A DNA stretch of 64,000 nucleotides, taken from IMG/VR virus record IMGVR_UViG_3300048592_000244, positions 42,114-106,113 of that record. One strand, 5' to 3'. Below, one piece after another: positions 1 through 64,000 of this stretch. Position 1 is the first letter of the stretch, and every line of letters starts with the position of its first letter. The translations under genes and the position numbers were made by a program. The notes under the pieces were generated by a model, which made no database searches, had not been told where the DNA came from, and was given only the letters and a program-made list of their open reading frames with translations. This stretch comes from a virus.

Positions 1-1
1 G

Positions 2-115
2 GAACGATATAGCGCCAGCGTGAATTTCCGCAAGGCGCAGCACGAGTTGAAGGACGAGATCGACAAGAACGTGACGTTGAACGAGAGCGTGTTCATCAAG
101 CCGCAGAAGGCGTAG
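2..115 (+). CDS. 3' end of an upstream gene truncated by the window edge (...ERYSASVNFRKAQHELKDEIDKNVTLNESVFIKPQKA*)
   Basis: Open frame from base 2 to TAG at 113-115, 3 nt before the next ATG. Confidence 0.6.
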   Translation, partial: ERYSASVNFRKAQHELKDEIDKNVTLNESVFIKPQKA

Positions 116-118
116 TAC

Positions 119-577
119 ATGGCCATGACGCCACAGGAGAGGAAGGAAGCTGCGCGGATCGAAGATGATCTGCGCAGTATGGCGTTGAGGATCAACGAGA
201 CCAAGCAGAAGATCGACGTAGCAGAGCAGGAAATTCGTGACTTGCAGAAGGCGATGAAGCCGAAGCAGGTGGCAGTACGACGCAGGCGGTTACAGGTGCT
301 GTACGAGCGCCTGTCTGAAAAGAGCGTTACGAAGGCATCGACATCAGCGGCTCTTTCGGCAGCAGGCATGTCGAGTGTGGCATCAGAAATTGACGCGCTT
401 GAGCGAGAGGTAGAATTGCTTGAGCGCATGAACACTAAGGAAATTCCCGGCAAGGTGCAGACCAAGCGAGCGCAGATACGTCTGGAAAAGCAGGTGCTGG
501 AGCGGCTCTACTCGAAGATCAGGGAAAAGAGCAAACGCCTAGACCGGATCAAGCTGAAATTAGGAACAGAGGACTAA
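119..577 (+). CDS. Hypothetical coiled-coil protein
   Basis: 152 aa, K/R/E-rich heptads, tightly packed with its neighbours. Confidence 0.7.
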   Translation: MAMTPQERKEAARIEDDLRSMALRINETKQKIDVAEQEIRDLQKAMKPKQVAVRRRRLQVLYERLSEKSVTKASTSAALSAAGMSSVASEIDALEREVELLERMNTKEIPGKVQTKRAQIRLEKQVLERLYSKIREKSKRLDRIKLKLGTED

Positions 578-579
578 CC

Positions 580-1014
580 ATGAGCGCAGCATCTGAACTA
601 CGCGACGTACAGCGCAAACGCAGCGGGCTCAAGAAGCTGATCGCCGGGCACGTCCGTCTGGATAACCAAGGTCAGGCTGCTGAACTGGAGAAGGAATTCA
701 ACAAGCTCACCAATAAGATGCGTGAGCTTGAGCAGCAACTGCTTGAGGAGGAGCGCGAGGCAAAGGAGACAGCAGCACGCGTTGCCAAGGAAGCGGAAAA
801 GAAAAAGAAGGACAAGAAGGCAGCCAACAATGAGTACGAGCGCCTGATGTCCAACGTCAAGGATGTCGAGGGCGCACTGTCTGACGTCCGCAAGGCCCTC
901 TCCCGTGAGAAGGACGACAAGAAGAAGTCCAAGCTCTATCAGGAAGAAGGCAAGCTCAAGAAGCTGTGGTCCCGGCTGGTCATGGAGGCCAAGCACGCGA
1001 GGGACGGGAAATAA
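580..1014 (+). CDS. Hypothetical basic coiled-coil protein
   Basis: 144 aa, very K/E-rich; AGAGGA upstream. Confidence 0.7.
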   Translation: MSAASELRDVQRKRSGLKKLIAGHVRLDNQGQAAELEKEFNKLTNKMRELEQQLLEEEREAKETAARVAKEAEKKKKDKKAANNEYERLMSNVKDVEGALSDVRKALSREKDDKKKSKLYQEEGKLKKLWSRLVMEAKHARDGK

Positions 1015-1086
1015 TTCCTCGACACCTTTCAGCCTAAAGCTACCATCTCCGTGTTGCCCTGACGGCTCAGGGGGAAATTACCGGAG

Positions 1087-1410
1087 ATGAAGATGAAACG
1101 CACCACACTGTTCCTGCTCCTCGTGTTCACAGCCTGCCTCGCGGTGGGCTGCTCGAACATTCAGGTCCAGCAGGACGTTGCCGAGCAGAACGAAGTCAAC
1201 GTCAACCAAGCGGCGGAAGACGTCGTGACGATGGCCGACCTGCTCGACCGCGCTGCCAAGGGCGACGAAACTTGGAAGGAGGAATGGGACGATCCGAACA
1301 CGACCGACCCGGACCTCAAGGGAGCTATTCGCGGCTCCATCACGGCGAACATCGCTGGATGGAAAAAGACCGCGAAGGAAATTGTGGAGATCGCCAAACT
1401 CAGTGAGTAG
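1087..1410 (+). CDS. Predicted lipoprotein
   Basis: Basic N-terminus, hydrophobic stretch and lipobox-like LAVG-C. Confidence 0.7.
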   Translation: MKMKRTTLFLLLVFTACLAVGCSNIQVQQDVAEQNEVNVNQAAEDVVTMADLLDRAAKGDETWKEEWDDPNTTDPDLKGAIRGSITANIAGWKKTAKEIVEIAKLSE

Positions 1411-1448
1411 CTGAGTAGCGACCACAGCGATTCTGAGGGAGAACCCAG

Positions 1449-2459
1449 ATGCCAGAGGACACGCCCAATGCAGAACAGCCAGAAGTCGCCGGAGCAGGAG
1501 GTGCGGGAGACGGTGAAGGAAGTCCGCCGCATCCAACAGAGCAGCCTGCCGGAGAGCAGCCTGCGCCTGACGCCGGAACAGGAAGCCCTGATTCGGGAGC
1601 AGATGGAGCAACCGACTCCGCAGCACCAGCCGGGGAGAGTGAACCCGGAGGCGTTGCCGGAGGAGGAACAGGAGGCGAGAGCCAGCCTGAACCGACGCCA
1701 GCGGAAGGCAGCGGACAAGAAGTTCCTGAAATCGCGGGGAGTGAAGAAACCCCGACTGCGGAAACTCCTGCGCCGGAATCCGCCCCGGTAGTTCCGCCGC
1801 CTCCACCGGCGACACCGCCCGTAGCAGCAGTGCCGACCGTGCCGATGGCGTCTGACGATCCGCGTAAGATGACCATGTTGGGTGCCGGACCCACGACACC
1901 TGATACACCACCGACCGAGGCACCATCCGACCCTACCACGCCGCCATCGTCCGACGTGCAGCCAGCGGTGGGGCTGCCTACCGAGAACGAGAGCGACGAG
2001 AGCGATTCCGATGGTTTGAGTGACGAGGAAAAAAGCATCGGAGAAGAACTCACCGAACTCGGTGGCGAGGCGCTGGACAAGGCGAAGGAAATTGGGCGTG
2101 CCACGCTCAAGTCCGCGCTGAACGAGTCACGCGATTTCATCAAGACCGTGCTGAACAACAAGGACATGACCGAGGCGGAGAAGCACGAAGTCGCCCGGCT
2201 GTATCGCGCTGCCGAGAAGCACGCCCTGATGGGCAAGGTGGCCACAGCACACGCGATGGGCAAGCGTCTCGACAACTTCGTCAAGAGCAGCAGCAAGGTG
2301 CTCAAGAGCCAGAAGGCGCGGGCCTCACAGAATTATCTGACGGGCCTGCTCAAGCTCGCAACCGGCGCTGTGAGCACGTTCTTCGGTGCATTCGGCACCC
2401 CGCTGGTGGACAAGCTCACCGATATTGGCTTGAAAGCCACGGACGAGTTTTTACAGTAA
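1449..2459 (+). CDS. Hypothetical protein with disordered Pro/Ala/Glu-rich N-half and helical, amphipathic C-half
   Basis: 336 aa; GGGAGA RBS; followed by a terminator hairpin. Confidence 0.7.
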   Translation: MPEDTPNAEQPEVAGAGGAGDGEGSPPHPTEQPAGEQPAPDAGTGSPDSGADGATDSAAPAGESEPGGVAGGGTGGESQPEPTPAEGSGQEVPEIAGSEETPTAETPAPESAPVVPPPPPATPPVAAVPTVPMASDDPRKMTMLGAGPTTPDTPPTEAPSDPTTPPSSDVQPAVGLPTENESDESDSDGLSDEEKSIGEELTELGGEALDKAKEIGRATLKSALNESRDFIKTVLNNKDMTEAEKHEVARLYRAAEKHALMGKVATAHAMGKRLDNFVKSSSKVLKSQKARASQNYLTGLLKLATGAVSTFFGAFGTPLVDKLTDIGLKATDEFLQ

Positions 2460-2507
2460 GGGCACGGACAGGAAAGTGATGGGTTCGCTCCCTGCTTCCT
2501 CATGGCT

Positions 2508-2537
2508 AAGGACGGCTGCTCTCGGGCAGCCGTCTTT
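2508..2537 (+). terminator. Probable intrinsic terminator
   Basis: AAGGACGGCTGC-TCTCGG-GCAGCCGTCTTT stem-loop. Confidence 0.55.
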
Positions 2538-2563
2538 GCGTAGATAAGCCAAGGAGGCTTTAC

Positions 2564-2818
2564 ATGGACAAGCTCATCGAATTGGTTCCTGAGCGCCTGC
2601 GCTCACGCAAGCTGGCACTGACGTCGGTGCTGATGTACGTGCTCTCGCAACTACAGTCGTTCGGCATCGAGATTCCTGCGGAGACGCAGGCGTACTTGAT
2701 CGCCGGTGCCGGTGGGCTCTACGTCACCGTGCAGGGTGTGCAGGACACGATTGAGAAGGCCATCAAGGCGTGGAAGGGCACGCCGACCGAGCCAATCGTA
2801 GATACACCGGAAGGGTAG
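2564..2818 (+). CDS. Small membrane protein, holin-like
   Basis: 84 aa; RSRK followed by two hydrophobic segments ending YVTVQGVQD; strong AAGGAGG RBS. Confidence 0.5.
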   Translation: MDKLIELVPERLRSRKLALTSVLMYVLSQLQSFGIEIPAETQAYLIAGAGGLYVTVQGVQDTIEKAIKAWKGTPTEPIVDTPEG

Positions 2819-2847
2819 CCACGGCACTGCACTTCCAATCTCCTGAT

Positions 2848-2886
2848 GACCCCGTTGGGAGTCGGTCCCCAGCGGGGTCTTCTTCT
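2848..2886 (+). terminator. Probable intrinsic terminator
   Basis: GACCCCGTTGGG...CCCAGCGGGGTC stem followed by TTCTTCT. Confidence 0.55.
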
Positions 2887-2899
2887 GTCTAGGGAGCAG

Positions 2900-3436
2900 A
2901 TGATGAAACGACTGGCACTGTTGCTCCTGCTGTTCCTCGCGGGATGCACGATACCTCTTTACGAGTCAAGAGACCGCGTGGGCATTGACTTGTGGGGCTC
3001 GCCCACCGTCACTGAGGACAGCTACGAATTCCAGATGAAATTCGACTCGCCTACTGATGATCCTTACCTCATCCAGTGGATCGACGTAGGTCCGTACCAC
3101 GGGGTGGAAGCATTCCGTGTGGTCGAGCCCTACAAGAGTCAGGTGGACACGCACTCAGTCAGCGAGACCAATTTCCAGCACAGGCGCATCACCATCGCGC
3201 CGGGTGACATCGAAGGCGCTGATGAGACCTTCTGGGGGTTCTCCATGCTGCCCTCGCAGTGGCCTGACAACTTCAACGCGACCTACCGAGCCAACCACAA
3301 CATTCAGGGCAGGGTCGTCTACCGCAAGCCTGAGCATGAGACTGTCTACTACCTGCACTTCGAGAACGGCGTCCTGACGTGGTGGATAGAAGGCCACGAG
3401 GATGAAAAGCGGGAGTGGCGGGCAGAGGGAAAGTAG
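2900..3436 (+). CDS. Predicted lipoprotein (start moved to ATG 2900)
   Basis: MMKRLALLLLLFLAG-C lipobox; AGGGAG RBS just upstream. Confidence 0.75.
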   Translation: MMKRLALLLLLFLAGCTIPLYESRDRVGIDLWGSPTVTEDSYEFQMKFDSPTDDPYLIQWIDVGPYHGVEAFRVVEPYKSQVDTHSVSETNFQHRRITIAPGDIEGADETFWGFSMLPSQWPDNFNATYRANHNIQGRVVYRKPEHETVYYLHFENGVLTWWIEGHEDEKREWRAEGK

Positions 3437-3450
3437 GCTAATCTTTCCGC

Positions 3451-4770
3451 ATGGCACGCACGACAAGCACATCATTCAGCATCAACGACGCAGGCACGTT
3501 CTTTGCCAACAAGTCGCTGCTGCTCGATCTCCAGAAGTTCCAGCAGGAGGTTGAGGAAGACCCCAACAAGTACAACCGGGGCGTACTGCTTGGATTCCAG
3601 ACACAGTTCGACATCTATGGCACCGGGGAGTTCGACCGGATGTACGCGGCGATGGTGCAGCGGGACTTCGGTGACACGCTGGACGGCAGGCAGGAAAGAA
3701 TGCTGGCAGCCATGCTGGACCGCCATAAGGGCCTCTGGACGCAGGCGATCACGAAAGCCTTTTCTGTGGCCGCCAACAGCGTAGAAGGCAGGACACAGTT
3801 CGGTCAGCCGACCATCCTCCAGCGCATTGTCAATTTCTTCACTCAAGAAGACCGACAGCAATCATCGCTGGGCTTCTTCGTGGATGAGCATGATCGTGTG
3901 TTCAGCACACGGAAGCTGGCTACTGCCGCAGCCGAGGAAACGACGATCACGGTGAAAATGTCCGCACTGGATTGGGTGCTCGACGCCAAGGTGATGATAA
4001 TTGAGGTGCCGGGCGAGCCGGACAAGTACGTCACTCCGCGTCAGTTGATTCGGCTGGTGGACACAGGCCAGTACCCAGAGAACGACGTGCAGAATCACGT
4101 GAACAGAACTGCACGCGCCAACTTGAATTTCCCCATTATCATCAGCAAGTGGGGGACTGTAGACGCGACTGTTGTGGATGGAATTCACCGCATACTCAAA
4201 GCCCACCTTCTCGGACGGCGTACCATCAAGGCGCAGGTCTTGCGCGGGGGCGTACCGGAGTCTGCTACAGCAGTGCGATTCAAGATACCCACCGAGGCAC
4301 AGATGAAGCCGCAGCTACTCGGTGTTGCTCGCGCAGCCACACAGGGGAGCAGTAAACGTATCTTCAAACAGCGGTTGGCACCCTTCGTCCAGATGCTTTA
4401 CAAGACGATGGGCATGAATTTCCGCAGGGACTTCGAGATCATGGTGGCCCGGTTTGCTGTCAGCCAGAAGGGCGGCGAACAGCTATTCCTCATCAACAGC
4501 CACGTCTCGCAGGTTAGCAGCAAGACATGCAGATTATGCGCAGGGAGGGTTTTCACCCGTGAATCTCTACGCTATGCTGCGCAGGAGTTGTCACCGAATC
4601 TTTTCCACCCGAACTGTGTTCACTACGTCGTCAGGTCTTTTCAGGAAACGACCGAGACCTACGACGGCAAGCAGGGCGCGGTTGTCACGATGCAGGAGAT
4701 CGGCAGGTGGATTTCATCCGGCAGGACGAAGAAGGCAAAGCGTCAGGCCCCGGTAAGCATAAACGTCTAA
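3451..4770 (+). CDS. Phage Mu gpF/SPP1 gp7-like minor head protein with an internal ParB/Srx-like domain
   Basis: C-terminal TCRLC...FHPNCVH motif typical of MuF; internal PIII...VVDGIHRILKAHLLGRRTIKAQV is a ParB-N signature; lies upstream of scaffold and capsid. Confidence 0.7.
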   Translation: MARTTSTSFSINDAGTFFANKSLLLDLQKFQQEVEEDPNKYNRGVLLGFQTQFDIYGTGEFDRMYAAMVQRDFGDTLDGRQERMLAAMLDRHKGLWTQAITKAFSVAANSVEGRTQFGQPTILQRIVNFFTQEDRQQSSLGFFVDEHDRVFSTRKLATAAAEETTITVKMSALDWVLDAKVMIIEVPGEPDKYVTPRQLIRLVDTGQYPENDVQNHVNRTARANLNFPIIISKWGTVDATVVDGIHRILKAHLLGRRTIKAQVLRGGVPESATAVRFKIPTEAQMKPQLLGVARAATQGSSKRIFKQRLAPFVQMLYKTMGMNFRRDFEIMVARFAVSQKGGEQLFLINSHVSQVSSKTCRLCAGRVFTRESLRYAAQELSPNLFHPNCVHYVVRSFQETTETYDGKQGAVVTMQEIGRWISSGRTKKAKRQAPVSINV

Positions 4771-4782
4771 GGAGATTGGATC

Positions 4783-5940
4783 ATGGCAGGAGCAGCGCAA
4801 CAGCCGCAAGGCCAGCCGGTGGCGACCGACCCCACCAAGGCACAGGACGGCCAGATTTTCAAAGGTGGTGATGTCAAGGGCGAGGGCTACGACGACTTCG
4901 ACAAAGCCCGCGAGGGCATGAACCAGAAGCTGCGTCAGAAGCAGGAAGCAGACGCCGCTGCTGAACAGGCCAAGATCGCGGAGGGCCAGACAAAGGCCAA
5001 GATCGAGGGCAAGGCCGCAGCCATCGTCGAAGGCATCGACATCAACGCCATCGCTGATGAGGTGGATGCTGATTTCAAGATGGCGGAAAAGATTCGCGCC
5101 TTCCGCAAGCTGTCGCCGGAAAATGAGCAGAAGCTCGCGGCCATTTCCAAAAGTGTCCAGCAGCGCCGACAGGAGCGCATTGACAAGTTGCTCAACGACC
5201 CTGATATGAACAGCGATCTTGACAATGCGCTGGACGCCGCTGGTGCCCAACCGCCGACGCAGCCGCAGAAGCCTGCTGGTCAGCAGGAGCCTGCCGGGCA
5301 ACAGGCACCGGCAGAAGGTACGCCACAGGCACAGCCCGGCCAGCAGCCCCCGGTACAGCAGCCCGATCAGCAACTGGACATCAACCAGTTGTTGGACAGC
5401 AAGTTGGCCGGTGTGCGCAAGGAACTGGAAGACAAGATCAAGAAGACGAACAACGAGCTTGAGCAGGAGCGCATCCGCCGCCAAGAAGCTGAAAACAAGA
5501 TGAAGGAAATGAAGCAGGCGGAAGAAAATCGTGTCCAGCAGGAAGTACGCACGAATTTCAACAGCAATGCTGGCAAGCTGGGTATCCCCGAAGACCTGCT
5601 TGACGTAGCCTTTGGCAAGGCACGCGACATTGTGAACGCCAACCAGCGCCAGATGTCGTGGGACGACATTTTCGCTGCCATGAAGACGCAATTCCCGTCG
5701 CTTTTTCGCGGCAAGCAGGCCACGGCCCCAGCCGAGGGCGGTGGAAACGCTGGCGCAGACGCTGGCGAGGCGGCGAAGAAAGTCACTGTGAAGGCCGGAA
5801 CCGGCACCGGCGCAGGTGGAGCAGGCCCCAAAAATCCGCCCCCGGCAGCAGGCGGAAAGAAGGAGCATGATTCCTTCGACGAAGCCAAGAAAGCCCTGAG
5901 CAAGCGGGCGGAGCAGATGGCAGCAGGTGGTGGGGGATAA
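4783..5940 (+). CDS. Probable capsid scaffolding protein
   Basis: Coiled-coil and Q/P-rich linker, directly upstream of the major capsid gene. Confidence 0.65.
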   Translation: MAGAAQQPQGQPVATDPTKAQDGQIFKGGDVKGEGYDDFDKAREGMNQKLRQKQEADAAAEQAKIAEGQTKAKIEGKAAAIVEGIDINAIADEVDADFKMAEKIRAFRKLSPENEQKLAAISKSVQQRRQERIDKLLNDPDMNSDLDNALDAAGAQPPTQPQKPAGQQEPAGQQAPAEGTPQAQPGQQPPVQQPDQQLDINQLLDSKLAGVRKELEDKIKKTNNELEQERIRRQEAENKMKEMKQAEENRVQQEVRTNFNSNAGKLGIPEDLLDVAFGKARDIVNANQRQMSWDDIFAAMKTQFPSLFRGKQATAPAEGGGNAGADAGEAAKKVTVKAGTGTGAGGAGPKNPPPAAGGKKEHDSFDEAKKALSKRAEQMAAGGGG

Positions 5941-5968
5941 TTTCGGCCTGACACCCATCGAATAAATT

Positions 5969-6015
5969 CCAGCGGTATTTCTCCCACAGGGGTTGAAATA
6001 CCGCTGGTTTCTTTT
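5969..6015 (+). terminator. 13-bp hairpin with U-rich tail between scaffold and capsid genes
   Basis: CCAGCGGTATTTC (5969-5981) / GAAATACCGCTGG (5995-6007) then TTTCTTTT. Confidence 0.55.
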
Positions 6016-6083
6016 CCATGCTCAGGGGGCACCGCAGTAACCCCGCTCTGTGCGGGAAATTGTTTTCGGACTAGGAGTAACAC

Positions 6084-7085
6084 ATGCCCGGCGTAGCAGG
6101 CTTCAATTTCGCTGACGCCGCCGTCATGGTGAAAGAGGAGTTCGAGTCCACGTTCTACCGGACTTTCGTCCGCAACAACGTGTTCATGGAACTGCTCAAC
6201 CCCACTCGTGAGGAGTACGTCGAAAAGGACATCCGCTGGAAGCTCTACTACAGCGGAAACCCTGCGGCGGGCTCGTACAGCGAGGACGGCGACATTGGCA
6301 TCAACCGCACCGACCTTGGTGAGCGTTTCACCACGGCCCAGCTTGACTGGAAGCTGAACGGTGTGCCGATCAAAGTGAGCGGTCTGGCGCAGGCCATCAC
6401 CCAGAGCCCCAAGGCGATCATCGACGCCGTGGGGGAAAACACCGAGCAGGCCCTCAAGCAGTTGCAGGCGAACATGAACCTGCAACTCCTGAGCGACGGC
6501 GCTGGCAACCTGAACGGCGTCAACCCGGCCCTCAACGCCGGTCTTGACATCACCGGAATTCAGGCGGCCATCGACGACGGTGGTGACGTAGCGATCTACG
6601 GTGGCATCGACCGCACCGTGGACGTCTACTGGCAGAGCTTCGTGCTCCGCAATCCACTGGCCCCCGGCACCCCGCGCCCGCTGACCGAAGCACTGATGCA
6701 CCAAGTGATGAACGAGCTTCGTCAGGTGCGTCAGGGCCGCGTCACGCACATCCTGTGCAGCCCGAACGTCTTCACGCAGTACGGTCTCCTGCTTCAAGGC
6801 GACCGTCGCTACCCGCTTACGGGCGGTGGCGCGAACCGCTATGTCGGCGGTTTCGAGGCGTTGAAGTTCGACGACGTTGCACTGGTGAGCGTTCCTCTCT
6901 ACGAGGAAGGCCGCATGGACTTCGTGGACATGGACCTGTTGAAGTACAAGATTCTCTTGGACTTCACCATTTCCCCGCGTGACGCAGGCATCCGCGATGC
7001 CAACGTCATGCACGCGAAGACCTACAGCCAGTTCCAGTGCAAGAACAGCTTCGTCATGGGAAGCATCCGCGACCTGATCGTCTAG
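6084..7085 (+). CDS. Major capsid protein (HK97-fold, inferred)
   Basis: 333 aa; YGGIDRT...YWQS and GGFEALKFDD motifs of phage MCPs; position after scaffold; strongly biased codons; terminator follows. Confidence 0.8.
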   Translation: MPGVAGFNFADAAVMVKEEFESTFYRTFVRNNVFMELLNPTREEYVEKDIRWKLYYSGNPAAGSYSEDGDIGINRTDLGERFTTAQLDWKLNGVPIKVSGLAQAITQSPKAIIDAVGENTEQALKQLQANMNLQLLSDGAGNLNGVNPALNAGLDITGIQAAIDDGGDVAIYGGIDRTVDVYWQSFVLRNPLAPGTPRPLTEALMHQVMNELRQVRQGRVTHILCSPNVFTQYGLLLQGDRRYPLTGGGANRYVGGFEALKFDDVALVSVPLYEEGRMDFVDMDLLKYKILLDFTISPRDAGIRDANVMHAKTYSQFQCKNSFVMGSIRDLIV

Positions 7086-7116
7086 TAGAGCAGGCGGTCT
7101 GACAAGCTAGGAAAAG

Positions 7117-7150
7117 AGGGCCGTCCTTCGGGGCGGCCCTTGCATTATTT
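7117..7150 (+). terminator. Intrinsic terminator after the capsid gene
   Basis: AGGGCCGTCC-TTCG-GGGCGGCCCT then T-rich tract. Confidence 0.75.
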
Positions 7151-7204
7151 ATGATGCAAACCACAATGAGGGCCTTGGTTTGAATTTCTCACAGGAGATG
7201 GAAA

Positions 7205-8425
7205 ATGTCAGGACCGACGTCTGGACTCCCTGCTGGTTATCCTGCACCGCCCGCTGCGCCGACAGGGCTGGTTCCGCAGGGACAAGCAGGACCGTATCAG
7301 TACGGGAGAAATCGTGGCCAGAACCGGCCCGACATGAACCCGCTCAACAGCCGACCGGCGATGCTGGTGAAAAACAGCGCCCGCAAACGCCTAAACGAGT
7401 ACCTTCGGGACCAAGGGCTCCAGCCCTTCGCAGAGCACGAGGAAATTCCCGGCCTGTTTATCCTGATCGAACTCATGCACATGACCGTGGAGCCACTGCG
7501 CACAGACGCCAACCGCGCCTTCCGCGACATGCCCGTCAAGCTGTCCACCAGCCAGACTGTCCGCACAGTCTGGCGTCGTCTTCCCTACGAGGCCGTGCCC
7601 TACGAGGCCCGCACATTCCCGCTGCACGTCGCCCGGATGATGCTCCAGCAGATCGAGAATTACAGCTACACGATCTACCCGGAACTCGTTCAGCAGGGCA
7701 ACTTGCAGGTCTGGCAGGCGCGTCCACTGATGCAGGGTGAAGGCGTGCAGATCGCGCCGGTGCGCTGGCGTGCGCCGACCCAGCAGGAATTGAACGCCAT
7801 GAACGCGATGGCGAATCGCCTCAGCCAGTCAGACGGCATTGCCAGTCGTCGTCCGGGCGGAGGTGGTGGCCTGATGGTGTCGCTCAACCCTGAGAAGGAC
7901 AGACGGGTGATGGACGCCACGCAGACAGCAGAGGCGAAGGGAAATCCCGATGTCCACACATTCCAGCAGCCACAGGCACCGCAAGGAGCCCCGGCACCGA
8001 CGCCGGAATATCCGCAGCCGCAGTCAGCACCACCGTCCGCTCCACCGGCGTCGAGCCAGCAGTACGCCCAGACACCACAGGGACAGCAGGTGCAGCAGGG
8101 CCTGCCTCCGCAGCCAGCGCCGCAGATGCAGGTTGACCCGCAGGCGTCACCGCAGCAGGCAGGGCAGAGCACCAGCATGAAGTCCGATCTGCATGAGCCT
8201 GTGAACGCGACCAACGAGATACCTGAGACAGTCCGCCGCAACACCGCTGCCAGCAATGAAGCGACAGCGGAGGAAAATCAGGAAGCTCTGGCGGCGGGCC
8301 ACCGGGAAATCCCCGAGGATGCACCGCCACCGGCGACCAGCAAGGCGCACGTTCCACCGCCGCCAACGACACAGGCGCAAAACCCCGGCAACGTACCACC
8401 TCCGCCTCCGCCACCGACTCGCTAG
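7205..8425 (+). CDS. Hypothetical protein with Pro/Gln-rich C-half
   Basis: 406 aa; AGGAG RBS. Confidence 0.7.
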   Translation: MSGPTSGLPAGYPAPPAAPTGLVPQGQAGPYQYGRNRGQNRPDMNPLNSRPAMLVKNSARKRLNEYLRDQGLQPFAEHEEIPGLFILIELMHMTVEPLRTDANRAFRDMPVKLSTSQTVRTVWRRLPYEAVPYEARTFPLHVARMMLQQIENYSYTIYPELVQQGNLQVWQARPLMQGEGVQIAPVRWRAPTQQELNAMNAMANRLSQSDGIASRRPGGGGGLMVSLNPEKDRRVMDATQTAEAKGNPDVHTFQQPQAPQGAPAPTPEYPQPQSAPPSAPPASSQQYAQTPQGQQVQQGLPPQPAPQMQVDPQASPQQAGQSTSMKSDLHEPVNATNEIPETVRRNTAASNEATAEENQEALAAGHREIPEDAPPPATSKAHVPPPPTTQAQNPGNVPPPPPPPTR

Positions 8426-8432
8426 AAAAGAC

Positions 8433-8464
8433 ACCGGCCAGCTTCGCGCTGGCCGGTTCTCTTT
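8433..8464 (+). terminator. Probable intrinsic terminator
   Basis: ACCGGCCAGC-TTCGC-GCTGGCCGGT then TCTCTTT. Confidence 0.65.
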
Positions 8465-8477
8465 GTAGGATGCACGC

Positions 8478-8876
8478 ATGGGTGACGGCAGCATTTCCAT
8501 CAACGTGACGAAGAAATTTCCTCTCAGGGCGCTGAGGAAGGGGTTCGCTGCTGCCACTGAGTACGCTCTCAAGCGAGTGGCCGACCGGCTGTTGTCAGAC
8601 TCACGTCAGTTCGTCCCTGTGCTCACCGGCGCGTTGAAGGACAGCGGCTTCGTGGAAGTGATGCCCACGGTCGATCAGGCGTTCGCTATGGTGAAGGTGA
8701 TCTACCCACTGGACTACGCTGAGACACAGCACGAGGATGAGTACCGGCACCCATCCCTTGGATTCAGGGGCGCAGCCAAGTACCTACAGAAACCACTAGA
8801 CCTCTACACTGACTTTTACTTTGAGCTTTTCGCCTTTGAATTCGATGAGTACGTTGAAAGGAACGGCCTCTCGTAG
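8478..8876 (+). CDS. HK97 gp10-like / minor capsid neck protein
   Basis: VPVLTGALKDSG...YAETQHE...AKYLQKP family motif. Confidence 0.75.
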   Translation: MGDGSISINVTKKFPLRALRKGFAAATEYALKRVADRLLSDSRQFVPVLTGALKDSGFVEVMPTVDQAFAMVKVIYPLDYAETQHEDEYRHPSLGFRGAAKYLQKPLDLYTDFYFELFAFEFDEYVERNGLS

Positions 8877-8895
8877 ATAAGGGAAGGAGACGACC

Positions 8896-9582
8896 ATGCC
8901 TGACAAGGTTCTTGAGCACATCTGCTTCGGGGGCACCATTGAAGGTGGCCCGTTTGACCAACACCGACTCCGCGTGAGCGCCAATCGTGAGGGCCGCAAG
9001 TACGTCCCCAGCGTCACTGTCATGGGGCCTGACGGAATGTATCTACCGGCGAATCCGCTGGAAATTCCATCAGCGATCCTGCGCACCAGCAAGGAGAGCC
9101 CGGCTGCCGCGCTGGACGTAGCATTCAAGGCGCTCTACTTCTACCTGAACAACGAAGTCGCTGCTGCCCGCCTCAGTGAAGTGCAGGAGGAGTCCAAGCA
9201 CTGGATTTACCTCGACGAGATGGGCAAGCGCGATTACACGGCCATGCCTGACTACGACACCGAGGAGTACAAAACCTTCCAAGAGGAGGAATTCAACTAC
9301 ACGCCGCCCAACAGCGAAGCCGTGGTTGAAGCAGGGCTGATGACCATTGGCTCCAGCGCCAGCGTTGAGTCTGACGACGGTGTTGACGGCGATGCCGCTG
9401 ATGTCGGCGGCCAGAGCAAAGGCACGGGGGAGGGAGGTGTTGGTGCTGCCCCCGGCTCCGAGTCGTCTGTAGATGGCAACATGGCCGCAGACGAGGGCCT
9501 CCAGAATTTCCTCAAGAGCAATTCCGGCCTCAACCCGGAACTGTCCAGCACGCAGGGAGTAGGCACCGGCGAGAAGGGCTAA
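8896..9582 (+). CDS. Hypothetical protein with acidic C-terminus
   Basis: 228 aa; AAGGAG RBS. Confidence 0.7.
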   Translation: MPDKVLEHICFGGTIEGGPFDQHRLRVSANREGRKYVPSVTVMGPDGMYLPANPLEIPSAILRTSKESPAAALDVAFKALYFYLNNEVAAARLSEVQEESKHWIYLDEMGKRDYTAMPDYDTEEYKTFQEEEFNYTPPNSEAVVEAGLMTIGSSASVESDDGVDGDAADVGGQSKGTGEGGVGAAPGSESSVDGNMAADEGLQNFLKSNSGLNPELSSTQGVGTGEKG

Positions 9583-9585
9583 ACC

Positions 9586-10404
9586 ATGCCAGAGACAGTC
9601 ACGTTCGAGGACAAGGTGATCGACCCGACCACGCTACTCGGCGTGCCGGTGACTGCGTTGACGCTGGAGATCAGGAACCGCAACAAGGCCCTGCAAGAAA
9701 CACTGGTCTTTCCTGCGGGAATTTCCGAGATCATCGGTGCCGGTCCTGACTACAGCTACAAGGTCACGGACTTCGACATCAGCGATCAGGAGAAATTCCC
9801 CGGCACGTTCATCTGCGTGCGGTGGTTCGCCACTACAGCAGCCGGTGTCGTGCGCCCGTGGGATCAGGTCGTGTCCATCACCGGCGCGGCGTCACCCACG
9901 ATCCCTGCCAACCGTGAGCCCTACATCGACATCACCGAGGCGGAGGAATTTTTCCAGACCCGACTCGACTACGTGGATTGGGACCGCTTCGACGCCATCA
10001 CTCAGTTGCGGGCACTCGTCTCCGCCAGCGACTGTCTTGACGGTGAGCGGTACAAGGGTCTGAAAATCCGTTTCTTCGAGACGGACACCACGCGCCAGTG
10101 GCCCCGCACGATGCCGTTTGAGGAAGCGATGGCCAGCTTCTTCCTTGGCATCGACCGCATCCCCACGCGCATCCGCTGGGCGACTGCTGTGCAGGCTTTG
10201 TACCTGCTCAAGCAGATCGAGCGCGGGCACGATTGGGAGGCACGCCGCGACATGCAGTTGAAGGGCCTGACCGGCATCACCCGTGGCGATAACAGTGAGC
10301 AGTGGTCACTGGAGTTCGCCACGCGCCGGTCGATCTGCGAGGAAGCCTACGAACTGATCCATCCGTTCTTGGCTCAGAGCATCGACAGCATGAACGCGTA
10401 TTAG
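9586..10404 (+). CDS. Head-tail adaptor (DnaT-like domain) with an extra N-terminal beta domain
   Basis: YIDITEAEEFF...RALVSASDCLD...YKG...QWPR motif of phage adaptor proteins. Confidence 0.65.
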   Translation: MPETVTFEDKVIDPTTLLGVPVTALTLEIRNRNKALQETLVFPAGISEIIGAGPDYSYKVTDFDISDQEKFPGTFICVRWFATTAAGVVRPWDQVVSITGAASPTIPANREPYIDITEAEEFFQTRLDYVDWDRFDAITQLRALVSASDCLDGERYKGLKIRFFETDTTRQWPRTMPFEEAMASFFLGIDRIPTRIRWATAVQALYLLKQIERGHDWEARRDMQLKGLTGITRGDNSEQWSLEFATRRSICEEAYELIHPFLAQSIDSMNAY

Positions 10405-10412
10405 GAGCAGGC

Positions 10413-11207
10413 GTGGGCATCGAGAGCAAACTACAGGGGTTCGAGCGTGACGCGGAACGCGGCGAGAAGCTGCGTGAGGAAATTGGCAAGAAGCTCGGCC
10501 TCCTCAACCGCGATCTCATGCGGGACATCTCCGAGATGGTCCGTGTGATGTTCCGCTCTGACAAGGAGTTTGAGCGTGCCCTGAAACAGCGCCTTGATGC
10601 AGCCGCTACCAGCAAGAAGGAATTCATCCTCACGCAGAGCGGTCAGAAGTTCAAGGTCAGCGACATCGACCCCAAGCGCGTGATCGCCCAGCGCGAACTC
10701 ACCGGCTTCGAGGAGGAAAAGCTCAAGAAAATCAAAGAGACCATCGGTGAGGTAGAGACCGCTGCCAAGGCCGCCATCGGTGCCGTGCGTCGGGAGCGTG
10801 TGCTGCTGAACGAGTTCTCCAAGGACGCCCGGTCTATCGCCAGCGATCTGCGCCGGGAACTCCGCGACAGTGACGACAAGAGCAAGCTCGAAAGCCAGAT
10901 CAACGATTTCGAGAGTAAGGCCGGAAGAATTTCCTCCGCTGAGTCCGATCTGGAAGGAATGCAGCGTGAGGCGCTCAAGGTGATGCAGACGGCCAAGTCA
11001 GCACAGTCTGTGATCTCCGGTGTGAGCAGCCGGACAGACCTTGAGGAAATTCTTGTGGGCGCAGCAGGTGGCTTTGGCATCACAGCCGCCGTGGCCGCGC
11101 TAGTGGGATCAATGGGCGCTGCCGGTATTCTGGCGATGCCTGCTCTGATAGCATTCGCCCTGTCACGTATCGTGAAGCTGGTGAAAGACGTGGCAGGGGA
11201 CGACTGA
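10413..11207 (+). CDS. Coiled-coil protein with C-terminal hydrophobic hairpin (start likely GTG 10413)
   Basis: AGGAG RBS before GTG; about 40-aa Gly/Ala-rich hydrophobic C-terminus. Confidence 0.65.
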   Translation: MGIESKLQGFERDAERGEKLREEIGKKLGLLNRDLMRDISEMVRVMFRSDKEFERALKQRLDAAATSKKEFILTQSGQKFKVSDIDPKRVIAQRELTGFEEEKLKKIKETIGEVETAAKAAIGAVRRERVLLNEFSKDARSIASDLRRELRDSDDKSKLESQINDFESKAGRISSAESDLEGMQREALKVMQTAKSAQSVISGVSSRTDLEEILVGAAGGFGITAAVAALVGSMGAAGILAMPALIAFALSRIVKLVKDVAGDD

Positions 11208-11599
11208 TGTTCTACTATCCGCACATGATTGTCGCGCTCATCAAGCGAGACGCACGCCCCAAGTCCATCTACGAGGGGCTGTGTGAAAACGACTTCATCA
11301 AGTGCCGCATCCCGTGCTCGTGGGACACCAAGCGCCAGTGGATCGGCCCGAGGGAAAAGCGCGTCGAGATCGAGGGCACGCTTTCGGTCAAGCTGAACAA
11401 GACGACAGAGCGGTACATCGCTGTCGTAGGAAATGCTGTGATTCTGCGGCACATCCCCAGCGTTATCTGGGTGATCGAGCAGGTGAACCACAATGACGGC
11501 GTGTTCATCAGCGACGGCACATTCGACCTGTTGTTGAGCCGCCACGGGGTTGAAGTACCGCCCACAGGCGATCTGCGGAAATACTTGGACGAGTTCTAA
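11207..11599 (+). CDS. Putative head-closure (stopper) protein
   Basis: 130 aa, beta-rich, in the neck module; TGATG stop/start coupling. Confidence 0.45.
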   Translation: MFYYPHMIVALIKRDARPKSIYEGLCENDFIKCRIPCSWDTKRQWIGPREKRVEIEGTLSVKLNKTTERYIAVVGNAVILRHIPSVIWVIEQVNHNDGVFISDGTFDLLLSRHGVEVPPTGDLRKYLDEF

Positions 11600-12297
11600 T
11601 GCCTGACTTTGACGACCTGTTCGTAGTGATCGAGGAAGGCGAGGACACCATTGAGGTGCGCCAGCGTGCCCCGGTCCAAGGCATGGACCCGGCTGCCATC
11701 ACACGCCACAGGGTCTACCCAAGGAAATTCCGCATCAGGGCTACCATCGCTCAGGCGCTGGCCGTCTACATGGAATCCATCCAATTTCCAGTGGACATTC
11801 CGCTGGCACCGGGTGTCGCCGCAGCCCTCCCTGCTGGCTCGATCCCGATACCCTCAACGGAAATTCACGACTTCATCCCAGCAAAAATGTTTGAAAATCT
11901 GTTCTGGGGCTTGACTTCGGATGACCTTTTCCAAGACCGTAAGTACGAGGGCAGTTTGGTAGGGTTCCTGTCGGATGCAGGATCGTTCAACCTGAGAGGG
12001 AGGCAAGGTGCCAACCAACAGGTCACGACAGTCGAAGTCGTAGTTGAGTCTTCGCCTGCCCGGACAGCCCTCGATACGGCTATGCGCTTGTGGTCGATGT
12101 TCTTGGAGCCGATTGGTTTCACAGTAGAGTCCGAGTTGCTGGATACACAAACTGGTCAACGGCTGAAAGTCCGACAGCCAGACCTCGCGGTGCAGCGAGT
12201 GGAACCAGCAAACGAACCACGGATACTCGAACGTGTGGGAGCAGGACGCGTCAAGGCAGCTTTCAGGCTCATAGTCAAGTACACACGGTTTATTTAG
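11599..12297 (+). CDS. Putative tail terminator/completion protein
   Basis: Immediately upstream of the tail tube gene; TAATG coupling. Confidence 0.45.
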   Translation: MPDFDDLFVVIEEGEDTIEVRQRAPVQGMDPAAITRHRVYPRKFRIRATIAQALAVYMESIQFPVDIPLAPGVAAALPAGSIPIPSTEIHDFIPAKMFENLFWGLTSDDLFQDRKYEGSLVGFLSDAGSFNLRGRQGANQQVTTVEVVVESSPARTALDTAMRLWSMFLEPIGFTVESELLDTQTGQRLKVRQPDLAVQRVEPANEPRILERVGAGRVKAAFRLIVKYTRFI

Positions 12298-12306
12298 GGA
12301 GCACTC

Positions 12307-13542
12307 ATGCCACAGATCGGTCGTTCGGTGGTGAGCCCTTTCAACCCGCAGAACCTCGTGCTGCCGTCACGAATTTCTGTGTGGTTCGCGCCTTTCGACG
12401 CGCAGGGCCGCCAGTCCGACTACTTCGAGCTTGGCGATGTCTCGGACATTGAAATCAACATCGCTGAAACCTTTGCTGAAAAGAAGTCAGCGCGACAGGG
12501 CACCTTCCAGACCATCAAGCGCCTCATCAACGACCTCGTTGGCGAGATCACGATGAACCTCTCGGAAGTCGTCGGTCGCAACCTCGAACTTCTTTTCCGC
12601 CCAGCCCAAGTCCTCCTCCGCGACGGCGTAGCAAACGCTCTCAGTGTGTGGCACGAGAGCACTCGTCCTCGCCTGACCGGAACCACACCGTCCGACGTAG
12701 CACCCGGCATCGCGCAGGAGCGCGTTGACGGCGGCGCGTTGAACGAGCAGGACTTGACCATCCTGAGCGTCACGAACCTCGCGGGCAACGTCCAGTACAT
12801 TTCCGGCACGGACTACACGTTCGTGCAGGCAGTGACTGGCGTGTTCGACTCGGCCACGCTGACGTTCGCCACGTTCACCACGGCAGTCGGTGACGAAATC
12901 ATCCTCACCGAAGACGACGGCACCATCACGACTCTGACGGCAGGTACGGAGTTCGAGGATGGCGCAACCGCAGGTTCAGTAGGTGCTCTGGCGGCGGGAG
13001 TGGCGGAAGCCATCAACGCTTACAGCAGCAGCTACCACGCCACGGCGGCTGCTGGCGTCGTCACGATCAACCACAACAGCCTCAGTGCGGCGGCCCCGGC
13101 TGCCATCACTGTGACTGGCGCGGCCCTGATCGTGGACGTCGGTGCAGGCCCGTTTGCCTTCGCTGGCTTCGTCGCCACGGTCCCGGCCACCATCGCACGC
13201 ATCAGCACCGGAGCCATTCCGAACGGTGCCGAAGTGAAGGTGACGTTCACCTTCGAGCGTGCAGCGGTCGAGTACCAGTTGCAGTCGGGGCAGGTCTTGG
13301 AGGGAGCGATGAAGCTCCAGATTCTCTCCACGTCCGGCCCGCAGGGGTTCTACGAGTTCTACCGCGTGAACCTCGAAATCGGCGGCAACATCACCGTCAA
13401 CCCGCAGGAATTTATGATGGCCCCTCTCAAGGCCACCATTCTGACGGGCGGCGACGGACGCCGAGGCCGCTTCGTGCAGGCGTGCAACTTCGCTGACTTC
13501 TTCGTGCAGTCCAGCGTCACGACCTGCTCGGCAGTTGCGTAA
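12307..13542 (+). CDS. Major tail tube protein with inserted accessory domain
   Basis: N-terminal YFELGDVSDIEINI tube motif; precedes the chaperone and tape-measure genes; terminator follows. Confidence 0.75.
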   Translation: MPQIGRSVVSPFNPQNLVLPSRISVWFAPFDAQGRQSDYFELGDVSDIEINIAETFAEKKSARQGTFQTIKRLINDLVGEITMNLSEVVGRNLELLFRPAQVLLRDGVANALSVWHESTRPRLTGTTPSDVAPGIAQERVDGGALNEQDLTILSVTNLAGNVQYISGTDYTFVQAVTGVFDSATLTFATFTTAVGDEIILTEDDGTITTLTAGTEFEDGATAGSVGALAAGVAEAINAYSSSYHATAAAGVVTINHNSLSAAAPAAITVTGAALIVDVGAGPFAFAGFVATVPATIARISTGAIPNGAEVKVTFTFERAAVEYQLQSGQVLEGAMKLQILSTSGPQGFYEFYRVNLEIGGNITVNPQEFMMAPLKATILTGGDGRRGRFVQACNFADFFVQSSVTTCSAVA

Positions 13543-13551
13543 GCAGCAGCC

Positions 13552-13580
13552 TTGCAGTAAAAATCCGACATGGATAGACT
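13552..13580 (+). promoter_or_regulatory. Possible sigma70-type promoter
   Basis: TTGCAG-17 nt-TAGACT. Confidence 0.4.
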
Positions 13581-13616
13581 CAGCCCCGGTGCTCCTAGCC
13601 GGGGCTGTTTCTTTTT
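13581..13616 (+). terminator. Intrinsic terminator after the tail tube gene
   Basis: CAGCCCCGG...CCGGGGCTG then TTTCTTTTT. Confidence 0.75.
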
Positions 13617-13631
13617 CAGCAGGAGGAAATT

Positions 13632-14165
13632 ATGGCACGCAAGATCGACACTGCCGAGACGCGGGAAATCACCCTACGAGGTGGCACCGTGCTCGTCGTG
13701 CAGGAGTTCGCGTCCTTTGGCTTCATGCAGGCCGTGGGCTCGATCAGGAAAATCGTCACCAGAATCCGTGAGTCCGGTGACTTGGAGGCCATGTTCCGTG
13801 GCCTCTGGGACGCGGCCCCAGATGAGGGCGGCGACCGCAAGGTGAACATCAACCAGCTTGTGGAATTGCTGGAGATGGTCATGGGGGCAATGGGCGATGA
13901 CCCGGACCCGCTGTTCAAGATCATCGAACTCAGTGTGCGCGACGGCGACAAGAAATTCACCGCTGATGACGCGCACAACCTCATGGTTGAAGACGTCGTG
14001 GGCATCCTCAAGGCCATCTACGAGTTGAATTTCACCAAACTAAAAAAGGCTCTGACCAAGGCGGGGTTGGTCAAGGAGACCAGCGACGAAAATCCCTCGC
14101 CGAGTCCCTCGACCAGCTTGCCGACGACGCCGAGCGAGCCCTCGACGACGCCCGCAGCGAGCTAG
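13632..14165 (+). CDS. Tail assembly chaperone (lambda gpG analogue)
   Basis: Between tail tube and tape measure; contains an in-frame slippery site. Confidence 0.75.
   Translation: MARKIDTAETREITLRGGTVLVVQEFASFGFMQAVGSIRKIVTRIRESGDLEAMFRGLWDAAPDEGGDRKVNINQLVELLEMVMGAMGDDPDPLFKIIELSVRDGDKKFTADDAHNLMVEDVVGILKAIYELNFTKLKKALTKAGLVKETSDENPSPSPSTSLPTTPSEPSTTPAAS
14042..14048 (+). other. Programmed -1 ribosomal frameshift heptamer A AAA AAG
   Basis: Reads CTA AAA AAG in the gpG frame; the -1 frame is open from here to TAA at 14755. Confidence 0.8.
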
Positions 14166-14755
14166 ATGCACGACGTGCAGAGCACCAGCTAATCGCTGCG
14201 GGTTTCGACCCGGAGTTCATTCGCTGGGGCTGCACGATCAAGGACTTCAAGGCGTACCTGCTGTCCGTGATGAAGGACCGGATGGAGCGGCAGCGGGAAC
14301 AGAGCATGGCGCTTTCGCTGGCGGTGGCTTCCTTGTTCGACCCGAAGGTAGGCAAGGAAGCCTCCACAGCAATCCAGAAGGCCATCGAAGCTCTTGAAGA
14401 CCAGCAAGAGGGGCTGTACGGATTACAGGAATTCGCCAGAACAGGAGAACGACCAGTCCGGCAGACCAAGCAGGAACGTCGGGCGCAGGAAAATCAGAAG
14501 GACGAGTCGGGGCTCACCAAGAAGCAGGTGGACACTTGGAAGGACGCAGGGAAAATCGACCTGCTGATGGCTAAGATGACCGGCAGGCCCACAGGGGCGC
14601 TCTGGTCGGGTGTCACTGACGGCAACCTCCAGATGAATGCTGACGGCCTGAATTCTATGGTCGAAGGCGTTACAGGAGCCCAGATCGTAAGTAAGATGCA
14701 GAACATCCACCAACGGATGAGAAGCAGCGTTAGGGCCGGACCACGGAAAAAGTAA
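14048..14755 (+). CDS. Frameshift extension of the tail chaperone (gpGT analogue; includes ORF 14267-14755)
   Basis: -1 frame reads GSDQGGVGQGDQRRKSLAESLDQLADDAERALDDARSELDARRAEHQLIAAGFDPEFIRWGCTIKDFKAYLLSVMKDRMERQ... with no stop. Confidence 0.75.
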   Translation, partial: GSDQGGVGQGDQRRKSLAESLDQLADDAERALDDARSELDARRAEHQLIAAGFDPEFIRWGCTIKDFKAYLLSVMKDRMERQREQSMALSLAVASLFDPKVGKEASTAIQKAIEALEDQQEGLYGLQEFARTGERPVRQTKQERRAQENQKDESGLTKKQVDTWKDAGKIDLLMAKMTGRPTGALWSGVTDGNLQMNADGLNSMVEGVTGAQIVSKMQNIHQRMRSSVRAGPRKK

Positions 14756-17700
14756 ATGGCGCTGTCAGTCGGTGAAGTAGCAGTCGATTTCGTCGCTAAC
14801 CTCGACGACCTTTTCAAGAGCTTGGAGAAGCTCGGGGAAAAGTTGGACGAGGCTCTCAGCGGCAAGCAGGAGATCAAGGTCTCCTTCGATGAGCGCATTA
14901 TTGCTCAGATCGACAAGATGGCCGATGGGGTTGAAAAGATTTCCAACCTCACTGAGCGCGTCCGCACCGTGGCAGAAGGCGTCTTCGATTCACTGGACGG
15001 TCGCATTGGCAACACCAGTGAGCAGATCGAGAAGTCATTCGGTGGCGCGGTCAAGAACATCGAAGGCCAGACAGACGACTTCATCACCACGTTCATCAAC
15101 AAAGTCACCAAGGGGGTCTCGCGCCTGAGCCCCTTGGTGCTTGGACAGTTGTTCGGTGCCACGCTGCTGATCGAGCGGCTTGTCGCCGGTGGGTTCAAGC
15201 TCACATCCATCCTGCCGAAATTCCTTGTGTCTGGCACCGGCGCTGTCGGGATCATGCAGGGACTTGTGCAGGCAGTGAAGACATTGAATTTCCCGTTCCT
15301 GCTCGGCTTCCTTGTGGATGTGTCGCAGTCCCTGCTGTCGGTGACGACAGTGGTGGCGTTGTTGACTACAGGGCTCCGTGGATTGACAGGTCTGGCTTTG
15401 CGCTTCCTTGGCAAACGCCCAGAATCGCAGGTGCAGAAATTCGTCGTCCTGCTGGAAACTCTGAACGCCGGTCTGACGGACATGCTGGCCAAGACGCGCA
15501 TCTTCATTGAGCGCATGTTCTTCATCACGTCCGGCCTGACGTCCATCGCAGGCTTGCTCACGATTCTCGGCACAGGCGTTACCGGCCTGACAGCCGTGGT
15601 CAGCCCGTTCCTCGCTGCGGTCTTCGTCGGAATTTCCGGCATCAGGCTGGCCGCTGCTCGTGTGTCGGACATGCTGCTGCGCTTCCGTGCCTCAGCCGGT
15701 GACGGTCGTGCCCAGACCACTTTGTTCCTGCGTGCGCTTCGTAGCCTGTTCCCGATCCTTGACGCCATCGCTCGCAACGCCAAGCCGATTGCGAAGATGA
15801 TAAACGAGTTCGCAAAGGGCGGGTTCGCCAAGCGCATGAAGCAGGTGATCGGTGAATTCCAGAAGGCACTGAGCGGAATTTCCCGCATCGAAGACGCCAT
15901 CAACCGTCTTGCTGCCACGATGGAGAAGACGTCGAAGCAGGTGATGAAGCAGATGGGCCAGTTCATCAGCAAGGCTGATGAGTTGTTCAAGAAAATTGGG
16001 CGTCAGGGTGCCCGTGATGCTCTCGCATCAATCGAGCGCGTCCGTTCGTCGGCCACCAGTGCGACGAAGGAAGTCCAGCAGAGCGTGGCCCAGATCGCGC
16101 CCGCAGCCGACAAGGCAGAGAAATCTGCAACGAGGCTGGGGGCGCGTCTCGTTGAGATGGGCAAGCGGACTCTCGGACTGATCGGACGCACTGGTGTTGC
16201 TGGCACCGGGTCGCTGCTCGGCCTCATGTTGTTCGGCACGTCCGGTAATATCGCACCGTTCCTCGCTCCTCTCGCACAATTCCGTGACCGGCTGCTTGGT
16301 GGATTTTCCGAAGTCAGCAAGGGCGCACGTCAGGTAGGCGACACAGTAGCTGAATCGTTCGGCTCTGGCGCGGCAGTAGAAGCTGCGACAGGCTTCCTTG
16401 ACGCAATGTTCTCCACGCTGGGCGGGCTGCTCGACGTCGGCGTTGAACTCAGCAAGAAATTCTGGGGCGTCTTCGTTGACCCCGCGACACTAACCAGCGC
16501 ATTCGCTTTTGCCGGTCAGACGGTCGCAGGATTGGCCCCGCTTCTAGCGACAGGGGCTGGTGCTGTCCTCACGCCCTTGGTGTTGCGCGGCGTAAAGAAC
16601 CTGACTGTCGCCAGCGCCGGTGTGATTCGTGACGCTGCCTCGGGCGTCTGGCCGGTCGTCCGTAAGAGTCTTGTCGAGCCGGTGAAGGATTTCCTCCTTT
16701 TCCTGCCACGGCAGACCAAACGCTTCGCTACGCAGACCGTACCTGATATGGTCAACCGTCTCACTGCTCGTGTCTTCAAGGGCACGGTTGCTGTGGGAGA
16801 GCGCGTCAAGCAGTTCTTCGGCCTCGCTGAACTCACCGAAGAACAGGCGAATGAAAAAGCGATAGCGGCCATCCAAGAGCGCACCGCAGGGATGCGTGAG
16901 CAGCGTTCCGCTCTCAAGGAGCAACTCAACCTGCTCCAGCGCAGTAAGGACTTCGGTGAGGATGAAGTTGCCCGGCGTGCCAAGCTCAAGCAGGTCGAAG
17001 ATCAGCTAACCACGGCACGGTCCAAGGCGGCGGAGCTTGAACGCAAACTCAAGGGCGATCTGACGGTTGACCCGGAAGGCGCGAAGAAAAAGCTCGCTGC
17101 TACACGTGAGGAAATAAAGCGACTGGCGCAGGAAGCCAGCACGCTCGACGCGCCGTTTACCGAAGTGCAACAGCGCATCATTGAGGCGGAGACACAACTT
17201 CGTTCTCTGACCGATGCGCTGTCCAAAGAACTGTCGCAGGAAGCCATCGAGAAGCTGACTGCGGACATCAAGGCGAACAGCAGGCCGATCCGCTCTGCCA
17301 TTGCCAACGTCGGCATTGACGCAGGAAAATCATTCGCCTCCGGCATGAAGGCTGCAACATCGTTGGTCCGCGCTGTACTGGTGTCTCCATTCTCGTCTGC
17401 GGCCACCAAGCGCAACATTCAGGCAGCGGCCAGTAACTTGTCCAAGTCGTTCCGGTCGGCATTTTCCGCAGCCTTCCGCATCGGTGGTGGCATCCTCGGC
17501 CTGATCCCCGGCCTCAAGGGAATTGGTGAGCGGCTCAAGGCACGCGCTGGCACCACAGCCGGGCTCACTGCTGGTACGCCGGAAGAAGAAGCTGCCAAGC
17601 GCAAAGCGGCGGCTGACGTCAAGGCTGCCAAGGCACAGGACGAACTCACGCAGGTGCTGCGTGCGGAAAAGGTCGTAGCCGAAGCGGCTATCAGACAGAA

Positions 17701-20700
17701 GGAACTTGAGAAGGCTGCCAGCGAACTCCAGATCAACAACCAGATGCTCATGTCTGGTCAACTGGAGAAGACCGAAAACGTCATGCGGGAAATGACCGGC
17801 TCGTTCCTCGGGCTGGCGAATCTCGCCGGGCGGCTAGAGGAGACAACAAACGAAACTGCCACCAGTGCTCGTCTGTTGTCTAAAAATCTGCGGGCCGCTG
17901 ATTTCCAGCCAGCGATTGATCTTGCCCGGCAGATCGACCAGTCGATGCCGTCGTTGCAGGACATGCGCTCACAATTCGAGCGGCTGGCCGATGCGGTTGG
18001 TATGGATGTAAAGACGCGGGAAGCGGCCCGCGCTCAACTGGATGCTGCCGAAGACAAGATCACTTCTGTATTGGGTGAGCGTGCAGAAGCCCTCGTCAAA
18101 CTTACCGGCTCCGACAGCTTGCAGATTGAAGCTGCCCAGAAGGAATTGAAGGCGCTTGAAGCCAAGGCTGCCTCTGACTTGGGCACGGTGCAGGATCAGG
18201 AAGCTGTCGTCGCACAGCGCGTCAAAGTAGCCAAGATGGTACAGGCTGCTGAGACCAAGCTGATTCAGGAATTGAAAGACGCGGAAGAAGCAGTGAACGT
18301 CAACTCGGCGGCATTCGCCAAGTGGACGAAGGAAATTGATAAGCAGCAAGCGATCATCGACACGTCCGGTAAGTCTTCCAAGGCTGGTAAGGAGGCGCAG
18401 GAAAAACTTACGCGGGCGATGGAAAACCGCCAGAAGGTGGCGGCCACGGCAGAAAATGAACTCACCAAGCGTGTAGACGAAGTGCAGCAGGTGATGCTGG
18501 CTTCGCGGGCAGCGTTGAACAAGCTGCCGAATGCGGTGAAGGATTTTGCGGCCACGTTCAACCGGATCACTAATGTTGAGGGCGTGCAGACGCTGGCATC
18601 ATTGGCTGCTCAGGAAGCCGCTGGTGAAGAACTACGTATCTTCACAGATCAGTATGCGAACTCTCTCAAGGAGCAGGCTGCGGAAATTGAATTGCAGCAG
18701 CAGGTGCTCAAGGAAGAAGAAGCTGCTGCCCGCGCTCTGTTGAAGGAAAAGCGTTCGTCCGCTGTGATCCAGAAGGAATTGGACGCTGCGCTCAAGCTGT
18801 CCACCATCCGCGAGGAACAACTTGCTGTGGCTGCCAAGGGCGCACAGCTTGCGATGGAAGACATCAAGGTCGCCGAGGAAGAAACAGCGGACGCGGCCAC
18901 AAAGCATGAAAAAGCACTCCAGCAGGGAACATCAGCCACGAAGGAAATGTCCACGCAGGCGCTGCGAGTCGCCGGTGCGCTGGAGAAGGCCAAGCTCGCC
19001 ATTGACGAGGGCGGCCAGTCCATGAAGGAACTGGCTGTCGCCGCTGATGAAACTGCGACAGGTACTGGTACAGCGAAGCCACCACGTTCAGGCGCACGCA
19101 TTGGCCAAGGACAGACTGGTCAGCTTGCCGATCTGGCCGCTGTGCTGCTTTCCGGGGCGACAGCAAAAGACATCGAAAAGGCACCACTCACGCCGATCCG
19201 CGAGCGCATGAAGAATGCACCGGAAGTTCAGGCGATCCAAGCCTTGGTTGGAACTGAGGACGCTCTTGAGCGCGTGCTGGCCATCCTCAATCAGATCACG
19301 CAGCAGCCTGTTCAGCGCCTCAAGAAATTGAGCGACGGGTTCTCGAACTTGCTGACGTTGCTCAAGCGGTTGGAGGCGAGCCCCGAGCGGTTGGAGAAGT
19401 TCACCCAGCAGTTCTCTGGTGAGGTGATCGGCGATATGTCGCGCATGGTCGGCCTGATGGACAAGATGGTCGCCAATGTGAAAAAGCTCAAGGTGCCCGG
19501 TGGTGCGGGAGCCCGTGGGCAGTTGAAGGGTTTCGAGTCTTTTGCTTTGCGCACACAAGCGCAGCTTATGCAAAAGGCTATGGAAGGCGCTATTGATTGG
19601 TCTACGGTAATTGAACGCTGGATGGCAGCACTCCGAGCGGAATTTCCGAATGTCAAGATAGACTTGAGCGCGGGGCAGCAAGTATTAGCGACCGAACTTG
19701 AACTTGCTGCTAGAAATGCTCTCAAGCAGGTCATGGGGCGTCTGTCTGCTCGTGGTAATCAGGGCGAAAAACTGGTTGCCATGATTTTCGACGGTGCTCG
19801 TGCTGCAAAATCCAAAGCAGGCAAAGCTGGCGAAGAAGTAGCTGATGAATTCGCCGCCAATTTCCCGCAGTCGATGCCAAGGCGTGGTCCTCTGCGTGAA
19901 ATGCTGACCAAGCTGCCGATGCTCGGCCAGATGATCGGGCAGCGTATGCTTGCTGGCATTGGTGTGCTCAAGGAGCTTACCAGCCAGTTCATGCGTCAGG
20001 GCTTCGAGGGGTTCCTGCCCGCTGCATTCAACATGGGTGCGAGCGTAGCTGAGAAGTTCTTTGGTGGCCTCGGCAGTGGGCTCAACAAGATTGGTGACGC
20101 GCTCCGCAAGATTCCGGTCATCGGCATCCTTGGTGAAATTCCTCTCAAGGTAGCAGGCTTCATCGCTAAGGGTCTCGGCGTCATCACCGCAGGCATCGCC
20201 AAGATGGCGGCGCAGGTCAGCGGTGCTGTCACCAACCTCGTCAAAGAGACGAGCACGAAATTGTTGAAGCTCGGTCTGGACGCTACCCGGCTGCGTCTCG
20301 ATCCGAATAACCTCCAACGCTTCAATGAGGCGATGGGGATTCTCGGTGGGTCTGCATCTGATGCGGAGGCCGGGCTTCAACAGCTTACCCAGAGCATTGA
20401 GCAAGTGGCGCGTGGTTCCGCACCGGAACTGGAAGCGGCCTTTGCCGATGCTGGCCTGTCGATGCAGGACTTGAGCAAGCTCGGTTCTGACGAGATTTTC
20501 CTGCGCATCGCCAAGGCAGCCAACGAAGCAACCGGGGATATTCGCAAGCAGAGCGATCTCCTGCGCCTGATCGGTGCGGATTTCAGCAGCCTGCGTGGCG
20601 TGGTGCTCTCAGGTAGCGAAGCCATTGCTGACGCCTTCACCCGCGCCAACAAGAACCCGCCGATCAGCCAGAAGACGCTGGAGCTTGCCTCCAAGTTCAC

Positions 20701-23131
20701 CGGCGTGATGTCGCAGATCGAACAGACCATCGAGCGCATCAAGATCATCGTGTTCGAGGAACTCGCGCCGGTACTCAACGACGCGCTGGAGACGTTCGGC
20801 AAGGACAGCCGCACGCAGATCGACTTCATTCTGGAGAACGTCCGCACAGCCGTCCGCATCGTCATCAACACGATCATGCTCGTGGCGGATTTCATCAACA
20901 AGCGGTACATCCAAGCAGGCAACGGCGCGGAGCAGTTGTTCGCGGACATTGTGGTGGCCGGACGCATCGCATGGAATGCTATCGGCGATCTGCTCGGCAT
21001 TGCGATGGAGCATGGCGTGCGTCTGGCTGGCGCTGTCCTCGATGCAGCGTGGAATTCACTTGAAGGAAAAAGCAAGAGCAAGCTGTTTGGGGTGTTAGTT
21101 TGGTTTGGTGGTTTGCTAGGAAAAGCAGGCGCGTCCATCATTGCTTTGGTAGGTGCTACTTTTGAAAGTGCTCTTGTCGTAGGCGGAAATTGGGTCGATG
21201 AAGTCAAGATCATTGCCTTGAAATTAGGGGCATGGCTGTTGGAGCAGTCCGAAGGGCTCATCAATAAAATCGGCGGTGGTGTCTTCGACGTCATCAATGC
21301 AGTTCGTGCGTTCTTCGGCGAAGAAGCCCTCGATATACCGGGGCTAGATAAGTTGGTTCAGGGGCGTCTTGCGATAGAGAAGTCCATCGCCTCTATCGCG
21401 GCTGAAAACGCGAAGGAAAATAAAAAGTCCCTATCGTTTGCAGAGCAGTTCTCCAAGATTTTTGGAGACATTAGTAAGAAGGTAGACGAGGGCGGCGCGT
21501 CTTTACAAAAGATGTTCGATACTTCGCTCGCTACAGACGAAGTAAACGCGTTTCTTGAAAGCATCGAAGGAGCAAGCGATGAAGCAGAACGTCTTAGTGG
21601 CGTAATCGACCGCCTGAATAAAGATGGCACGCTAGATTTCGCCCTCTCCGGTGAGGAAAGTGTTGAACGTCTGCGCAGTGTGCTTGTTGATTTTGCTGAA
21701 CGGGGCATCATCCCACCGGGTGCTGTTTCGGAAGGCACAGAACGTCTGCGTAAAGAAGCCATCAAGGCGCTGGGCGACGTCGCCGACGAAACTGGTCAGG
21801 CACTCAAGACGGCGTTCGAGGTTGGCTTTGACAAGCTGGCAGATGAATTTCCCGAAGTCGTCGAACTGCTCAAGCAGATCGGCATTGAAGGACAGCGCGA
21901 GTTGGACGCCACGGCTGTTCGGTTGGCGAACCTGCGGAAAGAGCAGGAGAAAAACACTAAGGAGGTAAAGAAGAACCTCGCGGCGCAGCACGCTGTCACG
22001 TTGGAACTTATCGAACAGCGGCGGGTATTGGATGCGTTGCGAAAGGGTTTCGACCTACGGCGTGAATTGCGAAGTCTGACCGACAGTTTTGTTGGTCCGT
22101 TTGAAGAAGCCGCACGTAAGGTCGAAGAACTAAAACTCCAGATGCAGGAAAAGATTCTGGAGTTGCAGGAGACGTTTGCTGAGTTCTCTAAAAACTTCGA
22201 TCTCGACGACCAGCTTGCGGCCACAATCGCAATGGCAGAGGGCCTTGGCCTAGCTACTACAAAAGCAACGTCTGACTTTGACGCGCTAACTACTGCCACG
22301 TTCAATCTTGTAACGGCGCTACAGGCGCTCTCGTCAGCAGACACGCCGGAAAAACGAGCGAAGGCCGAGCAAGATGTGCTCAATGCTAGGGCTGCGCTCG
22401 CTAATGCCCAAGCAAACGCGAAAAAGTCTCTTGGTGATCTGCAAGGTAAAATCACTAAGGATGTGAAAAAGGGCTTTGAAGACGGAATCCGTGTAGCCGG
22501 TGGAAAGCCCATCGTCGATATTCTGCGGAACAACCTTATTGTGCCAGTGCTCGGTGCCTTCAAGGAAACCATCAAGGGGTTGGTTGATGGCACTCTTGTC
22601 GAAGCCGCACGTGAGGCTGAAAAAGTCGCCGAGATAACAGGCCAGAAATTCAGCCGTGCGCTGTTCATTATCGCGGACTTCGGAAAGAGGATTTTCGAGA
22701 CGGCGTTCGACAGTCTGCTTGAAAGCACTTTCAACAATCTGACCGAAGGGCTGTCTGCTTCGATTCAGGACGCGTTCAAGGACGCAGAGGGCTCGGCCTC
22801 CACGCTGGGTGACGCTGCTGGTGCAGCCATCGCCGCTGCCATCCAAGCGGCCATCGCTCTTGCCGGTCTGATCCTGTCGCGCTTGCAGGGTGAAATTAGC
22901 GCCACGGAAGAAGCAGTCGAGAGCATCGTTGATTCCAGTGAGGCTATCCGGGGCGTGATCTCTGGTTCGACCACAGTGGCTATCAAGGAGGCGGAGGATG
23001 CTTTCCGTGACGCCCAGAGGCCGATTGTAGTGCGTCTGGACACCATCATTGGACTGATGCGCTCGGCCATCGCTGGTGGTAGCATACCGACGATCCCACT
23101 TTCAGGCGCAGGTGGCACAGCCATACCCTAA
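14756..23131 (+). CDS. Tape measure protein
   Basis: 2791 aa, helical and Ala/Leu-rich with hydrophobic segments; N-terminal VGEVAVDFVANLDDL; follows the G/GT chaperones. Confidence 0.9.
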   Translation: MALSVGEVAVDFVANLDDLFKSLEKLGEKLDEALSGKQEIKVSFDERIIAQIDKMADGVEKISNLTERVRTVAEGVFDSLDGRIGNTSEQIEKSFGGAVKNIEGQTDDFITTFINKVTKGVSRLSPLVLGQLFGATLLIERLVAGGFKLTSILPKFLVSGTGAVGIMQGLVQAVKTLNFPFLLGFLVDVSQSLLSVTTVVALLTTGLRGLTGLALRFLGKRPESQVQKFVVLLETLNAGLTDMLAKTRIFIERMFFITSGLTSIAGLLTILGTGVTGLTAVVSPFLAAVFVGISGIRLAAARVSDMLLRFRASAGDGRAQTTLFLRALRSLFPILDAIARNAKPIAKMINEFAKGGFAKRMKQVIGEFQKALSGISRIEDAINRLAATMEKTSKQVMKQMGQFISKADELFKKIGRQGARDALASIERVRSSATSATKEVQQSVAQIAPAADKAEKSATRLGARLVEMGKRTLGLIGRTGVAGTGSLLGLMLFGTSGNIAPFLAPLAQFRDRLLGGFSEVSKGARQVGDTVAESFGSGAAVEAATGFLDAMFSTLGGLLDVGVELSKKFWGVFVDPATLTSAFAFAGQTVAGLAPLLATGAGAVLTPLVLRGVKNLTVASAGVIRDAASGVWPVVRKSLVEPVKDFLLFLPRQTKRFATQTVPDMVNRLTARVFKGTVAVGERVKQFFGLAELTEEQANEKAIAAIQERTAGMREQRSALKEQLNLLQRSKDFGEDEVARRAKLKQVEDQLTTARSKAAELERKLKGDLTVDPEGAKKKLAATREEIKRLAQEASTLDAPFTEVQQRIIEAETQLRSLTDALSKELSQEAIEKLTADIKANSRPIRSAIANVGIDAGKSFASGMKAATSLVRAVLVSPFSSAATKRNIQAAASNLSKSFRSAFSAAFRIGGGILGLIPGLKGIGERLKARAGTTAGLTAGTPEEEAAKRKAAADVKAAKAQDELTQVLRAEKVVAEAAIRQKELEKAASELQINNQMLMSGQLEKTENVMREMTGSFLGLANLAGRLEETTNETATSARLLSKNLRAADFQPAIDLARQIDQSMPSLQDMRSQFERLADAVGMDVKTREAARAQLDAAEDKITSVLGERAEALVKLTGSDSLQIEAAQKELKALEAKAASDLGTVQDQEAVVAQRVKVAKMVQAAETKLIQELKDAEEAVNVNSAAFAKWTKEIDKQQAIIDTSGKSSKAGKEAQEKLTRAMENRQKVAATAENELTKRVDEVQQVMLASRAALNKLPNAVKDFAATFNRITNVEGVQTLASLAAQEAAGEELRIFTDQYANSLKEQAAEIELQQQVLKEEEAAARALLKEKRSSAVIQKELDAALKLSTIREEQLAVAAKGAQLAMEDIKVAEEETADAATKHEKALQQGTSATKEMSTQALRVAGALEKAKLAIDEGGQSMKELAVAADETATGTGTAKPPRSGARIGQGQTGQLADLAAVLLSGATAKDIEKAPLTPIRERMKNAPEVQAIQALVGTEDALERVLAILNQITQQPVQRLKKLSDGFSNLLTLLKRLEASPERLEKFTQQFSGEVIGDMSRMVGLMDKMVANVKKLKVPGGAGARGQLKGFESFALRTQAQLMQKAMEGAIDWSTVIERWMAALRAEFPNVKIDLSAGQQVLATELELAARNALKQVMGRLSARGNQGEKLVAMIFDGARAAKSKAGKAGEEVADEFAANFPQSMPRRGPLREMLTKLPMLGQMIGQRMLAGIGVLKELTSQFMRQGFEGFLPAAFNMGASVAEKFFGGLGSGLNKIGDALRKIPVIGILGEIPLKVAGFIAKGLGVITAGIAKMAAQVSGAVTNLVKETSTKLLKLGLDATRLRLDPNNLQRFNEAMGILGGSASDAEAGLQQLTQSIEQVARGSAPELEAAFADAGLSMQDLSKLGSDEIFLRIAKAANEATGDIRKQSDLLRLIGADFSSLRGVVLSGSEAIADAFTRANKNPPISQKTLELASKFTGVMSQIEQTIERIKIIVFEELAPVLNDALETFGKDSRTQIDFILENVRTAVRIVINTIMLVADFINKRYIQAGNGAEQLFADIVVAGRIAWNAIGDLLGIAMEHGVRLAGAVLDAAWNSLEGKSKSKLFGVLVWFGGLLGKAGASIIALVGATFESALVVGGNWVDEVKIIALKLGAWLLEQSEGLINKIGGGVFDVINAVRAFFGEEALDIPGLDKLVQGRLAIEKSIASIAAENAKENKKSLSFAEQFSKIFGDISKKVDEGGASLQKMFDTSLATDEVNAFLESIEGASDEAERLSGVIDRLNKDGTLDFALSGEESVERLRSVLVDFAERGIIPPGAVSEGTERLRKEAIKALGDVADETGQALKTAFEVGFDKLADEFPEVVELLKQIGIEGQRELDATAVRLANLRKEQEKNTKEVKKNLAAQHAVTLELIEQRRVLDALRKGFDLRRELRSLTDSFVGPFEEAARKVEELKLQMQEKILELQETFAEFSKNFDLDDQLAATIAMAEGLGLATTKATSDFDALTTATFNLVTALQALSSADTPEKRAKAEQDVLNARAALANAQANAKKSLGDLQGKITKDVKKGFEDGIRVAGGKPIVDILRNNLIVPVLGAFKETIKGLVDGTLVEAAREAEKVAEITGQKFSRALFIIADFGKRIFETAFDSLLESTFNNLTEGLSASIQDAFKDAEGSASTLGDAAGAAIAAAIQAAIALAGLILSRLQGEISATEEAVESIVDSSEAIRGVISGSTTVAIKEAEDAFRDAQRPIVVRLDTIIGLMRSAIAGGSIPTIPLSGAGGTAIP

Positions 23132-23136
23132 CGAGG

Positions 23137-23721
23137 TTGAACATGCCGAGGGCAGAGAGCTACAACCAGACGTTCCAACTACACACCTTCACCAAGGTGC
23201 AGTTGAACAAACCCACTCTCATCATCTACCCGGACCCCGCGTTCGGTGCCGGTGGTGGGACAGCATGGTCATGGGAAATTTACGACGTGGCAGCCGCCAC
23301 GATTATTTCCTCCGGTGTCGAGACCTTCGGGCCGGTCACGTTCAACAACTACCGCGAAGTGCTGATCGACGACGTGACCTACGTGCTGGGGAAAATCTAC
23401 CGAGTGCGGATTTTCAACAACGCGCTGGCGCTGGTGGACGAGTGGTACTTCATCACCTACTCCAGCGACTTCGCTGGCACGGCACCGATCAACCTCGCGC
23501 TCATCAACGGCAACATCGCACGTATCGCTGGCCTGCTGGGGCTCAATCAGGTCATCACGCACGACGAACACGACAAGGGCGTGCCGACGAAGACAACCAT
23601 CGACCTGTACGACGGCGACCCGAACGATCCGGGCTCGACCGTGATCTACCAGTACGAACAGAGGAAATTCGTTGACCCGCAGTACCGGGTTGACGGGGAA
23701 ATCAGCAAGAGGGTTCTCTAA
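23137..23721 (+). CDS. Putative tail-tip structural protein
   Basis: 194 aa directly after the tape measure (start could be ATG 23143). Confidence 0.55.
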   Translation: MNMPRAESYNQTFQLHTFTKVQLNKPTLIIYPDPAFGAGGGTAWSWEIYDVAAATIISSGVETFGPVTFNNYREVLIDDVTYVLGKIYRVRIFNNALALVDEWYFITYSSDFAGTAPINLALINGNIARIAGLLGLNQVITHDEHDKGVPTKTTIDLYDGDPNDPGSTVIYQYEQRKFVDPQYRVDGEISKRVL

Positions 23722-24386
23722 TGGCGCTGCTCGACCATCCGAAGCTCGATCCGCAGAACGTCCACTACAATGACGTGATCGCTCTGCCCATCGCTTCCGG
23801 CTACAACTTCGTGAACCCCGGTGCCACGCACGAGGTTCGCATCAAGCGCGTGAACCCGGCGCACGCAATCAACCCCGGTCATCTGGTGATGACCGAAGGC
23901 CCTGCTGGCGAATGGACAGTGCCAGCGTGGGACTTGGCTTTGCAGATCGACGGCAACCCTGATCTCATCAACTTCGATGTGAACAACGATCTGCTTTACA
24001 TCAACCCAACGACGTTTCCTGTCGAAGACGAGTTCTACCTCGTTGGAGTCGTGGAACTTGCCACGGGCAGAGCCGTGGACATCAAGTTTCTGTTTCTTGA
24101 AAAGCAGAACCTCGACATCTTCGACGTCACGGTGGCTACGGTGGACACGGATACTCTGGAGGTGGCATTGGGATTAGCGGGCGACAATGTGAAGCAGCGT
24201 AAGTCCGAATATCTCGCAGGCCAGATTTCCGCGTTCGAGGTAGCGATTTTCAACAGCGGTGCCGTCTTGTCGCTGGACGAAGCAGACATCGACAGCGACG
24301 TAGGACTGGAGAAGGTGATCGAGGCCGCCCACATCGTGGACAACATGGGAGACGTGAAAACGAGCACAACCGTAAGGACACTGTGA
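23721..24386 (+). CDS. Putative tail-tip structural protein
   Basis: 221 aa, acidic and beta-rich; TAATG coupling. Confidence 0.55.
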   Translation: MALLDHPKLDPQNVHYNDVIALPIASGYNFVNPGATHEVRIKRVNPAHAINPGHLVMTEGPAGEWTVPAWDLALQIDGNPDLINFDVNNDLLYINPTTFPVEDEFYLVGVVELATGRAVDIKFLFLEKQNLDIFDVTVATVDTDTLEVALGLAGDNVKQRKSEYLAGQISAFEVAIFNSGAVLSLDEADIDSDVGLEKVIEAAHIVDNMGDVKTSTTVRTL

Positions 24387-24568
24387 TGCCACGAGAGAGG
24401 AAATTCACCGACGAGGAAGTACGCAACATTCGGGAGAATCCAAAGGGCCTGTCGCAGCGAGAATTGGCGAAGGTTCACAAGTGCTCCCAGCAGGCAATCT
24501 ACAGGATTCAGAAAAAGAAGTCGTACAAGGACGTGGAAGATGGAATGGAAAAGCGTTCAAAACTTTGA
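24383..24568 (+). CDS. Small HTH DNA-binding protein resembling the HNH C-terminal domain
   Basis: KFTDEEVRNIR...LSQRELAKVHKCSQQAIYRI HTH pattern. Confidence 0.65.
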   Translation: MMPRERKFTDEEVRNIRENPKGLSQRELAKVHKCSQQAIYRIQKKKSYKDVEDGMEKRSKL

Positions 24569-25028
24569 GGGCCGTTACGAGGTGTCCGATGAGGGCATGG
24601 TTCGTAATTGTTCTGGAAAAGTATTGAGCCCGCGAGTCTGCCGAAAAGGGGGACATCTTCGCGTTGCTTTGTTCAAGGACGGCGTGCGCTCTGATTTCAT
24701 GGTGCATCGTCTTGTTCTTGAAGCCTTTGTAGGGCCATGTCCAGATGGTATGGAAGGCTGCCACAACGACGGCGATCCGGCGAACAACCGAGAAACGAAC
24801 TTGCGTTGGGGTACGCGAAGTGAAAATCAGTTGGACAGGCACCTACACGGCACGATGCTAACTGGCGAAAATCATCCGAACTCAAAACTTACAGACGATC
24901 AGGTGCGTGAAATTCGCCGTCGTGTTGCTAACGGCGAACAGAAGCAGACCCTTGCGGAAGAATTTCACTTGAGTGATGTAGCCGTGGGTAAATTGGTACG
25001 CCGCCAGACATACAGGAGCGTAGCATGA
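24540..25028 (+). CDS. NUMOD4-HNH homing endonuclease
   Basis: EWKSVQNFEGRYEVSDEGMVR (NUMOD4); VHRLVLEAFVGP...CHNDGDPANNRETNLRWGTRSEN (HNH); more AT-rich than its flanks. Confidence 0.9.
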   Translation: MEWKSVQNFEGRYEVSDEGMVRNCSGKVLSPRVCRKGGHLRVALFKDGVRSDFMVHRLVLEAFVGPCPDGMEGCHNDGDPANNRETNLRWGTRSENQLDRHLHGTMLTGENHPNSKLTDDQVREIRRRVANGEQKQTLAEEFHLSDVAVGKLVRRQTYRSVA

Positions 25029-25669
25029 GCGGGCGCACTTTTGGACGGATCGGCCACGGATACGGTGGCGCAAAGTTCGGGGCGCACCTCGGCTCCTACT
25101 GGTCTGTTTACTCACCGTCGAACATCTGGACGCGTCTGCTGTTTCATTCCGGGCTGGACCCGCAGCATCAGGAATGTCTGTACCCGTACACACCGGAGGA
25201 GACGGAATTTTTCACCTTCGACGTGCTCGGCCATCGTGACGTAGCGTTTGCAAAGACGCTGACCGGAAACGTCACCAGCAAGTGGCCACGGGTTCTGGAA
25301 GACACGATCATCAAGGAGATTTTCCGGCCTATCGGCGGACTCGCTGTATCGTGGGCGTTTTTCCACTGCGTTGAGCGCATGTACCTAAAAGACCCGGATT
25401 GGGATGAAGGTGAATTTCTGATCTGGCGTCCGTTCGACAGGACATGGAAGGTCTACTCGGTGGAAATTGTGAACCTGCTGCTCAACGGTGAGGAGTGGGG
25501 GCCGGAGCACGCAGGTTGGACCGGCAATCAAGACCATCAGGCCATCAATGAGATGCAGATATGGCTGAAAATCCGCCCAGAGGAAGCGCCACAGGCCGCC
25601 CTCTTTATGACTGGTGGTAGCGAGACGCCTGAGTTCTCGTTGTTCTCGAATAACGGAGAGCCTGCTTGA
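25025..25669 (+). CDS. Putative tail protein (distal-tail-like position)
   Basis: 214 aa in the tail module; ATGA coupling. Confidence 0.5.
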   Translation: MSGRTFGRIGHGYGGAKFGAHLGSYWSVYSPSNIWTRLLFHSGLDPQHQECLYPYTPEETEFFTFDVLGHRDVAFAKTLTGNVTSKWPRVLEDTIIKEIFRPIGGLAVSWAFFHCVERMYLKDPDWDEGEFLIWRPFDRTWKVYSVEIVNLLLNGEEWGPEHAGWTGNQDHQAINEMQIWLKIRPEEAPQAALFMTGGSETPEFSLFSNNGEPA

Positions 25670-26499
25670 CCCTCGTCTACGGCTACAACACGCAGACGGT
25701 CGGAAATCCGTTTTGGGCAGACCGCCCTCCTCGCAACCAGTCACGCACGGACGTCGCAGAACTCAACCTCTACGACGGAGGACACGGAAATCAGGCCATC
25801 ACCAAGAACCCGATCTTCGCGGGTCTTGGTCTCACGCTGCGTATGGCGCTCAACCAGTTCGCCCAGAGCTTCGTGGTGGAAATTACCGACGTCGAGGCCG
25901 ACGTCACCGTGGACATCAGCAATCAGTTTGAGCGCATCGGCACTACCCGCGTCTACGAGCTTCGCGGGCGTGCTGGCTTCGGTGCGCTGAACCCGGCTGC
26001 TCGTCCTCCCGGCGACTACACCACGACCCGGACATTCAAGGTGGTGGTCACGACGACTAACGTGACAATTTCCAACAGGATTGAGTACCTGCTCTACATC
26101 GGCTATGAAGCCGACGTGCGTTCGTGCTCGGAGCCGCGCCTTGACGACCTGACGATGCTCCAGTGTCTGCGAGAGAATTTCATCCACATCTGGAAGGATC
26201 ACATCGTTCCGCTCAGGCAGCCCGGCGATTCACCGAACCAGCCGCTGTACTTGTTCTTCGATCAGGCCGACCAGTTGGCCAAGATGGTTCCCTGCATGTG
26301 CGAGTGCTTCAACTGGTATCAAGTCGTCACCACGGCCTTCAAGTTCTTCGTGGTGGGCGACGGCGCTGCTGCGGACGCTGCGGCATTCCCGAATGCTGCT
26401 GGCTGCAACCCGTGGGATGAAATTACCCAGATTCCTGATGACGGCGCTGGCGGGCAATGCACGTTGCCGCCCGGCTACCAGACGACGGGGTGCCCCTAA
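25666..26499 (+). CDS. Cys-rich tail protein, paralogous to the N-terminus of the next gene
   Basis: 277 aa, 8 Cys; NPIFAGLGLTLR motif shared with the next ORF. Confidence 0.6.
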   Translation: MTLVYGYNTQTVGNPFWADRPPRNQSRTDVAELNLYDGGHGNQAITKNPIFAGLGLTLRMALNQFAQSFVVEITDVEADVTVDISNQFERIGTTRVYELRGRAGFGALNPAARPPGDYTTTRTFKVVVTTTNVTISNRIEYLLYIGYEADVRSCSEPRLDDLTMLQCLRENFIHIWKDHIVPLRQPGDSPNQPLYLFFDQADQLAKMVPCMCECFNWYQVVTTAFKFFVVGDGAAADAAAFPNAAGCNPWDEITQIPDDGAGGQCTLPPGYQTTGCP

Positions 26500-28508
26500 T
26501 GGCCAGCCCCACCACAATGCGAGGAGAACTGCTGCGTGAACGGAAGACGTTCAACGACAAGTTTTTCCTCACCCTTGGAGACAGCACAGCAGGCATGTCT
26601 CCGTACAACCCGATCCAGCTTGGATTGGGCGTGACTTTACGCGTCAACACCAACAACCACGTCAACTCGGTTAGGATGACGCTCAGGCGTGTCACCGATG
26701 GCCCCTCTGAAACACCCGGAACCATTACGGTCACGAAAGTGTCCGATACTGAATGGAAAGCAGAAGGGGCCATCGGTGGTGCAAAGTTAGGATTTCCGCA
26801 GCCGCCACCGGACTACCACGTTCCGCAGTGCTTCGAGTTGACCATGCTGGTCAGGAATCGTGGCCGCACGATCACGCGCACTTTCAACTTCTGGGTAGCC
26901 GAGGGTCCGGTCGGCACCATCGTGGATTGCATCGACAGGGAAATGATCGGCGCGAAACCGCTGGTGTGCTGCTTTGACGGTCTCAGCTTCCGTGACCCGC
27001 TGTTCGCATGGCCTGATGAGTTCGCTGCGTTCTTTGCGAATAATTTCAGCCCGGCGATGGCGTGCCTTGAGGATGAGGGCGAAGCACTGCCACCAGACCC
27101 CGCGCTGGGTGTGTACGTCGTTGGTCTACCCGAGCCTCTGTTCGGGGCTCCTGCGCCGGAAAATCCGTGGGCGCGTGGGGCGGAGCCGTCGCCGACAGGA
27201 CTGGACTACCCGTTCGAGCCGGGCTCGCCGGAGTACACGGTCAACGCCATCGACAACACTGGCACGCCGGTGGTTGGATCAATCTGGGGATTCGATTTTC
27301 CGACTGTAAGCTCGCTCTTGACGCGTCCAGTGTCGCTGTTCAACGACAAAGCATGGGTGCTTACGCCACGCGAGCCGTACACGGCCACGACGTTCACATG
27401 GGTCGTGAGCCCCCTGTTGGATTTCAGCAACTACCAGAATGCCAAAGTCGAGTTTTACCTCTGGGATGATGTCGAGTTCGATGGTGGCGTGAAGCTCCAG
27501 TACAGCCAAGATGAAGGAAATACGTGGACAGACTTTGCCCCCGGTGACTACTCGTCACCGCTGATATTCGGCGGCCCCCCGATGGGCGTGTTTGGCGGGC
27601 TTCCTGACAAGATCGACATTCCGCAGCAGACGCTCACGCGAGTTGAAGTAGACCTGAGCCAGTTCGACGGCCAGCGCGTGCGTGTACGCTGGTGCCACGG
27701 TCTTGACGGCGGCGTTCCTGTTGACGGAGTAGGCTCCGTAGTTTCCGGCATCAAGTATTTCGCTCAGGCTGGTCCGATCATTCAGATGGAACAGGACATG
27801 GACCGGCTGCGTGCTGGTCATGGCGACCAGTGGAAATACCCGCGCCCGAGTGCAGTAGAACTCTGGCAGCACGGCACCATCCAGAAGGCACGCCGTGGTG
27901 CCCCTGCGGGCGTTCACCCGACACTCGGCACCGGCGTACCGAATACGTTGCTCGCTAACCCGCAGGTAGGAAATGACATCGGCGGTGGACCCGGTGGACC
28001 GAACATCGGATTTCCTCGCGGCGTGGACGGCGTGCGAATTGAATATGTGAGCGGCGAAAGCTGGGGTCCGAGCGGCAGTGACGACTTCGTGTTCGATCTC
28101 GTGCTCGACTCGTGGGCTGGCGCTGGCTACCACATCCTGTTTGGTGCCGCCGCTGATTGGGTTGGCGTGCAGGGCGGCTTTGTTCATCTGGCTGGCGCAC
28201 AGCCTGCCCACCTGATGTGTTCGATTGACCAAGCGGCTGCTTACTACGACGCGCTCACAGGAGCCGTGGCATGGCCTGCGGCAAACACGTTGGGCGCGAC
28301 CATCGGTGTAGCGGTGCCGGGCACCACGAGGATCACGTTGCGCCGGTCTACGAGCGGTATCGGCTTCCTGAACGGAGTGACGTTCGCTGTGCAGGTCATC
28401 GTCCATACACCGGGCATCTTGCCAGCCGGTGGTGCGGGATATTTCACAACGCTGTTCCCTGCTGATACACTGCGCTCGAATGTGCTGCGGCTAGTGACGG
28501 TGCCATAG
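26499..28508 (+). CDS. Tail protein / receptor-binding candidate with MAM- or cleaved-adhesin-like jelly-roll domain (start ATG 26499)
   Basis: WVVSPLLDFSNYQNAKVEFYLW...VKLQYSQDEGNTWT...VEVDLSQFDGQRVRVRW pattern; TAATG coupling. Confidence 0.6.
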   Translation: MASPTTMRGELLRERKTFNDKFFLTLGDSTAGMSPYNPIQLGLGVTLRVNTNNHVNSVRMTLRRVTDGPSETPGTITVTKVSDTEWKAEGAIGGAKLGFPQPPPDYHVPQCFELTMLVRNRGRTITRTFNFWVAEGPVGTIVDCIDREMIGAKPLVCCFDGLSFRDPLFAWPDEFAAFFANNFSPAMACLEDEGEALPPDPALGVYVVGLPEPLFGAPAPENPWARGAEPSPTGLDYPFEPGSPEYTVNAIDNTGTPVVGSIWGFDFPTVSSLLTRPVSLFNDKAWVLTPREPYTATTFTWVVSPLLDFSNYQNAKVEFYLWDDVEFDGGVKLQYSQDEGNTWTDFAPGDYSSPLIFGGPPMGVFGGLPDKIDIPQQTLTRVEVDLSQFDGQRVRVRWCHGLDGGVPVDGVGSVVSGIKYFAQAGPIIQMEQDMDRLRAGHGDQWKYPRPSAVELWQHGTIQKARRGAPAGVHPTLGTGVPNTLLANPQVGNDIGGGPGGPNIGFPRGVDGVRIEYVSGESWGPSGSDDFVFDLVLDSWAGAGYHILFGAAADWVGVQGGFVHLAGAQPAHLMCSIDQAAAYYDALTGAVAWPAANTLGATIGVAVPGTTRITLRRSTSGIGFLNGVTFAVQVIVHTPGILPAGGAGYFTTLFPADTLRSNVLRLVTVP

Positions 28509-28517
28509 GAGAGGAAA

Positions 28518-31016
28518 ATGTCGGGTACACCCGGTCTTGGAGTAAATGACCCAGAGGGATTCGCCAGTATTCTGACGCCCGATCTGCCGTTGACCATCGC
28601 GGTAGATCAGTCGGCTGGCGACGTACCTATTCCTTTGTCGGTTCTGCCCTTCTGGCGCAACGACGGAGGCTTCCGCAGCTACGGTGGTGCCACGGTAATT
28701 TCCATCTTTGACGCCGCTGGCGTTGAGGGTGTGAGCACGCCTGACATCCCGGCGATTACTGACCAGCCGATCTCGGCGCAGGGCACGTTCCAAGTCTCGA
28801 ACCCGGATGCCCAGAAGCTGTACCGCATCATAGTCCGTATCCGTTCGGCAGCCAACGACCCTAATTTCCGCGACTTCATCTGCGTGTTCCGTTTGATCCT
28901 GCCGTTGGAAGTACCCATTGAGTACACCACGCACCTCGATGGCGACATTCCGACGCCGACGTACACAGGCGTGGATTTCTTCTGGGACATGGACGCGCCT
29001 GTGGTGGAAATTCGTCTACGTGACGGCACAGGCGGCATTCAGCTTCCAAACCTCGCGGCGTCGGCGTGGCCTGCTGCGGCCAAGGCGTACATGCTGCGCC
29101 AGCTACAGAATCTGCGCGACGGCGTGCTCATGGTGGACTTCTACGCCGGTGGTGGAATTTCCGCGTCTACTCGCCGCCAGTTGTACCACTACTATTGGGA
29201 CGGTGCAGCGTGGCAATTCGCCAAGATCAGGCACCGTGATTTCCCTGCATTCGACCCGTACTCCGGCTCGGACCTTGGCGTGGCGCAGGCAACCATCGAC
29301 ATCGGCGGCGGCAGTGCGCAGTTGGACTTCAATTACAACGCCTACGTCTACGGCCAGCGGTTTGAGAGCTTCATTGTTGTTGGCCCAACTGGATTTCTCA
29401 ACGTGGACCCGAAAGCCATCTTGGCTGGCGGCACGATTGACATTTCCTCCATCATGGACTTCTCGATCCAGAACCTGTTCCATCGCTTCAACCAGACGGA
29501 TCAGTACGTCACGATCATTGCCACGACCGAAGAAAAGATCGTCTACCGCCAGATTCCGATATGGCCGACCAGCACTGATCTCGTCACCATCGACAACGAC
29601 AAGCTCGTGCCCGGCACCACGACGCCGGTTCCCACAGACATCCTGCGGGCGCGGTTGGTTACATGGCCGTGGATTGAGTTCCCGAATCTTTTGAATTTCC
29701 TCACCGTGCCTCCGGGCGGCGTGGGTGCAGACCCGGCAGGTACGATCTACCCGGACCTACTGACGATCAATCTCTACGACGGGCTCAACCCCGTCCCCGT
29801 GGCTACCTACACCGACGAGGTTGATCTGTGGAACAACATGGTCGAGCTACAGCTACCGAATCAGGGCTTGACCATCCCTGTGCTGGACGTGCGGGCGCTG
29901 CTCACACCGACCAGTCCGTTTTTCCGCATTGAAGCAGATGTCAGGACTGCACTCAGCGCCCCCGGCACAGCGTACAAGTACATCGCGGATTTTCCGCTCA
30001 ACGCGAACGGCGAGCCCGAGGTTTGGGAGCGCGATGACGTGGTGCTGTCCACGATCTTCCCGACGTTCGAGTTTGACGAATGGGGCAAGGTCAAGGTCAC
30101 ATGGCCGGGCACCGTGGTCTCGTTCAGCACACCGATCACTTTCACCGGCGACGTGGGCTCGATGGACTTCGCGGCTCCGGCTGGACCGTTCCCTGTCACT
30201 GTGGAGTACGACTTGCGCAATGCGGTAATTTCCCGCGAGGCGGCGTACTTCAACATCAATTTCAACGCTGACGATGGCGGCGGCGATATTCCCTATGAGT
30301 TCAGGGTGCCGACCAACGTGAAGCACCAGCAGTTGATCGGCCCGACCGACATCAACGTCTTCTTCGCTGGCAACGTGATTGTCTTCCCGACAGGCTCGCT
30401 GGCCGTGATCGACCCGGCGTTCCCGGTGACGTTCATCGGCGACGTCGGGCAGATCGAATTGAACGACCCATCGGAAAATGTCCCGTACTTCACCGGGCAG
30501 CTTGGAGATGGTGGTGAACGTATTTTCTCGAATCCGCTCCATCCCTATGTGGATGTTGATTTCACTAATGCTGGTGCTGTGCCGTGTCGGGTTCGTATCC
30601 CGAATACTTTTTTCGACATTCGCCAAGCTACTAAGGAGACGTTCGCGGTAGCTTCGCGTGCTCACGGCCCGACAGCCGGTGGTCTGGCATCGTCGGCGTT
30701 CGATTTCTCGGTGCCCAATGCCAAGATCAACCTCGGCACCGGCGAGATCGAGTTTGAGGATGACGGCTCCGGCTTTGCATGGAATTTCGCAAGCTGGCAG
30801 GTCATCTTGGGCAAGACCCTGCGCAGGCAGAAATTCACAGGCACGATCACGGCAGCCACGCCCTACAATATTTCCAGCATCCTGCCCACGGTGGCGCTCA
30901 ATGAGTACGTCTTCGTGGTCTTCAAACACAGGAATGGATTCCAGCGCGTGGGTGCGTATAAGATAACCAACGACTTCGAGAAGGCACTCAGGGTAGAGAT
31001 CGACGCGTTCGTATGA
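28518..31016 (+). CDS. Large beta-rich tail structural protein with degenerate tandem modules
   Basis: 832 aa; repeated P(I/V)TFxGDVG...(Y/F)x(N/D)xxF...RxP units. Confidence 0.65.
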   Translation: MSGTPGLGVNDPEGFASILTPDLPLTIAVDQSAGDVPIPLSVLPFWRNDGGFRSYGGATVISIFDAAGVEGVSTPDIPAITDQPISAQGTFQVSNPDAQKLYRIIVRIRSAANDPNFRDFICVFRLILPLEVPIEYTTHLDGDIPTPTYTGVDFFWDMDAPVVEIRLRDGTGGIQLPNLAASAWPAAAKAYMLRQLQNLRDGVLMVDFYAGGGISASTRRQLYHYYWDGAAWQFAKIRHRDFPAFDPYSGSDLGVAQATIDIGGGSAQLDFNYNAYVYGQRFESFIVVGPTGFLNVDPKAILAGGTIDISSIMDFSIQNLFHRFNQTDQYVTIIATTEEKIVYRQIPIWPTSTDLVTIDNDKLVPGTTTPVPTDILRARLVTWPWIEFPNLLNFLTVPPGGVGADPAGTIYPDLLTINLYDGLNPVPVATYTDEVDLWNNMVELQLPNQGLTIPVLDVRALLTPTSPFFRIEADVRTALSAPGTAYKYIADFPLNANGEPEVWERDDVVLSTIFPTFEFDEWGKVKVTWPGTVVSFSTPITFTGDVGSMDFAAPAGPFPVTVEYDLRNAVISREAAYFNINFNADDGGGDIPYEFRVPTNVKHQQLIGPTDINVFFAGNVIVFPTGSLAVIDPAFPVTFIGDVGQIELNDPSENVPYFTGQLGDGGERIFSNPLHPYVDVDFTNAGAVPCRVRIPNTFFDIRQATKETFAVASRAHGPTAGGLASSAFDFSVPNAKINLGTGEIEFEDDGSGFAWNFASWQVILGKTLRRQKFTGTITAATPYNISSILPTVALNEYVFVVFKHRNGFQRVGAYKITNDFEKALRVEIDAFV

Positions 31017-32788
31017 TTACAAGCCTGATTGGTACGAAGCTGGATCAGCGGACGCAGAGCCTTCAACAGAAGCCTGCGTACCAAGTCCTGCTATTTTCCC
31101 GCTGGCTCGACACGGACAGCGACATCGTGCGGGGCACCTACACGCAGACTCCGATGGACGTGACTGAGCAGGTGCAGTCAGCGTCCATCAACCTCGACAT
31201 GGAGACGGACGCGTCGTCAGCCTCCGTCACCTTCGCCATCGACAAGTTGCCGCTGGGTATTTTCTACAACAGCATCATCGTCATCCGCGAGGGCGACGAA
31301 CTGGTGGACATCGCAAACTGGCCCACGACGTTCACCGGCTGGCGCATCGGGCAGCCCGGCTCATCGGAAACACTCAAGCCGTTCGCAGCTACACCGGCGC
31401 AAGGTCAGGGCAAGCGCGGCGGAGTCAGACAGGTGACAGTGAATTTCGTTTCACGCGAGCGCCAGTTCGCTGACTTCGAGATCACCAGCGACGGTGTGTG
31501 GCTGCCGAACAGCAAGCCGAACCCGCAGCCGAACTCACCACGCGACGACTACGACGACGTAGGTCTGATTGCGAAGGAAATTGCCACAGACTCAAGTTGG
31601 GGCATGGGGCTCCAGCCTGATGAAGTGCAGATTGGGCCACTGCCGTATCGCATCGAGAAGCAGCTACAGTTTGTGCAGATTCCCGTGTGGGAAGCCCTGA
31701 TGGAGCTTCTACAGGTGCTGCATTTCGTTCCCGGCGTCAATGGTGAGGGGCGCGTCGTTGTCCGCGACCGGAATATCACCAAGGCGTCCGTGCGCCAGTA
31801 CCGCAGCACGCACATCGCGGCGATTTCCCAGCCTGACGCCAGCTTCACTCAGGTGAACGCTGTCATCGTCAAGGGCTTGGCTAAAGACCTGACCGAAGTC
31901 ATCAAGCCTGACCAGAAGCTGGTGTCCATCGACGGCACGTTCGGCTTCTTCGACCCGCACATGCAGTTCGAGTCGAATTGGGGCAATGACGAGCAGCAGA
32001 CATACCGCGTGAAAATCGGCGGCGCGGTCACTGATGGTAACGGAAAGACACATGAATCGCCGCGCATCAGGAAATTCCAGACAGAGGGGTTCATCACCTC
32101 TGTGTTTCCGCCTGACATCACTGACGCGAATGAGTTCTACTACAAGGTCGAGATCGAGAACGACACACTGCTGGTGATTGGTCTGCTGGCCGCCACGTTC
32201 GCCGGGTACGTCGCGGGCATGACCATCGCCGCCCTGCTGACCCCGTTCGAGACCGGCACCCCCGGCAACCGGACCACGGTGGACCCGTTGCAGGTGGTGG
32301 CGCAGACGGCGGCATCGCTCCTTCTTCTCGGCGGTCTATTCGTGCTCCAGCAGATCGCCAATTTCCAGTTTGAAATCTGGGGCGTTCCTTTTGAAACGGT
32401 CTATGAAGAACTCAGGCACGACGCCATCCTCGCGCAGTTCTCGCAGATTTCCGGTGGGCAGCCCTTCCGTGAGTGGGAACGCAAAGACATCGAAATCAAG
32501 AACTACATTTTCAGCACTCTCGCTGATTCGCCGGTTCCTGCGTCGGGTACAGAACCGGCAGTGACAAACCCCGGCATCGAGACCTTCGCTGTAACTGAGC
32601 TTGCTATTCAGCTTGCCCAGCAGGGATCGCGTGAACTGGAGATGGTGCGGGATATTCTTCTGGAGCCAGCCGACATCATCACCGATCAGGACTCTGGCTT
32701 CCGTTACTTTGTCAAGTCGATCACCCGTGAACTGATTCGCGGGGAGTCGCCGAGCACGCAGCAGATCACTGCGTTCAGGGTGCCGTAA
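31013..32788 (+). CDS. Baseplate hub / Tal-like tail protein
   Basis: 591 aa; MDVTEQVQSASIN N-terminus, VNAVIVKG, C-terminal LEPADII...YFVKSITR hub-like motifs. Confidence 0.65.
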   Translation: MITSLIGTKLDQRTQSLQQKPAYQVLLFSRWLDTDSDIVRGTYTQTPMDVTEQVQSASINLDMETDASSASVTFAIDKLPLGIFYNSIIVIREGDELVDIANWPTTFTGWRIGQPGSSETLKPFAATPAQGQGKRGGVRQVTVNFVSRERQFADFEITSDGVWLPNSKPNPQPNSPRDDYDDVGLIAKEIATDSSWGMGLQPDEVQIGPLPYRIEKQLQFVQIPVWEALMELLQVLHFVPGVNGEGRVVVRDRNITKASVRQYRSTHIAAISQPDASFTQVNAVIVKGLAKDLTEVIKPDQKLVSIDGTFGFFDPHMQFESNWGNDEQQTYRVKIGGAVTDGNGKTHESPRIRKFQTEGFITSVFPPDITDANEFYYKVEIENDTLLVIGLLAATFAGYVAGMTIAALLTPFETGTPGNRTTVDPLQVVAQTAASLLLLGGLFVLQQIANFQFEIWGVPFETVYEELRHDAILAQFSQISGGQPFREWERKDIEIKNYIFSTLADSPVPASGTEPAVTNPGIETFAVTELAIQLAQQGSRELEMVRDILLEPADIITDQDSGFRYFVKSITRELIRGESPSTQQITAFRVP

Positions 32789-33565
32789 ATGCCTACACGA
32801 TTCGTTGGCGGCCCAATCACTGACAAAGAAGCCCGCAGGCTTTGGAAGGTCATTCGTGGCCTAGCCAAGAAGGAAATAAAGTCGGGGCGGCAATTCACCA
32901 CCGGCGTCACGGTCGGCTCGATCCGACGCAAGGTGTTCCCCGTGGATGCTGGCCCCGGCGATCCAACGCAGATCGGCTTTGTCGTCAACGTGCGCCTGAT
33001 CGAATTTCCCGGTCAGCCGCTGGCTGTTGACGTGCTGGTTGCGAACCAAGCCCGACAGCTTGTCTCAGACGCCGCTGACGAGACCAACACGCCGGTCATG
33101 GTGCAGATCGACACCAGCGGCAACCTGACGGTCACTGGCAGGGCTCTCATCAATACCAGTGACGTGTTCACCCGCAGCTATCACGAGATTGACGACGTGG
33201 ACGGTCTCGACCTGAGTTTCCTCATGGGTCTGGAGACGTGCCTGTTTAGTGATCTCAGCGCGGATGTGCAGGCAGGGCTCAATGCGTACAGGGCGGCGTT
33301 GGCAATTCCTCTGCCGCCTCTGGCACCGGGCGACACGATCATCAAAGACCCGGTGATCTACTTCCACGGCCCGAATTACTGGCCGGGGTACATCGACCCG
33401 CTGAACAGCCACAGGTTCGGGGGTTTTGGCTCGATCACCTGCAAGCAGTCTTCGGCTTTGGTGCCGTGGAATGACCCGCGTTGGGTGTGGGGCGGACCAC
33501 CTACCGGATGGGGCGTCGGTGTTGTATCGTGGGGCTTGACCGAAACTACAACTGTTTGCGTATAG
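32789..33565 (+). CDS. Putative tail-tip protein
   Basis: 258 aa following the hub gene. Confidence 0.55.
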   Translation: MPTRFVGGPITDKEARRLWKVIRGLAKKEIKSGRQFTTGVTVGSIRRKVFPVDAGPGDPTQIGFVVNVRLIEFPGQPLAVDVLVANQARQLVSDAADETNTPVMVQIDTSGNLTVTGRALINTSDVFTRSYHEIDDVDGLDLSFLMGLETCLFSDLSADVQAGLNAYRAALAIPLPPLAPGDTIIKDPVIYFHGPNYWPGYIDPLNSHRFGGFGSITCKQSSALVPWNDPRWVWGGPPTGWGVGVVSWGLTETTTVCV

Positions 33566-33571
33566 GAAATT

Positions 33572-33859
33572 ATGTCTGGCGAAGAACCGAAAACACCGAA
33601 TCTGGATGAGCAGATCGCCGAGGCGATGAAGCGGGCGCAGCAACACCCGAACATCATGGGTCAGGCCATGCAGATGACGAACATGGCCTATGCGTTTCAA
33701 TTCGCGCAACACGCGAAGCCGCTGGCTGAGATCGTTCCGCTGGCGGAAGTGAATGAAAACCTCAACCGCCTGCACAATGACAAGGCGCTGATAATTTCCG
33801 TCAGCGTGATTGCTCCGAAAATGGATGTGCTCATCACGTATTACAAGATGGAGAGTTAG
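33572..33859 (+). CDS. Hypothetical protein
   Basis: 95 aa, in operon, AGGAA RBS. Confidence 0.6.
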   Translation: MSGEEPKTPNLDEQIAEAMKRAQQHPNIMGQAMQMTNMAYAFQFAQHAKPLAEIVPLAEVNENLNRLHNDKALIISVSVIAPKMDVLITYYKMES

Positions 33860-33862
33860 ACG

Positions 33863-34858
33863 ATGGCGAACGATCCTCCGTTCTCTGGTGTAGGAAATGA
33901 CCTTGTTCTCCCGATCACACCGGGTGATTATGTCAATGAAATCCAAGACAACTTTGCCAAGTGCAAAGATGAAATCATCGGTGTAGACACACGGCTCAAG
34001 GCTGCAACCGGCCCTAGTGCCTCGTCCTTCATCGAGGTGCAGAAGAATGGCGTCGTCGTTCCTCAGTCTCCGTTCAAGATTCTGAATTTCCGTGGCAGCG
34101 GCGTAAACGCTGTAGACATTTCTGCCGACCAAGTGGACCTGACCATTGAGACCGGCACGCTGGTCAATCAAGTGGCTCACGGGTTCATCGTGCGTGATGT
34201 CCTGCGTGCTACGGCTGCTGGTTGGGTGTTGGCGCTGGGTGATGCGCTGGCGAACTCGGCTGATGCCATCGTTGTAGCCGTGATCGACCCGGATAACTTT
34301 ATCGTTTCTCGCAGTGGTCTGGTGCAGGAAATTGCTCACGGTCTTACTGCGAACACTCCGTACTTCCTGTCGAACACCATTGCAGGTGCGGTGCAGACGG
34401 CGAAGTCTGGTATCGGTCAAGGCATCCTCAAGGCGCTCGACGCGAATCACTGGTATGCTGCGCTGGATAACCTACGCACTGGTGTCTGGGGCGACGACTA
34501 CCAGTCAGCAGTCTCAGCCGCACGAAGCACAACGACTTCCGCGATCTTCCAGACCAAGACCGCGTTGGTCACGCCCGCGCTGACCGGCACGTACCGTATT
34601 CAATGGTCGGCTGTAATTGACCAAGATAACACCGGCGACAGTGTGGAAGCCCAGCTATACAACGTCACTGATGCAGTCGTGGTAGGTGCTGTTGTGATTC
34701 ACGAACCGAAGGATGTGGCCAATCGGTTCTATGCAGGTCAGGTGGATGAAATTGTCTTCGCAGGCGCTCCGAAGACCTTCGAGATTCAATATCGCCAGCA
34801 GGGCGGTAACACAGCAGGCATCGAGAACGCCCGCATTGAAATCTGGAGAGTGGCATGA
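33863..34858 (+). CDS. Putative tail fibre / receptor-binding protein
   Basis: NQVAHGF...HGLTANTPYFLS fibre-type domain and C-terminal beta domain; next to a DUF4376-like gene. Confidence 0.6.
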   Translation: MANDPPFSGVGNDLVLPITPGDYVNEIQDNFAKCKDEIIGVDTRLKAATGPSASSFIEVQKNGVVVPQSPFKILNFRGSGVNAVDISADQVDLTIETGTLVNQVAHGFIVRDVLRATAAGWVLALGDALANSADAIVVAVIDPDNFIVSRSGLVQEIAHGLTANTPYFLSNTIAGAVQTAKSGIGQGILKALDANHWYAALDNLRTGVWGDDYQSAVSAARSTTTSAIFQTKTALVTPALTGTYRIQWSAVIDQDNTGDSVEAQLYNVTDAVVVGAVVIHEPKDVANRFYAGQVDEIVFAGAPKTFEIQYRQQGGNTAGIENARIEIWRVA

Positions 34859-35457
34859 TCTACACGTACAGCATCGGCACCTATTTTCCAGAGGGCAACC
34901 TCGACACGCGCATCCTGCACGACACGATTGGAAATTCCTCAATCACGGGTGTGCTCATTGGCCTCCACACCGAAGGCGACGACCTCAAGGTGGAATTTCA
35001 AGACGCGCTCTCTGTACCAGACAAAGACCTCCTCGACGGTTTGATTGAAGCTGCGCCAAACTCAATGGGCTTACTCATCAAGGCTAAGGAAAAGAGGTAC
35101 GTCGAGATCGACGAACGCACCTCCGAACTGATCGGAGAGGGGTTTACTTACGACGGCAAGATTTTCAGCTTGTCACGACAGGCGCAGTCAAACATGCTGG
35201 GTGTCAGGGCCGCCATCGCTGACTACCGGGCCTCAGGTACGCTGTCAGCCTTTGAGGCGGCGTTCTTTCCGCTGAAATTCAACACGCTCGACGACACCGA
35301 TTCTACCGGGCTGGCCCTCGTAGATGATTTCCTCACGTTCTATGACACCGCGATGGGCACTGTGCGTGCCTACTTGGACGGTGGCACCGCTCTCAAGGCA
35401 GCCATACGCGCAGCCGTAGATATAGCAGGAGTGGATGCGGTCGTAGACGAAAGGTGA
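34855..35457 (+). CDS. DUF4376-like tail fibre-associated protein
   Basis: GFTYDGKIFSLSRQAQSNML...LKAAIRAA...VDAV pattern. Confidence 0.6.
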   Translation: MIYTYSIGTYFPEGNLDTRILHDTIGNSSITGVLIGLHTEGDDLKVEFQDALSVPDKDLLDGLIEAAPNSMGLLIKAKEKRYVEIDERTSELIGEGFTYDGKIFSLSRQAQSNMLGVRAAIADYRASGTLSAFEAAFFPLKFNTLDDTDSTGLALVDDFLTFYDTAMGTVRAYLDGGTALKAAIRAAVDIAGVDAVVDER

Positions 35458-35461
35458 CACC

Positions 35462-36337
35462 ATGAGAGCACTGGTACTGGCTGGCGGCGGGTCGAAGGGA
35501 AGCTGGCAGGCCGGTGTGCTCAAGGCACTCGCTCATCACCCGGAATATCACTCAGGCTTTCACTACGTTGCGGGCACCTCTGTGGGTGCCCTCAATGCTG
35601 CTGCGGTGGCGATGAACACCAAGCACGACTTCCCAGAGAGCATCCATCTGCTGGAGGAAATCTGGCACAGCAAGCTGAACATCTGGAAGCTGAAATTCCC
35701 GCCGTACATCTCCGGCCTGTGGTCGAACTCCTTGGGCACCAACAAGGGGCTCAAGGACTTGCTCAACGTCTACATCGACTGCGAGCAGATCGCCCGGTCG
35801 AACGTCACGCTCAACATCACGGCTGTGAGCCTACAGTCCGGCAAGGTGCGTAGGTTCAGCGGAAAAGACCCGCTGTTGGTAGACGGCCTGCTGGCAAGCT
35901 CCTGCTTCCCCATCGCGTTCCCGCCACAGAACATCGAAGGGGAACTCTACACGGACGGCGGAGTCCGCGACGTCGCTCCACTGAGCCCGGCTATCAAGTC
36001 GGGTGCCACGGAGATCGTGGTTGTCCTGTGCAGTGACCCGGACGCTTTGGAGCACAACCCACTTTCCGCAGACCGGCTCAACCGCGTCTACAAGGTCGCC
36101 ATGCAGGTCGTGGAGATCATGGCGGCGGAAGTCCTGATGAACGACATCAAGAAGTGCAATGCGATGAACGCTGAGATCGAGGAAGGTGGGGCACCGGGTA
36201 AGCGCCGGATCAAGCTGCACCTGTATTTCCCGCAGCGCCCGCTGGGAGACTCACTGGACTTCTCGCCCAATCTCATGCGCAGCCAGTACGCAATGGGATA
36301 CGCTGACGGCATGGCCAAGCTGCGCGAACTCTACTAG
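35462..36337 (+). CDS. Patatin-like phospholipase
   Basis: LVLAGGGSKG glycine loop, GTSVG nucleophile elbow, ASSCFP, YTDGGV catalytic Asp. Confidence 0.92.
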   Translation: MRALVLAGGGSKGSWQAGVLKALAHHPEYHSGFHYVAGTSVGALNAAAVAMNTKHDFPESIHLLEEIWHSKLNIWKLKFPPYISGLWSNSLGTNKGLKDLLNVYIDCEQIARSNVTLNITAVSLQSGKVRRFSGKDPLLVDGLLASSCFPIAFPPQNIEGELYTDGGVRDVAPLSPAIKSGATEIVVVLCSDPDALEHNPLSADRLNRVYKVAMQVVEIMAAEVLMNDIKKCNAMNAEIEEGGAPGKRRIKLHLYFPQRPLGDSLDFSPNLMRSQYAMGYADGMAKLRELY

Positions 36338-37188
36338 CGGAATCCCTGCGTGGTGTGATCCATAATTTCCTTCGCGGTGGGCACTTTGACGGACATGCCA
36401 CCTAGAAGGAAAATGGTGAGCGCGGCACGCTTGGTGCCGATGTAGTGCTTGAGGGCGCGGATGGCACCAAGGCGTGGGTAGGTTTCGATGCGCCTGACGA
36501 TCTCGGCCTGATGCTCCTCGTTGTGCATGAACAGCCAGCCACGGATCATCGCCACGAGAAACTGAGCGACGTCCACAGGCCGACCGGCTGCACTGGTGTC
36601 CACTTCCTCTTTGCCCAAGATCGAATCGACGCGACGGATCACAGCCGGGCTGATGGTGAATCCACTGCGCTCCACAGCCTCGTACAGCAGGGCGAACAAC
36701 CGGCTGGAGCAGTAGAAGGGGAAGAAGGCGCGTAGCTCGGTGAAGAACTCTGTGTCCAGCAGCTTGTCAACCGTACCCTCGTGCATCAATTCCAGCGTGT
36801 CGTGATCCACATACTCTGTGCGCTGGCGGCGGAAAAAGTCGATGCAGAGGTTCTTGATGATCGCCGTCGCCCACGAATGCAGCTTGCCGTTCTTCCGGTT
36901 GAAGCTGTCAATGGCGGCGTCGATTTTCAGCAGGCTGTCCTGCACCAAGTCTTCTCTGGTGTGGCTGTCCGCGCTCTTGGCGAAGGTATTCACCGTGGCC
37001 ACCACCATCGGGTGCATGATGGTGTAGAAATCCCCCTGCGTATCAGGGCTGGGCTTCTTCTGGAGCTTGACCGCTAATTCCTCGGCGGCGTCGTTGTCGA
37101 ACGGGTGCCTAGCGGAAGGTGCGGGTTGCTTCCTCGTGGAACGAGTAGGTCTCTTTGAGTTCTTCGATTTTCCCGCGCTGCTTGGCAT
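36334..37188 (-). CDS. Phage sigma-70/ECF-like factor with Mor-like C-terminal segment
   Basis: REDLVQDSLLKI...SFNRKNGKLHSWATAIIKNLCIDFFRR matches sigma region 2; C-terminal YIGTKRAALTIFLLGGMSVKVP. Confidence 0.75.
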   Translation of the reverse strand: MPSSAGKSKNSKRPTRSTRKQPAPSARHPFDNDAAEELAVKLQKKPSPDTQGDFYTIMHPMVVATVNTFAKSADSHTREDLVQDSLLKIDAAIDSFNRKNGKLHSWATAIIKNLCIDFFRRQRTEYVDHDTLELMHEGTVDKLLDTEFFTELRAFFPFYCSSRLFALLYEAVERSGFTISPAVIRRVDSILGKEEVDTSAAGRPVDVAQFLVAMIRGWLFMHNEEHQAEIVRRIETYPRLGAIRALKHYIGTKRAALTIFLLGGMSVKVPTAKEIMDHTTQGFR

Positions 37189-37891
37189 TCAGTCGTTCCA
37201 TCAGGCCGGGGTAGACGAAAGCCGTCATCCCGATGAGGGACATTACCATAGAGTCCCCGGCGTGAGCAAGCCAGCTTGCTTTGGCCGTTCGTTTAGGGGG
37301 TTTCTTCCCCAGCCACTCGACCTGATGAAATTCAGACTCGATCTCGCAGACGCTGGGGTGAACCAGATCAGGCCATAGATGCTGAATGAATCGTAGGACG
37401 CCGGGCACGCTGCCGTCGTAGACGTCGTGGGGCACGTTCTTGTTGAATGGCTTGCCCTTCTTATTGACGCTTGGCCGCGAAACCATGATTTTCGAGAACA
37501 GGTGGACGAGAGACGGGTGTACGGTGATGGCAAACCTGAATAACCGAGCCAACCTCTCACGGAATAGGGCGTCGTAAAAGGCGCGGTTGTAGATCACGCC
37601 GGGGCTCGTCTTTTGGCCGCCAGAGACCCTGTACTCCTCCAACACCAGCAGGCAGTTCAGTGGCACGTTGCCGCGCTGGCCAAGCCAGCTAAGGACGTCT
37701 CTGACACGCTGGAACTGCCACTCGACCCGGCCCCAGATGTCGGTGTTGCTGTCAGTGACCGTGGCCTTCGACATCATCAACTGCGGCACCGGCCCGCGAT
37801 TATCCCACACGTTGATCCCCTGCGTGGCGTAGCCGGGGTCAATGCCGATGGTGAAATCAACGGGTAGGTCTTTGTTGAATGTGTTTGACAT
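37109..37891 (-). CDS. ruvC: RuvC-like Holliday junction resolvase
   Basis: TIGIDPG, LVLEEY and HAGDS acidic motifs. Confidence 0.7.
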   Translation of the reverse strand: MSNTFNKDLPVDFTIGIDPGYATQGINVWDNRGPVPQLMMSKATVTDSNTDIWGRVEWQFQRVRDVLSWLGQRGNVPLNCLLVLEEYRVSGGQKTSPGVIYNRAFYDALFRERLARLFRFAITVHPSLVHLFSKIMVSRPSVNKKGKPFNKNVPHDVYDGSVPGVLRFIQHLWPDLVHPSVCEIESEFHQVEWLGKKPPKRTAKASWLAHAGDSMVMSLIGMTAFVYPGLMERLNAKQRGKIEELKETYSFHEEATRTFR

Positions 37892-38372
37892 GGATGTCCA
37901 AGTTAGCCCAGAGCGACGTGAAATGCACGACGCGATTCAAGTTCACCAGCGCGGTGTCCAGCATGACGAACACCGAGTCCTTGAATTTCAGCCGGTGTGA
38001 TGTTTTCAGATTGAAGCGGTGCGCTGTGGTGAGCGACCGTCCGTTGTCGAAGACGAACTCGAACACCCAGCCCATCGGTGCGCCCTCAATATCGTAGCCT
38101 TGGTCCGTCAGCCACTGGAGCGCGTAGGGATGCTCGGTGTTGACCTTGCGGGCAAGGTAGTAGCAGTCACCCATTTTCCAGCCGTTGCCGTCGAAGTGAA
38201 GGATGTCAGTCTCGGCGTCGTAGTTCTTGTTGTGCTCTTGCTTGAGGGCGTGCCACGCGTGCAGGATAATGTCGTTGTGGGACTCGAAGACATTGCCGTC
38301 TGGCTGCGGCTCCACAAACTCGTGGTAAACCACGAACAGTGGGTTCTTGTGCATCATCGGTGGTACGGCCAC
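37857..38372 (-). CDS. Hypothetical protein
   Basis: 171 aa within the recombination operon. Confidence 0.65.
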   Translation of the reverse strand: MAVPPMMHKNPLFVVYHEFVEPQPDGNVFESHNDIILHAWHALKQEHNKNYDAETDILHFDGNGWKMGDCYYLARKVNTEHPYALQWLTDQGYDIEGAPMGWVFEFVFDNGRSLTTAHRFNLKTSHRLKFKDSVFVMLDTALVNLNRVVHFTSLWANLDIHVKHIQQRPTR

Positions 38373-40355
38373 TTAGGTCTCCTGCACGGACACCAGCGAC
38401 GAAATTCCATCGGCCATCGTGCAGCGGTATCCGTGAGCCACAGAAGCTACCAGTTCCCGCTTGTTGGTCAACAGAAGGCAGGAGACGCCGTACTGCTGGC
38501 AGAAGAATTCCAGCACCTCGACCACGGCCTGCTGGCCGGTGTCGTCCATGAAGTCAGCGATCTCGTCAAGGAACAGGACGCCGGAGTTGAAGACGTGCTT
38601 GGACGCCATGAGGTGCAGGGTGAGGAAAATGCAGAAGTCGATGCGCCTGCGCTCACCACCACTGAGGTCTCCGTAGCCTGTGGTCTGGTCTCCCTTGCTG
38701 GCCTCGACGTAGAATCCCTCGACGGTCTTGCTGCCCTTTTTCTTGTGGGACTTGAACGCCACACGCAATTCGTCCTTGGAGAACAGGCTCAGGCACATCT
38801 GGGCCGTGGCCGTCATCTCTGGCAGCAGGGCCTCAAACATGAAGTGCTGTAGGCTACCCTTGCCGCCGCCGAACATGCTGGCCACGTTGTCCCACAGGGT
38901 CTTTTCACCGGCCCACTGCTCTTGGTTGTTGGCAGACGCCTTGCGGTCTTCCTTGAGGCGACGTGTTTCATTTTCCAGCCGGTCTATGTCCTTGGCGATC
39001 TGCTCGATGGCCTCTGTGTCCGGCTTGAGCGCGGCTTCCAGATCGACCTTCACGGCTTCGCCTCTTTCGATCTGTTCCTTGTTGGACTCGACACGGTTGG
39101 CGAGATCGCGGTCCTGCCTTATCAAGTCGCTTTGCTGCTGTTCAAGAGACTTCATGTGGGCGTGAGCAGCTTTATAGTCCACGAGCAGTTTGGCAGCGGT
39201 CTCCTCGTTGAGTCCGGTTTTCGTTTGCCGGGCTAAGTAGTGCTGCTGTGTCTTGTCGTAGCTGCGGATAATGTCCAGCTTCTTTTCGTTCAGGCGCTTC
39301 AATTCATTCTGTGTGCTGGCCAGCGCCTTCTGTAGAGCTTCTTCGCCGAGAGGTTGACCGCATGTGTGGCAGAGTCTGCCTTCGGAATCTTGCTGGAGAC
39401 GCTGGTTCTCGTTGGTGATGTCACGGTCAACCCACTCAAGAGCGTTTTTCCTCTCTGTCTCTTGACGCGTCAACATCTCCGTGGCTGCGTTGAATTCAAT
39501 CCAGCGGTCCTTGGCTTCCTCGAACTGTTGTATCACTGGCTTGTATTTCTCGACGGCATCGTTGGTGGCATCCATCTTGGGGCGGAGTTCCCTGCGCTCG
39601 TGTTCTGCGCTGGTGACAGCGAGTCGGTACGTGGCGAGGTGCTCATCCAGCGTGTGGATTTTCTCCCAGATGTCATCTTCATCCTCGCCGCGAATTTCTG
39701 TCCTGCGCTGGTCGAGTTCAAGCATCGCGGTTTCGTTCTTGGCGATCCACGCGTCAATGGCTTTGCTCACGCCGTTGCATTCGATCTCCGTCTCCATTGC
39801 GAATTTCCACTTCGCCTTCGCTCGCTCATGGAGGCCGGAAAAGTCGAACGGCACGATGGTGTCCAGCAGCGACTTCTGCTCCTTGTCGGTCATCAGGGCG
39901 AAGGTCTGGGATTCCGCGCCGGTAAACACCATCGTCCGCACGAAAGTCTCGTAGTTCATGCCGAGGATATTCTCCACGGCCTCGTTCATCACCTTGAGGT
40001 CGCCGCTCTGGATGCCGTCCTTGTCCGGCCTGCGGATAAACACGTTGTTGCCGTGCTCCGAATGCTTGCGATACCGGCTGATGGTGTAGACTCCGCCCGG
40101 CTTGGTGATCCAGACGGAGCCCGAGCAGTCTTTGTTCACCGGCTGGCGCACGCAGGAGTCTGCGTTCTCCATCCCCGGCCATTTTCCGAACAAGGTCCAG
40201 AGGACGAGGTACATCAGGCTGGTTTTTCCGGTGCCGTTGCTGTCCGCGTAGTCGCTCTGGCTGTCGCCAAAGACCACAGACACCCTGTGGGTGCCGAATT
40301 CCATCTTCACGTTCTGGTAGGAACGGAAATTCGTGCCATGAACCATCTGTAACAT
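38373..40355 (-). CDS. sbcC: SbcC/Rad50/T4 gp46-like ATPase
   Basis: NFRSY, Walker A NGTGKTS, coiled coil with zinc hook CHTCGQ, signature LSGGE, Walker B LFLDE. Confidence 0.92.
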   Translation of the reverse strand: MLQMVHGTNFRSYQNVKMEFGTHRVSVVFGDSQSDYADSNGTGKTSLMYLVLWTLFGKWPGMENADSCVRQPVNKDCSGSVWITKPGGVYTISRYRKHSEHGNNVFIRRPDKDGIQSGDLKVMNEAVENILGMNYETFVRTMVFTGAESQTFALMTDKEQKSLLDTIVPFDFSGLHERAKAKWKFAMETEIECNGVSKAIDAWIAKNETAMLELDQRRTEIRGEDEDDIWEKIHTLDEHLATYRLAVTSAEHERRELRPKMDATNDAVEKYKPVIQQFEEAKDRWIEFNAATEMLTRQETERKNALEWVDRDITNENQRLQQDSEGRLCHTCGQPLGEEALQKALASTQNELKRLNEKKLDIIRSYDKTQQHYLARQTKTGLNEETAAKLLVDYKAAHAHMKSLEQQQSDLIRQDRDLANRVESNKEQIERGEAVKVDLEAALKPDTEAIEQIAKDIDRLENETRRLKEDRKASANNQEQWAGEKTLWDNVASMFGGGKGSLQHFMFEALLPEMTATAQMCLSLFSKDELRVAFKSHKKKGSKTVEGFYVEASKGDQTTGYGDLSGGERRRIDFCIFLTLHLMASKHVFNSGVLFLDEIADFMDDTGQQAVVEVLEFFCQQYGVSCLLLTNKRELVASVAHGYRCTMADGISSLVSVQET

Positions 40356-41467
40356 TAGCGTGCCCCCGGCGCGTTGGCAGGACGAAGAATTTCCATCACA
40401 GCCCGCAGTATCTTGGCCTTCCTGTCCTGCACCAGCAGCCCCTGATTGACCTGATAGGTCAGGTAGCGTTCGATGGATTCACCAAGGCTGGCGTTGGATA
40501 GCTGAATGCGTGGTGCGCCCTGCTCCTCCAGCGACCGGGCGATTACCGTAGCCGGTTTTTCCCGCATGTAGTCGTTGCCCGGCGTCTCGTAGCGTTGCTC
40601 GACCGTGTAGAACTCAGGAGCGGTAGTGGGGAGGCGGGCTATGGTGACGGCGGTGGGGTCGTTCCCCCACAGACCGAGTGCCCACCAGCCGTACTTGTAG
40701 CCCTCCTCCCCGAACGTGTTCTGATGCGTGCAGCCAAGGTGGTAAGCCTTCTCGCTCACCGGCTGTGCCTTGTGGATGTCGTTGAAAAGCAGCGCCTCGA
40801 ATTGCGCCGGGCGGAAATCCTCCAGCTTGATACCGAAGTGTGGCTTGACGCCATTCACCTCGGCACCATCGACCGGGTAGTGGCCGACGAAGACCAGAGT
40901 TTCCCCTGTCGGCACCTGTTCCCACAGCTTATGCAGGTCGATGTCAACCATCGCCTGCTTGTGGTTGTAGTAGAACGGCACCAGCATGACGTTCAGCTTC
41001 AATGATGAGCCGTGGCGCTCCAGACGGATCAGGTGGGGCTCCGAAGCAATGAGATCAACCACGGGCTCGAAGCACTTGAGCGTGTGCAGGTTGTGGTACT
41101 TCTCAGTGCGCTCATGGTTGCCGACGTTGAGGATAATCCTGCTGCCGTTGGCTTTTTCCTGCGTGAACAAGTCCATGAGTTCCGATGTCACCACCGGGTT
41201 CAGGTTGTTCTTGTCGTGCGTCAGGTCGCCGTTGATTATCAGCGGCACGTCCATCGCTCGGGCTGCTTGAATTCCTTGCAGCAGCACATGCACGCTGGAC
41301 ATGATGCGCGTCTCGGGGTCAGGTTGCTTCCACGCGTGGATATGGTGGTCCCCGCCCACGACCGCGAAGGGCGTGAACTGAGATTTATCGGCGGTGGGGT
41401 CGTCGATCACATAGAGCATGTTTAGTAACTCGGCAGTTTGTCGTAGGGACTTGAGAGTTTTCTGCAC
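40355..41467 (-). CDS. sbcD: SbcD/Mre11/T4 gp47-like metallophosphoesterase nuclease
   Basis: GDHH, NGDLTH, GNHE, GHY and DIH motifs; adjacent to SbcC. Confidence 0.88.
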   Translation of the reverse strand: MQKTLKSLRQTAELLNMLYVIDDPTADKSQFTPFAVVGGDHHIHAWKQPDPETRIMSSVHVLLQGIQAARAMDVPLIINGDLTHDKNNLNPVVTSELMDLFTQEKANGSRIILNVGNHERTEKYHNLHTLKCFEPVVDLIASEPHLIRLERHGSSLKLNVMLVPFYYNHKQAMVDIDLHKLWEQVPTGETLVFVGHYPVDGAEVNGVKPHFGIKLEDFRPAQFEALLFNDIHKAQPVSEKAYHLGCTHQNTFGEEGYKYGWWALGLWGNDPTAVTIARLPTTAPEFYTVEQRYETPGNDYMREKPATVIARSLEEQGAPRIQLSNASLGESIERYLTYQVNQGLLVQDRKAKILRAVMEILRPANAPGAR

Positions 41468-42438
41468 AAAGGCGAGCTTTCCAGTTTGGATAGAAGGCTG
41501 CCGCTGCTGTCGGAAAATTCATGCCACGCCATCCACTGCTTGATCCAGTCAATGTTGGCGGAGCCCACGGCACAGAGCGGGTTGCCCATGTCGAGCTTGT
41601 CCGGTCCCTGCGGTGGGTTCAGGCGCATCAGGTGAGCATTGAGGGCGTAGACGCGCTGGCTATTTTCACTCGCCAGCTTCTCCAGTGTCTTCGTGACCTT
41701 CTCACCGACCGACATCTTCGTGTGGATCAAGTTGCAGAAATTGTTGTAGCCGCCGTACTCACGCAAAATCATCAAGGCCCGCTTTTCCGCACAGCTTGGC
41801 AGGCCGGGGATCATGTCGGACTTATCGCCTTGCAGCCAGCGGTATTCCGCCCACTGATCGAGCGTCAGCTTGATCTGCTTGTCGGCTGGCAGCTTCTTGT
41901 TCTCTTTGAAAAAGTGGGCGCTCTGTTCGTAGAAATTGTCGTGGGTCAACCAGCGCGGCGGTTTGCCGGGGTAGTAGATGGTGAAATTCGGCGAGATCAG
42001 CGGGAACATATCCTTGTCGGTAGACACGCAGATGATCGGCGTGTCGGCATACATCATGCGCAGGTGCCCGATGATGTCGTCTGCTTCCATCTTCGCCTGC
42101 TCGAACCAGAATACGTTCAGTTGCAGCAGCGCCGTGCGGAGTTCAGGTAACTGTGCCTGAATAGCTTGATATTGTTTTTCCTCCTCGGGGGTGCGTTTCT
42201 TTTGCCGTTGTTTGTAGTCCGGCAGGTACTGAGTTCTCCAACAGCCTTTGTTGGAGTAGTCATTCGGATCGCTGACGAGCCACACATGCTCCGGCTTCAA
42301 GTCGTTCACCAGCTTCACCAGCATGTTGAACATGCCGTAGTAGAGCCCGGTGAACTGGCCGCTGTTCTTCGACCAGAGTTCACGGTGCGAATGGGCACCA
42401 CGGTGCGCCATGTTGTGGACGTCGATCAGCAGGATCAT
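41422..42438 (-). CDS. 5'-3' exonuclease / T4 RNase H-like flap endonuclease
   Basis: LLIDVHN, YKQR, EADDIIG, STDKD, LQGDKSDMIPGL (H3TH). Confidence 0.92.
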   Translation of the reverse strand: MILLIDVHNMAHRGAHSHRELWSKNSGQFTGLYYGMFNMLVKLVNDLKPEHVWLVSDPNDYSNKGCWRTQYLPDYKQRQKKRTPEEEKQYQAIQAQLPELRTALLQLNVFWFEQAKMEADDIIGHLRMMYADTPIICVSTDKDMFPLISPNFTIYYPGKPPRWLTHDNFYEQSAHFFKENKKLPADKQIKLTLDQWAEYRWLQGDKSDMIPGLPSCAEKRALMILREYGGYNNFCNLIHTKMSVGEKVTKTLEKLASENSQRVYALNAHLMRLNPPQGPDKLDMGNPLCAVGSANIDWIKQWMAWHEFSDSSGSLLSKLESSPLCRKLSSPYDKLPSY

Positions 42439-43112
42439 TTCTTTTCCTTGAGGCGGCTGCGTTCGCGTGAGAGGTTTACTTCGTAGGCTTCGCGGTAGAG
42501 CGTAATCAGCCTGTCCTTCAATTCAGACAGCACGCGCTCCCGCTTTGCAATCCACAGCTTCGGGATTGTGAACAGGGCGATGTACGGCATGACGGGGATG
42601 AAATTCTGCACGCCGGGGGTCTTGTTGCAGTACAGCGAAGTCTTGACGCGTAAAGAGTTGTTCACCTGATCGTCCTTCTCGGGCTTCTCAGGGAACCAGA
42701 ATGGATGGCTGACGTGGCAGACCATGCGCTGGAAGCCAAGCTGCTTGCCACGGAAGATCAGCGAGCCGGAGTCCATTGCAGTCGGGTCGTTGGCGCTGTA
42801 ACGCTGGTCATCCCATTCATCGGCGTCCAGTTCCTCGAACACAATCGTGGGGTCAGCGAACGCGAGTTCCGTGTTGGCGTCGATCACCAGTTCAGCGCCA
42901 AGGTCGCGGCACAACTCGGCAATCACCTGATCGTCAGGGATGCAGGATATTTCCTGATTCTTCACCATCTGGGCGATGATCTGGGCGTTGGGGCTCACGG
43001 CGTCCACAATGCCCGGATGGTCGCCAAGGGAGTTCGCGGGAATAAAAATCCTGCGGCCCTTGTAGAACAGATCGGTCGGTCTAACGGAATGCTGGGTTGG
43101 TGCCTTGTGCAT
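42435..43112 (-). CDS. Hypothetical protein (possible recombination mediator)
   Basis: 225 aa directly downstream of recA; function inferred only from position. Confidence 0.55.
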   Translation of the reverse strand: MHKAPTQHSVRPTDLFYKGRRIFIPANSLGDHPGIVDAVSPNAQIIAQMVKNQEISCIPDDQVIAELCRDLGAELVIDANTELAFADPTIVFEELDADEWDDQRYSANDPTAMDSGSLIFRGKQLGFQRMVCHVSHPFWFPEKPEKDDQVNNSLRVKTSLYCNKTPGVQNFIPVMPYIALFTIPKLWIAKRERVLSELKDRLITLYREAYEVNLSRERSRLKEKK

Positions 43113-44394
43113 CGTCGGTCTTCTTTCCGTAGATAATTTCCTGCTTCCACTTGTTCAGCGCCTTCCAGATTTCAGCGCCGACTTCGCAGTAGATGTTGTA
43201 CCAGCTTTCGATCTTGAAGTTCTCCGGCCAGCAGGCGTGAAAATCCCCCTGTAGTGCCCACCATCCACCGGACGTGTGTTTGACGAAGCCGCGTTGGTGG
43301 AAGAATTCCCACAGCGAGTTCACCGGGTCAGTGCCGGTAGCCCCCAGCATGAACAGCGGCACGTCCATCTGCAACGAGTCGAGGTTCTTCTTGATCGAGC
43401 AGGAGACGATGTTGCCAAGCTGGTAGAGCCGGTCGCTCGTGGCGACCAGCTTGTCCGCCTTGAGGATGCCGTCGCTGCGTGGGTCACGGTACAGCACCGA
43501 GCCCGAACCACCGGCGAATATCTGCAAGCGTACCGTGTTGTAGAATTCTTGTGACGACGTGACAGCCGGGCGCTTGTAGGCGTTGCCCTTGCCCATGATG
43601 CCAGCGGTCCTGATCTGGGCGAGTTGCAGCATGGCGACACGCTCGTCCATGAACAGGCAGTTGCGTAGCTGGTGACTCCACGAGCGTGCCTGCAACGCTG
43701 GCTGAGGGCTCGTGTTGGCCAGTCCTGTCTTCGGGTCGAATGCTTCCTCGCGTGACGGCACCGCAGTGGTGGAGTCAACGACGATCAGGATGAGCGACTT
43801 GTCTTCCTGACGAAGCTGATTGGGCGAGGCAAAGTTCTTGCCGTCTTTTCCTGCGATGGCAGCGCACTGGCCTTCTTTGTCCTTGCGCGTCTCCCACTGC
43901 TTGCCGCAGTCGAGAGTCCTGCCGTAGTATTCAATTTCCTTCTTCGTGGCCACTCCGCTGAGGAACCTTTCGCGCACTTTCCGCAGATCGTCTTCACGGA
44001 TCACCTTGTGGATGCGCGTGCAGTCCTCGAACATGCGCTCGACGTTGATGATGTCGTCAGGCTTTTCCGCTGGCACAAGGTCTTTGAAGTACCAGAAGAA
44101 CGGGTTGTCTTTGTTGGCCTTGTTGATGCCGAGTGTCTTGAACCTGCTCTCGGTCATTTTCCGCTCTTTGTCGAACACGATGGCGTGGCCACCGAGATCG
44201 AGCACGGCACCGACGACTTCGCAGGCGAGCGTGGACTTGAACATCGAAGGGTTGCCGGAAATTTCCGTGATGAACCCGCACTGGATACCCCCGGTCATCA
44301 GGTTCAGAATATCCGACTTGAACGGAATGTACCCCGGCGTTGCCGGATCACCTGCACGCATCGACTGGCGAAGTTCTGCTGGCGTCATTGTCAT
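43081..44394 (-). CDS. recA: RecA/UvsX-like recombinase
   Basis: GGIQCGFITEISGNPSMFKST, IVVDS, QAR...QLR, QIR, EFYNTVRL motifs. Confidence 0.85.
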   Translation of the reverse strand: MTMTPAELRQSMRAGDPATPGYIPFKSDILNLMTGGIQCGFITEISGNPSMFKSTLACEVVGAVLDLGGHAIVFDKERKMTESRFKTLGINKANKDNPFFWYFKDLVPAEKPDDIINVERMFEDCTRIHKVIREDDLRKVRERFLSGVATKKEIEYYGRTLDCGKQWETRKDKEGQCAAIAGKDGKNFASPNQLRQEDKSLILIVVDSTTAVPSREEAFDPKTGLANTSPQPALQARSWSHQLRNCLFMDERVAMLQLAQIRTAGIMGKGNAYKRPAVTSSQEFYNTVRLQIFAGGSGSVLYRDPRSDGILKADKLVATSDRLYQLGNIVSCSIKKNLDSLQMDVPLFMLGATGTDPVNSLWEFFHQRGFVKHTSGGWWALQGDFHACWPENFKIESWYNIYCEVGAEIWKALNKWKQEIIYGKKTDDAQGTNPAFR

Positions 44395-45794
44395 AGTTGT
44401 CCACTCCGAAGGGCTTGGGAAAATCCACGGTCATCCATGAAGGTCGTCTGTGCCCAGCCCTCGTTGTCCAGACAGTCCCTTCTCTTATCGGCCCATCGCC
44501 GCAACATCTTTACACCGAAATCGTCAATATCTACCCAAAGGAACGGTCGCCCGTCTGCCTTGGGGATCAGACCACGCCCGAGCTTCTGCACCGTCACATG
44601 GTCAGCCTGCATGGCCTCAGCGTTGATGGCGAAGTCGCACTGGAAGGTCACGCCCTCGCGCCACTTTTTGGTGCAGCACACGCAGGAAATCTCCCCGGCG
44701 TTGAACAGCTTCTTGATGTGGTCAGCCTCGCTCTGACTGATGAGCTTGCTGGCGACCACGTAGCAGCCGGGGATGTCATTGGCGATGCGCTGGCCCTGCT
44801 CGGAGTAGTTGACGAAAATCAGACCCTGCTTGCCGGTCTCGGTCAACTGCCGGGCGAGCCACGCGATCATCAGGTTACGCTCGCGGTTCTGAACGATGGA
44901 CGACTTGTACTTGTCGTCGAAATTCTCCGTGGGTAATTCACCGTGATGGAAAAACGGCAGCCACACTGCATTGACCGGCGCGATGATCCCGTGGGCGGCA
45001 GCGGCGGCAGCGGTGACTTCAACGCGCTTGGGTCCGTGCCAGCCGATCAGGGCGTAGTCCTTGTATTCTTTTCCTACCAGCGGAGTAGCTGACGAGCCCC
45101 ACGACCAGATGCAGTTGGGCATGTACTGGTAAATCAGCATCTGCCTGTCGCCTGCCTTGTGGCACTCGTCGCGGATGCGAGCCTCGCAGGCCGCAAGGTA
45201 GGGAATTACCTCCGGCTTGACGCCACCGCCTTTTCCTTCGCACAGAGAGTTCTCGATGCAGATGGTGATATTCTGCCAGTCGTGTTCCTTCTGGACCGTG
45301 GCCGCGACCATGCCGATTGGTTCGTCTGTCACCGTGCGCCAGTCTTCACGCATCTGTCCGGCGATGTCTGCGGTGGGAGCGAAGACCAGTGTGCGCGGCC
45401 TGCCTGCGCGGAAATACCACTGGAGGTAGACGAAGGACTTACCGAAGCGAGTGGCGATGTCGATGATGCCGTAGCGGTGCTTGAGCATCTCGTCCACGAC
45501 CCAATCTTGCAGGGGCCGACCGAACGTCACCTCACGCGGGCTGTAGTTGTTCTGCTGGCGTGGCCGCTGGTGCCACTCGGTGTGGACACCGTAGCGGAAA
45601 AGTTCTTGCACGACAAACGGAGTGAGCCCACGAAGGAAATATGGATAACCGGGCTGAAAGAACGGAGGATATTCCCCGTCCTGATCCGGTGCGACCGTGA
45701 GGATGCGTTCTATGATGTCATGGATAAGGCTCACGTCGTACCCGGTGACGTGTACCTCTGTCCAGTTTGTATCTTCCACCAACATCACAGGCAT
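44391..45794 (-). CDS. UvsW-like superfamily 2 helicase
   Basis: ATRFGKS, DECH, SATP, EGV and QKLGRGL helicase motifs. Confidence 0.85.
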   Translation of the reverse strand: MPVMLVEDTNWTEVHVTGYDVSLIHDIIERILTVAPDQDGEYPPFFQPGYPYFLRGLTPFVVQELFRYGVHTEWHQRPRQQNNYSPREVTFGRPLQDWVVDEMLKHRYGIIDIATRFGKSFVYLQWYFRAGRPRTLVFAPTADIAGQMREDWRTVTDEPIGMVAATVQKEHDWQNITICIENSLCEGKGGGVKPEVIPYLAACEARIRDECHKAGDRQMLIYQYMPNCIWSWGSSATPLVGKEYKDYALIGWHGPKRVEVTAAAAAAHGIIAPVNAVWLPFFHHGELPTENFDDKYKSSIVQNRERNLMIAWLARQLTETGKQGLIFVNYSEQGQRIANDIPGCYVVASKLISQSEADHIKKLFNAGEISCVCCTKKWREGVTFQCDFAINAEAMQADHVTVQKLGRGLIPKADGRPFLWVDIDDFGVKMLRRWADKRRDCLDNEGWAQTTFMDDRGFSQALRSGQL

Positions 45795-45850
45795 GAGCGA
45801 AGCTCCGTGGGCGACCGGCGAAGCCGGGCTGCCCTAGTAGTTCGTAAGAA

Positions 45851-45970
45851 CTACTAGAAAAAAACCTTTGTTTATATAGCTATACTTCATCGGCCATTTT
45901 GGCCTTTAGCAGAGTGCGAGTTTCTATCGGCCATTTTGGCCTTTAGGCTTTAGGCCATTTTGGCCTTTAG
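45851..45970. repeat. Probable replication origin: three 18-bp iterons GGCCATTTTGGCCTTTAG next to an AT-rich tract
   Basis: Exact copies at 45892-45909, 45929-45946 and 45953-45970; AT-rich 45851-45890; abuts the initiator-like gene. Confidence 0.75.
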
Positions 45971-46368
45971 AGACTCTCGATTTCCTGTGGTTTCCAGTTC
46001 CCTTCAAGGTGCCCCACACGGAGTTCTAGGTCTTCTGGTGGGATGACGTTCACGCTGTAGAGGTTGGATGTGCGCCTCTGTTTATTCCTGCGCTGCTGTC
46101 TGGTGATGGCCCCCACGACTTCGAGAACAGACAGATGGCGGCTGATCGACCGGACGCTGACGTGGGTTTCCTTTGAGATCGTGACGTACTCAGGGAAAAC
46201 ATTGTCGTTGTACTTCATCGCCATGCTGTGCAGGAAAATGTAGACGATCTTAGCGTCACCGGAGATCGGTAGCGCCATGATCCAGTTGGGTAGTTGCCCA
46301 TAAGGAACGACGCCCTTCTTGGCGGCAGCATGACCGGCGACGACGCCGATGGATGATTTCTTCTTCAT
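45967..46368 (-). CDS. Winged-HTH phage replication initiator (HTH_36-like), N-terminal domain only
   Basis: QLPNWIM...ISGDAKIVYIFL...FPEYVTISKETHVSVRSISRHLSVLE...SNLYSV pattern. Confidence 0.75.
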   Translation of the reverse strand: MKKKSSIGVVAGHAAAKKGVVPYGQLPNWIMALPISGDAKIVYIFLHSMAMKYNDNVFPEYVTISKETHVSVRSISRHLSVLEVVGAITRQQRRNKQRRTSNLYSVNVIPPEDLELRVGHLEGNWKPQEIESL

Positions 46369-46703
46369 CTGTATTCTCCGTGGAAAATCACACGAGGTAG
46401 GAATGGTGCTTGTAGTGATGACCGATATTCTTCGAGTGTCTGGTCTGACTTTTTGAGATTGCAGTCTGGGCAGGAGGGGGCGCGGTTGCTTTTTGCGTGC
46501 GACCCGTTTCGGCTTCTAGGCACGACATGATCCATGTGCCGGAAATTCAATTCCTCACCGCAATAGAAGCAGTGATTGGGGCTGATATTTTCAGGCAATG
46601 GCGGCAGCGGTAGGAATTTCCCGTGACTGTTGACAGTCACGTCTACGCCGACGATGAGTTCTCGTCGCTCGCGTGCGGCATGGCCGCCTTGAGATTGTCG
46701 CAT
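46365..46703 (-). CDS. HNH endonuclease (start likely ATG 46703)
   Basis: CFYCG...HMDHVVPRSRNGSHAKSNRAPSCPDCNLKKSD; AAGGAAAGGT RBS. Confidence 0.85.
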   Translation of the reverse strand: MRQSQGGHAARERRELIVGVDVTVNSHGKFLPLPPLPENISPNHCFYCGEELNFRHMDHVVPRSRNGSHAKSNRAPSCPDCNLKKSDQTLEEYRSSLQAPFLPRVIFHGEYR

Positions 46704-46733
46704 GGAGTTCACCTTTCCTTGTTGGCGGCACGC

Positions 46734-46763
46734 ACTATAAGGTCGGCAGATGATGGGTGTCAA
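46734..46763 (-). promoter_or_regulatory. Sigma70-type promoter for the leftward recombination/replication operon
   Basis: Minus strand reads TTGACA-18 nt-TATAGT. Confidence 0.7.
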
Positions 46764-46874
46764 CAAAAGAGAAAACCCCAGCTTGCGCCGGGGTCTCTCT
46801 GCCAAACCAAGGAAAGAAGATTGAAGCAGCCGAAGTCGTGATCTTGTGGTGTTGCACCCTTCGACCACGACGGC

Positions 46875-46883
46875 TGGTATTGT
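46875..46883 (+). promoter_or_regulatory. Possible extended -10 promoter for the helicase/primase operon
   Basis: TGGTATTGT (TGn-TAnnnT), divergent from the 46734-46763 promoter. Confidence 0.35.
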
Positions 46884-46980
46884 GCAGAGGATGTGGGGTA
46901 AACTTCAAGAGGGAACTAAAGTTTCCGCTGGAAAGTTCCGACTAAGGAAGGTGTCATCGACACAGCCAAGGAAGGAACCC

Positions 46981-47631
46981 ATGAACCCCACACTTGATGA
47001 ACCGCCTGCACAGGCGGCCCGAAGCGACGACGAAGCCATTGCGCTGATGCTGCTCTACCAGCAGGTCTCCTGCGAGATCACCGGCAAGACCCGGTGGCTG
47101 GGCAACCAGCAGAAGCTGAAAGACGGTGGATGTCGTTGGATGGCAGCGTTTGTCACGCTGGCGAACAAGCTACGCATCTGGAAGTTCGACGCAGAAGCAT
47201 TCATGCGCTGGGCGATCTCGACGAACGAGATGGTGTTGGACCGCCCAAACGTAATCAACGCGGACTGGCTGCTCGGAAAGTACAGCCAGTACCGTGTTGA
47301 TTCGATGGCTGATGCTGTCGTGCAGGACAGGACCGTCAGAGGTGATCTCGACTTGATCCGCACTTCTATGGAAGCGGACGTCGAGAACCTCGCCCGCTGG
47401 CGGAAATTCATGCCGGACTACAAGCAGCGCCTGTTGAGCCAGTACCAGTCGCTTTCGCCTCACTTCCTTGCCACGGATGTCGTGTTCCTCGATCTGGTCA
47501 AAGCCAACCAGATCGAGCAGGCCACCGTGTTGAAGGTGGGTGAGGTGTTGCGGCAACTGAACGGCGACAAGAGGTTCTACCAACAGGTGAGGCAAGCTCG
47601 TGATACAGCCATCATGGACGCCGGAGAATAA
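46981..47631 (+). CDS. Hypothetical replication protein (possible helicase loader); start likely ATG 46981
   Basis: AAGGAAGGA RBS; overlaps the start of dnaB. Confidence 0.6.
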   Translation: MNPTLDEPPAQAARSDDEAIALMLLYQQVSCEITGKTRWLGNQQKLKDGGCRWMAAFVTLANKLRIWKFDAEAFMRWAISTNEMVLDRPNVINADWLLGKYSQYRVDSMADAVVQDRTVRGDLDLIRTSMEADVENLARWRKFMPDYKQRLLSQYQSLSPHFLATDVVFLDLVKANQIEQATVLKVGEVLRQLNGDKRFYQQVRQARDTAIMDAGE

Positions 47632-49030
47632 TTTCCCCGGCAGCTTTCAAGAAGCGATTGTAAAACTGATGGTCCGCGACCCGCAATTCATGCGGGTCGT
47701 TCGGCCTCATCTACCGCTGGAGTTCTACAGCCAGCAGGAGCAGGGCGCTGAGTACATGATGGCGGCCATCAGGGTCGTCTATGGGTACTACGACCAGCAT
47801 CACACGCCACCGACGAAGATGATATTCGATACGTGGGCGGCCCATCAGCTATCCGGCGTCAAGACCGAGTGGCAGTCCTACTACAAGCAGGGCTACGACT
47901 ACTATGGCTGGAAATTCTACGACGAGCCTGTGGTCCCCAAGGAAGCGGAGTACGTCAGGGACAACACCTTCCAGTGGGTGCGTAAGCGTGCGGAAATGTC
48001 TCTGCTGGTTGAGGCGAAGAACGCCATCGACCAAGGCAAAGACCTACAGCAGATCAACCTCGTCAAGAAGGCGCAGGAAATTTCACAGATCGGGTTCGCT
48101 GGCACGGACCTTGGTATCGAGTTATTCACTGACCCGCAGGCGTCGTGGGCCACGATCTGGACGCCGGTGGTACGTGAAGCAATCCCTGTGGGCAAGCCGG
48201 GGCTCGACAGGGTGATGGGCGGCGGCGTCGGCGTTAAGGAACTCACGGTCGTCGGCGCTCCGCCCAATACAGGCAAGACCACGGTGATGTGTGACTTCGC
48301 CGCTGGTTTCCTCCAGCAGTGCGAGCCGGTCATCTACATCACCTGTGAGCAGAGCGCCTTGCTCATCATGCAGAAGGTAATTTCCAACATCGTCCGCATG
48401 ATCCCGACCAAGTGGCACGAGTTGAACAACCCTGCTGTGATCTGGCAGTGGGTGCAATACTTCGCCAGCAACGCGGCTCCGCTGTTCATCAAGCAGTTCC
48501 CGTCAGGCCGGGCAACCATCCATGATATTGAGGCATACGTGCTGGCAGTACAGGCACGGACTCAGCGGAAAATCAAGTGCGTGCTGGTGGACTACGCCGA
48601 CCTTCTGCGCCCGGCGTTCACTCAGCAGGAGCGCAGGCACCAGTTGCAGGAAATTTACACCGACCTGCGTGCGCTGGCTGTGGACATGAACCTCGCGGTA
48701 GTGACGGCCACGCAGACCAACCGTGAGTCGGTCGGTCAGGAACGCATCAACCTCGACAAGCTGGCCGAGGACTTCGGCAAGGCAGGCATCGCCGACATCA
48801 TCATGTTCCTCTGCCAGACTGAGCTTGAGCAGGCGAACAACCGTGGCCGCATCTTCTTCGCCAAGAACCGTAACCAGCGGAAATTCATTGAGGTGGGCTT
48901 CAACATGCTGTACGAGTTGTCCCGCCTTGAGGAAGACGAGCGCATGATGGGACCGGGTGCGGCAGAGGCGCAGGCCGAGCAGGTGATGAACACGATGCAG
49001 AGATTCCTCCCGAGTGCTGCACATGGCTAG
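47600..49030 (+). CDS. dnaB: DnaB-like (T4 gp41-type) replicative helicase
   Basis: GAPPNTGKT, CEQS, LVDYADL, TATQTNR, AKNR motifs. Confidence 0.92.
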   Translation: MIQPSWTPENNFPGSFQEAIVKLMVRDPQFMRVVRPHLPLEFYSQQEQGAEYMMAAIRVVYGYYDQHHTPPTKMIFDTWAAHQLSGVKTEWQSYYKQGYDYYGWKFYDEPVVPKEAEYVRDNTFQWVRKRAEMSLLVEAKNAIDQGKDLQQINLVKKAQEISQIGFAGTDLGIELFTDPQASWATIWTPVVREAIPVGKPGLDRVMGGGVGVKELTVVGAPPNTGKTTVMCDFAAGFLQQCEPVIYITCEQSALLIMQKVISNIVRMIPTKWHELNNPAVIWQWVQYFASNAAPLFIKQFPSGRATIHDIEAYVLAVQARTQRKIKCVLVDYADLLRPAFTQQERRHQLQEIYTDLRALAVDMNLAVVTATQTNRESVGQERINLDKLAEDFGKAGIADIIMFLCQTELEQANNRGRIFFAKNRNQRKFIEVGFNMLYELSRLEEDERMMGPGAAEAQAEQVMNTMQRFLPSAAHG

Positions 49031-50033
49031 ATGGTTCAACCAGAGCAAGCTGATGGATTTCGTCTACGACGATCTCTCCTTCCGGTACAGCGCCGGGGAT
49101 GAGATGGTCTGCGACTGCTGCTACTGCGGGCACGACTCCACGCTGTGGGTGAATAAGGAGAGCGGGCAGTTCATCTGCTACCGCTGTCTGGAGCACGGCA
49201 GTGTCTACCTGCTGGTCGAGTCTGTGAAGGGAGTCGAGCGCGGGCAAGCCCGCATCATCTTGGGCGTGGCCGCAGGTGAAATCATCCAGCCAGCAGACGC
49301 GTTGAAGGAAGTCTTCGCCGGTCTCGCGCAGAGATTTTCCGGCCCTCCAGTCGTGCAGGAAAGTAACCAGATCGTGCCGGAAAATACTCAGTTCTTCGGC
49401 TGGGGAAAACCTGTTTATAAGGTCGAGGAGGAAATGGTAATTTCCATGATCCAAGCACTGGAGGCGAGAGGTTTTCCTTACCAACAGATTGTGGAAAATA
49501 GGGCGGGCTGGGGGTTCGGTGGCAGGTGGGATCACCGGGTAGTCCTGCCGGTGTATTTCCGCAACGAACTGGTCTGGTGGCAGGCATGGGACTACACCAA
49601 GACGCAGAGCATCAAGTACAACAACCCTCGCAATGACGAGGTGAAGATTTCCCGCAAGGCTCTGGTCTACAACATTGAGAAGCACGCTGATGCCAAGGCC
49701 CTGTGTGTGACCGAGGGTGTCTTCAACTCGTGGGCCTGCGACCAGATCGGTGTGGCTGGCGTGGCTACCTTCGGAAAAGGCGTCACGCCTCTACAGATTT
49801 TCCAGCTTGTCACGCACCGGGCAGAACGCATCTATATTGGGCTGGACCCCGATGCACGAGACAAAGCCGTTGGGCTCTACAACACACTGCGGGCGCTGGG
49901 CAAAGAGACACTTCTTTGCACCATGCCATCGAAGGCTGACTGGAATGACCTCACTCCTGCCGACAGGCAACGGGTCATCGACAGCGCCGGGCACCCGGAC
50001 TGGTTCTGGGACAGCCACAAAGGATCGAACTGA
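49023..50033 (+). CDS. dnaG: DNA primase (zinc finger + TOPRIM)
   Basis: CCYCGH...FICYRC zinc finger, KYNNP, VTEGVF, ATFGK, LDPD. Confidence 0.9.
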   Translation: MARWFNQSKLMDFVYDDLSFRYSAGDEMVCDCCYCGHDSTLWVNKESGQFICYRCLEHGSVYLLVESVKGVERGQARIILGVAAGEIIQPADALKEVFAGLAQRFSGPPVVQESNQIVPENTQFFGWGKPVYKVEEEMVISMIQALEARGFPYQQIVENRAGWGFGGRWDHRVVLPVYFRNELVWWQAWDYTKTQSIKYNNPRNDEVKISRKALVYNIEKHADAKALCVTEGVFNSWACDQIGVAGVATFGKGVTPLQIFQLVTHRAERIYIGLDPDARDKAVGLYNTLRALGKETLLCTMPSKADWNDLTPADRQRVIDSAGHPDWFWDSHKGSN

Positions 50034-50089
50034 TTTCAACTTTTTTGTCTGCTGGCCCCCGACGACAAACTGAATTTTTGGGCCTGCTC

Positions 50090-50101
50090 TTGACCCGTCA
50101 A
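50090..50101. promoter_or_regulatory. Palindromic operator-like site TTGAC-NN-GTCAA
   Basis: TTGACCCGTCAA; related copies at 50141-50152 and 51636-51647. Confidence 0.45.
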
Positions 50102-50140
50102 TAATTGCATATACAACGACCTTTTTTGTGCCCCAAAAAC

Positions 50141-50152
50141 TTGACGCGTCAA
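50141..50152. promoter_or_regulatory. Palindromic operator-like site TTGACGCGTCAA
   Basis: Perfect 12-bp palindrome in the AT-rich intergenic region. Confidence 0.45.
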
Positions 50153-50231
50153 TATATAATGCCGTAATGACTAGGAATTTTACCCCAAAAAAAGTGCCCA
50201 AAAGGGCTCTACGGTGCGGGTTCTGGGCCGT

Positions 50232-50288
50232 TTGAAAAACTTTTGCCTAAAAATTTTGTTGATTTTTTGGGGCGAAAAGCCGTAAAAT
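50232..50288 (+). promoter_or_regulatory. Early sigma70-type promoter with UP-like A/T tracts
   Basis: TTGATT (50259-64)-18 nt-TAAAAT (50283-88), A/T tracts upstream. Confidence 0.6.
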
Positions 50289-50358
50289 GCTTGCGTCGCC
50301 GCCGATGGCATAGGGCTACCGGGGCAGACAGAGAGTCCCCAAAATTGGGAGAGTTACC

Positions 50359-50538
50359 ATGAAGAACTGCAAAGTGACAGTCAAGGGCAACAAGGCAATC
50401 ATCGAAGTCGATCTGACTCAGGACTTCGGCCCATCCTCCTCTGGCAAGACCGTCATCATCGCATCCTCTGAGGGCAACCAGTCTCTGCCCGGAAAGCCTG
50501 AGATCAAGCTGGGTCTCAACGTCTACAAGAAGCCGTAG
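50359..50538 (+). CDS. 59-aa protein absent from the ORF track (MKNCKVTVKGNKAIIEVDLTQDFGPSSSGKTVIIASSEGNQSLPGKPEIKLGLNVYKKP)
   Basis: GGGAGAG RBS; VDLxxxFGPSxSGKTxIIASxEGN...GLNVY resembles a small uncharacterised bacterial family (from memory, not searched). Confidence 0.8.
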   Translation: MKNCKVTVKGNKAIIEVDLTQDFGPSSSGKTVIIASSEGNQSLPGKPEIKLGLNVYKKP

Positions 50539-50549
50539 GCAGACTAGGC

Positions 50550-50642
50550 AGGCTGGCCCGATCATGGGCCAGCCTTGCCCCTTGCCCACTGCTGGCCTAG
50601 TGCGGGCCGTGGGCAAGGGGCAAGGCTTGTTGCCTTGTTTTT
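50550..50642 (+). other. Overlapping hairpins (10-bp and 19-bp perfect stems) with T-rich tail; terminator/attenuator-like
   Basis: AGGCTGGCCC/GGGCCAGCCT 50550-50575; AGCCTTGCCCCTTGCCCAC/GTGGGCAAGGGGCAAGGCT 50571-50627. Confidence 0.6.
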
Positions 50643-50751
50643 GTGTCCAGTGGGCCGTGTGGCCTGCTGGAATTTCCGTTTGTCTGTCCGGGCATTCTGT
50701 CCGGCCAGTTTTGTCCGCCCGGTCTATCCGGGCACAGTGGAGGCTATTGCC

Positions 50752-51033
50752 ATGAGTGAGAAGACCAACAAGAAGCCCGTGGATGCTCGCAGCAAGATCG
50801 ACGCCCTGTTCGCCACGTCCCCGGCGAAGGTCCGTGTCCGGGCCGCCGACGACGGCAAGGTCTATTCCGGCGTGGTCGGTTCGGCCCTTGTCGAGAAGTT
50901 CGCCGCTGCCGGTCAGGACGACGCCTTTGTGGCGCTCGGTCTGGTCAACGCCGAGACCCTCAAGCGGTCCAGCAAGACGATGGACGCCAACGCCAACACC
51001 GTCAGCTTGACGCAGGACGCCATCGCCAAGTAG
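50752..51033 (+). CDS. Early hypothetical protein (start ATG 50752)
   Basis: GGAGG RBS; 93 aa. Confidence 0.7.
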   Translation: MSEKTNKKPVDARSKIDALFATSPAKVRVRAADDGKVYSGVVGSALVEKFAAAGQDDAFVALGLVNAETLKRSSKTMDANANTVSLTQDAIAK

Positions 51034-51040
51034 GCCCACA

Positions 51041-51072
51041 GGGGCTGGCCGGAATTTCCTCCGGCCAGCCCC
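51041..51072. other. Perfect 13-bp hairpin with the GGAATTTCC motif at its tip
   Basis: GGGGCTGGCCGGA-ATTTCC-TCCGGCCAGCCCC. Confidence 0.7.
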
Positions 51073-51133
51073 ACCGTGGTCTACCGTCGCTGCTCCGTGG
51101 AGCGGCAACGGCAGGTCACTTGGGAGCAAGGCA

Positions 51134-51631
51134 ATGCCAGTCAACAAGGCCAGTCTAAAGCGGCACGTAGTCCGAAAGACAGCAACCCGGCACGTCTACC
51201 GGGACAAGCTGACGGTACTGCGTGAAGCCAAACACCCCGGTGTCGCCGCTGTCCGTGGCTACGTCACCGACAAGGCTGGCAACCGGACCACCATGCCGTG
51301 GCAGCTAATTTCCGACAATGCCGCTGCCCACTTGCCCACTGAGCAGGTCTTCACCGAACGCTATGCCCCGATGCGACAAGCCGTGTTCTTCCGCTTCCGG
51401 GCTTGGAAAACTCTGACCGGCAAGACCAACGGAAAGAAGCGGGCAAGGGCCATCCTTCGCCGCGTCAAGGAACTGCTGGACCTGCCGGAACTGAACAACC
51501 CGGACAACCCCGACAGAATCGACAACGGGGTTTTCCGCTTGCTGCCCCGGACTGAGCGGCACTTGGAATTGCTGCAAGCCATCGTCGCCGACAATGACGA
51601 TTGCTTGCTGCCGCTGTCCGATACGCTTTGA
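51134..51631 (+). CDS. Early hypothetical basic protein
   Basis: 165 aa; GGGAG RBS. Confidence 0.65.
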   Translation: MPVNKASLKRHVVRKTATRHVYRDKLTVLREAKHPGVAAVRGYVTDKAGNRTTMPWQLISDNAAAHLPTEQVFTERYAPMRQAVFFRFRAWKTLTGKTNGKKRARAILRRVKELLDLPELNNPDNPDRIDNGVFRLLPRTERHLELLQAIVADNDDCLLPLSDTL

Positions 51632-51667
51632 CCCCTTGACGGGTCAACACTGCCTTACGCTGCCTTC

Positions 51668-51822
51668 ACTGTGCGGCTCGGCGGTTTCCGAAAGCGGAGA
51701 TAATCCGCCCACGGTCTAACGTCGCTTCTCAGCGCGAGACGCGACGTGAGCCCGTGGCTCAGTCCATACAATTTCACTCACGCCAGCCCCACTCTGTGGG
51801 GCTGGTCTGCATTGGAGACCAG
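51668..51822 (+). ncRNA. Candidate structured RNA leader (multi-stem element plus RBS-occluding hairpins)
   Basis: Stems GGCGG/CCGCC, CACGG/CCGTG, ACGTCGC/GCGACGT and CCAGCCCCAC/GTGGGGCTGG in a 190-nt intergenic gap. Confidence 0.35.
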
Positions 51823-51824
51823 CC

Positions 51825-52001
51825 ATGAACCCATACGCTGTCCTGCTCGAAATGGCCGTGAACCAACGGCGCACCGTCCGTGAGGAAATGGCTGAGGCCC
51901 TGCGCAACCGGCATCTCAAGAAGTACGCCGTGCTGGAAAAAGACCACACCAAGCTGTCCGACAAGATCACTGACTACCAGTCGAAATTGAAGGCGGCATA
52001 A
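51825..52001 (+). CDS. 58-aa early protein absent from the ORF track (MNPYAVLLEMAVNQRR...KLKAA)
   Basis: GGAG RBS, ATG 51825, TAA 51999-52001. Confidence 0.65.
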   Translation: MNPYAVLLEMAVNQRRTVREEMAEALRNRHLKKYAVLEKDHTKLSDKITDYQSKLKAA

Positions 52002-52019
52002 CCCGGAGGATATTCCCGT

Positions 52020-52244
52020 ATGAAGGAAATCGCTCTTTTCCGTCGTCTCGCCGTCTATGGTGTCCACGACCGCAACTTCGTCTGCTTCCGTCGCGTTGAC
52101 GGCAGCTACGGGGTGTACGACAAGCTCACCAACGAGCAGTTGTTCACCATCGCTGAGGACGAAGCCTACAACACGTTCTACCTCGGGCGTGAGACCGCTG
52201 CCAAGTTCACCTTCTTGGACAGCCCATTCCGCAAGTCGGCCTAA
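52020..52244 (+). CDS. Early hypothetical protein
   Basis: GGAGG RBS; 74 aa. Confidence 0.7.
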   Translation: MKEIALFRRLAVYGVHDRNFVCFRRVDGSYGVYDKLTNEQLFTIAEDEAYNTFYLGRETAAKFTFLDSPFRKSA

Positions 52245-52351
52245 GACCGGCCAGCAATCAGCGCACTGAGCGCATCGAGCGGGAGCTACGACGATGCCGG
52301 GCTTCGTGTGCTGTCTGCTGTTCGTTCCTAACCCACCAAGGAGGAAAAGCT

Positions 52352-52591
52352 ATGCACGCAACAAAACTCGAAGCACGCAAGAAGTTCGACGCTCTGTTCT
52401 CCCAGAAGCAGCCGACGCGGGAGGAAATGTTCATGCGTCCTGACTTCCGGGTGCTGGCCGCGATGGTCGGCATGAATTTCGGCCAGTGCTGGGATGCGTT
52501 GGTCAACAAGGCCAGTGCCACGAAGTACGGCGGCAACATCCTGCTGGCCGCCGAAGACTGGTACGGCGAAGTCTCGGCTCCCCGCTTCTAG
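52352..52591 (+). CDS. Early hypothetical protein
   Basis: AAGGAGG RBS; 79 aa. Confidence 0.7.
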   Translation: MHATKLEARKKFDALFSQKQPTREEMFMRPDFRVLAAMVGMNFGQCWDALVNKASATKYGGNILLAAEDWYGEVSAPRF

Positions 52592-52599
52592 GAGGAGCC

Positions 52600-52794
52600 A
52601 TGTCGGAAAAACAGCGTCATATCCGTTTGCGCGTCGAAGTCCGTGACGCGCTGGGCGCGTTGGTACTCACCTACGCATTCTGGCTGGACGATCACGTCGC
52701 ACGCCGGGCATTCGCTGCCCGGTGTCCTGACGCGTGGTTGGCTGGCCAACGCATCACCACGTTCAAGGAGAACGCCGATGGCAGTGAACTATGA
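52600..52794 (+). CDS. Early hypothetical protein (MSEKQRHIRL...)
   Basis: AGGAGGAG RBS before ATG 52600. Confidence 0.65.
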   Translation: MSEKQRHIRLRVEVRDALGALVLTYAFWLDDHVARRAFAARCPDAWLAGQRITTFKENADGSEL

Positions 52795-53386
52795 TTTCAC
52801 CCGGATAGACCGGGACATCTGGCTGAGTCTGTTTTTCGGGCTTACTCAGGAGCGCATCGACAGCGACAACGACCACTATGGGCTCGAACCGGAATTGCCG
52901 ATCAAGCCCGATGAGTGGGTTGACGCGGTACACTCGCCGTGGTTCAAGCCAGACCCGGAGAGCGACAAGCCTCTGGACAAGCACGGTGTTGAGCAGGGCT
53001 GGGTCATCATGGCCCAGCACAGTTTCGTCCACAACGTGATGATGGCGCTGATCCCCTGTATGCCAGCGCCGGGCTGGGGCCTGTCGGATAAGAACATCGA
53101 CGAGGCTGTCCGCCGCGTTCTGATCTATCAGGAAGTCACCGGCCCCTTGGGCAGTAAATTCGTCGGCCCGTGGATTCTGCCGCAGAAGAAACAGCGCAAC
53201 TTCTGGGAGCCGTACTACGTCACTGAGGAGGAAATTCGCAAACTGAACGGCTTGTCCGTGAATTTCTCCACGGTGAACATCTCCACGTTCCGCAAGACCG
53301 TCGAGCGGTGCCTTGAGGAAAAGGTCGCCCAGCGTGCCTACCGGGCGAAGAAGGAGGCAGAGGAGAAGATGGCCAAGACCGGGTAA
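52778..53386 (+). CDS. Early hypothetical protein (MAVNYDF...)
   Basis: AAGGAG RBS before ATG 52778. Confidence 0.7.
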   Translation: MAVNYDFTRIDRDIWLSLFFGLTQERIDSDNDHYGLEPELPIKPDEWVDAVHSPWFKPDPESDKPLDKHGVEQGWVIMAQHSFVHNVMMALIPCMPAPGWGLSDKNIDEAVRRVLIYQEVTGPLGSKFVGPWILPQKKQRNFWEPYYVTEEEIRKLNGLSVNFSTVNISTFRKTVERCLEEKVAQRAYRAKKEAEEKMAKTG

Positions 53387-53389
53387 TCT

Positions 53390-53580
53390 CACTCCTCGGT
53401 TGAGGCCAGTGCCCCGACGTGGAATTCGGTGGGCGTCGGGGCACGCATCTCAACTGACGAAGGAGGTGCCCTATGAAACGCTAACACAGACATTGCTTTG
53501 GAAAAGTTGAGTACACAAAAGGTGGAGTACCGAAGCACGGGCCATCGGCGATCACGCCTTTGGCCCGTTGTTCGTTTCTC
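53390..53580 (+). promoter_or_regulatory. Structured leader with minigene ATG AAA CGC TAA (53473-53484); attenuator-like
   Basis: Perfect SD AAGGAGGT at 53460-67 inside a long hairpin; second hairpin 53537-53568 with T-rich tail. Confidence 0.4.
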
Positions 53581-53596
53581 CCCGTGAGGAAATTCC

Positions 53597-54055
53597 ATGA
53601 CCAACCATCCGCCCTTCCAGCGGCCTGATCGTTTCGTGCCTTGGGACAGCGAAATGATCGCCCAGCTTCCATCCGGCCAGAGCCGGGCGTGGTTCGTCAC
53701 GCTTGACCAGCACGGTGAAGTCAGCACTGGCCGGGTGCTGAACATAGACACCCGCCGTGAGTACGTCTGGTTTGTCGCAGCCAACGGTAAGATCACTGTC
53801 GAGGCAGAGGTGCCGAAGCATGTGGTCAAGACTGTGCGGAGTCTGCTGGTGCGTCCGAAGCGAGACGAACTGACTGAGGCAGCCAAGCGGGAAATTTCCT
53901 GCATGACCACGCTGATCTACGATCTGGCCGCGACTCTCGACCAGAAGGTGGACATCGTGAAGGACACCAAGTGGTTCATCCGTCGAGTCGAGGACCGGCT
54001 CATCGGTGAGTGCAAACAGTTTTCCCATCTGGCCCCAAACTACAAGGAGAAGTGA
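53597..54055 (+). CDS. Early hypothetical protein
   Basis: 152 aa; GAGG RBS. Confidence 0.7.
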   Translation: MTNHPPFQRPDRFVPWDSEMIAQLPSGQSRAWFVTLDQHGEVSTGRVLNIDTRREYVWFVAANGKITVEAEVPKHVVKTVRSLLVRPKRDELTEAAKREISCMTTLIYDLAATLDQKVDIVKDTKWFIRRVEDRLIGECKQFSHLAPNYKEK

Positions 54056-54294
54056 TGATGACCGCAGAACACCGCGACGTCCGTGACGTCACACCGGCTG
54101 ACGTCCGCCGCAAGCAGCAGGCCCGCGACATGCACAACCAGAAGGTTCGCATCTTGAAGGCGAAGATCGAACGCATCGAGCGGACCATCACTGATCTGGC
54201 CAAGAAGCCGGAGACGTCGGACGAACTGTTGTCCAAGTGGCGTCAGTCGTGGGACTGGCACAACGCGGAACTCAAGAAGCTGGAAGGAAAATAG
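54055..54294 (+). CDS. Early hypothetical coiled-coil protein
   Basis: AAGGAG RBS; TGATG coupling. Confidence 0.65.
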   Translation: MMTAEHRDVRDVTPADVRRKQQARDMHNQKVRILKAKIERIERTITDLAKKPETSDELLSKWRQSWDWHNAELKKLEGK

Positions 54295-54296
54295 CC

Positions 54297-54530
54297 ATGA
54301 GTGAGGTGACGCTCGAACAGTGGCTGGAAGACCACTGGAACGATGACACGACGGAGTACCGCACGGGGCTGATGCTCCGTGATCTGGGCTTCGACGAAAG
54401 CGAGTACGATGAGGAGGACGAACGCTGGCGTGTCCGGTGCAGCCAGTGTGAAGCTCTCTGCATCAACGGTCATCCGACACACGAGCACGGCTGCCCTAAC
54501 AAAAACCGACGCCGGGATGAGGAGGAATAG
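54297..54530 (+). CDS. Early zinc-binding protein
   Basis: CSQCEALCINGHPTHEHGCP motif. Confidence 0.7.
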   Translation: MSEVTLEQWLEDHWNDDTTEYRTGLMLRDLGFDESEYDEEDERWRVRCSQCEALCINGHPTHEHGCPNKNRRRDEEE

Positions 54531-54532
54531 CT

Positions 54533-54817
54533 GTGGGCTACTACCTGAAATACGTCGTCATCTGGTTCAACACCAGAGAGTACGGCGGCCCGGAGGAAGG
54601 CGGCTGGTGGTTTGACACTGGCGAGCCCCAGAAGGTCTACACCTGCAAGTCGCCCGCCGAGCGTGCGGTCTGTGAGGAGTTGGCCAACAAGCAGGTGGAA
54701 AAACAGAACGAGGGGCGCAGGCCGCTCTCGTCGGTGTTGTCCACCGGCAGATATTCCGTGTCCATTGAGGACGAGAAGCCGGTGCCGTATCCGGCTGTCG
54801 CACCTCACTACGAGTAG
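54533..54817 (+). CDS. Early hypothetical protein
   Basis: YGGPEEGGWW motif; GGAGG RBS with GTG start. Confidence 0.7.
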   Translation: MGYYLKYVVIWFNTREYGGPEEGGWWFDTGEPQKVYTCKSPAERAVCEELANKQVEKQNEGRRPLSSVLSTGRYSVSIEDEKPVPYPAVAPHYE

Positions 54818-54830
54818 GGAGGAAAAGCTC

Positions 54831-55064
54831 ATGTTCGAGCGCATCAAAGCAGCGGCGGAAAAGCAGGGCTGCGTCGTCGAAGGCTTCTGTTCCTACGCCA
54901 ACCCCGGCGACAGCCATCTGGCTGTTGTGCTGTGCCGTCGTGAAGACGACAGCATGGTGTCGTGGGTCTGGAATGACTCCAGCGGCGGCTTTGTCTGGGG
55001 CCGTTACCACGATGAAGCACGTCCGGCGTTCGCCGAGCGTGTCCAATACTACTGCGTGAAATAA
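54831..55064 (+). CDS. Early hypothetical protein
   Basis: GGAGG RBS before ATG 54831. Confidence 0.65.
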   Translation: MFERIKAAAEKQGCVVEGFCSYANPGDSHLAVVLCRREDDSMVSWVWNDSSGGFVWGRYHDEARPAFAERVQYYCVK

Positions 55065-55073
55065 GGAGCAGTC

Positions 55074-55256
55074 ATGTACGGTGACTTCAAACGGTGCGTG
55101 GCTTGTCGCTCGGCGTTTTGCGAGAGCACGCTGCCGACAGACCTTCTTCCTGACAAGTGCCCCAAGCACATGACCGCAGAAGAAACCGAGACGTGGCTGG
55201 CTTCGTTGCCAGTCCAGTACAACCGGAAATCATTGGCCGACGCTGAAAAGGAGTAG
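55074..55256 (+). CDS. Small Cys-rich early protein
   Basis: CVAC...C...CPKH; AAGGAG RBS. Confidence 0.65.
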   Translation: MYGDFKRCVACRSAFCESTLPTDLLPDKCPKHMTAEETETWLASLPVQYNRKSLADAEKE

Positions 55257-55258
55257 CC

Positions 55259-55747
55259 ATGTCGGAAGGCGATGAAATGTTTGTCAAGGACACCGAGTGG
55301 GCGCAGCAGCGCATCAGCCACGGTGAGATGACTTTCCTTGAAGTGCTTTGGGAGAACGGAAAAGTCGGTCTGGATTTTCCGTACAAGCACACACCAGAGT
55401 ACAAGCGCATGTCTGACCTGCTGCTGGTGGAGTCGTTCACTGGCTCCCGTGGAGTGAACGCTATCCGGTTCACGGACACAGGTGCGAAATTCGCTCTCAG
55501 GTATTTTCCTCGTGCCCAGAAGGAAAATCCGTGGTGGAGACTGACGCCACCAGACAGGTTTGTTTCTGGCCAGCGTGACGTGGTTGTCGCGTGGGAATTG
55601 CTGTTGCAGTTCATCGTCAAGCTGGAGTTCATGGGTCTGGCAGAGCGCAGAGCGTTTCTGAGGTCTGTCCCTAACATCGACGATGAACACCGGGAACACA
55701 CGGTCGCCTTTGTGAACGCTGTCTTTGCGACTTACGACAAGGAGTAG
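55259..55747 (+). CDS. Early hypothetical protein
   Basis: 162 aa; coupled junction. Confidence 0.7.
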   Translation: MSEGDEMFVKDTEWAQQRISHGEMTFLEVLWENGKVGLDFPYKHTPEYKRMSDLLLVESFTGSRGVNAIRFTDTGAKFALRYFPRAQKENPWWRLTPPDRFVSGQRDVVVAWELLLQFIVKLEFMGLAERRAFLRSVPNIDDEHREHTVAFVNAVFATYDKE

Positions 55748-55749
55748 CT

Positions 55750-55962
55750 ATGGCGACGAAATCGCCGCCGTTCATTCGGTACATGGTGCCGATTACCGAT
55801 GAGGCAGAAGCACAGATGCGAGAAAATGATTCTCTGCCTCCGTGGTACAGGCCCACGCCTCACTACTTCAATGAACGTCAGCGTGCAAAGGCCGAGGACT
55901 GTGCTCGTCGCACAGGCTCTCGTGTCATTGATATGTTCAAAGAGTACGACCGGAGGAAATAG
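55750..55962 (+). CDS. Early hypothetical protein
   Basis: 70 aa; coupled junction. Confidence 0.65.
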   Translation: MATKSPPFIRYMVPITDEAEAQMRENDSLPPWYRPTPHYFNERQRAKAEDCARRTGSRVIDMFKEYDRRK

Positions 55963-55964
55963 CC

Positions 55965-56291
55965 ATGCCAGACACACTTGAAAACCTGACCAACGTGGCG
56001 GGCCGTCTTGTAGCGTTGCGTAAGCTCAAGAAGAAGGCTGACCCCGCCAGCGGTATTTCCATCAAGGTGCGCTTCGGCGTGCTCTCCGACAGGCTGGAGG
56101 ATGAAGACCCCAGCCGTACTCCACGGGAGTACATCGGACTGGAATGCTGCCGGTACTACAACGAAATTATAGACCTGCTCATCAAGGAGCAGGAGGAGAG
56201 CCTTGCGTTCTGGATCAAGAACGCGAGAGAACTGTCCGCCCAGCTAACTGTGGCCGTTGAGAAATTCCAGCATTTTCAAACCAAGGAGTAG
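55965..56291 (+). CDS. Early hypothetical protein
   Basis: 108 aa; coupled junction. Confidence 0.7.
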   Translation: MPDTLENLTNVAGRLVALRKLKKKADPASGISIKVRFGVLSDRLEDEDPSRTPREYIGLECCRYYNEIIDLLIKEQEESLAFWIKNARELSAQLTVAVEKFQHFQTKE

Positions 56292-56293
56292 CC

Positions 56294-56710
56294 ATGAGCA
56301 GAGACGTCCGCACCAAGAAGGAGTACGAAGAATACTGCGCCGCCGTGGAGGAGTTCTTCAAGACTGAGGGAATTACCAACCTCAGCGGCGGGCACTTGAC
56401 GTGTCAAAACTGTGGCTTCGACGACGAAGAAGTTGACGGGCACACCGTCAATTTCACTGACGAGGAGAAGTGCATCAAGTGCGGCGCGAGCCGTGAGATG
56501 ATGGACGAGCCGTACTTCTCGTGGCGTTCTTGCGAATGCTGTGGCGGTATGCTGGGCGGCAACCGCGAGCACGCTACCGGGTACAACCCGACGACGAAGG
56601 AAATTCAGGAGTACGAGGTCTGCTCGAACTGCATCTACTTCGCTGAGTACGGCAAGCTGGACGACATGACCATGATGGAAATTGGCGAGCACGATGACGA
56701 GGAGGAGTAG
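56294..56710 (+). CDS. Acidic multi-CxxC zinc-binding early protein
   Basis: CQNC, CIKC, CECC and CSNC motifs. Confidence 0.75.
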   Translation: MSRDVRTKKEYEEYCAAVEEFFKTEGITNLSGGHLTCQNCGFDDEEVDGHTVNFTDEEKCIKCGASREMMDEPYFSWRSCECCGGMLGGNREHATGYNPTTKEIQEYEVCSNCIYFAEYGKLDDMTMMEIGEHDDEEE

Positions 56711-56957
56711 CGATGGAGATGGCGTGGACCTGTCATTTCGAGTACGTCTTGCTGAACGATGGCAAAGCTATCGCTGGTGGGGATGCCGAAGCAATGGCCG
56801 CTGTGGTGAATGCGTTCGGCATTACGGACAACAATTTCCGTCTACTCAAGTGGTATGAATGGATGGAATGGCAGGTGGAAGAACTCCGCCACCAGCAGAA
56901 AAAGGAAAACGAAGAACTCATGCGGGAAATTGGCCACGATGACGAGGAGTAGCCATG
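56671..56957 (+). repeat. Imperfect direct repeat of about 40 bp flanking ORF 56713-56952
   Basis: CATGATGGAAATTGGCGAGCACGATGACGAGGAGGAGTAGCGATG (56671-56715) vs CATGCGGGAAATTGGCCACGATGACGAGGAGTAGCCATG (56919-56957). Confidence 0.8.
56713..56952 (+). CDS. Early hypothetical protein
   Basis: 79 aa; coupled junction. Confidence 0.7.
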   Translation: MEMAWTCHFEYVLLNDGKAIAGGDAEAMAAVVNAFGITDNNFRLLKWYEWMEWQVEELRHQQKKENEELMREIGHDDEE

Positions 56958-57173
56958 TCGCAGTTCTACATCGACCCGGACTACTCTACGGAGACGTCAT
57001 TGCCAAACGCTGAGACGTTCTTCGTCGGCCCGCGTGAAATTCTGGGCGTGAGAACCGGATGGTATTGGTGGGCGTGCTTCCCCGGCTGCCTACCTGATGG
57101 TGAAGCCAGCGGTCCGTTCCGTACTGAGGCCGGGGCAATCAAGGACGCAAGGAGCCTGAACCATGTCTGGTAG
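56955..57173 (+). CDS. Early hypothetical protein
   Basis: GWYWWACFPGCLPDGEASGPF motif. Confidence 0.7.
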   Translation: MSQFYIDPDYSTETSLPNAETFFVGPREILGVRTGWYWWACFPGCLPDGEASGPFRTEAGAIKDARSLNHVW

Positions 57174-57438
57174 AATCGGACCCAACCAGCAGTGCGACTG
57201 CGGCTCCGGCAAGAAATTCAAGAAGTGCTGCGGTGCCCGTGGTCGCATCACCGACCCGGTGCAGGCAGAGCAGCAGGCCCACAACGAAGAACGCTGGCGG
57301 GAACAGCGCAAGAAACCCAAGAGCAAGGACGCTGCGTTGATACCGTTCCTTTTCGCCGGGATGCTGGGCGCGGACTTGTCTGGCCCCGGCCCTGCTCCAC
57401 CGAAACCCAAGCGACGTAACCGGAGGAAACCGCAATGA
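57163..57438 (+). CDS. SEC-C motif protein
   Basis: IGPNQQCDCGSGKKFKKCCG matches the SecA C-terminal metal-binding motif. Confidence 0.8.
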   Translation: MSGRIGPNQQCDCGSGKKFKKCCGARGRITDPVQAEQQAHNEERWREQRKKPKSKDAALIPFLFAGMLGADLSGPGPAPPKPKRRNRRKPQ

Positions 57439-57635
57439 AGACCAAGCACCTGTTCAACAGCAATCGTGGTGACGCTGAGATCGAACTCAGCATCACCAAT
57501 TACTGCGTCCAGATGGACGTGACGAAAATGAACGCGGCCAACGAGCCGCAGGCCATCATGTCGCCGCAGGCTGCGCGGATATTCGCTGCCAACCTCAACG
57601 CCTACGCCGACGAGATCGACCGGAGGACAGCATGA
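57435..57635 (+). CDS. Early hypothetical protein
   Basis: GGAGG RBS; ATGA coupling. Confidence 0.65.
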   Translation: MKTKHLFNSNRGDAEIELSITNYCVQMDVTKMNAANEPQAIMSPQAARIFAANLNAYADEIDRRTA

Positions 57636-57832
57636 ATGCGGTCTTCTGCTTCGCTCTAAAGCACACACCCGGTAGCAGGCTACGGTCAGCAATAGTCTTC
57701 GCTCGTTGGGGTGTTGACGACGTTGTGCTGCTGTCGCTGGAAGCTAAATGGAAAAACGCCAAGGGCGGCTACACAGTCCCGGTGGCGTGCATCGAGGAGG
57801 CAGCAAGATATGTCGAACGAGACGGGAAGTGA
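57632..57832 (+). CDS. Early hypothetical protein
   Basis: GGAGG RBS; ATGA coupling. Confidence 0.6.
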   Translation: MNAVFCFALKHTPGSRLRSAIVFARWGVDDVVLLSLEAKWKNAKGGYTVPVACIEEAARYVERDGK

Positions 57833-58070
57833 ACCTACTCGTGAACGTGCGGAGCGTCTTGTCCAACTGGATATGGGCAACACGCCGTGGGCAACGCCAA
57901 AGCAGTACCTCGAACTGCTGGATGTAATCAAGGACTTGAGTCTGTGCCTTGACGAGCACGGCCAGCACCAAGGCACGCATTACATCCGCGATGGCAAGAT
58001 TGAGCCCAAGGGCAGCTTCATTGCTTTGGTTCACAAGGCGCAGGAAATTACGGAGAGAACCGATGGGTGA
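57810..58070 (+). CDS. Early hypothetical protein (MSNETGSE...)
   Basis: GAGGAGG RBS before ATG 57810. Confidence 0.6.
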   Translation: MSNETGSEPTRERAERLVQLDMGNTPWATPKQYLELLDVIKDLSLCLDEHGQHQGTHYIRDGKIEPKGSFIALVHKAQEITERTDG

Positions 58071-58464
58071 ATTACGCAACCGCCTTGAGAGGCGAGGAAA
58101 AGTCTGGCGTCCCGAGGGCTACCCCAGCATCACCGGACATCAGTTGGGCATCCTGCTCAAGATGTGGTTCCACTCCAAGGGGCGAGTCGATTGTCCAGTG
58201 GCCGGTGAGCCCTGCTGGTGGCAGTCGGCACGGTCCTTGACACGTAAAGAGGTGATCCGTCAGGTCGATTACAAACTGAAACACCCGAAGTGGCCGTGGC
58301 AGCGTGGCAAGCCGGACGCTGACTACAGAGGCACTGGCTACGCTTTGACTCCGATGGGCTGGCATCTATGCAAGCGCATCGTCACAGCATTTCCGCGAGA
58401 AGCTGCTGAGGCCGAAGCTGAGGCAGCGGCGTATTTCCGCATGTTCAAAGGAGAAGCAGCATGA
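58063..58464 (+). CDS. Early hypothetical basic protein (possible winged helix)
   Basis: GGAG RBS; YALTPMG wing-like motif. Confidence 0.6.
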   Translation: MGELRNRLERRGKVWRPEGYPSITGHQLGILLKMWFHSKGRVDCPVAGEPCWWQSARSLTRKEVIRQVDYKLKHPKWPWQRGKPDADYRGTGYALTPMGWHLCKRIVTAFPREAAEAEAEAAAYFRMFKGEAA

Positions 58465-59174
58465 GCAAGCGCAGGAGAAGGGACTGGCCGTGGCCGTCTG
58501 GCATGACATTCGACCAGATCATTGACGGGCTCGGTGCCAGCAACGTCGCAGACCGCTCGACGAACTACAACTTCGGCGAGAACTACGACATGGACGGCAT
58601 GGGCCATGATGGAAAATGGTCGAATGTCTTTCCGGTGTTTGATGACGTAGCCGGGGCGAAGAATTTCTTCACGTCCAATGGTTACGACGTGCCGCTGGAA
58701 AAACCGGCCCATGAGTACGACGAGGACGAGTATCTCGAATTCCTGAACGAGAGCATCAGGGAAATCTGTCAGGAGAACGACTACTACTCGCCGATGATGA
58801 ACTACTACTACGAGATAGACCTGCGCAGTGAAGACGCTGAGGCCATGCAGGCACGCATCGACCGCTATGGCGGTTGCTGCATCCTCGTGATGCTTGGCGA
58901 CGAGCCCAAGCTCTGTCTGGCCGGTGGCGGCATGAACCTGACGTGGGACATCGTGTGGTCGTACATCCTCTGTGGCCAGTTGCCGCCGACGAAGTATTGC
59001 GAACTACCTGAGTTCGCTGGACACTCCCTCAGCAGGAAAAACCGCCTCATCATCAAGGCGTGCAGGAAATCCCTCAAAGTCCATCAGCGGTGGCTAGATG
59101 GCACCCGCCGCAATCTGGAATGTGCCGTCACTAACATCTACAACGCGAGGAAAAAGAAACATGCGAATGCGTGA
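58461..59174 (+). CDS. Early hypothetical protein
   Basis: 237 aa; LAGGGMNLTWDIVWSYILCGQLPP motif. Confidence 0.75.
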   Translation: MSKRRRRDWPWPSGMTFDQIIDGLGASNVADRSTNYNFGENYDMDGMGHDGKWSNVFPVFDDVAGAKNFFTSNGYDVPLEKPAHEYDEDEYLEFLNESIREICQENDYYSPMMNYYYEIDLRSEDAEAMQARIDRYGGCCILVMLGDEPKLCLAGGGMNLTWDIVWSYILCGQLPPTKYCELPEFAGHSLSRKNRLIIKACRKSLKVHQRWLDGTRRNLECAVTNIYNARKKKHANA

Positions 59175-59328
59175 TTTCATCAAGGACAACCGGGAGGAGT
59201 TGAAGCGGCTTATCCGCGACTACCTCAAGCAGCCCGATTTTCCGCTGAACACTGCCGATCTCGAACAATGGATCGCCAACGATGAGGGCCTCTATAATTG
59301 GGCTCGAAGCGAAGGCGTCAGCGTCTAA
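59161..59328 (+). CDS. Small early protein
   Basis: WIANDEGLYNWARSEGV motif; start 59161 or 59167. Confidence 0.65.
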   Translation: MRMRDFIKDNREELKRLIRDYLKQPDFPLNTADLEQWIANDEGLYNWARSEGVSV

Positions 59329-59337
59329 GGAGACAAC

Positions 59338-59574
59338 TTGAACAGAGGTGAACAGAAGACGTTTGTCCGCGAACTGGCGGATGCCTTGGTGCGTGAAGTC
59401 TGTGAGAAAATCGACGAGGGGAAAATCCCTGAGCATTGGGACGGGCACGAACTGCGTGTCCTGATGTCGGAGAAATTCGAGCAGTCAGCCAAGGCATCCG
59501 TGATCCGCACGAGTCCACGACATAGCCGGGCTCGTGATTACCACAACACCGTACTGACCAAGTACCTTACATAA
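59338..59574 (+). CDS. Early hypothetical protein
   Basis: AAGGAG RBS with TTG start; IPEHWDGHELR motif. Confidence 0.65.
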   Translation: MNRGEQKTFVRELADALVREVCEKIDEGKIPEHWDGHELRVLMSEKFEQSAKASVIRTSPRHSRARDYHNTVLTKYLT

Positions 59575-59585
59575 GGAGACGCGCC

Positions 59586-60308
59586 GTGGAGTACACTGAC
59601 CAGCAGCAGATTGAGAAGACGTTCAAGTTCTTCGACATGGCCGCCATCGGCAGGATGATGTCGCACAGCAACGACATGGAGAATCTCGTTGAGTGTGACG
59701 ACGCGGAAATTATCGAGGATGAGGAAGGCATCCGTCTGGTATTTTCCTTCTCCCGTATGGCGATGGACGGCAATGGCTACCACGTCGGCACCGAGACTTG
59801 CGTGGTGACGTTCGAGACCTTCGACGCCAGCAAGATGATGTACGTCCATCCGAACAAGCTGGAGGACTACCCACTCCACGGCACCGGCGTCACGCTGGAC
59901 TTGCGTGAAGCGAACTTCGACATGGCACCCGCTCGTGAGGAAATCCCGTGGGAGGAAATCTACCGCGAGAATGCCGACCCGGAGCATCAGCAACTGCTGG
60001 ATGAGTACAAAGCCTCGCTCTACACACCGGCGTTTGTCAATCAAGACGACCCGGACCCCATCGACGAGGAAGACTTCTGTGCGTGGATGCAGGAGGAGCA
60101 CGACATCGACGTAGACCGCGAGGCTTACTTCGACGCCTACAACCCACCGGACGACGACTTCTGGTTCCAAGAGGTTGAGTACAAGTTCGACAAGCTCAAG
60201 GATCACCTGCGTTCGCTGGTGTGGAAATTCAACCCTGACCATGAGAAGGAGGAGAGCGAGCCGTGGTATCTCGAAACAAAGTCCGAATCATCGTCATTGA
60301 CCCCGTGA
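59586..60308 (+). CDS. Highly acidic early protein
   Basis: 240 aa, D/E-rich; AAGGAG RBS with GTG start. Confidence 0.75.
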   Translation: MEYTDQQQIEKTFKFFDMAAIGRMMSHSNDMENLVECDDAEIIEDEEGIRLVFSFSRMAMDGNGYHVGTETCVVTFETFDASKMMYVHPNKLEDYPLHGTGVTLDLREANFDMAPAREEIPWEEIYRENADPEHQQLLDEYKASLYTPAFVNQDDPDPIDEEDFCAWMQEEHDIDVDREAYFDAYNPPDDDFWFQEVEYKFDKLKDHLRSLVWKFNPDHEKEESEPWYLETKSESSSLTP

Positions 60309-60634
60309 ACAAGGCGGTGCGGGAGCACTACGTCAACCCGCAGAATTTCCGCGACTACCATGCTCTGCTCGATACCGTCACGTTGGAGTCGTTCGTCCGC
60401 ACTCCGGTTGACTTCGACGAGGCGGCGTTCTTTTACATCGACGAGCTTGGTGGGTTCACCAACAAGCCCCGTTTCATTGTCAAAGCCAAGCACGGGAACG
60501 AGTTCGTCATCGGCCCGGCAGCTTTGATTGGAGAGCCCACAAGGGAAGGAGACGAGACCGACTGTCCGTGGGCGGTAGAAGACGTGCTGAAATTCATTGC
60601 CTTTGAACCCGTTGCACAAGGATTCTTCCAATGA
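60263..60634 (+). CDS. Early hypothetical protein (DUF3846-like)
   Basis: IIVIDP...YIDELG...IGPAALIG...EGDETD pattern. Confidence 0.6.
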   Translation: MVSRNKVRIIVIDPVNKAVREHYVNPQNFRDYHALLDTVTLESFVRTPVDFDEAAFFYIDELGGFTNKPRFIVKAKHGNEFVIGPAALIGEPTREGDETDCPWAVEDVLKFIAFEPVAQGFFQ

Positions 60635-61806
60635 CAGAAACGACCGAACTGACCATCTACAAAGCGGGAACACCCGAAGCCAAGAAGTGCATGACGCGGC
60701 ACTGCGTGCTGTACGGCAGCAGCGGCCAGCCGATGGCGTCTGTGTACTTCGTGTTCCCGCGTTTCCTGACGTTCGAGCACGAGCACTTCATCAAGAAGAA
60801 GGTCGATGAGGACGACCTCAAGGAGATGGAGAAACTCGTCAAGGAACTTGCGCCGGTCATCATGTCGAAGGTCGCCGACAAAATCCACGCGGTGCTGGAG
60901 CCGTGGGATGAATTCCTCAACGATCTGGATGACGAGGAAATCTGCGCCGTCTTCAACGAGGCCCTTGAGCGTGACGTGGAAGAAAACCCACGCGGTGAAT
61001 TCATCGGCCATCCTGTCGGCACCTCGATCTTCAAGGCGCTCCAGAAGCTGGACGACAAGTACGGCGGCCACGTCTGCGGGCCGTACTACACCTACAACGA
61101 CCCGGACAGCTACTGCGGCCAGCACGACATCCAGTTCACCTTCCCCTCGAAGTCAGGAGACCCGTGGACGCCGACGATGTTCGACGTCGTGTTCCTCCAG
61201 ATTCACCCCGGTGGTGATGCTCGCAACATGGCGGAGGGCAGGTTCTACGTGCCGGAAGGTATCGACGAGACGACGAACCTGTACGACACGCTGGGCGCAA
61301 ACATCGGTGATCTCGGCACGCTGGTGGAAATCCCTGTCGAATTTCCGCTGGAGCAGTGGCTGCGCCAGAACGATCAGGATGCGTGGGATTCCATCTACCG
61401 CGAGGAAAAGCCTGACGCCGAAGGCCGCTACTATAAGAGTGAGCTACTGGATTGGTTCCAAGACTTCAAGGACGGCATGTGCCGCATCTACCTGACGCCG
61501 GAGGGCGACAACGGTGCTGGCGTGGATGTCTACCGAGTGTACGACGCTATCCAGTACAAGGGCCGCGACCTTTGGACGTGGGTGCCGGAGGGTGAGATCG
61601 TCGGAGAGAAACGGTCACAGGTCGGAATTTCTGCCACGCCGTACATCCCTGCGGTGTTCGAGTATTCCACTGGCGGGTACTTCAAGTGGGATGGCCCAAT
61701 GCCCGGCACCGATGAGTGGGAAGCGATGATGACGGAAAATGCGATGCACCCCATCTCGCCGCGCAAGGAAAAGGACGAAACCAAGGACGCCTTCAAGGAG
61801 GAGTAG
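60631..61806 (+). CDS. Acidic early hypothetical protein
   Basis: 391 aa; YTYNDPD...LQIHPGGDAR motif. Confidence 0.75.
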   Translation: MTETTELTIYKAGTPEAKKCMTRHCVLYGSSGQPMASVYFVFPRFLTFEHEHFIKKKVDEDDLKEMEKLVKELAPVIMSKVADKIHAVLEPWDEFLNDLDDEEICAVFNEALERDVEENPRGEFIGHPVGTSIFKALQKLDDKYGGHVCGPYYTYNDPDSYCGQHDIQFTFPSKSGDPWTPTMFDVVFLQIHPGGDARNMAEGRFYVPEGIDETTNLYDTLGANIGDLGTLVEIPVEFPLEQWLRQNDQDAWDSIYREEKPDAEGRYYKSELLDWFQDFKDGMCRIYLTPEGDNGAGVDVYRVYDAIQYKGRDLWTWVPEGEIVGEKRSQVGISATPYIPAVFEYSTGGYFKWDGPMPGTDEWEAMMTENAMHPISPRKEKDETKDAFKEE

Positions 61807-61808
61807 TC

Positions 61809-62165
61809 ATGCGGAAATTCAAGCCGTGCCAGTTCGTCACGCCGAAGGAAGCCACAGACGCTGACCGGCGTCTGGTTTACTACGCTCGCTACTACTTCGA
61901 TGGCACCTACGTCGAGTTCTACCGTGGCAAGCGCATCAGGATGGAGCCGGGCATGGTGGGTATCGTGCGGTCGATTGCCCCGAGCGTGATGACATCGGCA
62001 CCGCATGTGGAATTTCTCGTCATTGACTTCTGCCATCCGATCACCGGCAAAGTGGAGCGGGCGGCGTTGCATCACAGTGAAGTGGAGGAAGCGGAGCCTC
62101 CTGAGTATGAAATCCCCCGCAACGGCTGGAAAAGTCCAGAGGCAGCATTCACCTACGTTCGCTAA
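61809..62165 (+). CDS. Early hypothetical protein (MRKFKP...)
   Basis: GGAGGAG RBS before ATG 61809. Confidence 0.7.
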   Translation: MRKFKPCQFVTPKEATDADRRLVYYARYYFDGTYVEFYRGKRIRMEPGMVGIVRSIAPSVMTSAPHVEFLVIDFCHPITGKVERAALHHSEVEEAEPPEYEIPRNGWKSPEAAFTYVR

Positions 62166-62175
62166 GGAGTAAGCC

Positions 62176-63183
62176 ATGACTGAGAGAACTAAAATCCATG
62201 AGAAGTTTCTTGAGTACCCAGAGCTTGTTGAGGCACGAGAGCGTGCGGAGAACGCCATCATCGCGTTCGACAAGCTCGGCGCTACCCGCTGCACCAACCG
62301 CAGCTACGGCCCGTGGCATCTGTGCGTCAACGTCAAGGTCCGCGAGTACCCGCTGAACTGTGCGCCGGAAATTCGTGAGAGCATGTCCGAGCGGTGGTAC
62401 GACTATCAGCAGGACGACTTCTGGAACCTTGACTTCGACGGCGACTGCATCGTCCGTGAGGAGTGCCCGCTGCCATTCCCGAAGTTTTTCAGTGACGGTC
62501 GCAGCGGTGGCTACTTCGTCTTTGACGGCAACGATTCCAAGCGAGCCGCTCCTGCGCTGAACGCCTACAACCAGCAGGCCAGCAATTACGGCGGTAGCGG
62601 GCAGACACCAAGGCCGGAAGGCAACATCGACATTGCACTCTCTCAGTTCGATGACGTGGTGGACCCGTTCAAGTGGATCACCGAGGTCAGGGACTTCGAG
62701 GGCGATGAGGAAAAAGAGAAGGCGTGGGTGCAGGAGGACGTGGACGGTGTGACCGCCGCGTATGCCGAGATGGCCGAGGTGTTCGAGGCAGCGACGGAGT
62801 GGGCGCAGTCCGTGCTGGACATCAAGAAGTACCGATTGAGCGTCTTCACCGGCAAGGAATATGAGGCGCTGAACTCTCTGGCCGATCAAGAGCAGTATGA
62901 CTTCTTCGACTTCGAGCACTGCACGATTGTGACTGACGGTGACGAGACCACGGTGTCGTGGCCGCAGCACGCTCGTCAGTTTCAGGACTGCGGAAAATGG
63001 GAGACCTGCGAGAAGGACGACGAAGGTGCTCGTGAATGGCACGACGGCACGTTCAAGAAGTTCATTCCTGACGAGCCCAAGGTGTTCAGCTTCACGATGC
63101 CGCGAGACTCTCTGATCGAGCAACTCAATGAGGAACTGCACGACGCCGTAGCAGCCATACGGAAGCGTGCTCTGAAATCATAG
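62176..63183 (+). CDS. Acidic early hypothetical protein
   Basis: 335 aa; GRSGGY motif; AAGGAG RBS. Confidence 0.75.
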   Translation: MTERTKIHEKFLEYPELVEARERAENAIIAFDKLGATRCTNRSYGPWHLCVNVKVREYPLNCAPEIRESMSERWYDYQQDDFWNLDFDGDCIVREECPLPFPKFFSDGRSGGYFVFDGNDSKRAAPALNAYNQQASNYGGSGQTPRPEGNIDIALSQFDDVVDPFKWITEVRDFEGDEEKEKAWVQEDVDGVTAAYAEMAEVFEAATEWAQSVLDIKKYRLSVFTGKEYEALNSLADQEQYDFFDFEHCTIVTDGDETTVSWPQHARQFQDCGKWETCEKDDEGAREWHDGTFKKFIPDEPKVFSFTMPRDSLIEQLNEELHDAVAAIRKRALKS

Positions 63184-63192
63184 GGAGGGAAA

Positions 63193-63573
63193 ATGCAGAC
63201 GACGCTGACAGACGAACAGATCGAGGCCGCGATTGAGGACGCCTGTTCGGAGTACGAGACTGCCAAGGATGACGCTCTCAAGCAGGTCGATGACGAAGAC
63301 CTGTGCCGCTTCCGTGGGATGCAGGTAGTCATGGGCGACAACGAGCGCGGGTGTCGTCTGGGCGACCCGATAGATTACCCTCCTGACCCACCGGACACCC
63401 TGACGGTCGAGCAAGTGCGCAAGTGGATCGAAGAAGCCATCAAGGAAGGCGCGGACGATCTCGTCCTGCAAGGCGGATTCGACACTGCGGGGGACGCCGA
63501 TGACTTCGACAACGGAAATTACAACCCCGAGGCTTCGTTCTTTGAAGTCACTCTCTGGGAAAGGAAGGAATAG
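63193..63573 (+). CDS. Very acidic small early protein
   Basis: 126 aa, D/E-rich; GGGAGG RBS. Confidence 0.75.
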   Translation: MQTTLTDEQIEAAIEDACSEYETAKDDALKQVDDEDLCRFRGMQVVMGDNERGCRLGDPIDYPPDPPDTLTVEQVRKWIEEAIKEGADDLVLQGGFDTAGDADDFDNGNYNPEASFFEVTLWERKE

Positions 63574-63577
63574 CGTC

Positions 63578-63949
63578 ATGTTGACCAACAAGCAGAAGAA
63601 GACCTTGCTGGAAATTGGAAGCAAGGTGGTGTGCCGAATCCCCACGTCATCGAAGCATTGGGACGCAGGCTGCTACCTTGTACCGGATGGCGAGCAGATC
63701 AACGGGCACGCAGTGGGCTGGCTGATCCGCAAGGGCTGGCTGGAAATGACCAAGTGCCCGGAGAAGAAGCCCCCTCCACACGCCATGTACTACAAACGCA
63801 CCAAGCTGAAATTCAGCGAGGGCTACGACAACAACAAGGGCTTTACCTGCTGGTGTGGTCATCACACAGGCCCGAGCATGTACCGGCGCACGCTGTCGGA
63901 GCCGCGAAGAAAACAGGCGTGTTCAGGTCCGGCAATACGGACCCGGTGA
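63578..63949 (+). CDS. Early hypothetical basic protein (MLTNKQ...)
   Basis: AAGGA RBS before ATG 63578. Confidence 0.6.
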   Translation: MLTNKQKKTLLEIGSKVVCRIPTSSKHWDAGCYLVPDGEQINGHAVGWLIRKGWLEMTKCPEKKPPPHAMYYKRTKLKFSEGYDNNKGFTCWCGHHTGPSMYRRTLSEPRRKQACSGPAIRTR

Positions 63950-64000
63950 AGTACGACGTTGCCACCATTGACGAGTGGCTGGAGGAAAAAGGCCATGTCG

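Follow-up and report, generated by a model that had tools for sequence, protein, structure and literature searches.

A short asymmetric DNA word written through synonymous codons and maintained by selection across the genome of an uncultivated sludge phage

The genome of an uncultivated sludge phage, represented by a single virus contig of 106,113 bp with 57.7% GC, harbors the word GGAAA(T/A)T four to seven times more often than chance, and the excess is written into its genes through the choice of synonymous codons. Our data show that the excess is due neither to codon usage nor to the dinucleotides at codon junctions, that selection acts on the word at the level of DNA and maintains it, and that a site excludes others over a distance of about 25 bp, whatever their orientation. 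We tentatively propose, with somewhat less than even confidence, that the words are dispersed docking sites for a putative lineage-specific protein that binds duplex DNA.

The window investigated is the whole stretch of 64,000 nucleotides that spans bases 42114-106113 of the contig, and the word field covers it from position 1 to 64000. A direct count gave 152 cores (85 GAAATT and 67 AATTTC), in agreement with the 145-150 or so copies claimed in an earlier note made on this DNA, against 22.8 hexamers expected on both strands under a first-order Markov model. The full 7-mers in the window amount to 137, comprising 76 GGAAAWT on the plus strand and 61 AWTTTCC. Across the whole genome we observed 267 cores, of which 245 are intragenic, and they are spread evenly, with about 13 in every 5 kb, also over the 42 kb upstream of the window. 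The palindrome GAAATTTC, which represents an overlapping pair of cores, was found four times in the window and eight times in the genome, where it ties with CGACGTCG as the most frequent 8-bp palindrome.

The excess goes well beyond coding constraints. Against the 149 cores present in genes, per-gene synonymous shuffles yielded 35.2 ± 5.7, synonymous shuffles keeping the codon-junction dinucleotide yielded 63.6 ± 5.2, and shuffling of codon order yielded 22.6. The codon-preserving shuffle that had been suggested as a check therefore leaves the excess in place, and the argument that amino-acid content is no explanation is sustained by the synonymous and junction-dinucleotide shuffles alike. In terms of the full word, GGAAATT occurs 143 times against 20 expected and GGAAAAT 70 times against 14. 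The earlier note had also stated that the word is built from otherwise avoided A/T-ending codons, and the codon counts agree with it: GAA 1035 versus GAG 1414, ATT 408 versus ATC 1156, AAA 436 versus AAG 1553, and AAT 301 versus AAC 949. The word accounts for about 30% of all AAT and ATT codons, which are rare here, and for 25% of AAA. Particular codon pairs are accordingly far above expectation, namely GAA-ATT (70 versus 16.8), AAT-TTC (46 versus 13.6), AAA-TTC (51 versus 17.8) and ATT-TCC (41 versus 5.3). The presence of the word in both orientations, in each of the reading frames and in all modules was likewise confirmed, as enrichment reaches 7.4-fold on the coding strand and 6.5-fold on the template strand, with the orientation ratio flipping along with the coding strand in minus-strand genes. 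Out of 651 synonymous opportunities for the word, 245 (38%) are used, rising to 68% for Asn-Phe, and occupancy is nearly the same in shared and orphan genes (37% and 38%).

With regard to its shape, the word reads (G>T)GAAA(T>A)T and is an asymmetric 7-mer, not a palindrome, because the 5' flank is informative and the 3' flank is not. GGAAATT is enriched sevenfold as compared with 1.5-fold for CGAAATT, while GAAATTCC, GAAATTCA and GAAATTCG, which differ in the 3' flank, are each enriched five- to sixfold. Only A/T runs with a length of precisely 5 bp are in excess (AAATT 197 versus 57, AAAAT 108 versus 47); runs of 3, 4 or at least 6 bp are depleted, as are those containing TpA, and GAATTC, with 36 copies, matches expectation. 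A pseudo-palindromic site for a dimeric protein had been suggested earlier, but the 9-mer GGAAATTCC was seen only 22 times against the 26.5 expected from independent flanks, so a palindromic operator with two-fold symmetry was not supported. An array of A-tracts with intrinsic curvature was also discarded, since no 10.5-bp peak was detected, runs of 4 bp and 6 bp are unenriched, and the 5' flank is specific for G.

All 9-mer and 10-mer positions listed before match a direct sequence search. On the plus strand of the window, GGAAATTCC lies at 439-447, 7441-7449, 9060-9068, 11723-11731, 32070-32078, 34930-34938 and 53588-53596. The minus-strand copies, such as that at 9718-9726, which reads GGAATTTCC, the reverse complement of GGAAATTCC, on the plus strand, are further found at 15629-15637 (within the tape-measure gene of 2791 aa), 15875-15883, 19639-19647, 29154-29162, 46613-46621, 50669-50677 and 51051-51059, the last in an intergenic gap. 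The copy at 7441 (genome 49555) is kept in L012 and L016, two relatives with 86% identity, and those at 9060 (genome 51174) and 9718 (genome 51833) are kept in L016. The 10-mer GGAAATTTCC, at 44257-44266 and again at 53890-53899, consists of two overlapping words in opposite orientation and contains GAAATTTC. The copies noted at translation starts exist but are uncommon, as GAAAWT lies within 22 nt upstream of 18 of 149 gene starts; among them, GGAAATT at 13625-13631 and 33565-33571 (both plus strand) abuts the ATG at 13632 and 33572, respectively, and the 9-mer at 53588 abuts the ATG of the gene at 53597 and thus doubles as a ribosome-binding region.

Conservation and spacing both indicate that the word is maintained. 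In relatives sharing 86% DNA identity, 12 of 13 GAAATT sites are kept, compared with 49-59% of other hexamers, and the GAAAAT form is poorly kept (3 of 7). Conservation at synonymous positions, proposed earlier as a further check, was also observed: A/T third codon positions are conserved in 13 of 14 cases inside the core versus 244 of 445 outside it (p = 0.005). Again, no pair of sites lies 6-25 bp apart, where 11.3 ± 2.9 are expected, and this holds for pairs in the same orientation (0 versus 6.6, P = 0.0007) and in opposite orientation (0 versus 4.7, P = 0.006). Mutation bias would not give rise to such exclusion, as it would set each site without regard to those nearby, and the exclusion of opposite orientations points to a footprint on the duplex and not to a pair of signals acting independently, each on its own strand. 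Gaps vary less than they would at random (CV 0.85 versus 0.99, P = 0.005), and those beyond 50 bp fit the null. In G1 and G2, which are distant relatives, the word is lacking, with only 11 and 8 GGAAATT in 99 and 77 kb, respectively.

The genome is, in addition, heavily purged of short words: 48 of the 64 six-base palindromes are missing, TTAA, CCWGG and CAAAT/ATTTG are also absent, and more than 60 restriction-type words have been purged. The word might accordingly be a by-product with no reader, either a leftover of this purge or the outcome of a context-dependent mutation or repair bias, an account that we find barely credible. It can draw on the missing palindromes, TTAA, CCWGG and CAAAT/ATTTG, on the ban on CAAAT, which forces G over C 5' of AAAT, and on the depletion of TpA-containing A/T runs. 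However, shuffles that also forbid all 78 absent words still yield 37.2 ± 4.6 cores against 149, for 72% of the occupied sites preferred codons would serve without creating an absent word, and every site has alternatives that are legal (14.5 out of 19.2 on average). A mutation bias, for its part, would neither empty the spacing of 6-25 bp nor preserve 12 of 13 sites in relatives whose DNA is 86% identical. The by-product account is largely refuted, and the word is not imposed by the purge. Restriction-site avoidance (Rusinov et al. 2018, PMC6286503) resembles our case in that context-dependent synonymous choice reshapes the oligonucleotides of a genome, but avoidance removes words, whereas here a word is added, though in a genome that is itself extremely purged.

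Three further explanations assume a reader of another kind. The word may be the target of a methylase or other base-modifying enzyme, encoded by the phage or hijacked from the host, which would protect or mark the genome, and this we consider quite improbable. Type I, Type III and BREX-type methylases typically target asymmetric words of 6-7 bp, which the 7-bp asymmetric word would suit, and an unrecognised enzyme could exist, as most of the phage proteins are without a known family. On the other hand, no methyltransferase, transglycosylase or glycosyltransferase domain was detected in the 50 proteins scanned, the purge of restriction-type words argues that the DNA is not generally protected by modification, and modification accounts for neither the enrichment nor the 25-bp exclusion zone. 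Comparably improbable is a replication signal that is read on single strands and has to recur at intervals on each of the two, such as a site for the phage primase, which would be the Toprim protein beside the DnaB-like helicase (window 49023-50033). Both proteins are phage-encoded, bidirectional forks would need both orientations, and the spacing is evener than random; but known primase sites are 3-5 nt long and need no enrichment, exclusion between opposite strands is unexpected for strand-specific signals, and there is no regularity at the length of Okazaki fragments, with gaps above 50 bp fitting the null. It is also unlikely, though with more to recommend it, that a host protein reads the word, either as a Chi-like signal for an end-processing helicase-nuclease or as a nucleoid or AT-hook site, of which the phage has accumulated copies. 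The word resembles Chi words in being asymmetric and 7 bp long, Chi accumulation is known in the phages LLS, P1 and MD8 (23, 50 and 32 sites; PMC12315714), and restriction to one lineage would be expected if G1 and G2, whose restriction-site purges differ too, have other hosts. Like the present word, the Chi sites of these phages are short, asymmetric, intragenic and above chance in a way that codon usage does not explain (Zheng et al. 2025, PMC12315714). Nevertheless, Chi-rich phages have no recombination genes of their own, and their sites, about one per 1.9 kb, strongly favour one orientation (20:3, 32:0) and gather towards one end, whereas this phage has one site per 270-400 bp at flat density, equally enriched in both orientations and with a 25-bp exclusion, and it encodes a recombination module at window 38373-45794 with SbcC-like, SbcD-like (Metallophos), FEN-type 5'-3' exonuclease, UvsX-like recombinase and helicase genes. 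Chi-like signalling, raised in the earlier note, therefore fits poorly, and the word departs from a Chi-type hotspot in showing neither orientation bias nor end clustering, just as the phage departs from Chi-rich phages in having a recombination module, which those do without (Zheng et al. 2025). The exclusion of opposite-orientation neighbours within 25 bp, which points to a duplex footprint, also stands against a host-read signal, as does the use of only 2 of 14 opportunities, compared with 38% overall, in the likely late-acquired HNH endonuclease and patatin-like lipase genes, though these numbers are small. No host was found in genome-contig searches.

Returning to dispersed docking sites, each word would dock one unit of a duplex-reading DNA-binding protein covering about 25 bp, giving some 270-400 sites along the genome, or roughly one per 270-400 bp, and the docked sites may serve as points of nucleation or marking that organise, compact or identify phage DNA. 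That the reader is encoded by the phage is a weaker inference, for which the top candidate is a 131-aa protein on the plus strand at genome 7358-7753 (L018), 34 kb upstream of the window. It combines Lys/Ala-rich, histone-H1-like tails with a conserved 70-aa Trp/Lys-rich module, whose AT-hook-like core PGSRGRPP is invariant across homologues. Six homologues, 69-87% identical, were found among 5.8 billion proteins, on contigs of up to 106.7 kb. The protein is absent from GTDB genomes and from IMG/VR, as well as from the distant relative G1, which also lacks the word; since the link between candidate and word comes from one lineage, it amounts to a single evolutionary event. No Pfam family matched it, including the AT-hook and H1 families, and its structural model is poor (pLDDT 62), with no DNA-binding fold retrieved by Foldseek. 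Most phage proteins are without a known family, so that other readers could be at work. The readers named in the earlier note gained no support from the searches made: the 60-aa HTH protein at 24386-24568 gave only weak HTH matches, and the MuF-ParB fusion was not located, as its two candidate loci, L020:6-1484 and window 3451-4770, yielded no Pfam domain.

RGRP hooks insert where short A-tracts free of TpA steps narrow the minor groove, and the AT-hook of HMGA1 was solved on the site GGGAAATTCCTC (PMC8476142). The phage word has the features of such a target, namely a short AnTm tract, no TpA step and G/C flanks, and it resembles HMGA1 AT-hook sites and the A-tract preference of the RGR protein Lsr2 (PMC8476142) in its 5-bp A-tract; an invariant SRGRPP core and basic H1-like tails are present in the phage protein. 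Binding by the phage protein is putative, and there are differences: AT-hooks read groove shape with low specificity, while the phage word needs G at two 5' positions and 4-bp and 6-bp A-tracts are unenriched. A plain AT-hook, as a reader of groove shape, would alone explain neither the two 5' G's nor the unenriched GAATTC and 6-bp A-tracts. It is conceivable, though doubtful, that the word is a 'self' mark of phage chromatin, in which a protein with AT-hook and H1-like tails sits at about 270-400 GGAAAWT sites, each covering about 25 bp, and organises, protects or distinguishes the 58%-GC phage DNA from that of its host, codon choice having co-evolved with that protein.

Other systems of dispersed words differ in several respects. 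The stoperators of cluster A mycobacteriophages are 13-bp asymmetric repressor sites, with about 24-35 per genome. They share with the present word the presence of many dispersed asymmetric protein-binding words in a phage genome, binding being putative here, but they are longer, about tenfold fewer, mostly intergenic and oriented with transcription, whereas the 200-400 copies of this study are intragenic and in both orientations. Stoperator-like repression, another earlier proposal, thus fits poorly, as 245 of the 267 cores lie within genes and both orientations are enriched. DUS/USS, HIP1 and KOPS are likewise short words of very high copy number in coding sequence; they are, however, traits of cellular chromosomes and mostly orientation-biased, while here the carrier is a phage whose distant relatives lack the word.

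In summary, a DNA word is here under selection so strong that it occupies 38% of the synonymous opportunities in a 106-kb genome. This genome is also among the most extreme cases of restriction-site purge, which informs on the defence load in activated-sludge communities. Should the word be read by a protein of the phage itself, the virus would have a means, addressed by sequence, of coating or marking its own chromosome, and this, if true, would bear on how phages tell self from host DNA, on the reading of phage codon usage, and on genome recoding.

This study observed that the hexamer GAAATT/AATTTC, hereafter the core, is present in this phage in an excess for which neither chance nor coding accounts. 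The counts and coordinates of the earlier note, which had put about 150 cores in the window, all matched our recount of the sequence, as 85 GAAATT and 67 AATTTC were found against 22.8 expected from dinucleotides. The phage record, a single contig of 106,113 bp with 57.7% GC of which the window forms bases 42114-106113, harbors 267 cores, at ~13 per 5 kb throughout, of which 245 fall within genes. The frames in which these in-gene cores are read are GAA-ATT (70), xxG-AAA-TTx (69), AAT-TTC (46), xxA-ATT-TCx (28), xAA-TTT-Cxx (22) and xGA-AAT-Txx (10). Four null models were applied to the 149 coding-strand GAAATT in genes, and they gave 35.2 +/- 5.7 copies for a per-gene synonymous shuffle, 63.6 +/- 5.2 when the codon-junction dinucleotide was also kept, 22.6 when codon order was shuffled, and 37.2 +/- 4.6 for a Monte-Carlo synonymous shuffle in which all 78 absent words of up to 6 bp were forbidden. 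The claim that the excess goes beyond amino-acid content is thus upheld by the synonymous, junction-dinucleotide and codon-order shuffles. Out of 651 positions where the core could be written synonymously, 245 (38%) are used, with Asn-Phe the highest at 68%, and the word contains ~29% of the genome's AAT and ATT codons and 25% of its AAA codons, compared with 7-9% in shuffles. Codon pairs behave as if in two states; for Gly-Asn, GGC-AAC was recorded 58 times (39.7 expected) and GGA-AAT 20 times (3.1 expected).

Only maximal A/T runs that are exactly 5 bp long show the excess (AAATT 197 vs 57 expected, AAAAT 108 vs 47), and runs of 3, 4 and at least 6 bp, as well as those containing TpA, are depleted. 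Base identity matters on the 5' flank, GGAAATT (143 vs 20) being followed by TGAAATT (48 vs 11), AGAAATT (35 vs 13) and CGAAATT (19 vs 13); where the base before AAATT is other than G, CAAATT is absent (0 vs 22) and AAAATT is scarce (8 vs 19). The position after GGAAA prefers T or A to C or G, and the one after that prefers T to A and either of them to G/C, with no base specificity on the 3' flank. The flank specificity and these preferences indicate that the unit is asymmetric, (G>T)GAAA(T>A)T, or GGAAAWT in short, here called the word. The 9-mer pseudo-palindrome described earlier is the word followed by CC, with GGAATTTCC as its reverse complement, and it is not in excess (22 vs 26.5 expected from independent flanks). 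A palindrome bound by a dimer is unsupported, since the 9-mer count is what the flanks predict.

The arrangement of the sites was compared with a null in which occupancy was permuted among potential sites. Not a single pair of sites is separated by 6-25 bp, where 11.3 +/- 2.9 pairs would be expected, and this exclusion is seen among like-oriented pairs (0 vs 6.6, P = 0.0007) as well as oppositely oriented ones (0 vs 4.7, P = 0.006); pairs 26-50 bp apart show a mild deficit (10 vs 15.1), and beyond 50 bp there is none. Had the word arisen from a context-dependent bias in mutation or repair, it would be written with no regard to neighbouring sites, so the 25-bp exclusion argues for selection over bias. 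A unit bound over ~25 bp of duplex would render a second site within its footprint useless. Helical phasing of A-tracts was also considered and was rejected on the spacing analysis. Related contigs were found in activated-sludge and bioreactor metagenomes, whose reads were compared with window 1-20000, and two close relatives, the metagenome contigs L012 and L016, at 85-88% DNA identity share both the enrichment and the near-total loss of restriction-type words described below. In 6 kb of alignment, 12 of the 13 core sites are kept in the relatives, compared with 49% for other hexamers in general and 59% for those that are A/T-rich, and A/T third codon positions are identical at 13 of 14 places inside the core vs 244 of 445 outside (p = 0.005). 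The alignment also points to site turnover, as six sites are present in the relative alone and the GAAAAT form survives in only 3 of 7 cases.

Our gene model contains 149 genes, which occupy 94% of the genome and lie almost entirely on the plus strand, with a minus-strand block at window 36334-46368. Two modules are recognisable: a siphovirus-type structural one, with an SU10-type major capsid (window 6084-7085), a major tail protein (12307-13542) and a tape measure of 2791 aa (14756-23131), and a replication/recombination one, with a family A DNA polymerase, a DnaB-like helicase, a Toprim protein, SbcC/SbcD-like proteins, a FEN-type exonuclease, a UvsX-like recombinase and ThyX; the remaining proteins are mostly without known family. 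Occupancy is nearly uniform, at 37% in genes shared with distant relatives, 38% in orphan genes and 31-43% across four genome regions, and in the minus-strand block the strand ratio reverses together with the coding strand, so that the word has no polarity along the genome. The HNH endonuclease and patatin-like lipase genes together use 2 of 14 opportunities and are probably late arrivals. The patatin-like phospholipase gene (window 35462-36337, plus strand) closes the tail-gene block, has the CBASS cGAMP-activated phospholipase family as its nearest match (E = 1.7e-13, short of the family cut-off) and uses 1 of its 9 opportunities; this low word use suggests that it may be a recent acquisition. 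Next to it, at the head of the minus-strand recombination block, lies a gene for a sigma-70/ECF-like protein (36334-37188, minus strand) that matches in region 2 only, over residues ~50-130 of 284.

Two distant relatives from IMG/VR, G1 (99 kb) and G2 (77 kb), share 74-76% capsid identity with this phage and only 25-55% for most genes. GGAAATT occurs 11 times in G1 and 8 times in G2, compared with 157 here, no comparably over-represented word was found in either, and the conserved dipeptides beneath word sites are written with other codons there in 17 of 18 cases, which indicates that the word is a trait of the close lineage. Dipeptides able to carry the word are ~20-25% commoner than in the orthologous segments of G1 and G2 (178 vs 141, 154 vs 129), and dipeptides at word sites are conserved at the background rate (21% vs 20%); any shaping of amino-acid content toward the word is suggestive at best. 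IMG/VR searches with the DNA polymerase and with the candidate reader discussed below gave no useful relatives.

The same genome has been purged of restriction-type words to an extreme degree. Among the 64 six-base palindromes, 48 are wholly absent from the 106 kb and 10 more occur at five copies or fewer, only GACGTC, TGGCCA, GAATTC, TGCGCA, ACGCGT and AAATTT being tolerated. TTAA has one copy against ~115 expected, and CCWGG, CAAAT/ATTTG, CTGAAG, GAAGAG, SAGCTS, RGATCY, ACTGGG and 7-mers including CGGWCCG, GCTNAGC and CCTNAGG are likewise absent or nearly so; further non-palindromic words are strongly depleted genome-wide, such as CCACCC/GGGTGG (2 vs 64), GGGGGG/CCCCCC (2 vs 32) and AGAAAG/CTTTCT (3 vs 40). 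In G1, 22 hexamer palindromes are absent, together with TTAA (only there of the two), and in G2 12 are absent, CCWGG and GAGCTG being missing only in the latter. The phage family as a whole appears to be under very heavy and varied restriction pressure. The non-palindromic CAAAT/ATTTG (0 vs ~81-159 expected) is absent from the close relatives L012, L013 and L016 and present in the distant ones (G1 161, G2 116), and its ban means that C never stands 5' of AAAT. CAAAT is one base off the favoured GAAAT. No Type II enzyme that recognises this site is known to us, and the ban may either be tied to the putative reader of the word or mark a separate defence target.

As to what might read the word, a candidate is encoded at genome 7358-7753, two genes upstream of the polymerase and 34 kb upstream of the window. 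The protein, of 131 aa, consists of ~55 aa of histone-H1-like Lys/Ala repeats (KKxAAKK-type) followed by a Trp/Lys-rich module with an AT-hook-like core, PGSRGRPP, and its gene has a third-position GC of 0.83, one of the highest values in the genome and perhaps a sign of strong expression. A search of its C-terminal 75 residues against 5.8 billion proteins gave six homologues, all 69-87% identical and on contigs of this lineage up to 106.7 kb; the PGSRGRPP core is invariant among them, and the repeat tails vary, being C-terminal in some. The family was not found in GTDB genomes, IMG/VR, G1 or G2. The structure model is poor (pLDDT 62), and Foldseek against the PDB returned nothing below E = 2. 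AT-hooks of the RGRP type bind AATT-type tracts in their narrow minor groove, and GGGAAATTCCTC is the DNA on which the structure of HMGA1 was solved; Lsr2, an RGR protein, prefers A-tracts of 5-6 bp with G/C on either side, and it disfavours the TpA steps that H-NS, MvaT and Rok prefer (PMC8476142). The Lsr2/AT-hook preference matches the 5-bp, TpA-free tract enriched here, but a hook alone leaves the two required G's unexplained; these would be read by the conserved module around it. From this association, which comes from a single lineage, we infer that the candidate protein may read the word.

Other explanations were weighed against this reading. The word abuts the start codon at window 13625-13634, 33565-33574 and 53588-53599 (GGAAATT-ATG or GGAAATTCC-ATG), and several further genes begin GGAAA-ATG, so the word sometimes doubles as a ribosome-binding region. 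As a Shine-Dalgarno element it was rejected, since AGGAG is usual in this phage and the word stands at only 18 of 149 gene starts, and any mRNA-level signal was rejected because both strands are similarly enriched. A pure by-product is less likely; the purge does not create the word, as 72% of occupied sites could be written in preferred codons without any absent word and legal alternatives exist at every site. A modification target and a primase signal are also less likely. The closest described precedent is Chi-like use of a host nuclease. Phages that accumulate Chi have no recombination genes of their own, and their sites are strongly biased in orientation and clustered terminally (PMC12315714), but none of these three traits holds in this phage.

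The word may also be host-wide. A search for tRNA genes in the phage genome found none, the sole match in a phage collection was the capsid, at 24.5%, to Myxococcus phage Mx9, profile searches of genome contigs with the capsid and candidate-reader alignments gave no match, and a protein-atlas look-up yielded no usable taxon. A small secreted He_PIG Ig-domain protein (L019:16303-16746, genome 36303-36746) ends in Gly-Gly-Cys, a hydrophobic helix and RQRKK, with a weak likeness to MYXO-CTERM anchors (E = 0.004, far short of the family cut-off), giving at most a faint hint of a Myxococcota host.

Full-text literature searches for the word gave chance matches only and no phage system, and to our knowledge no phage system with GGAAAWT has been described. 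Compared with known over-represented words, what is new is its extreme copy number within genes, an exclusion zone of 25 bp that holds in either orientation, and a concrete candidate reader restricted to the lineage.
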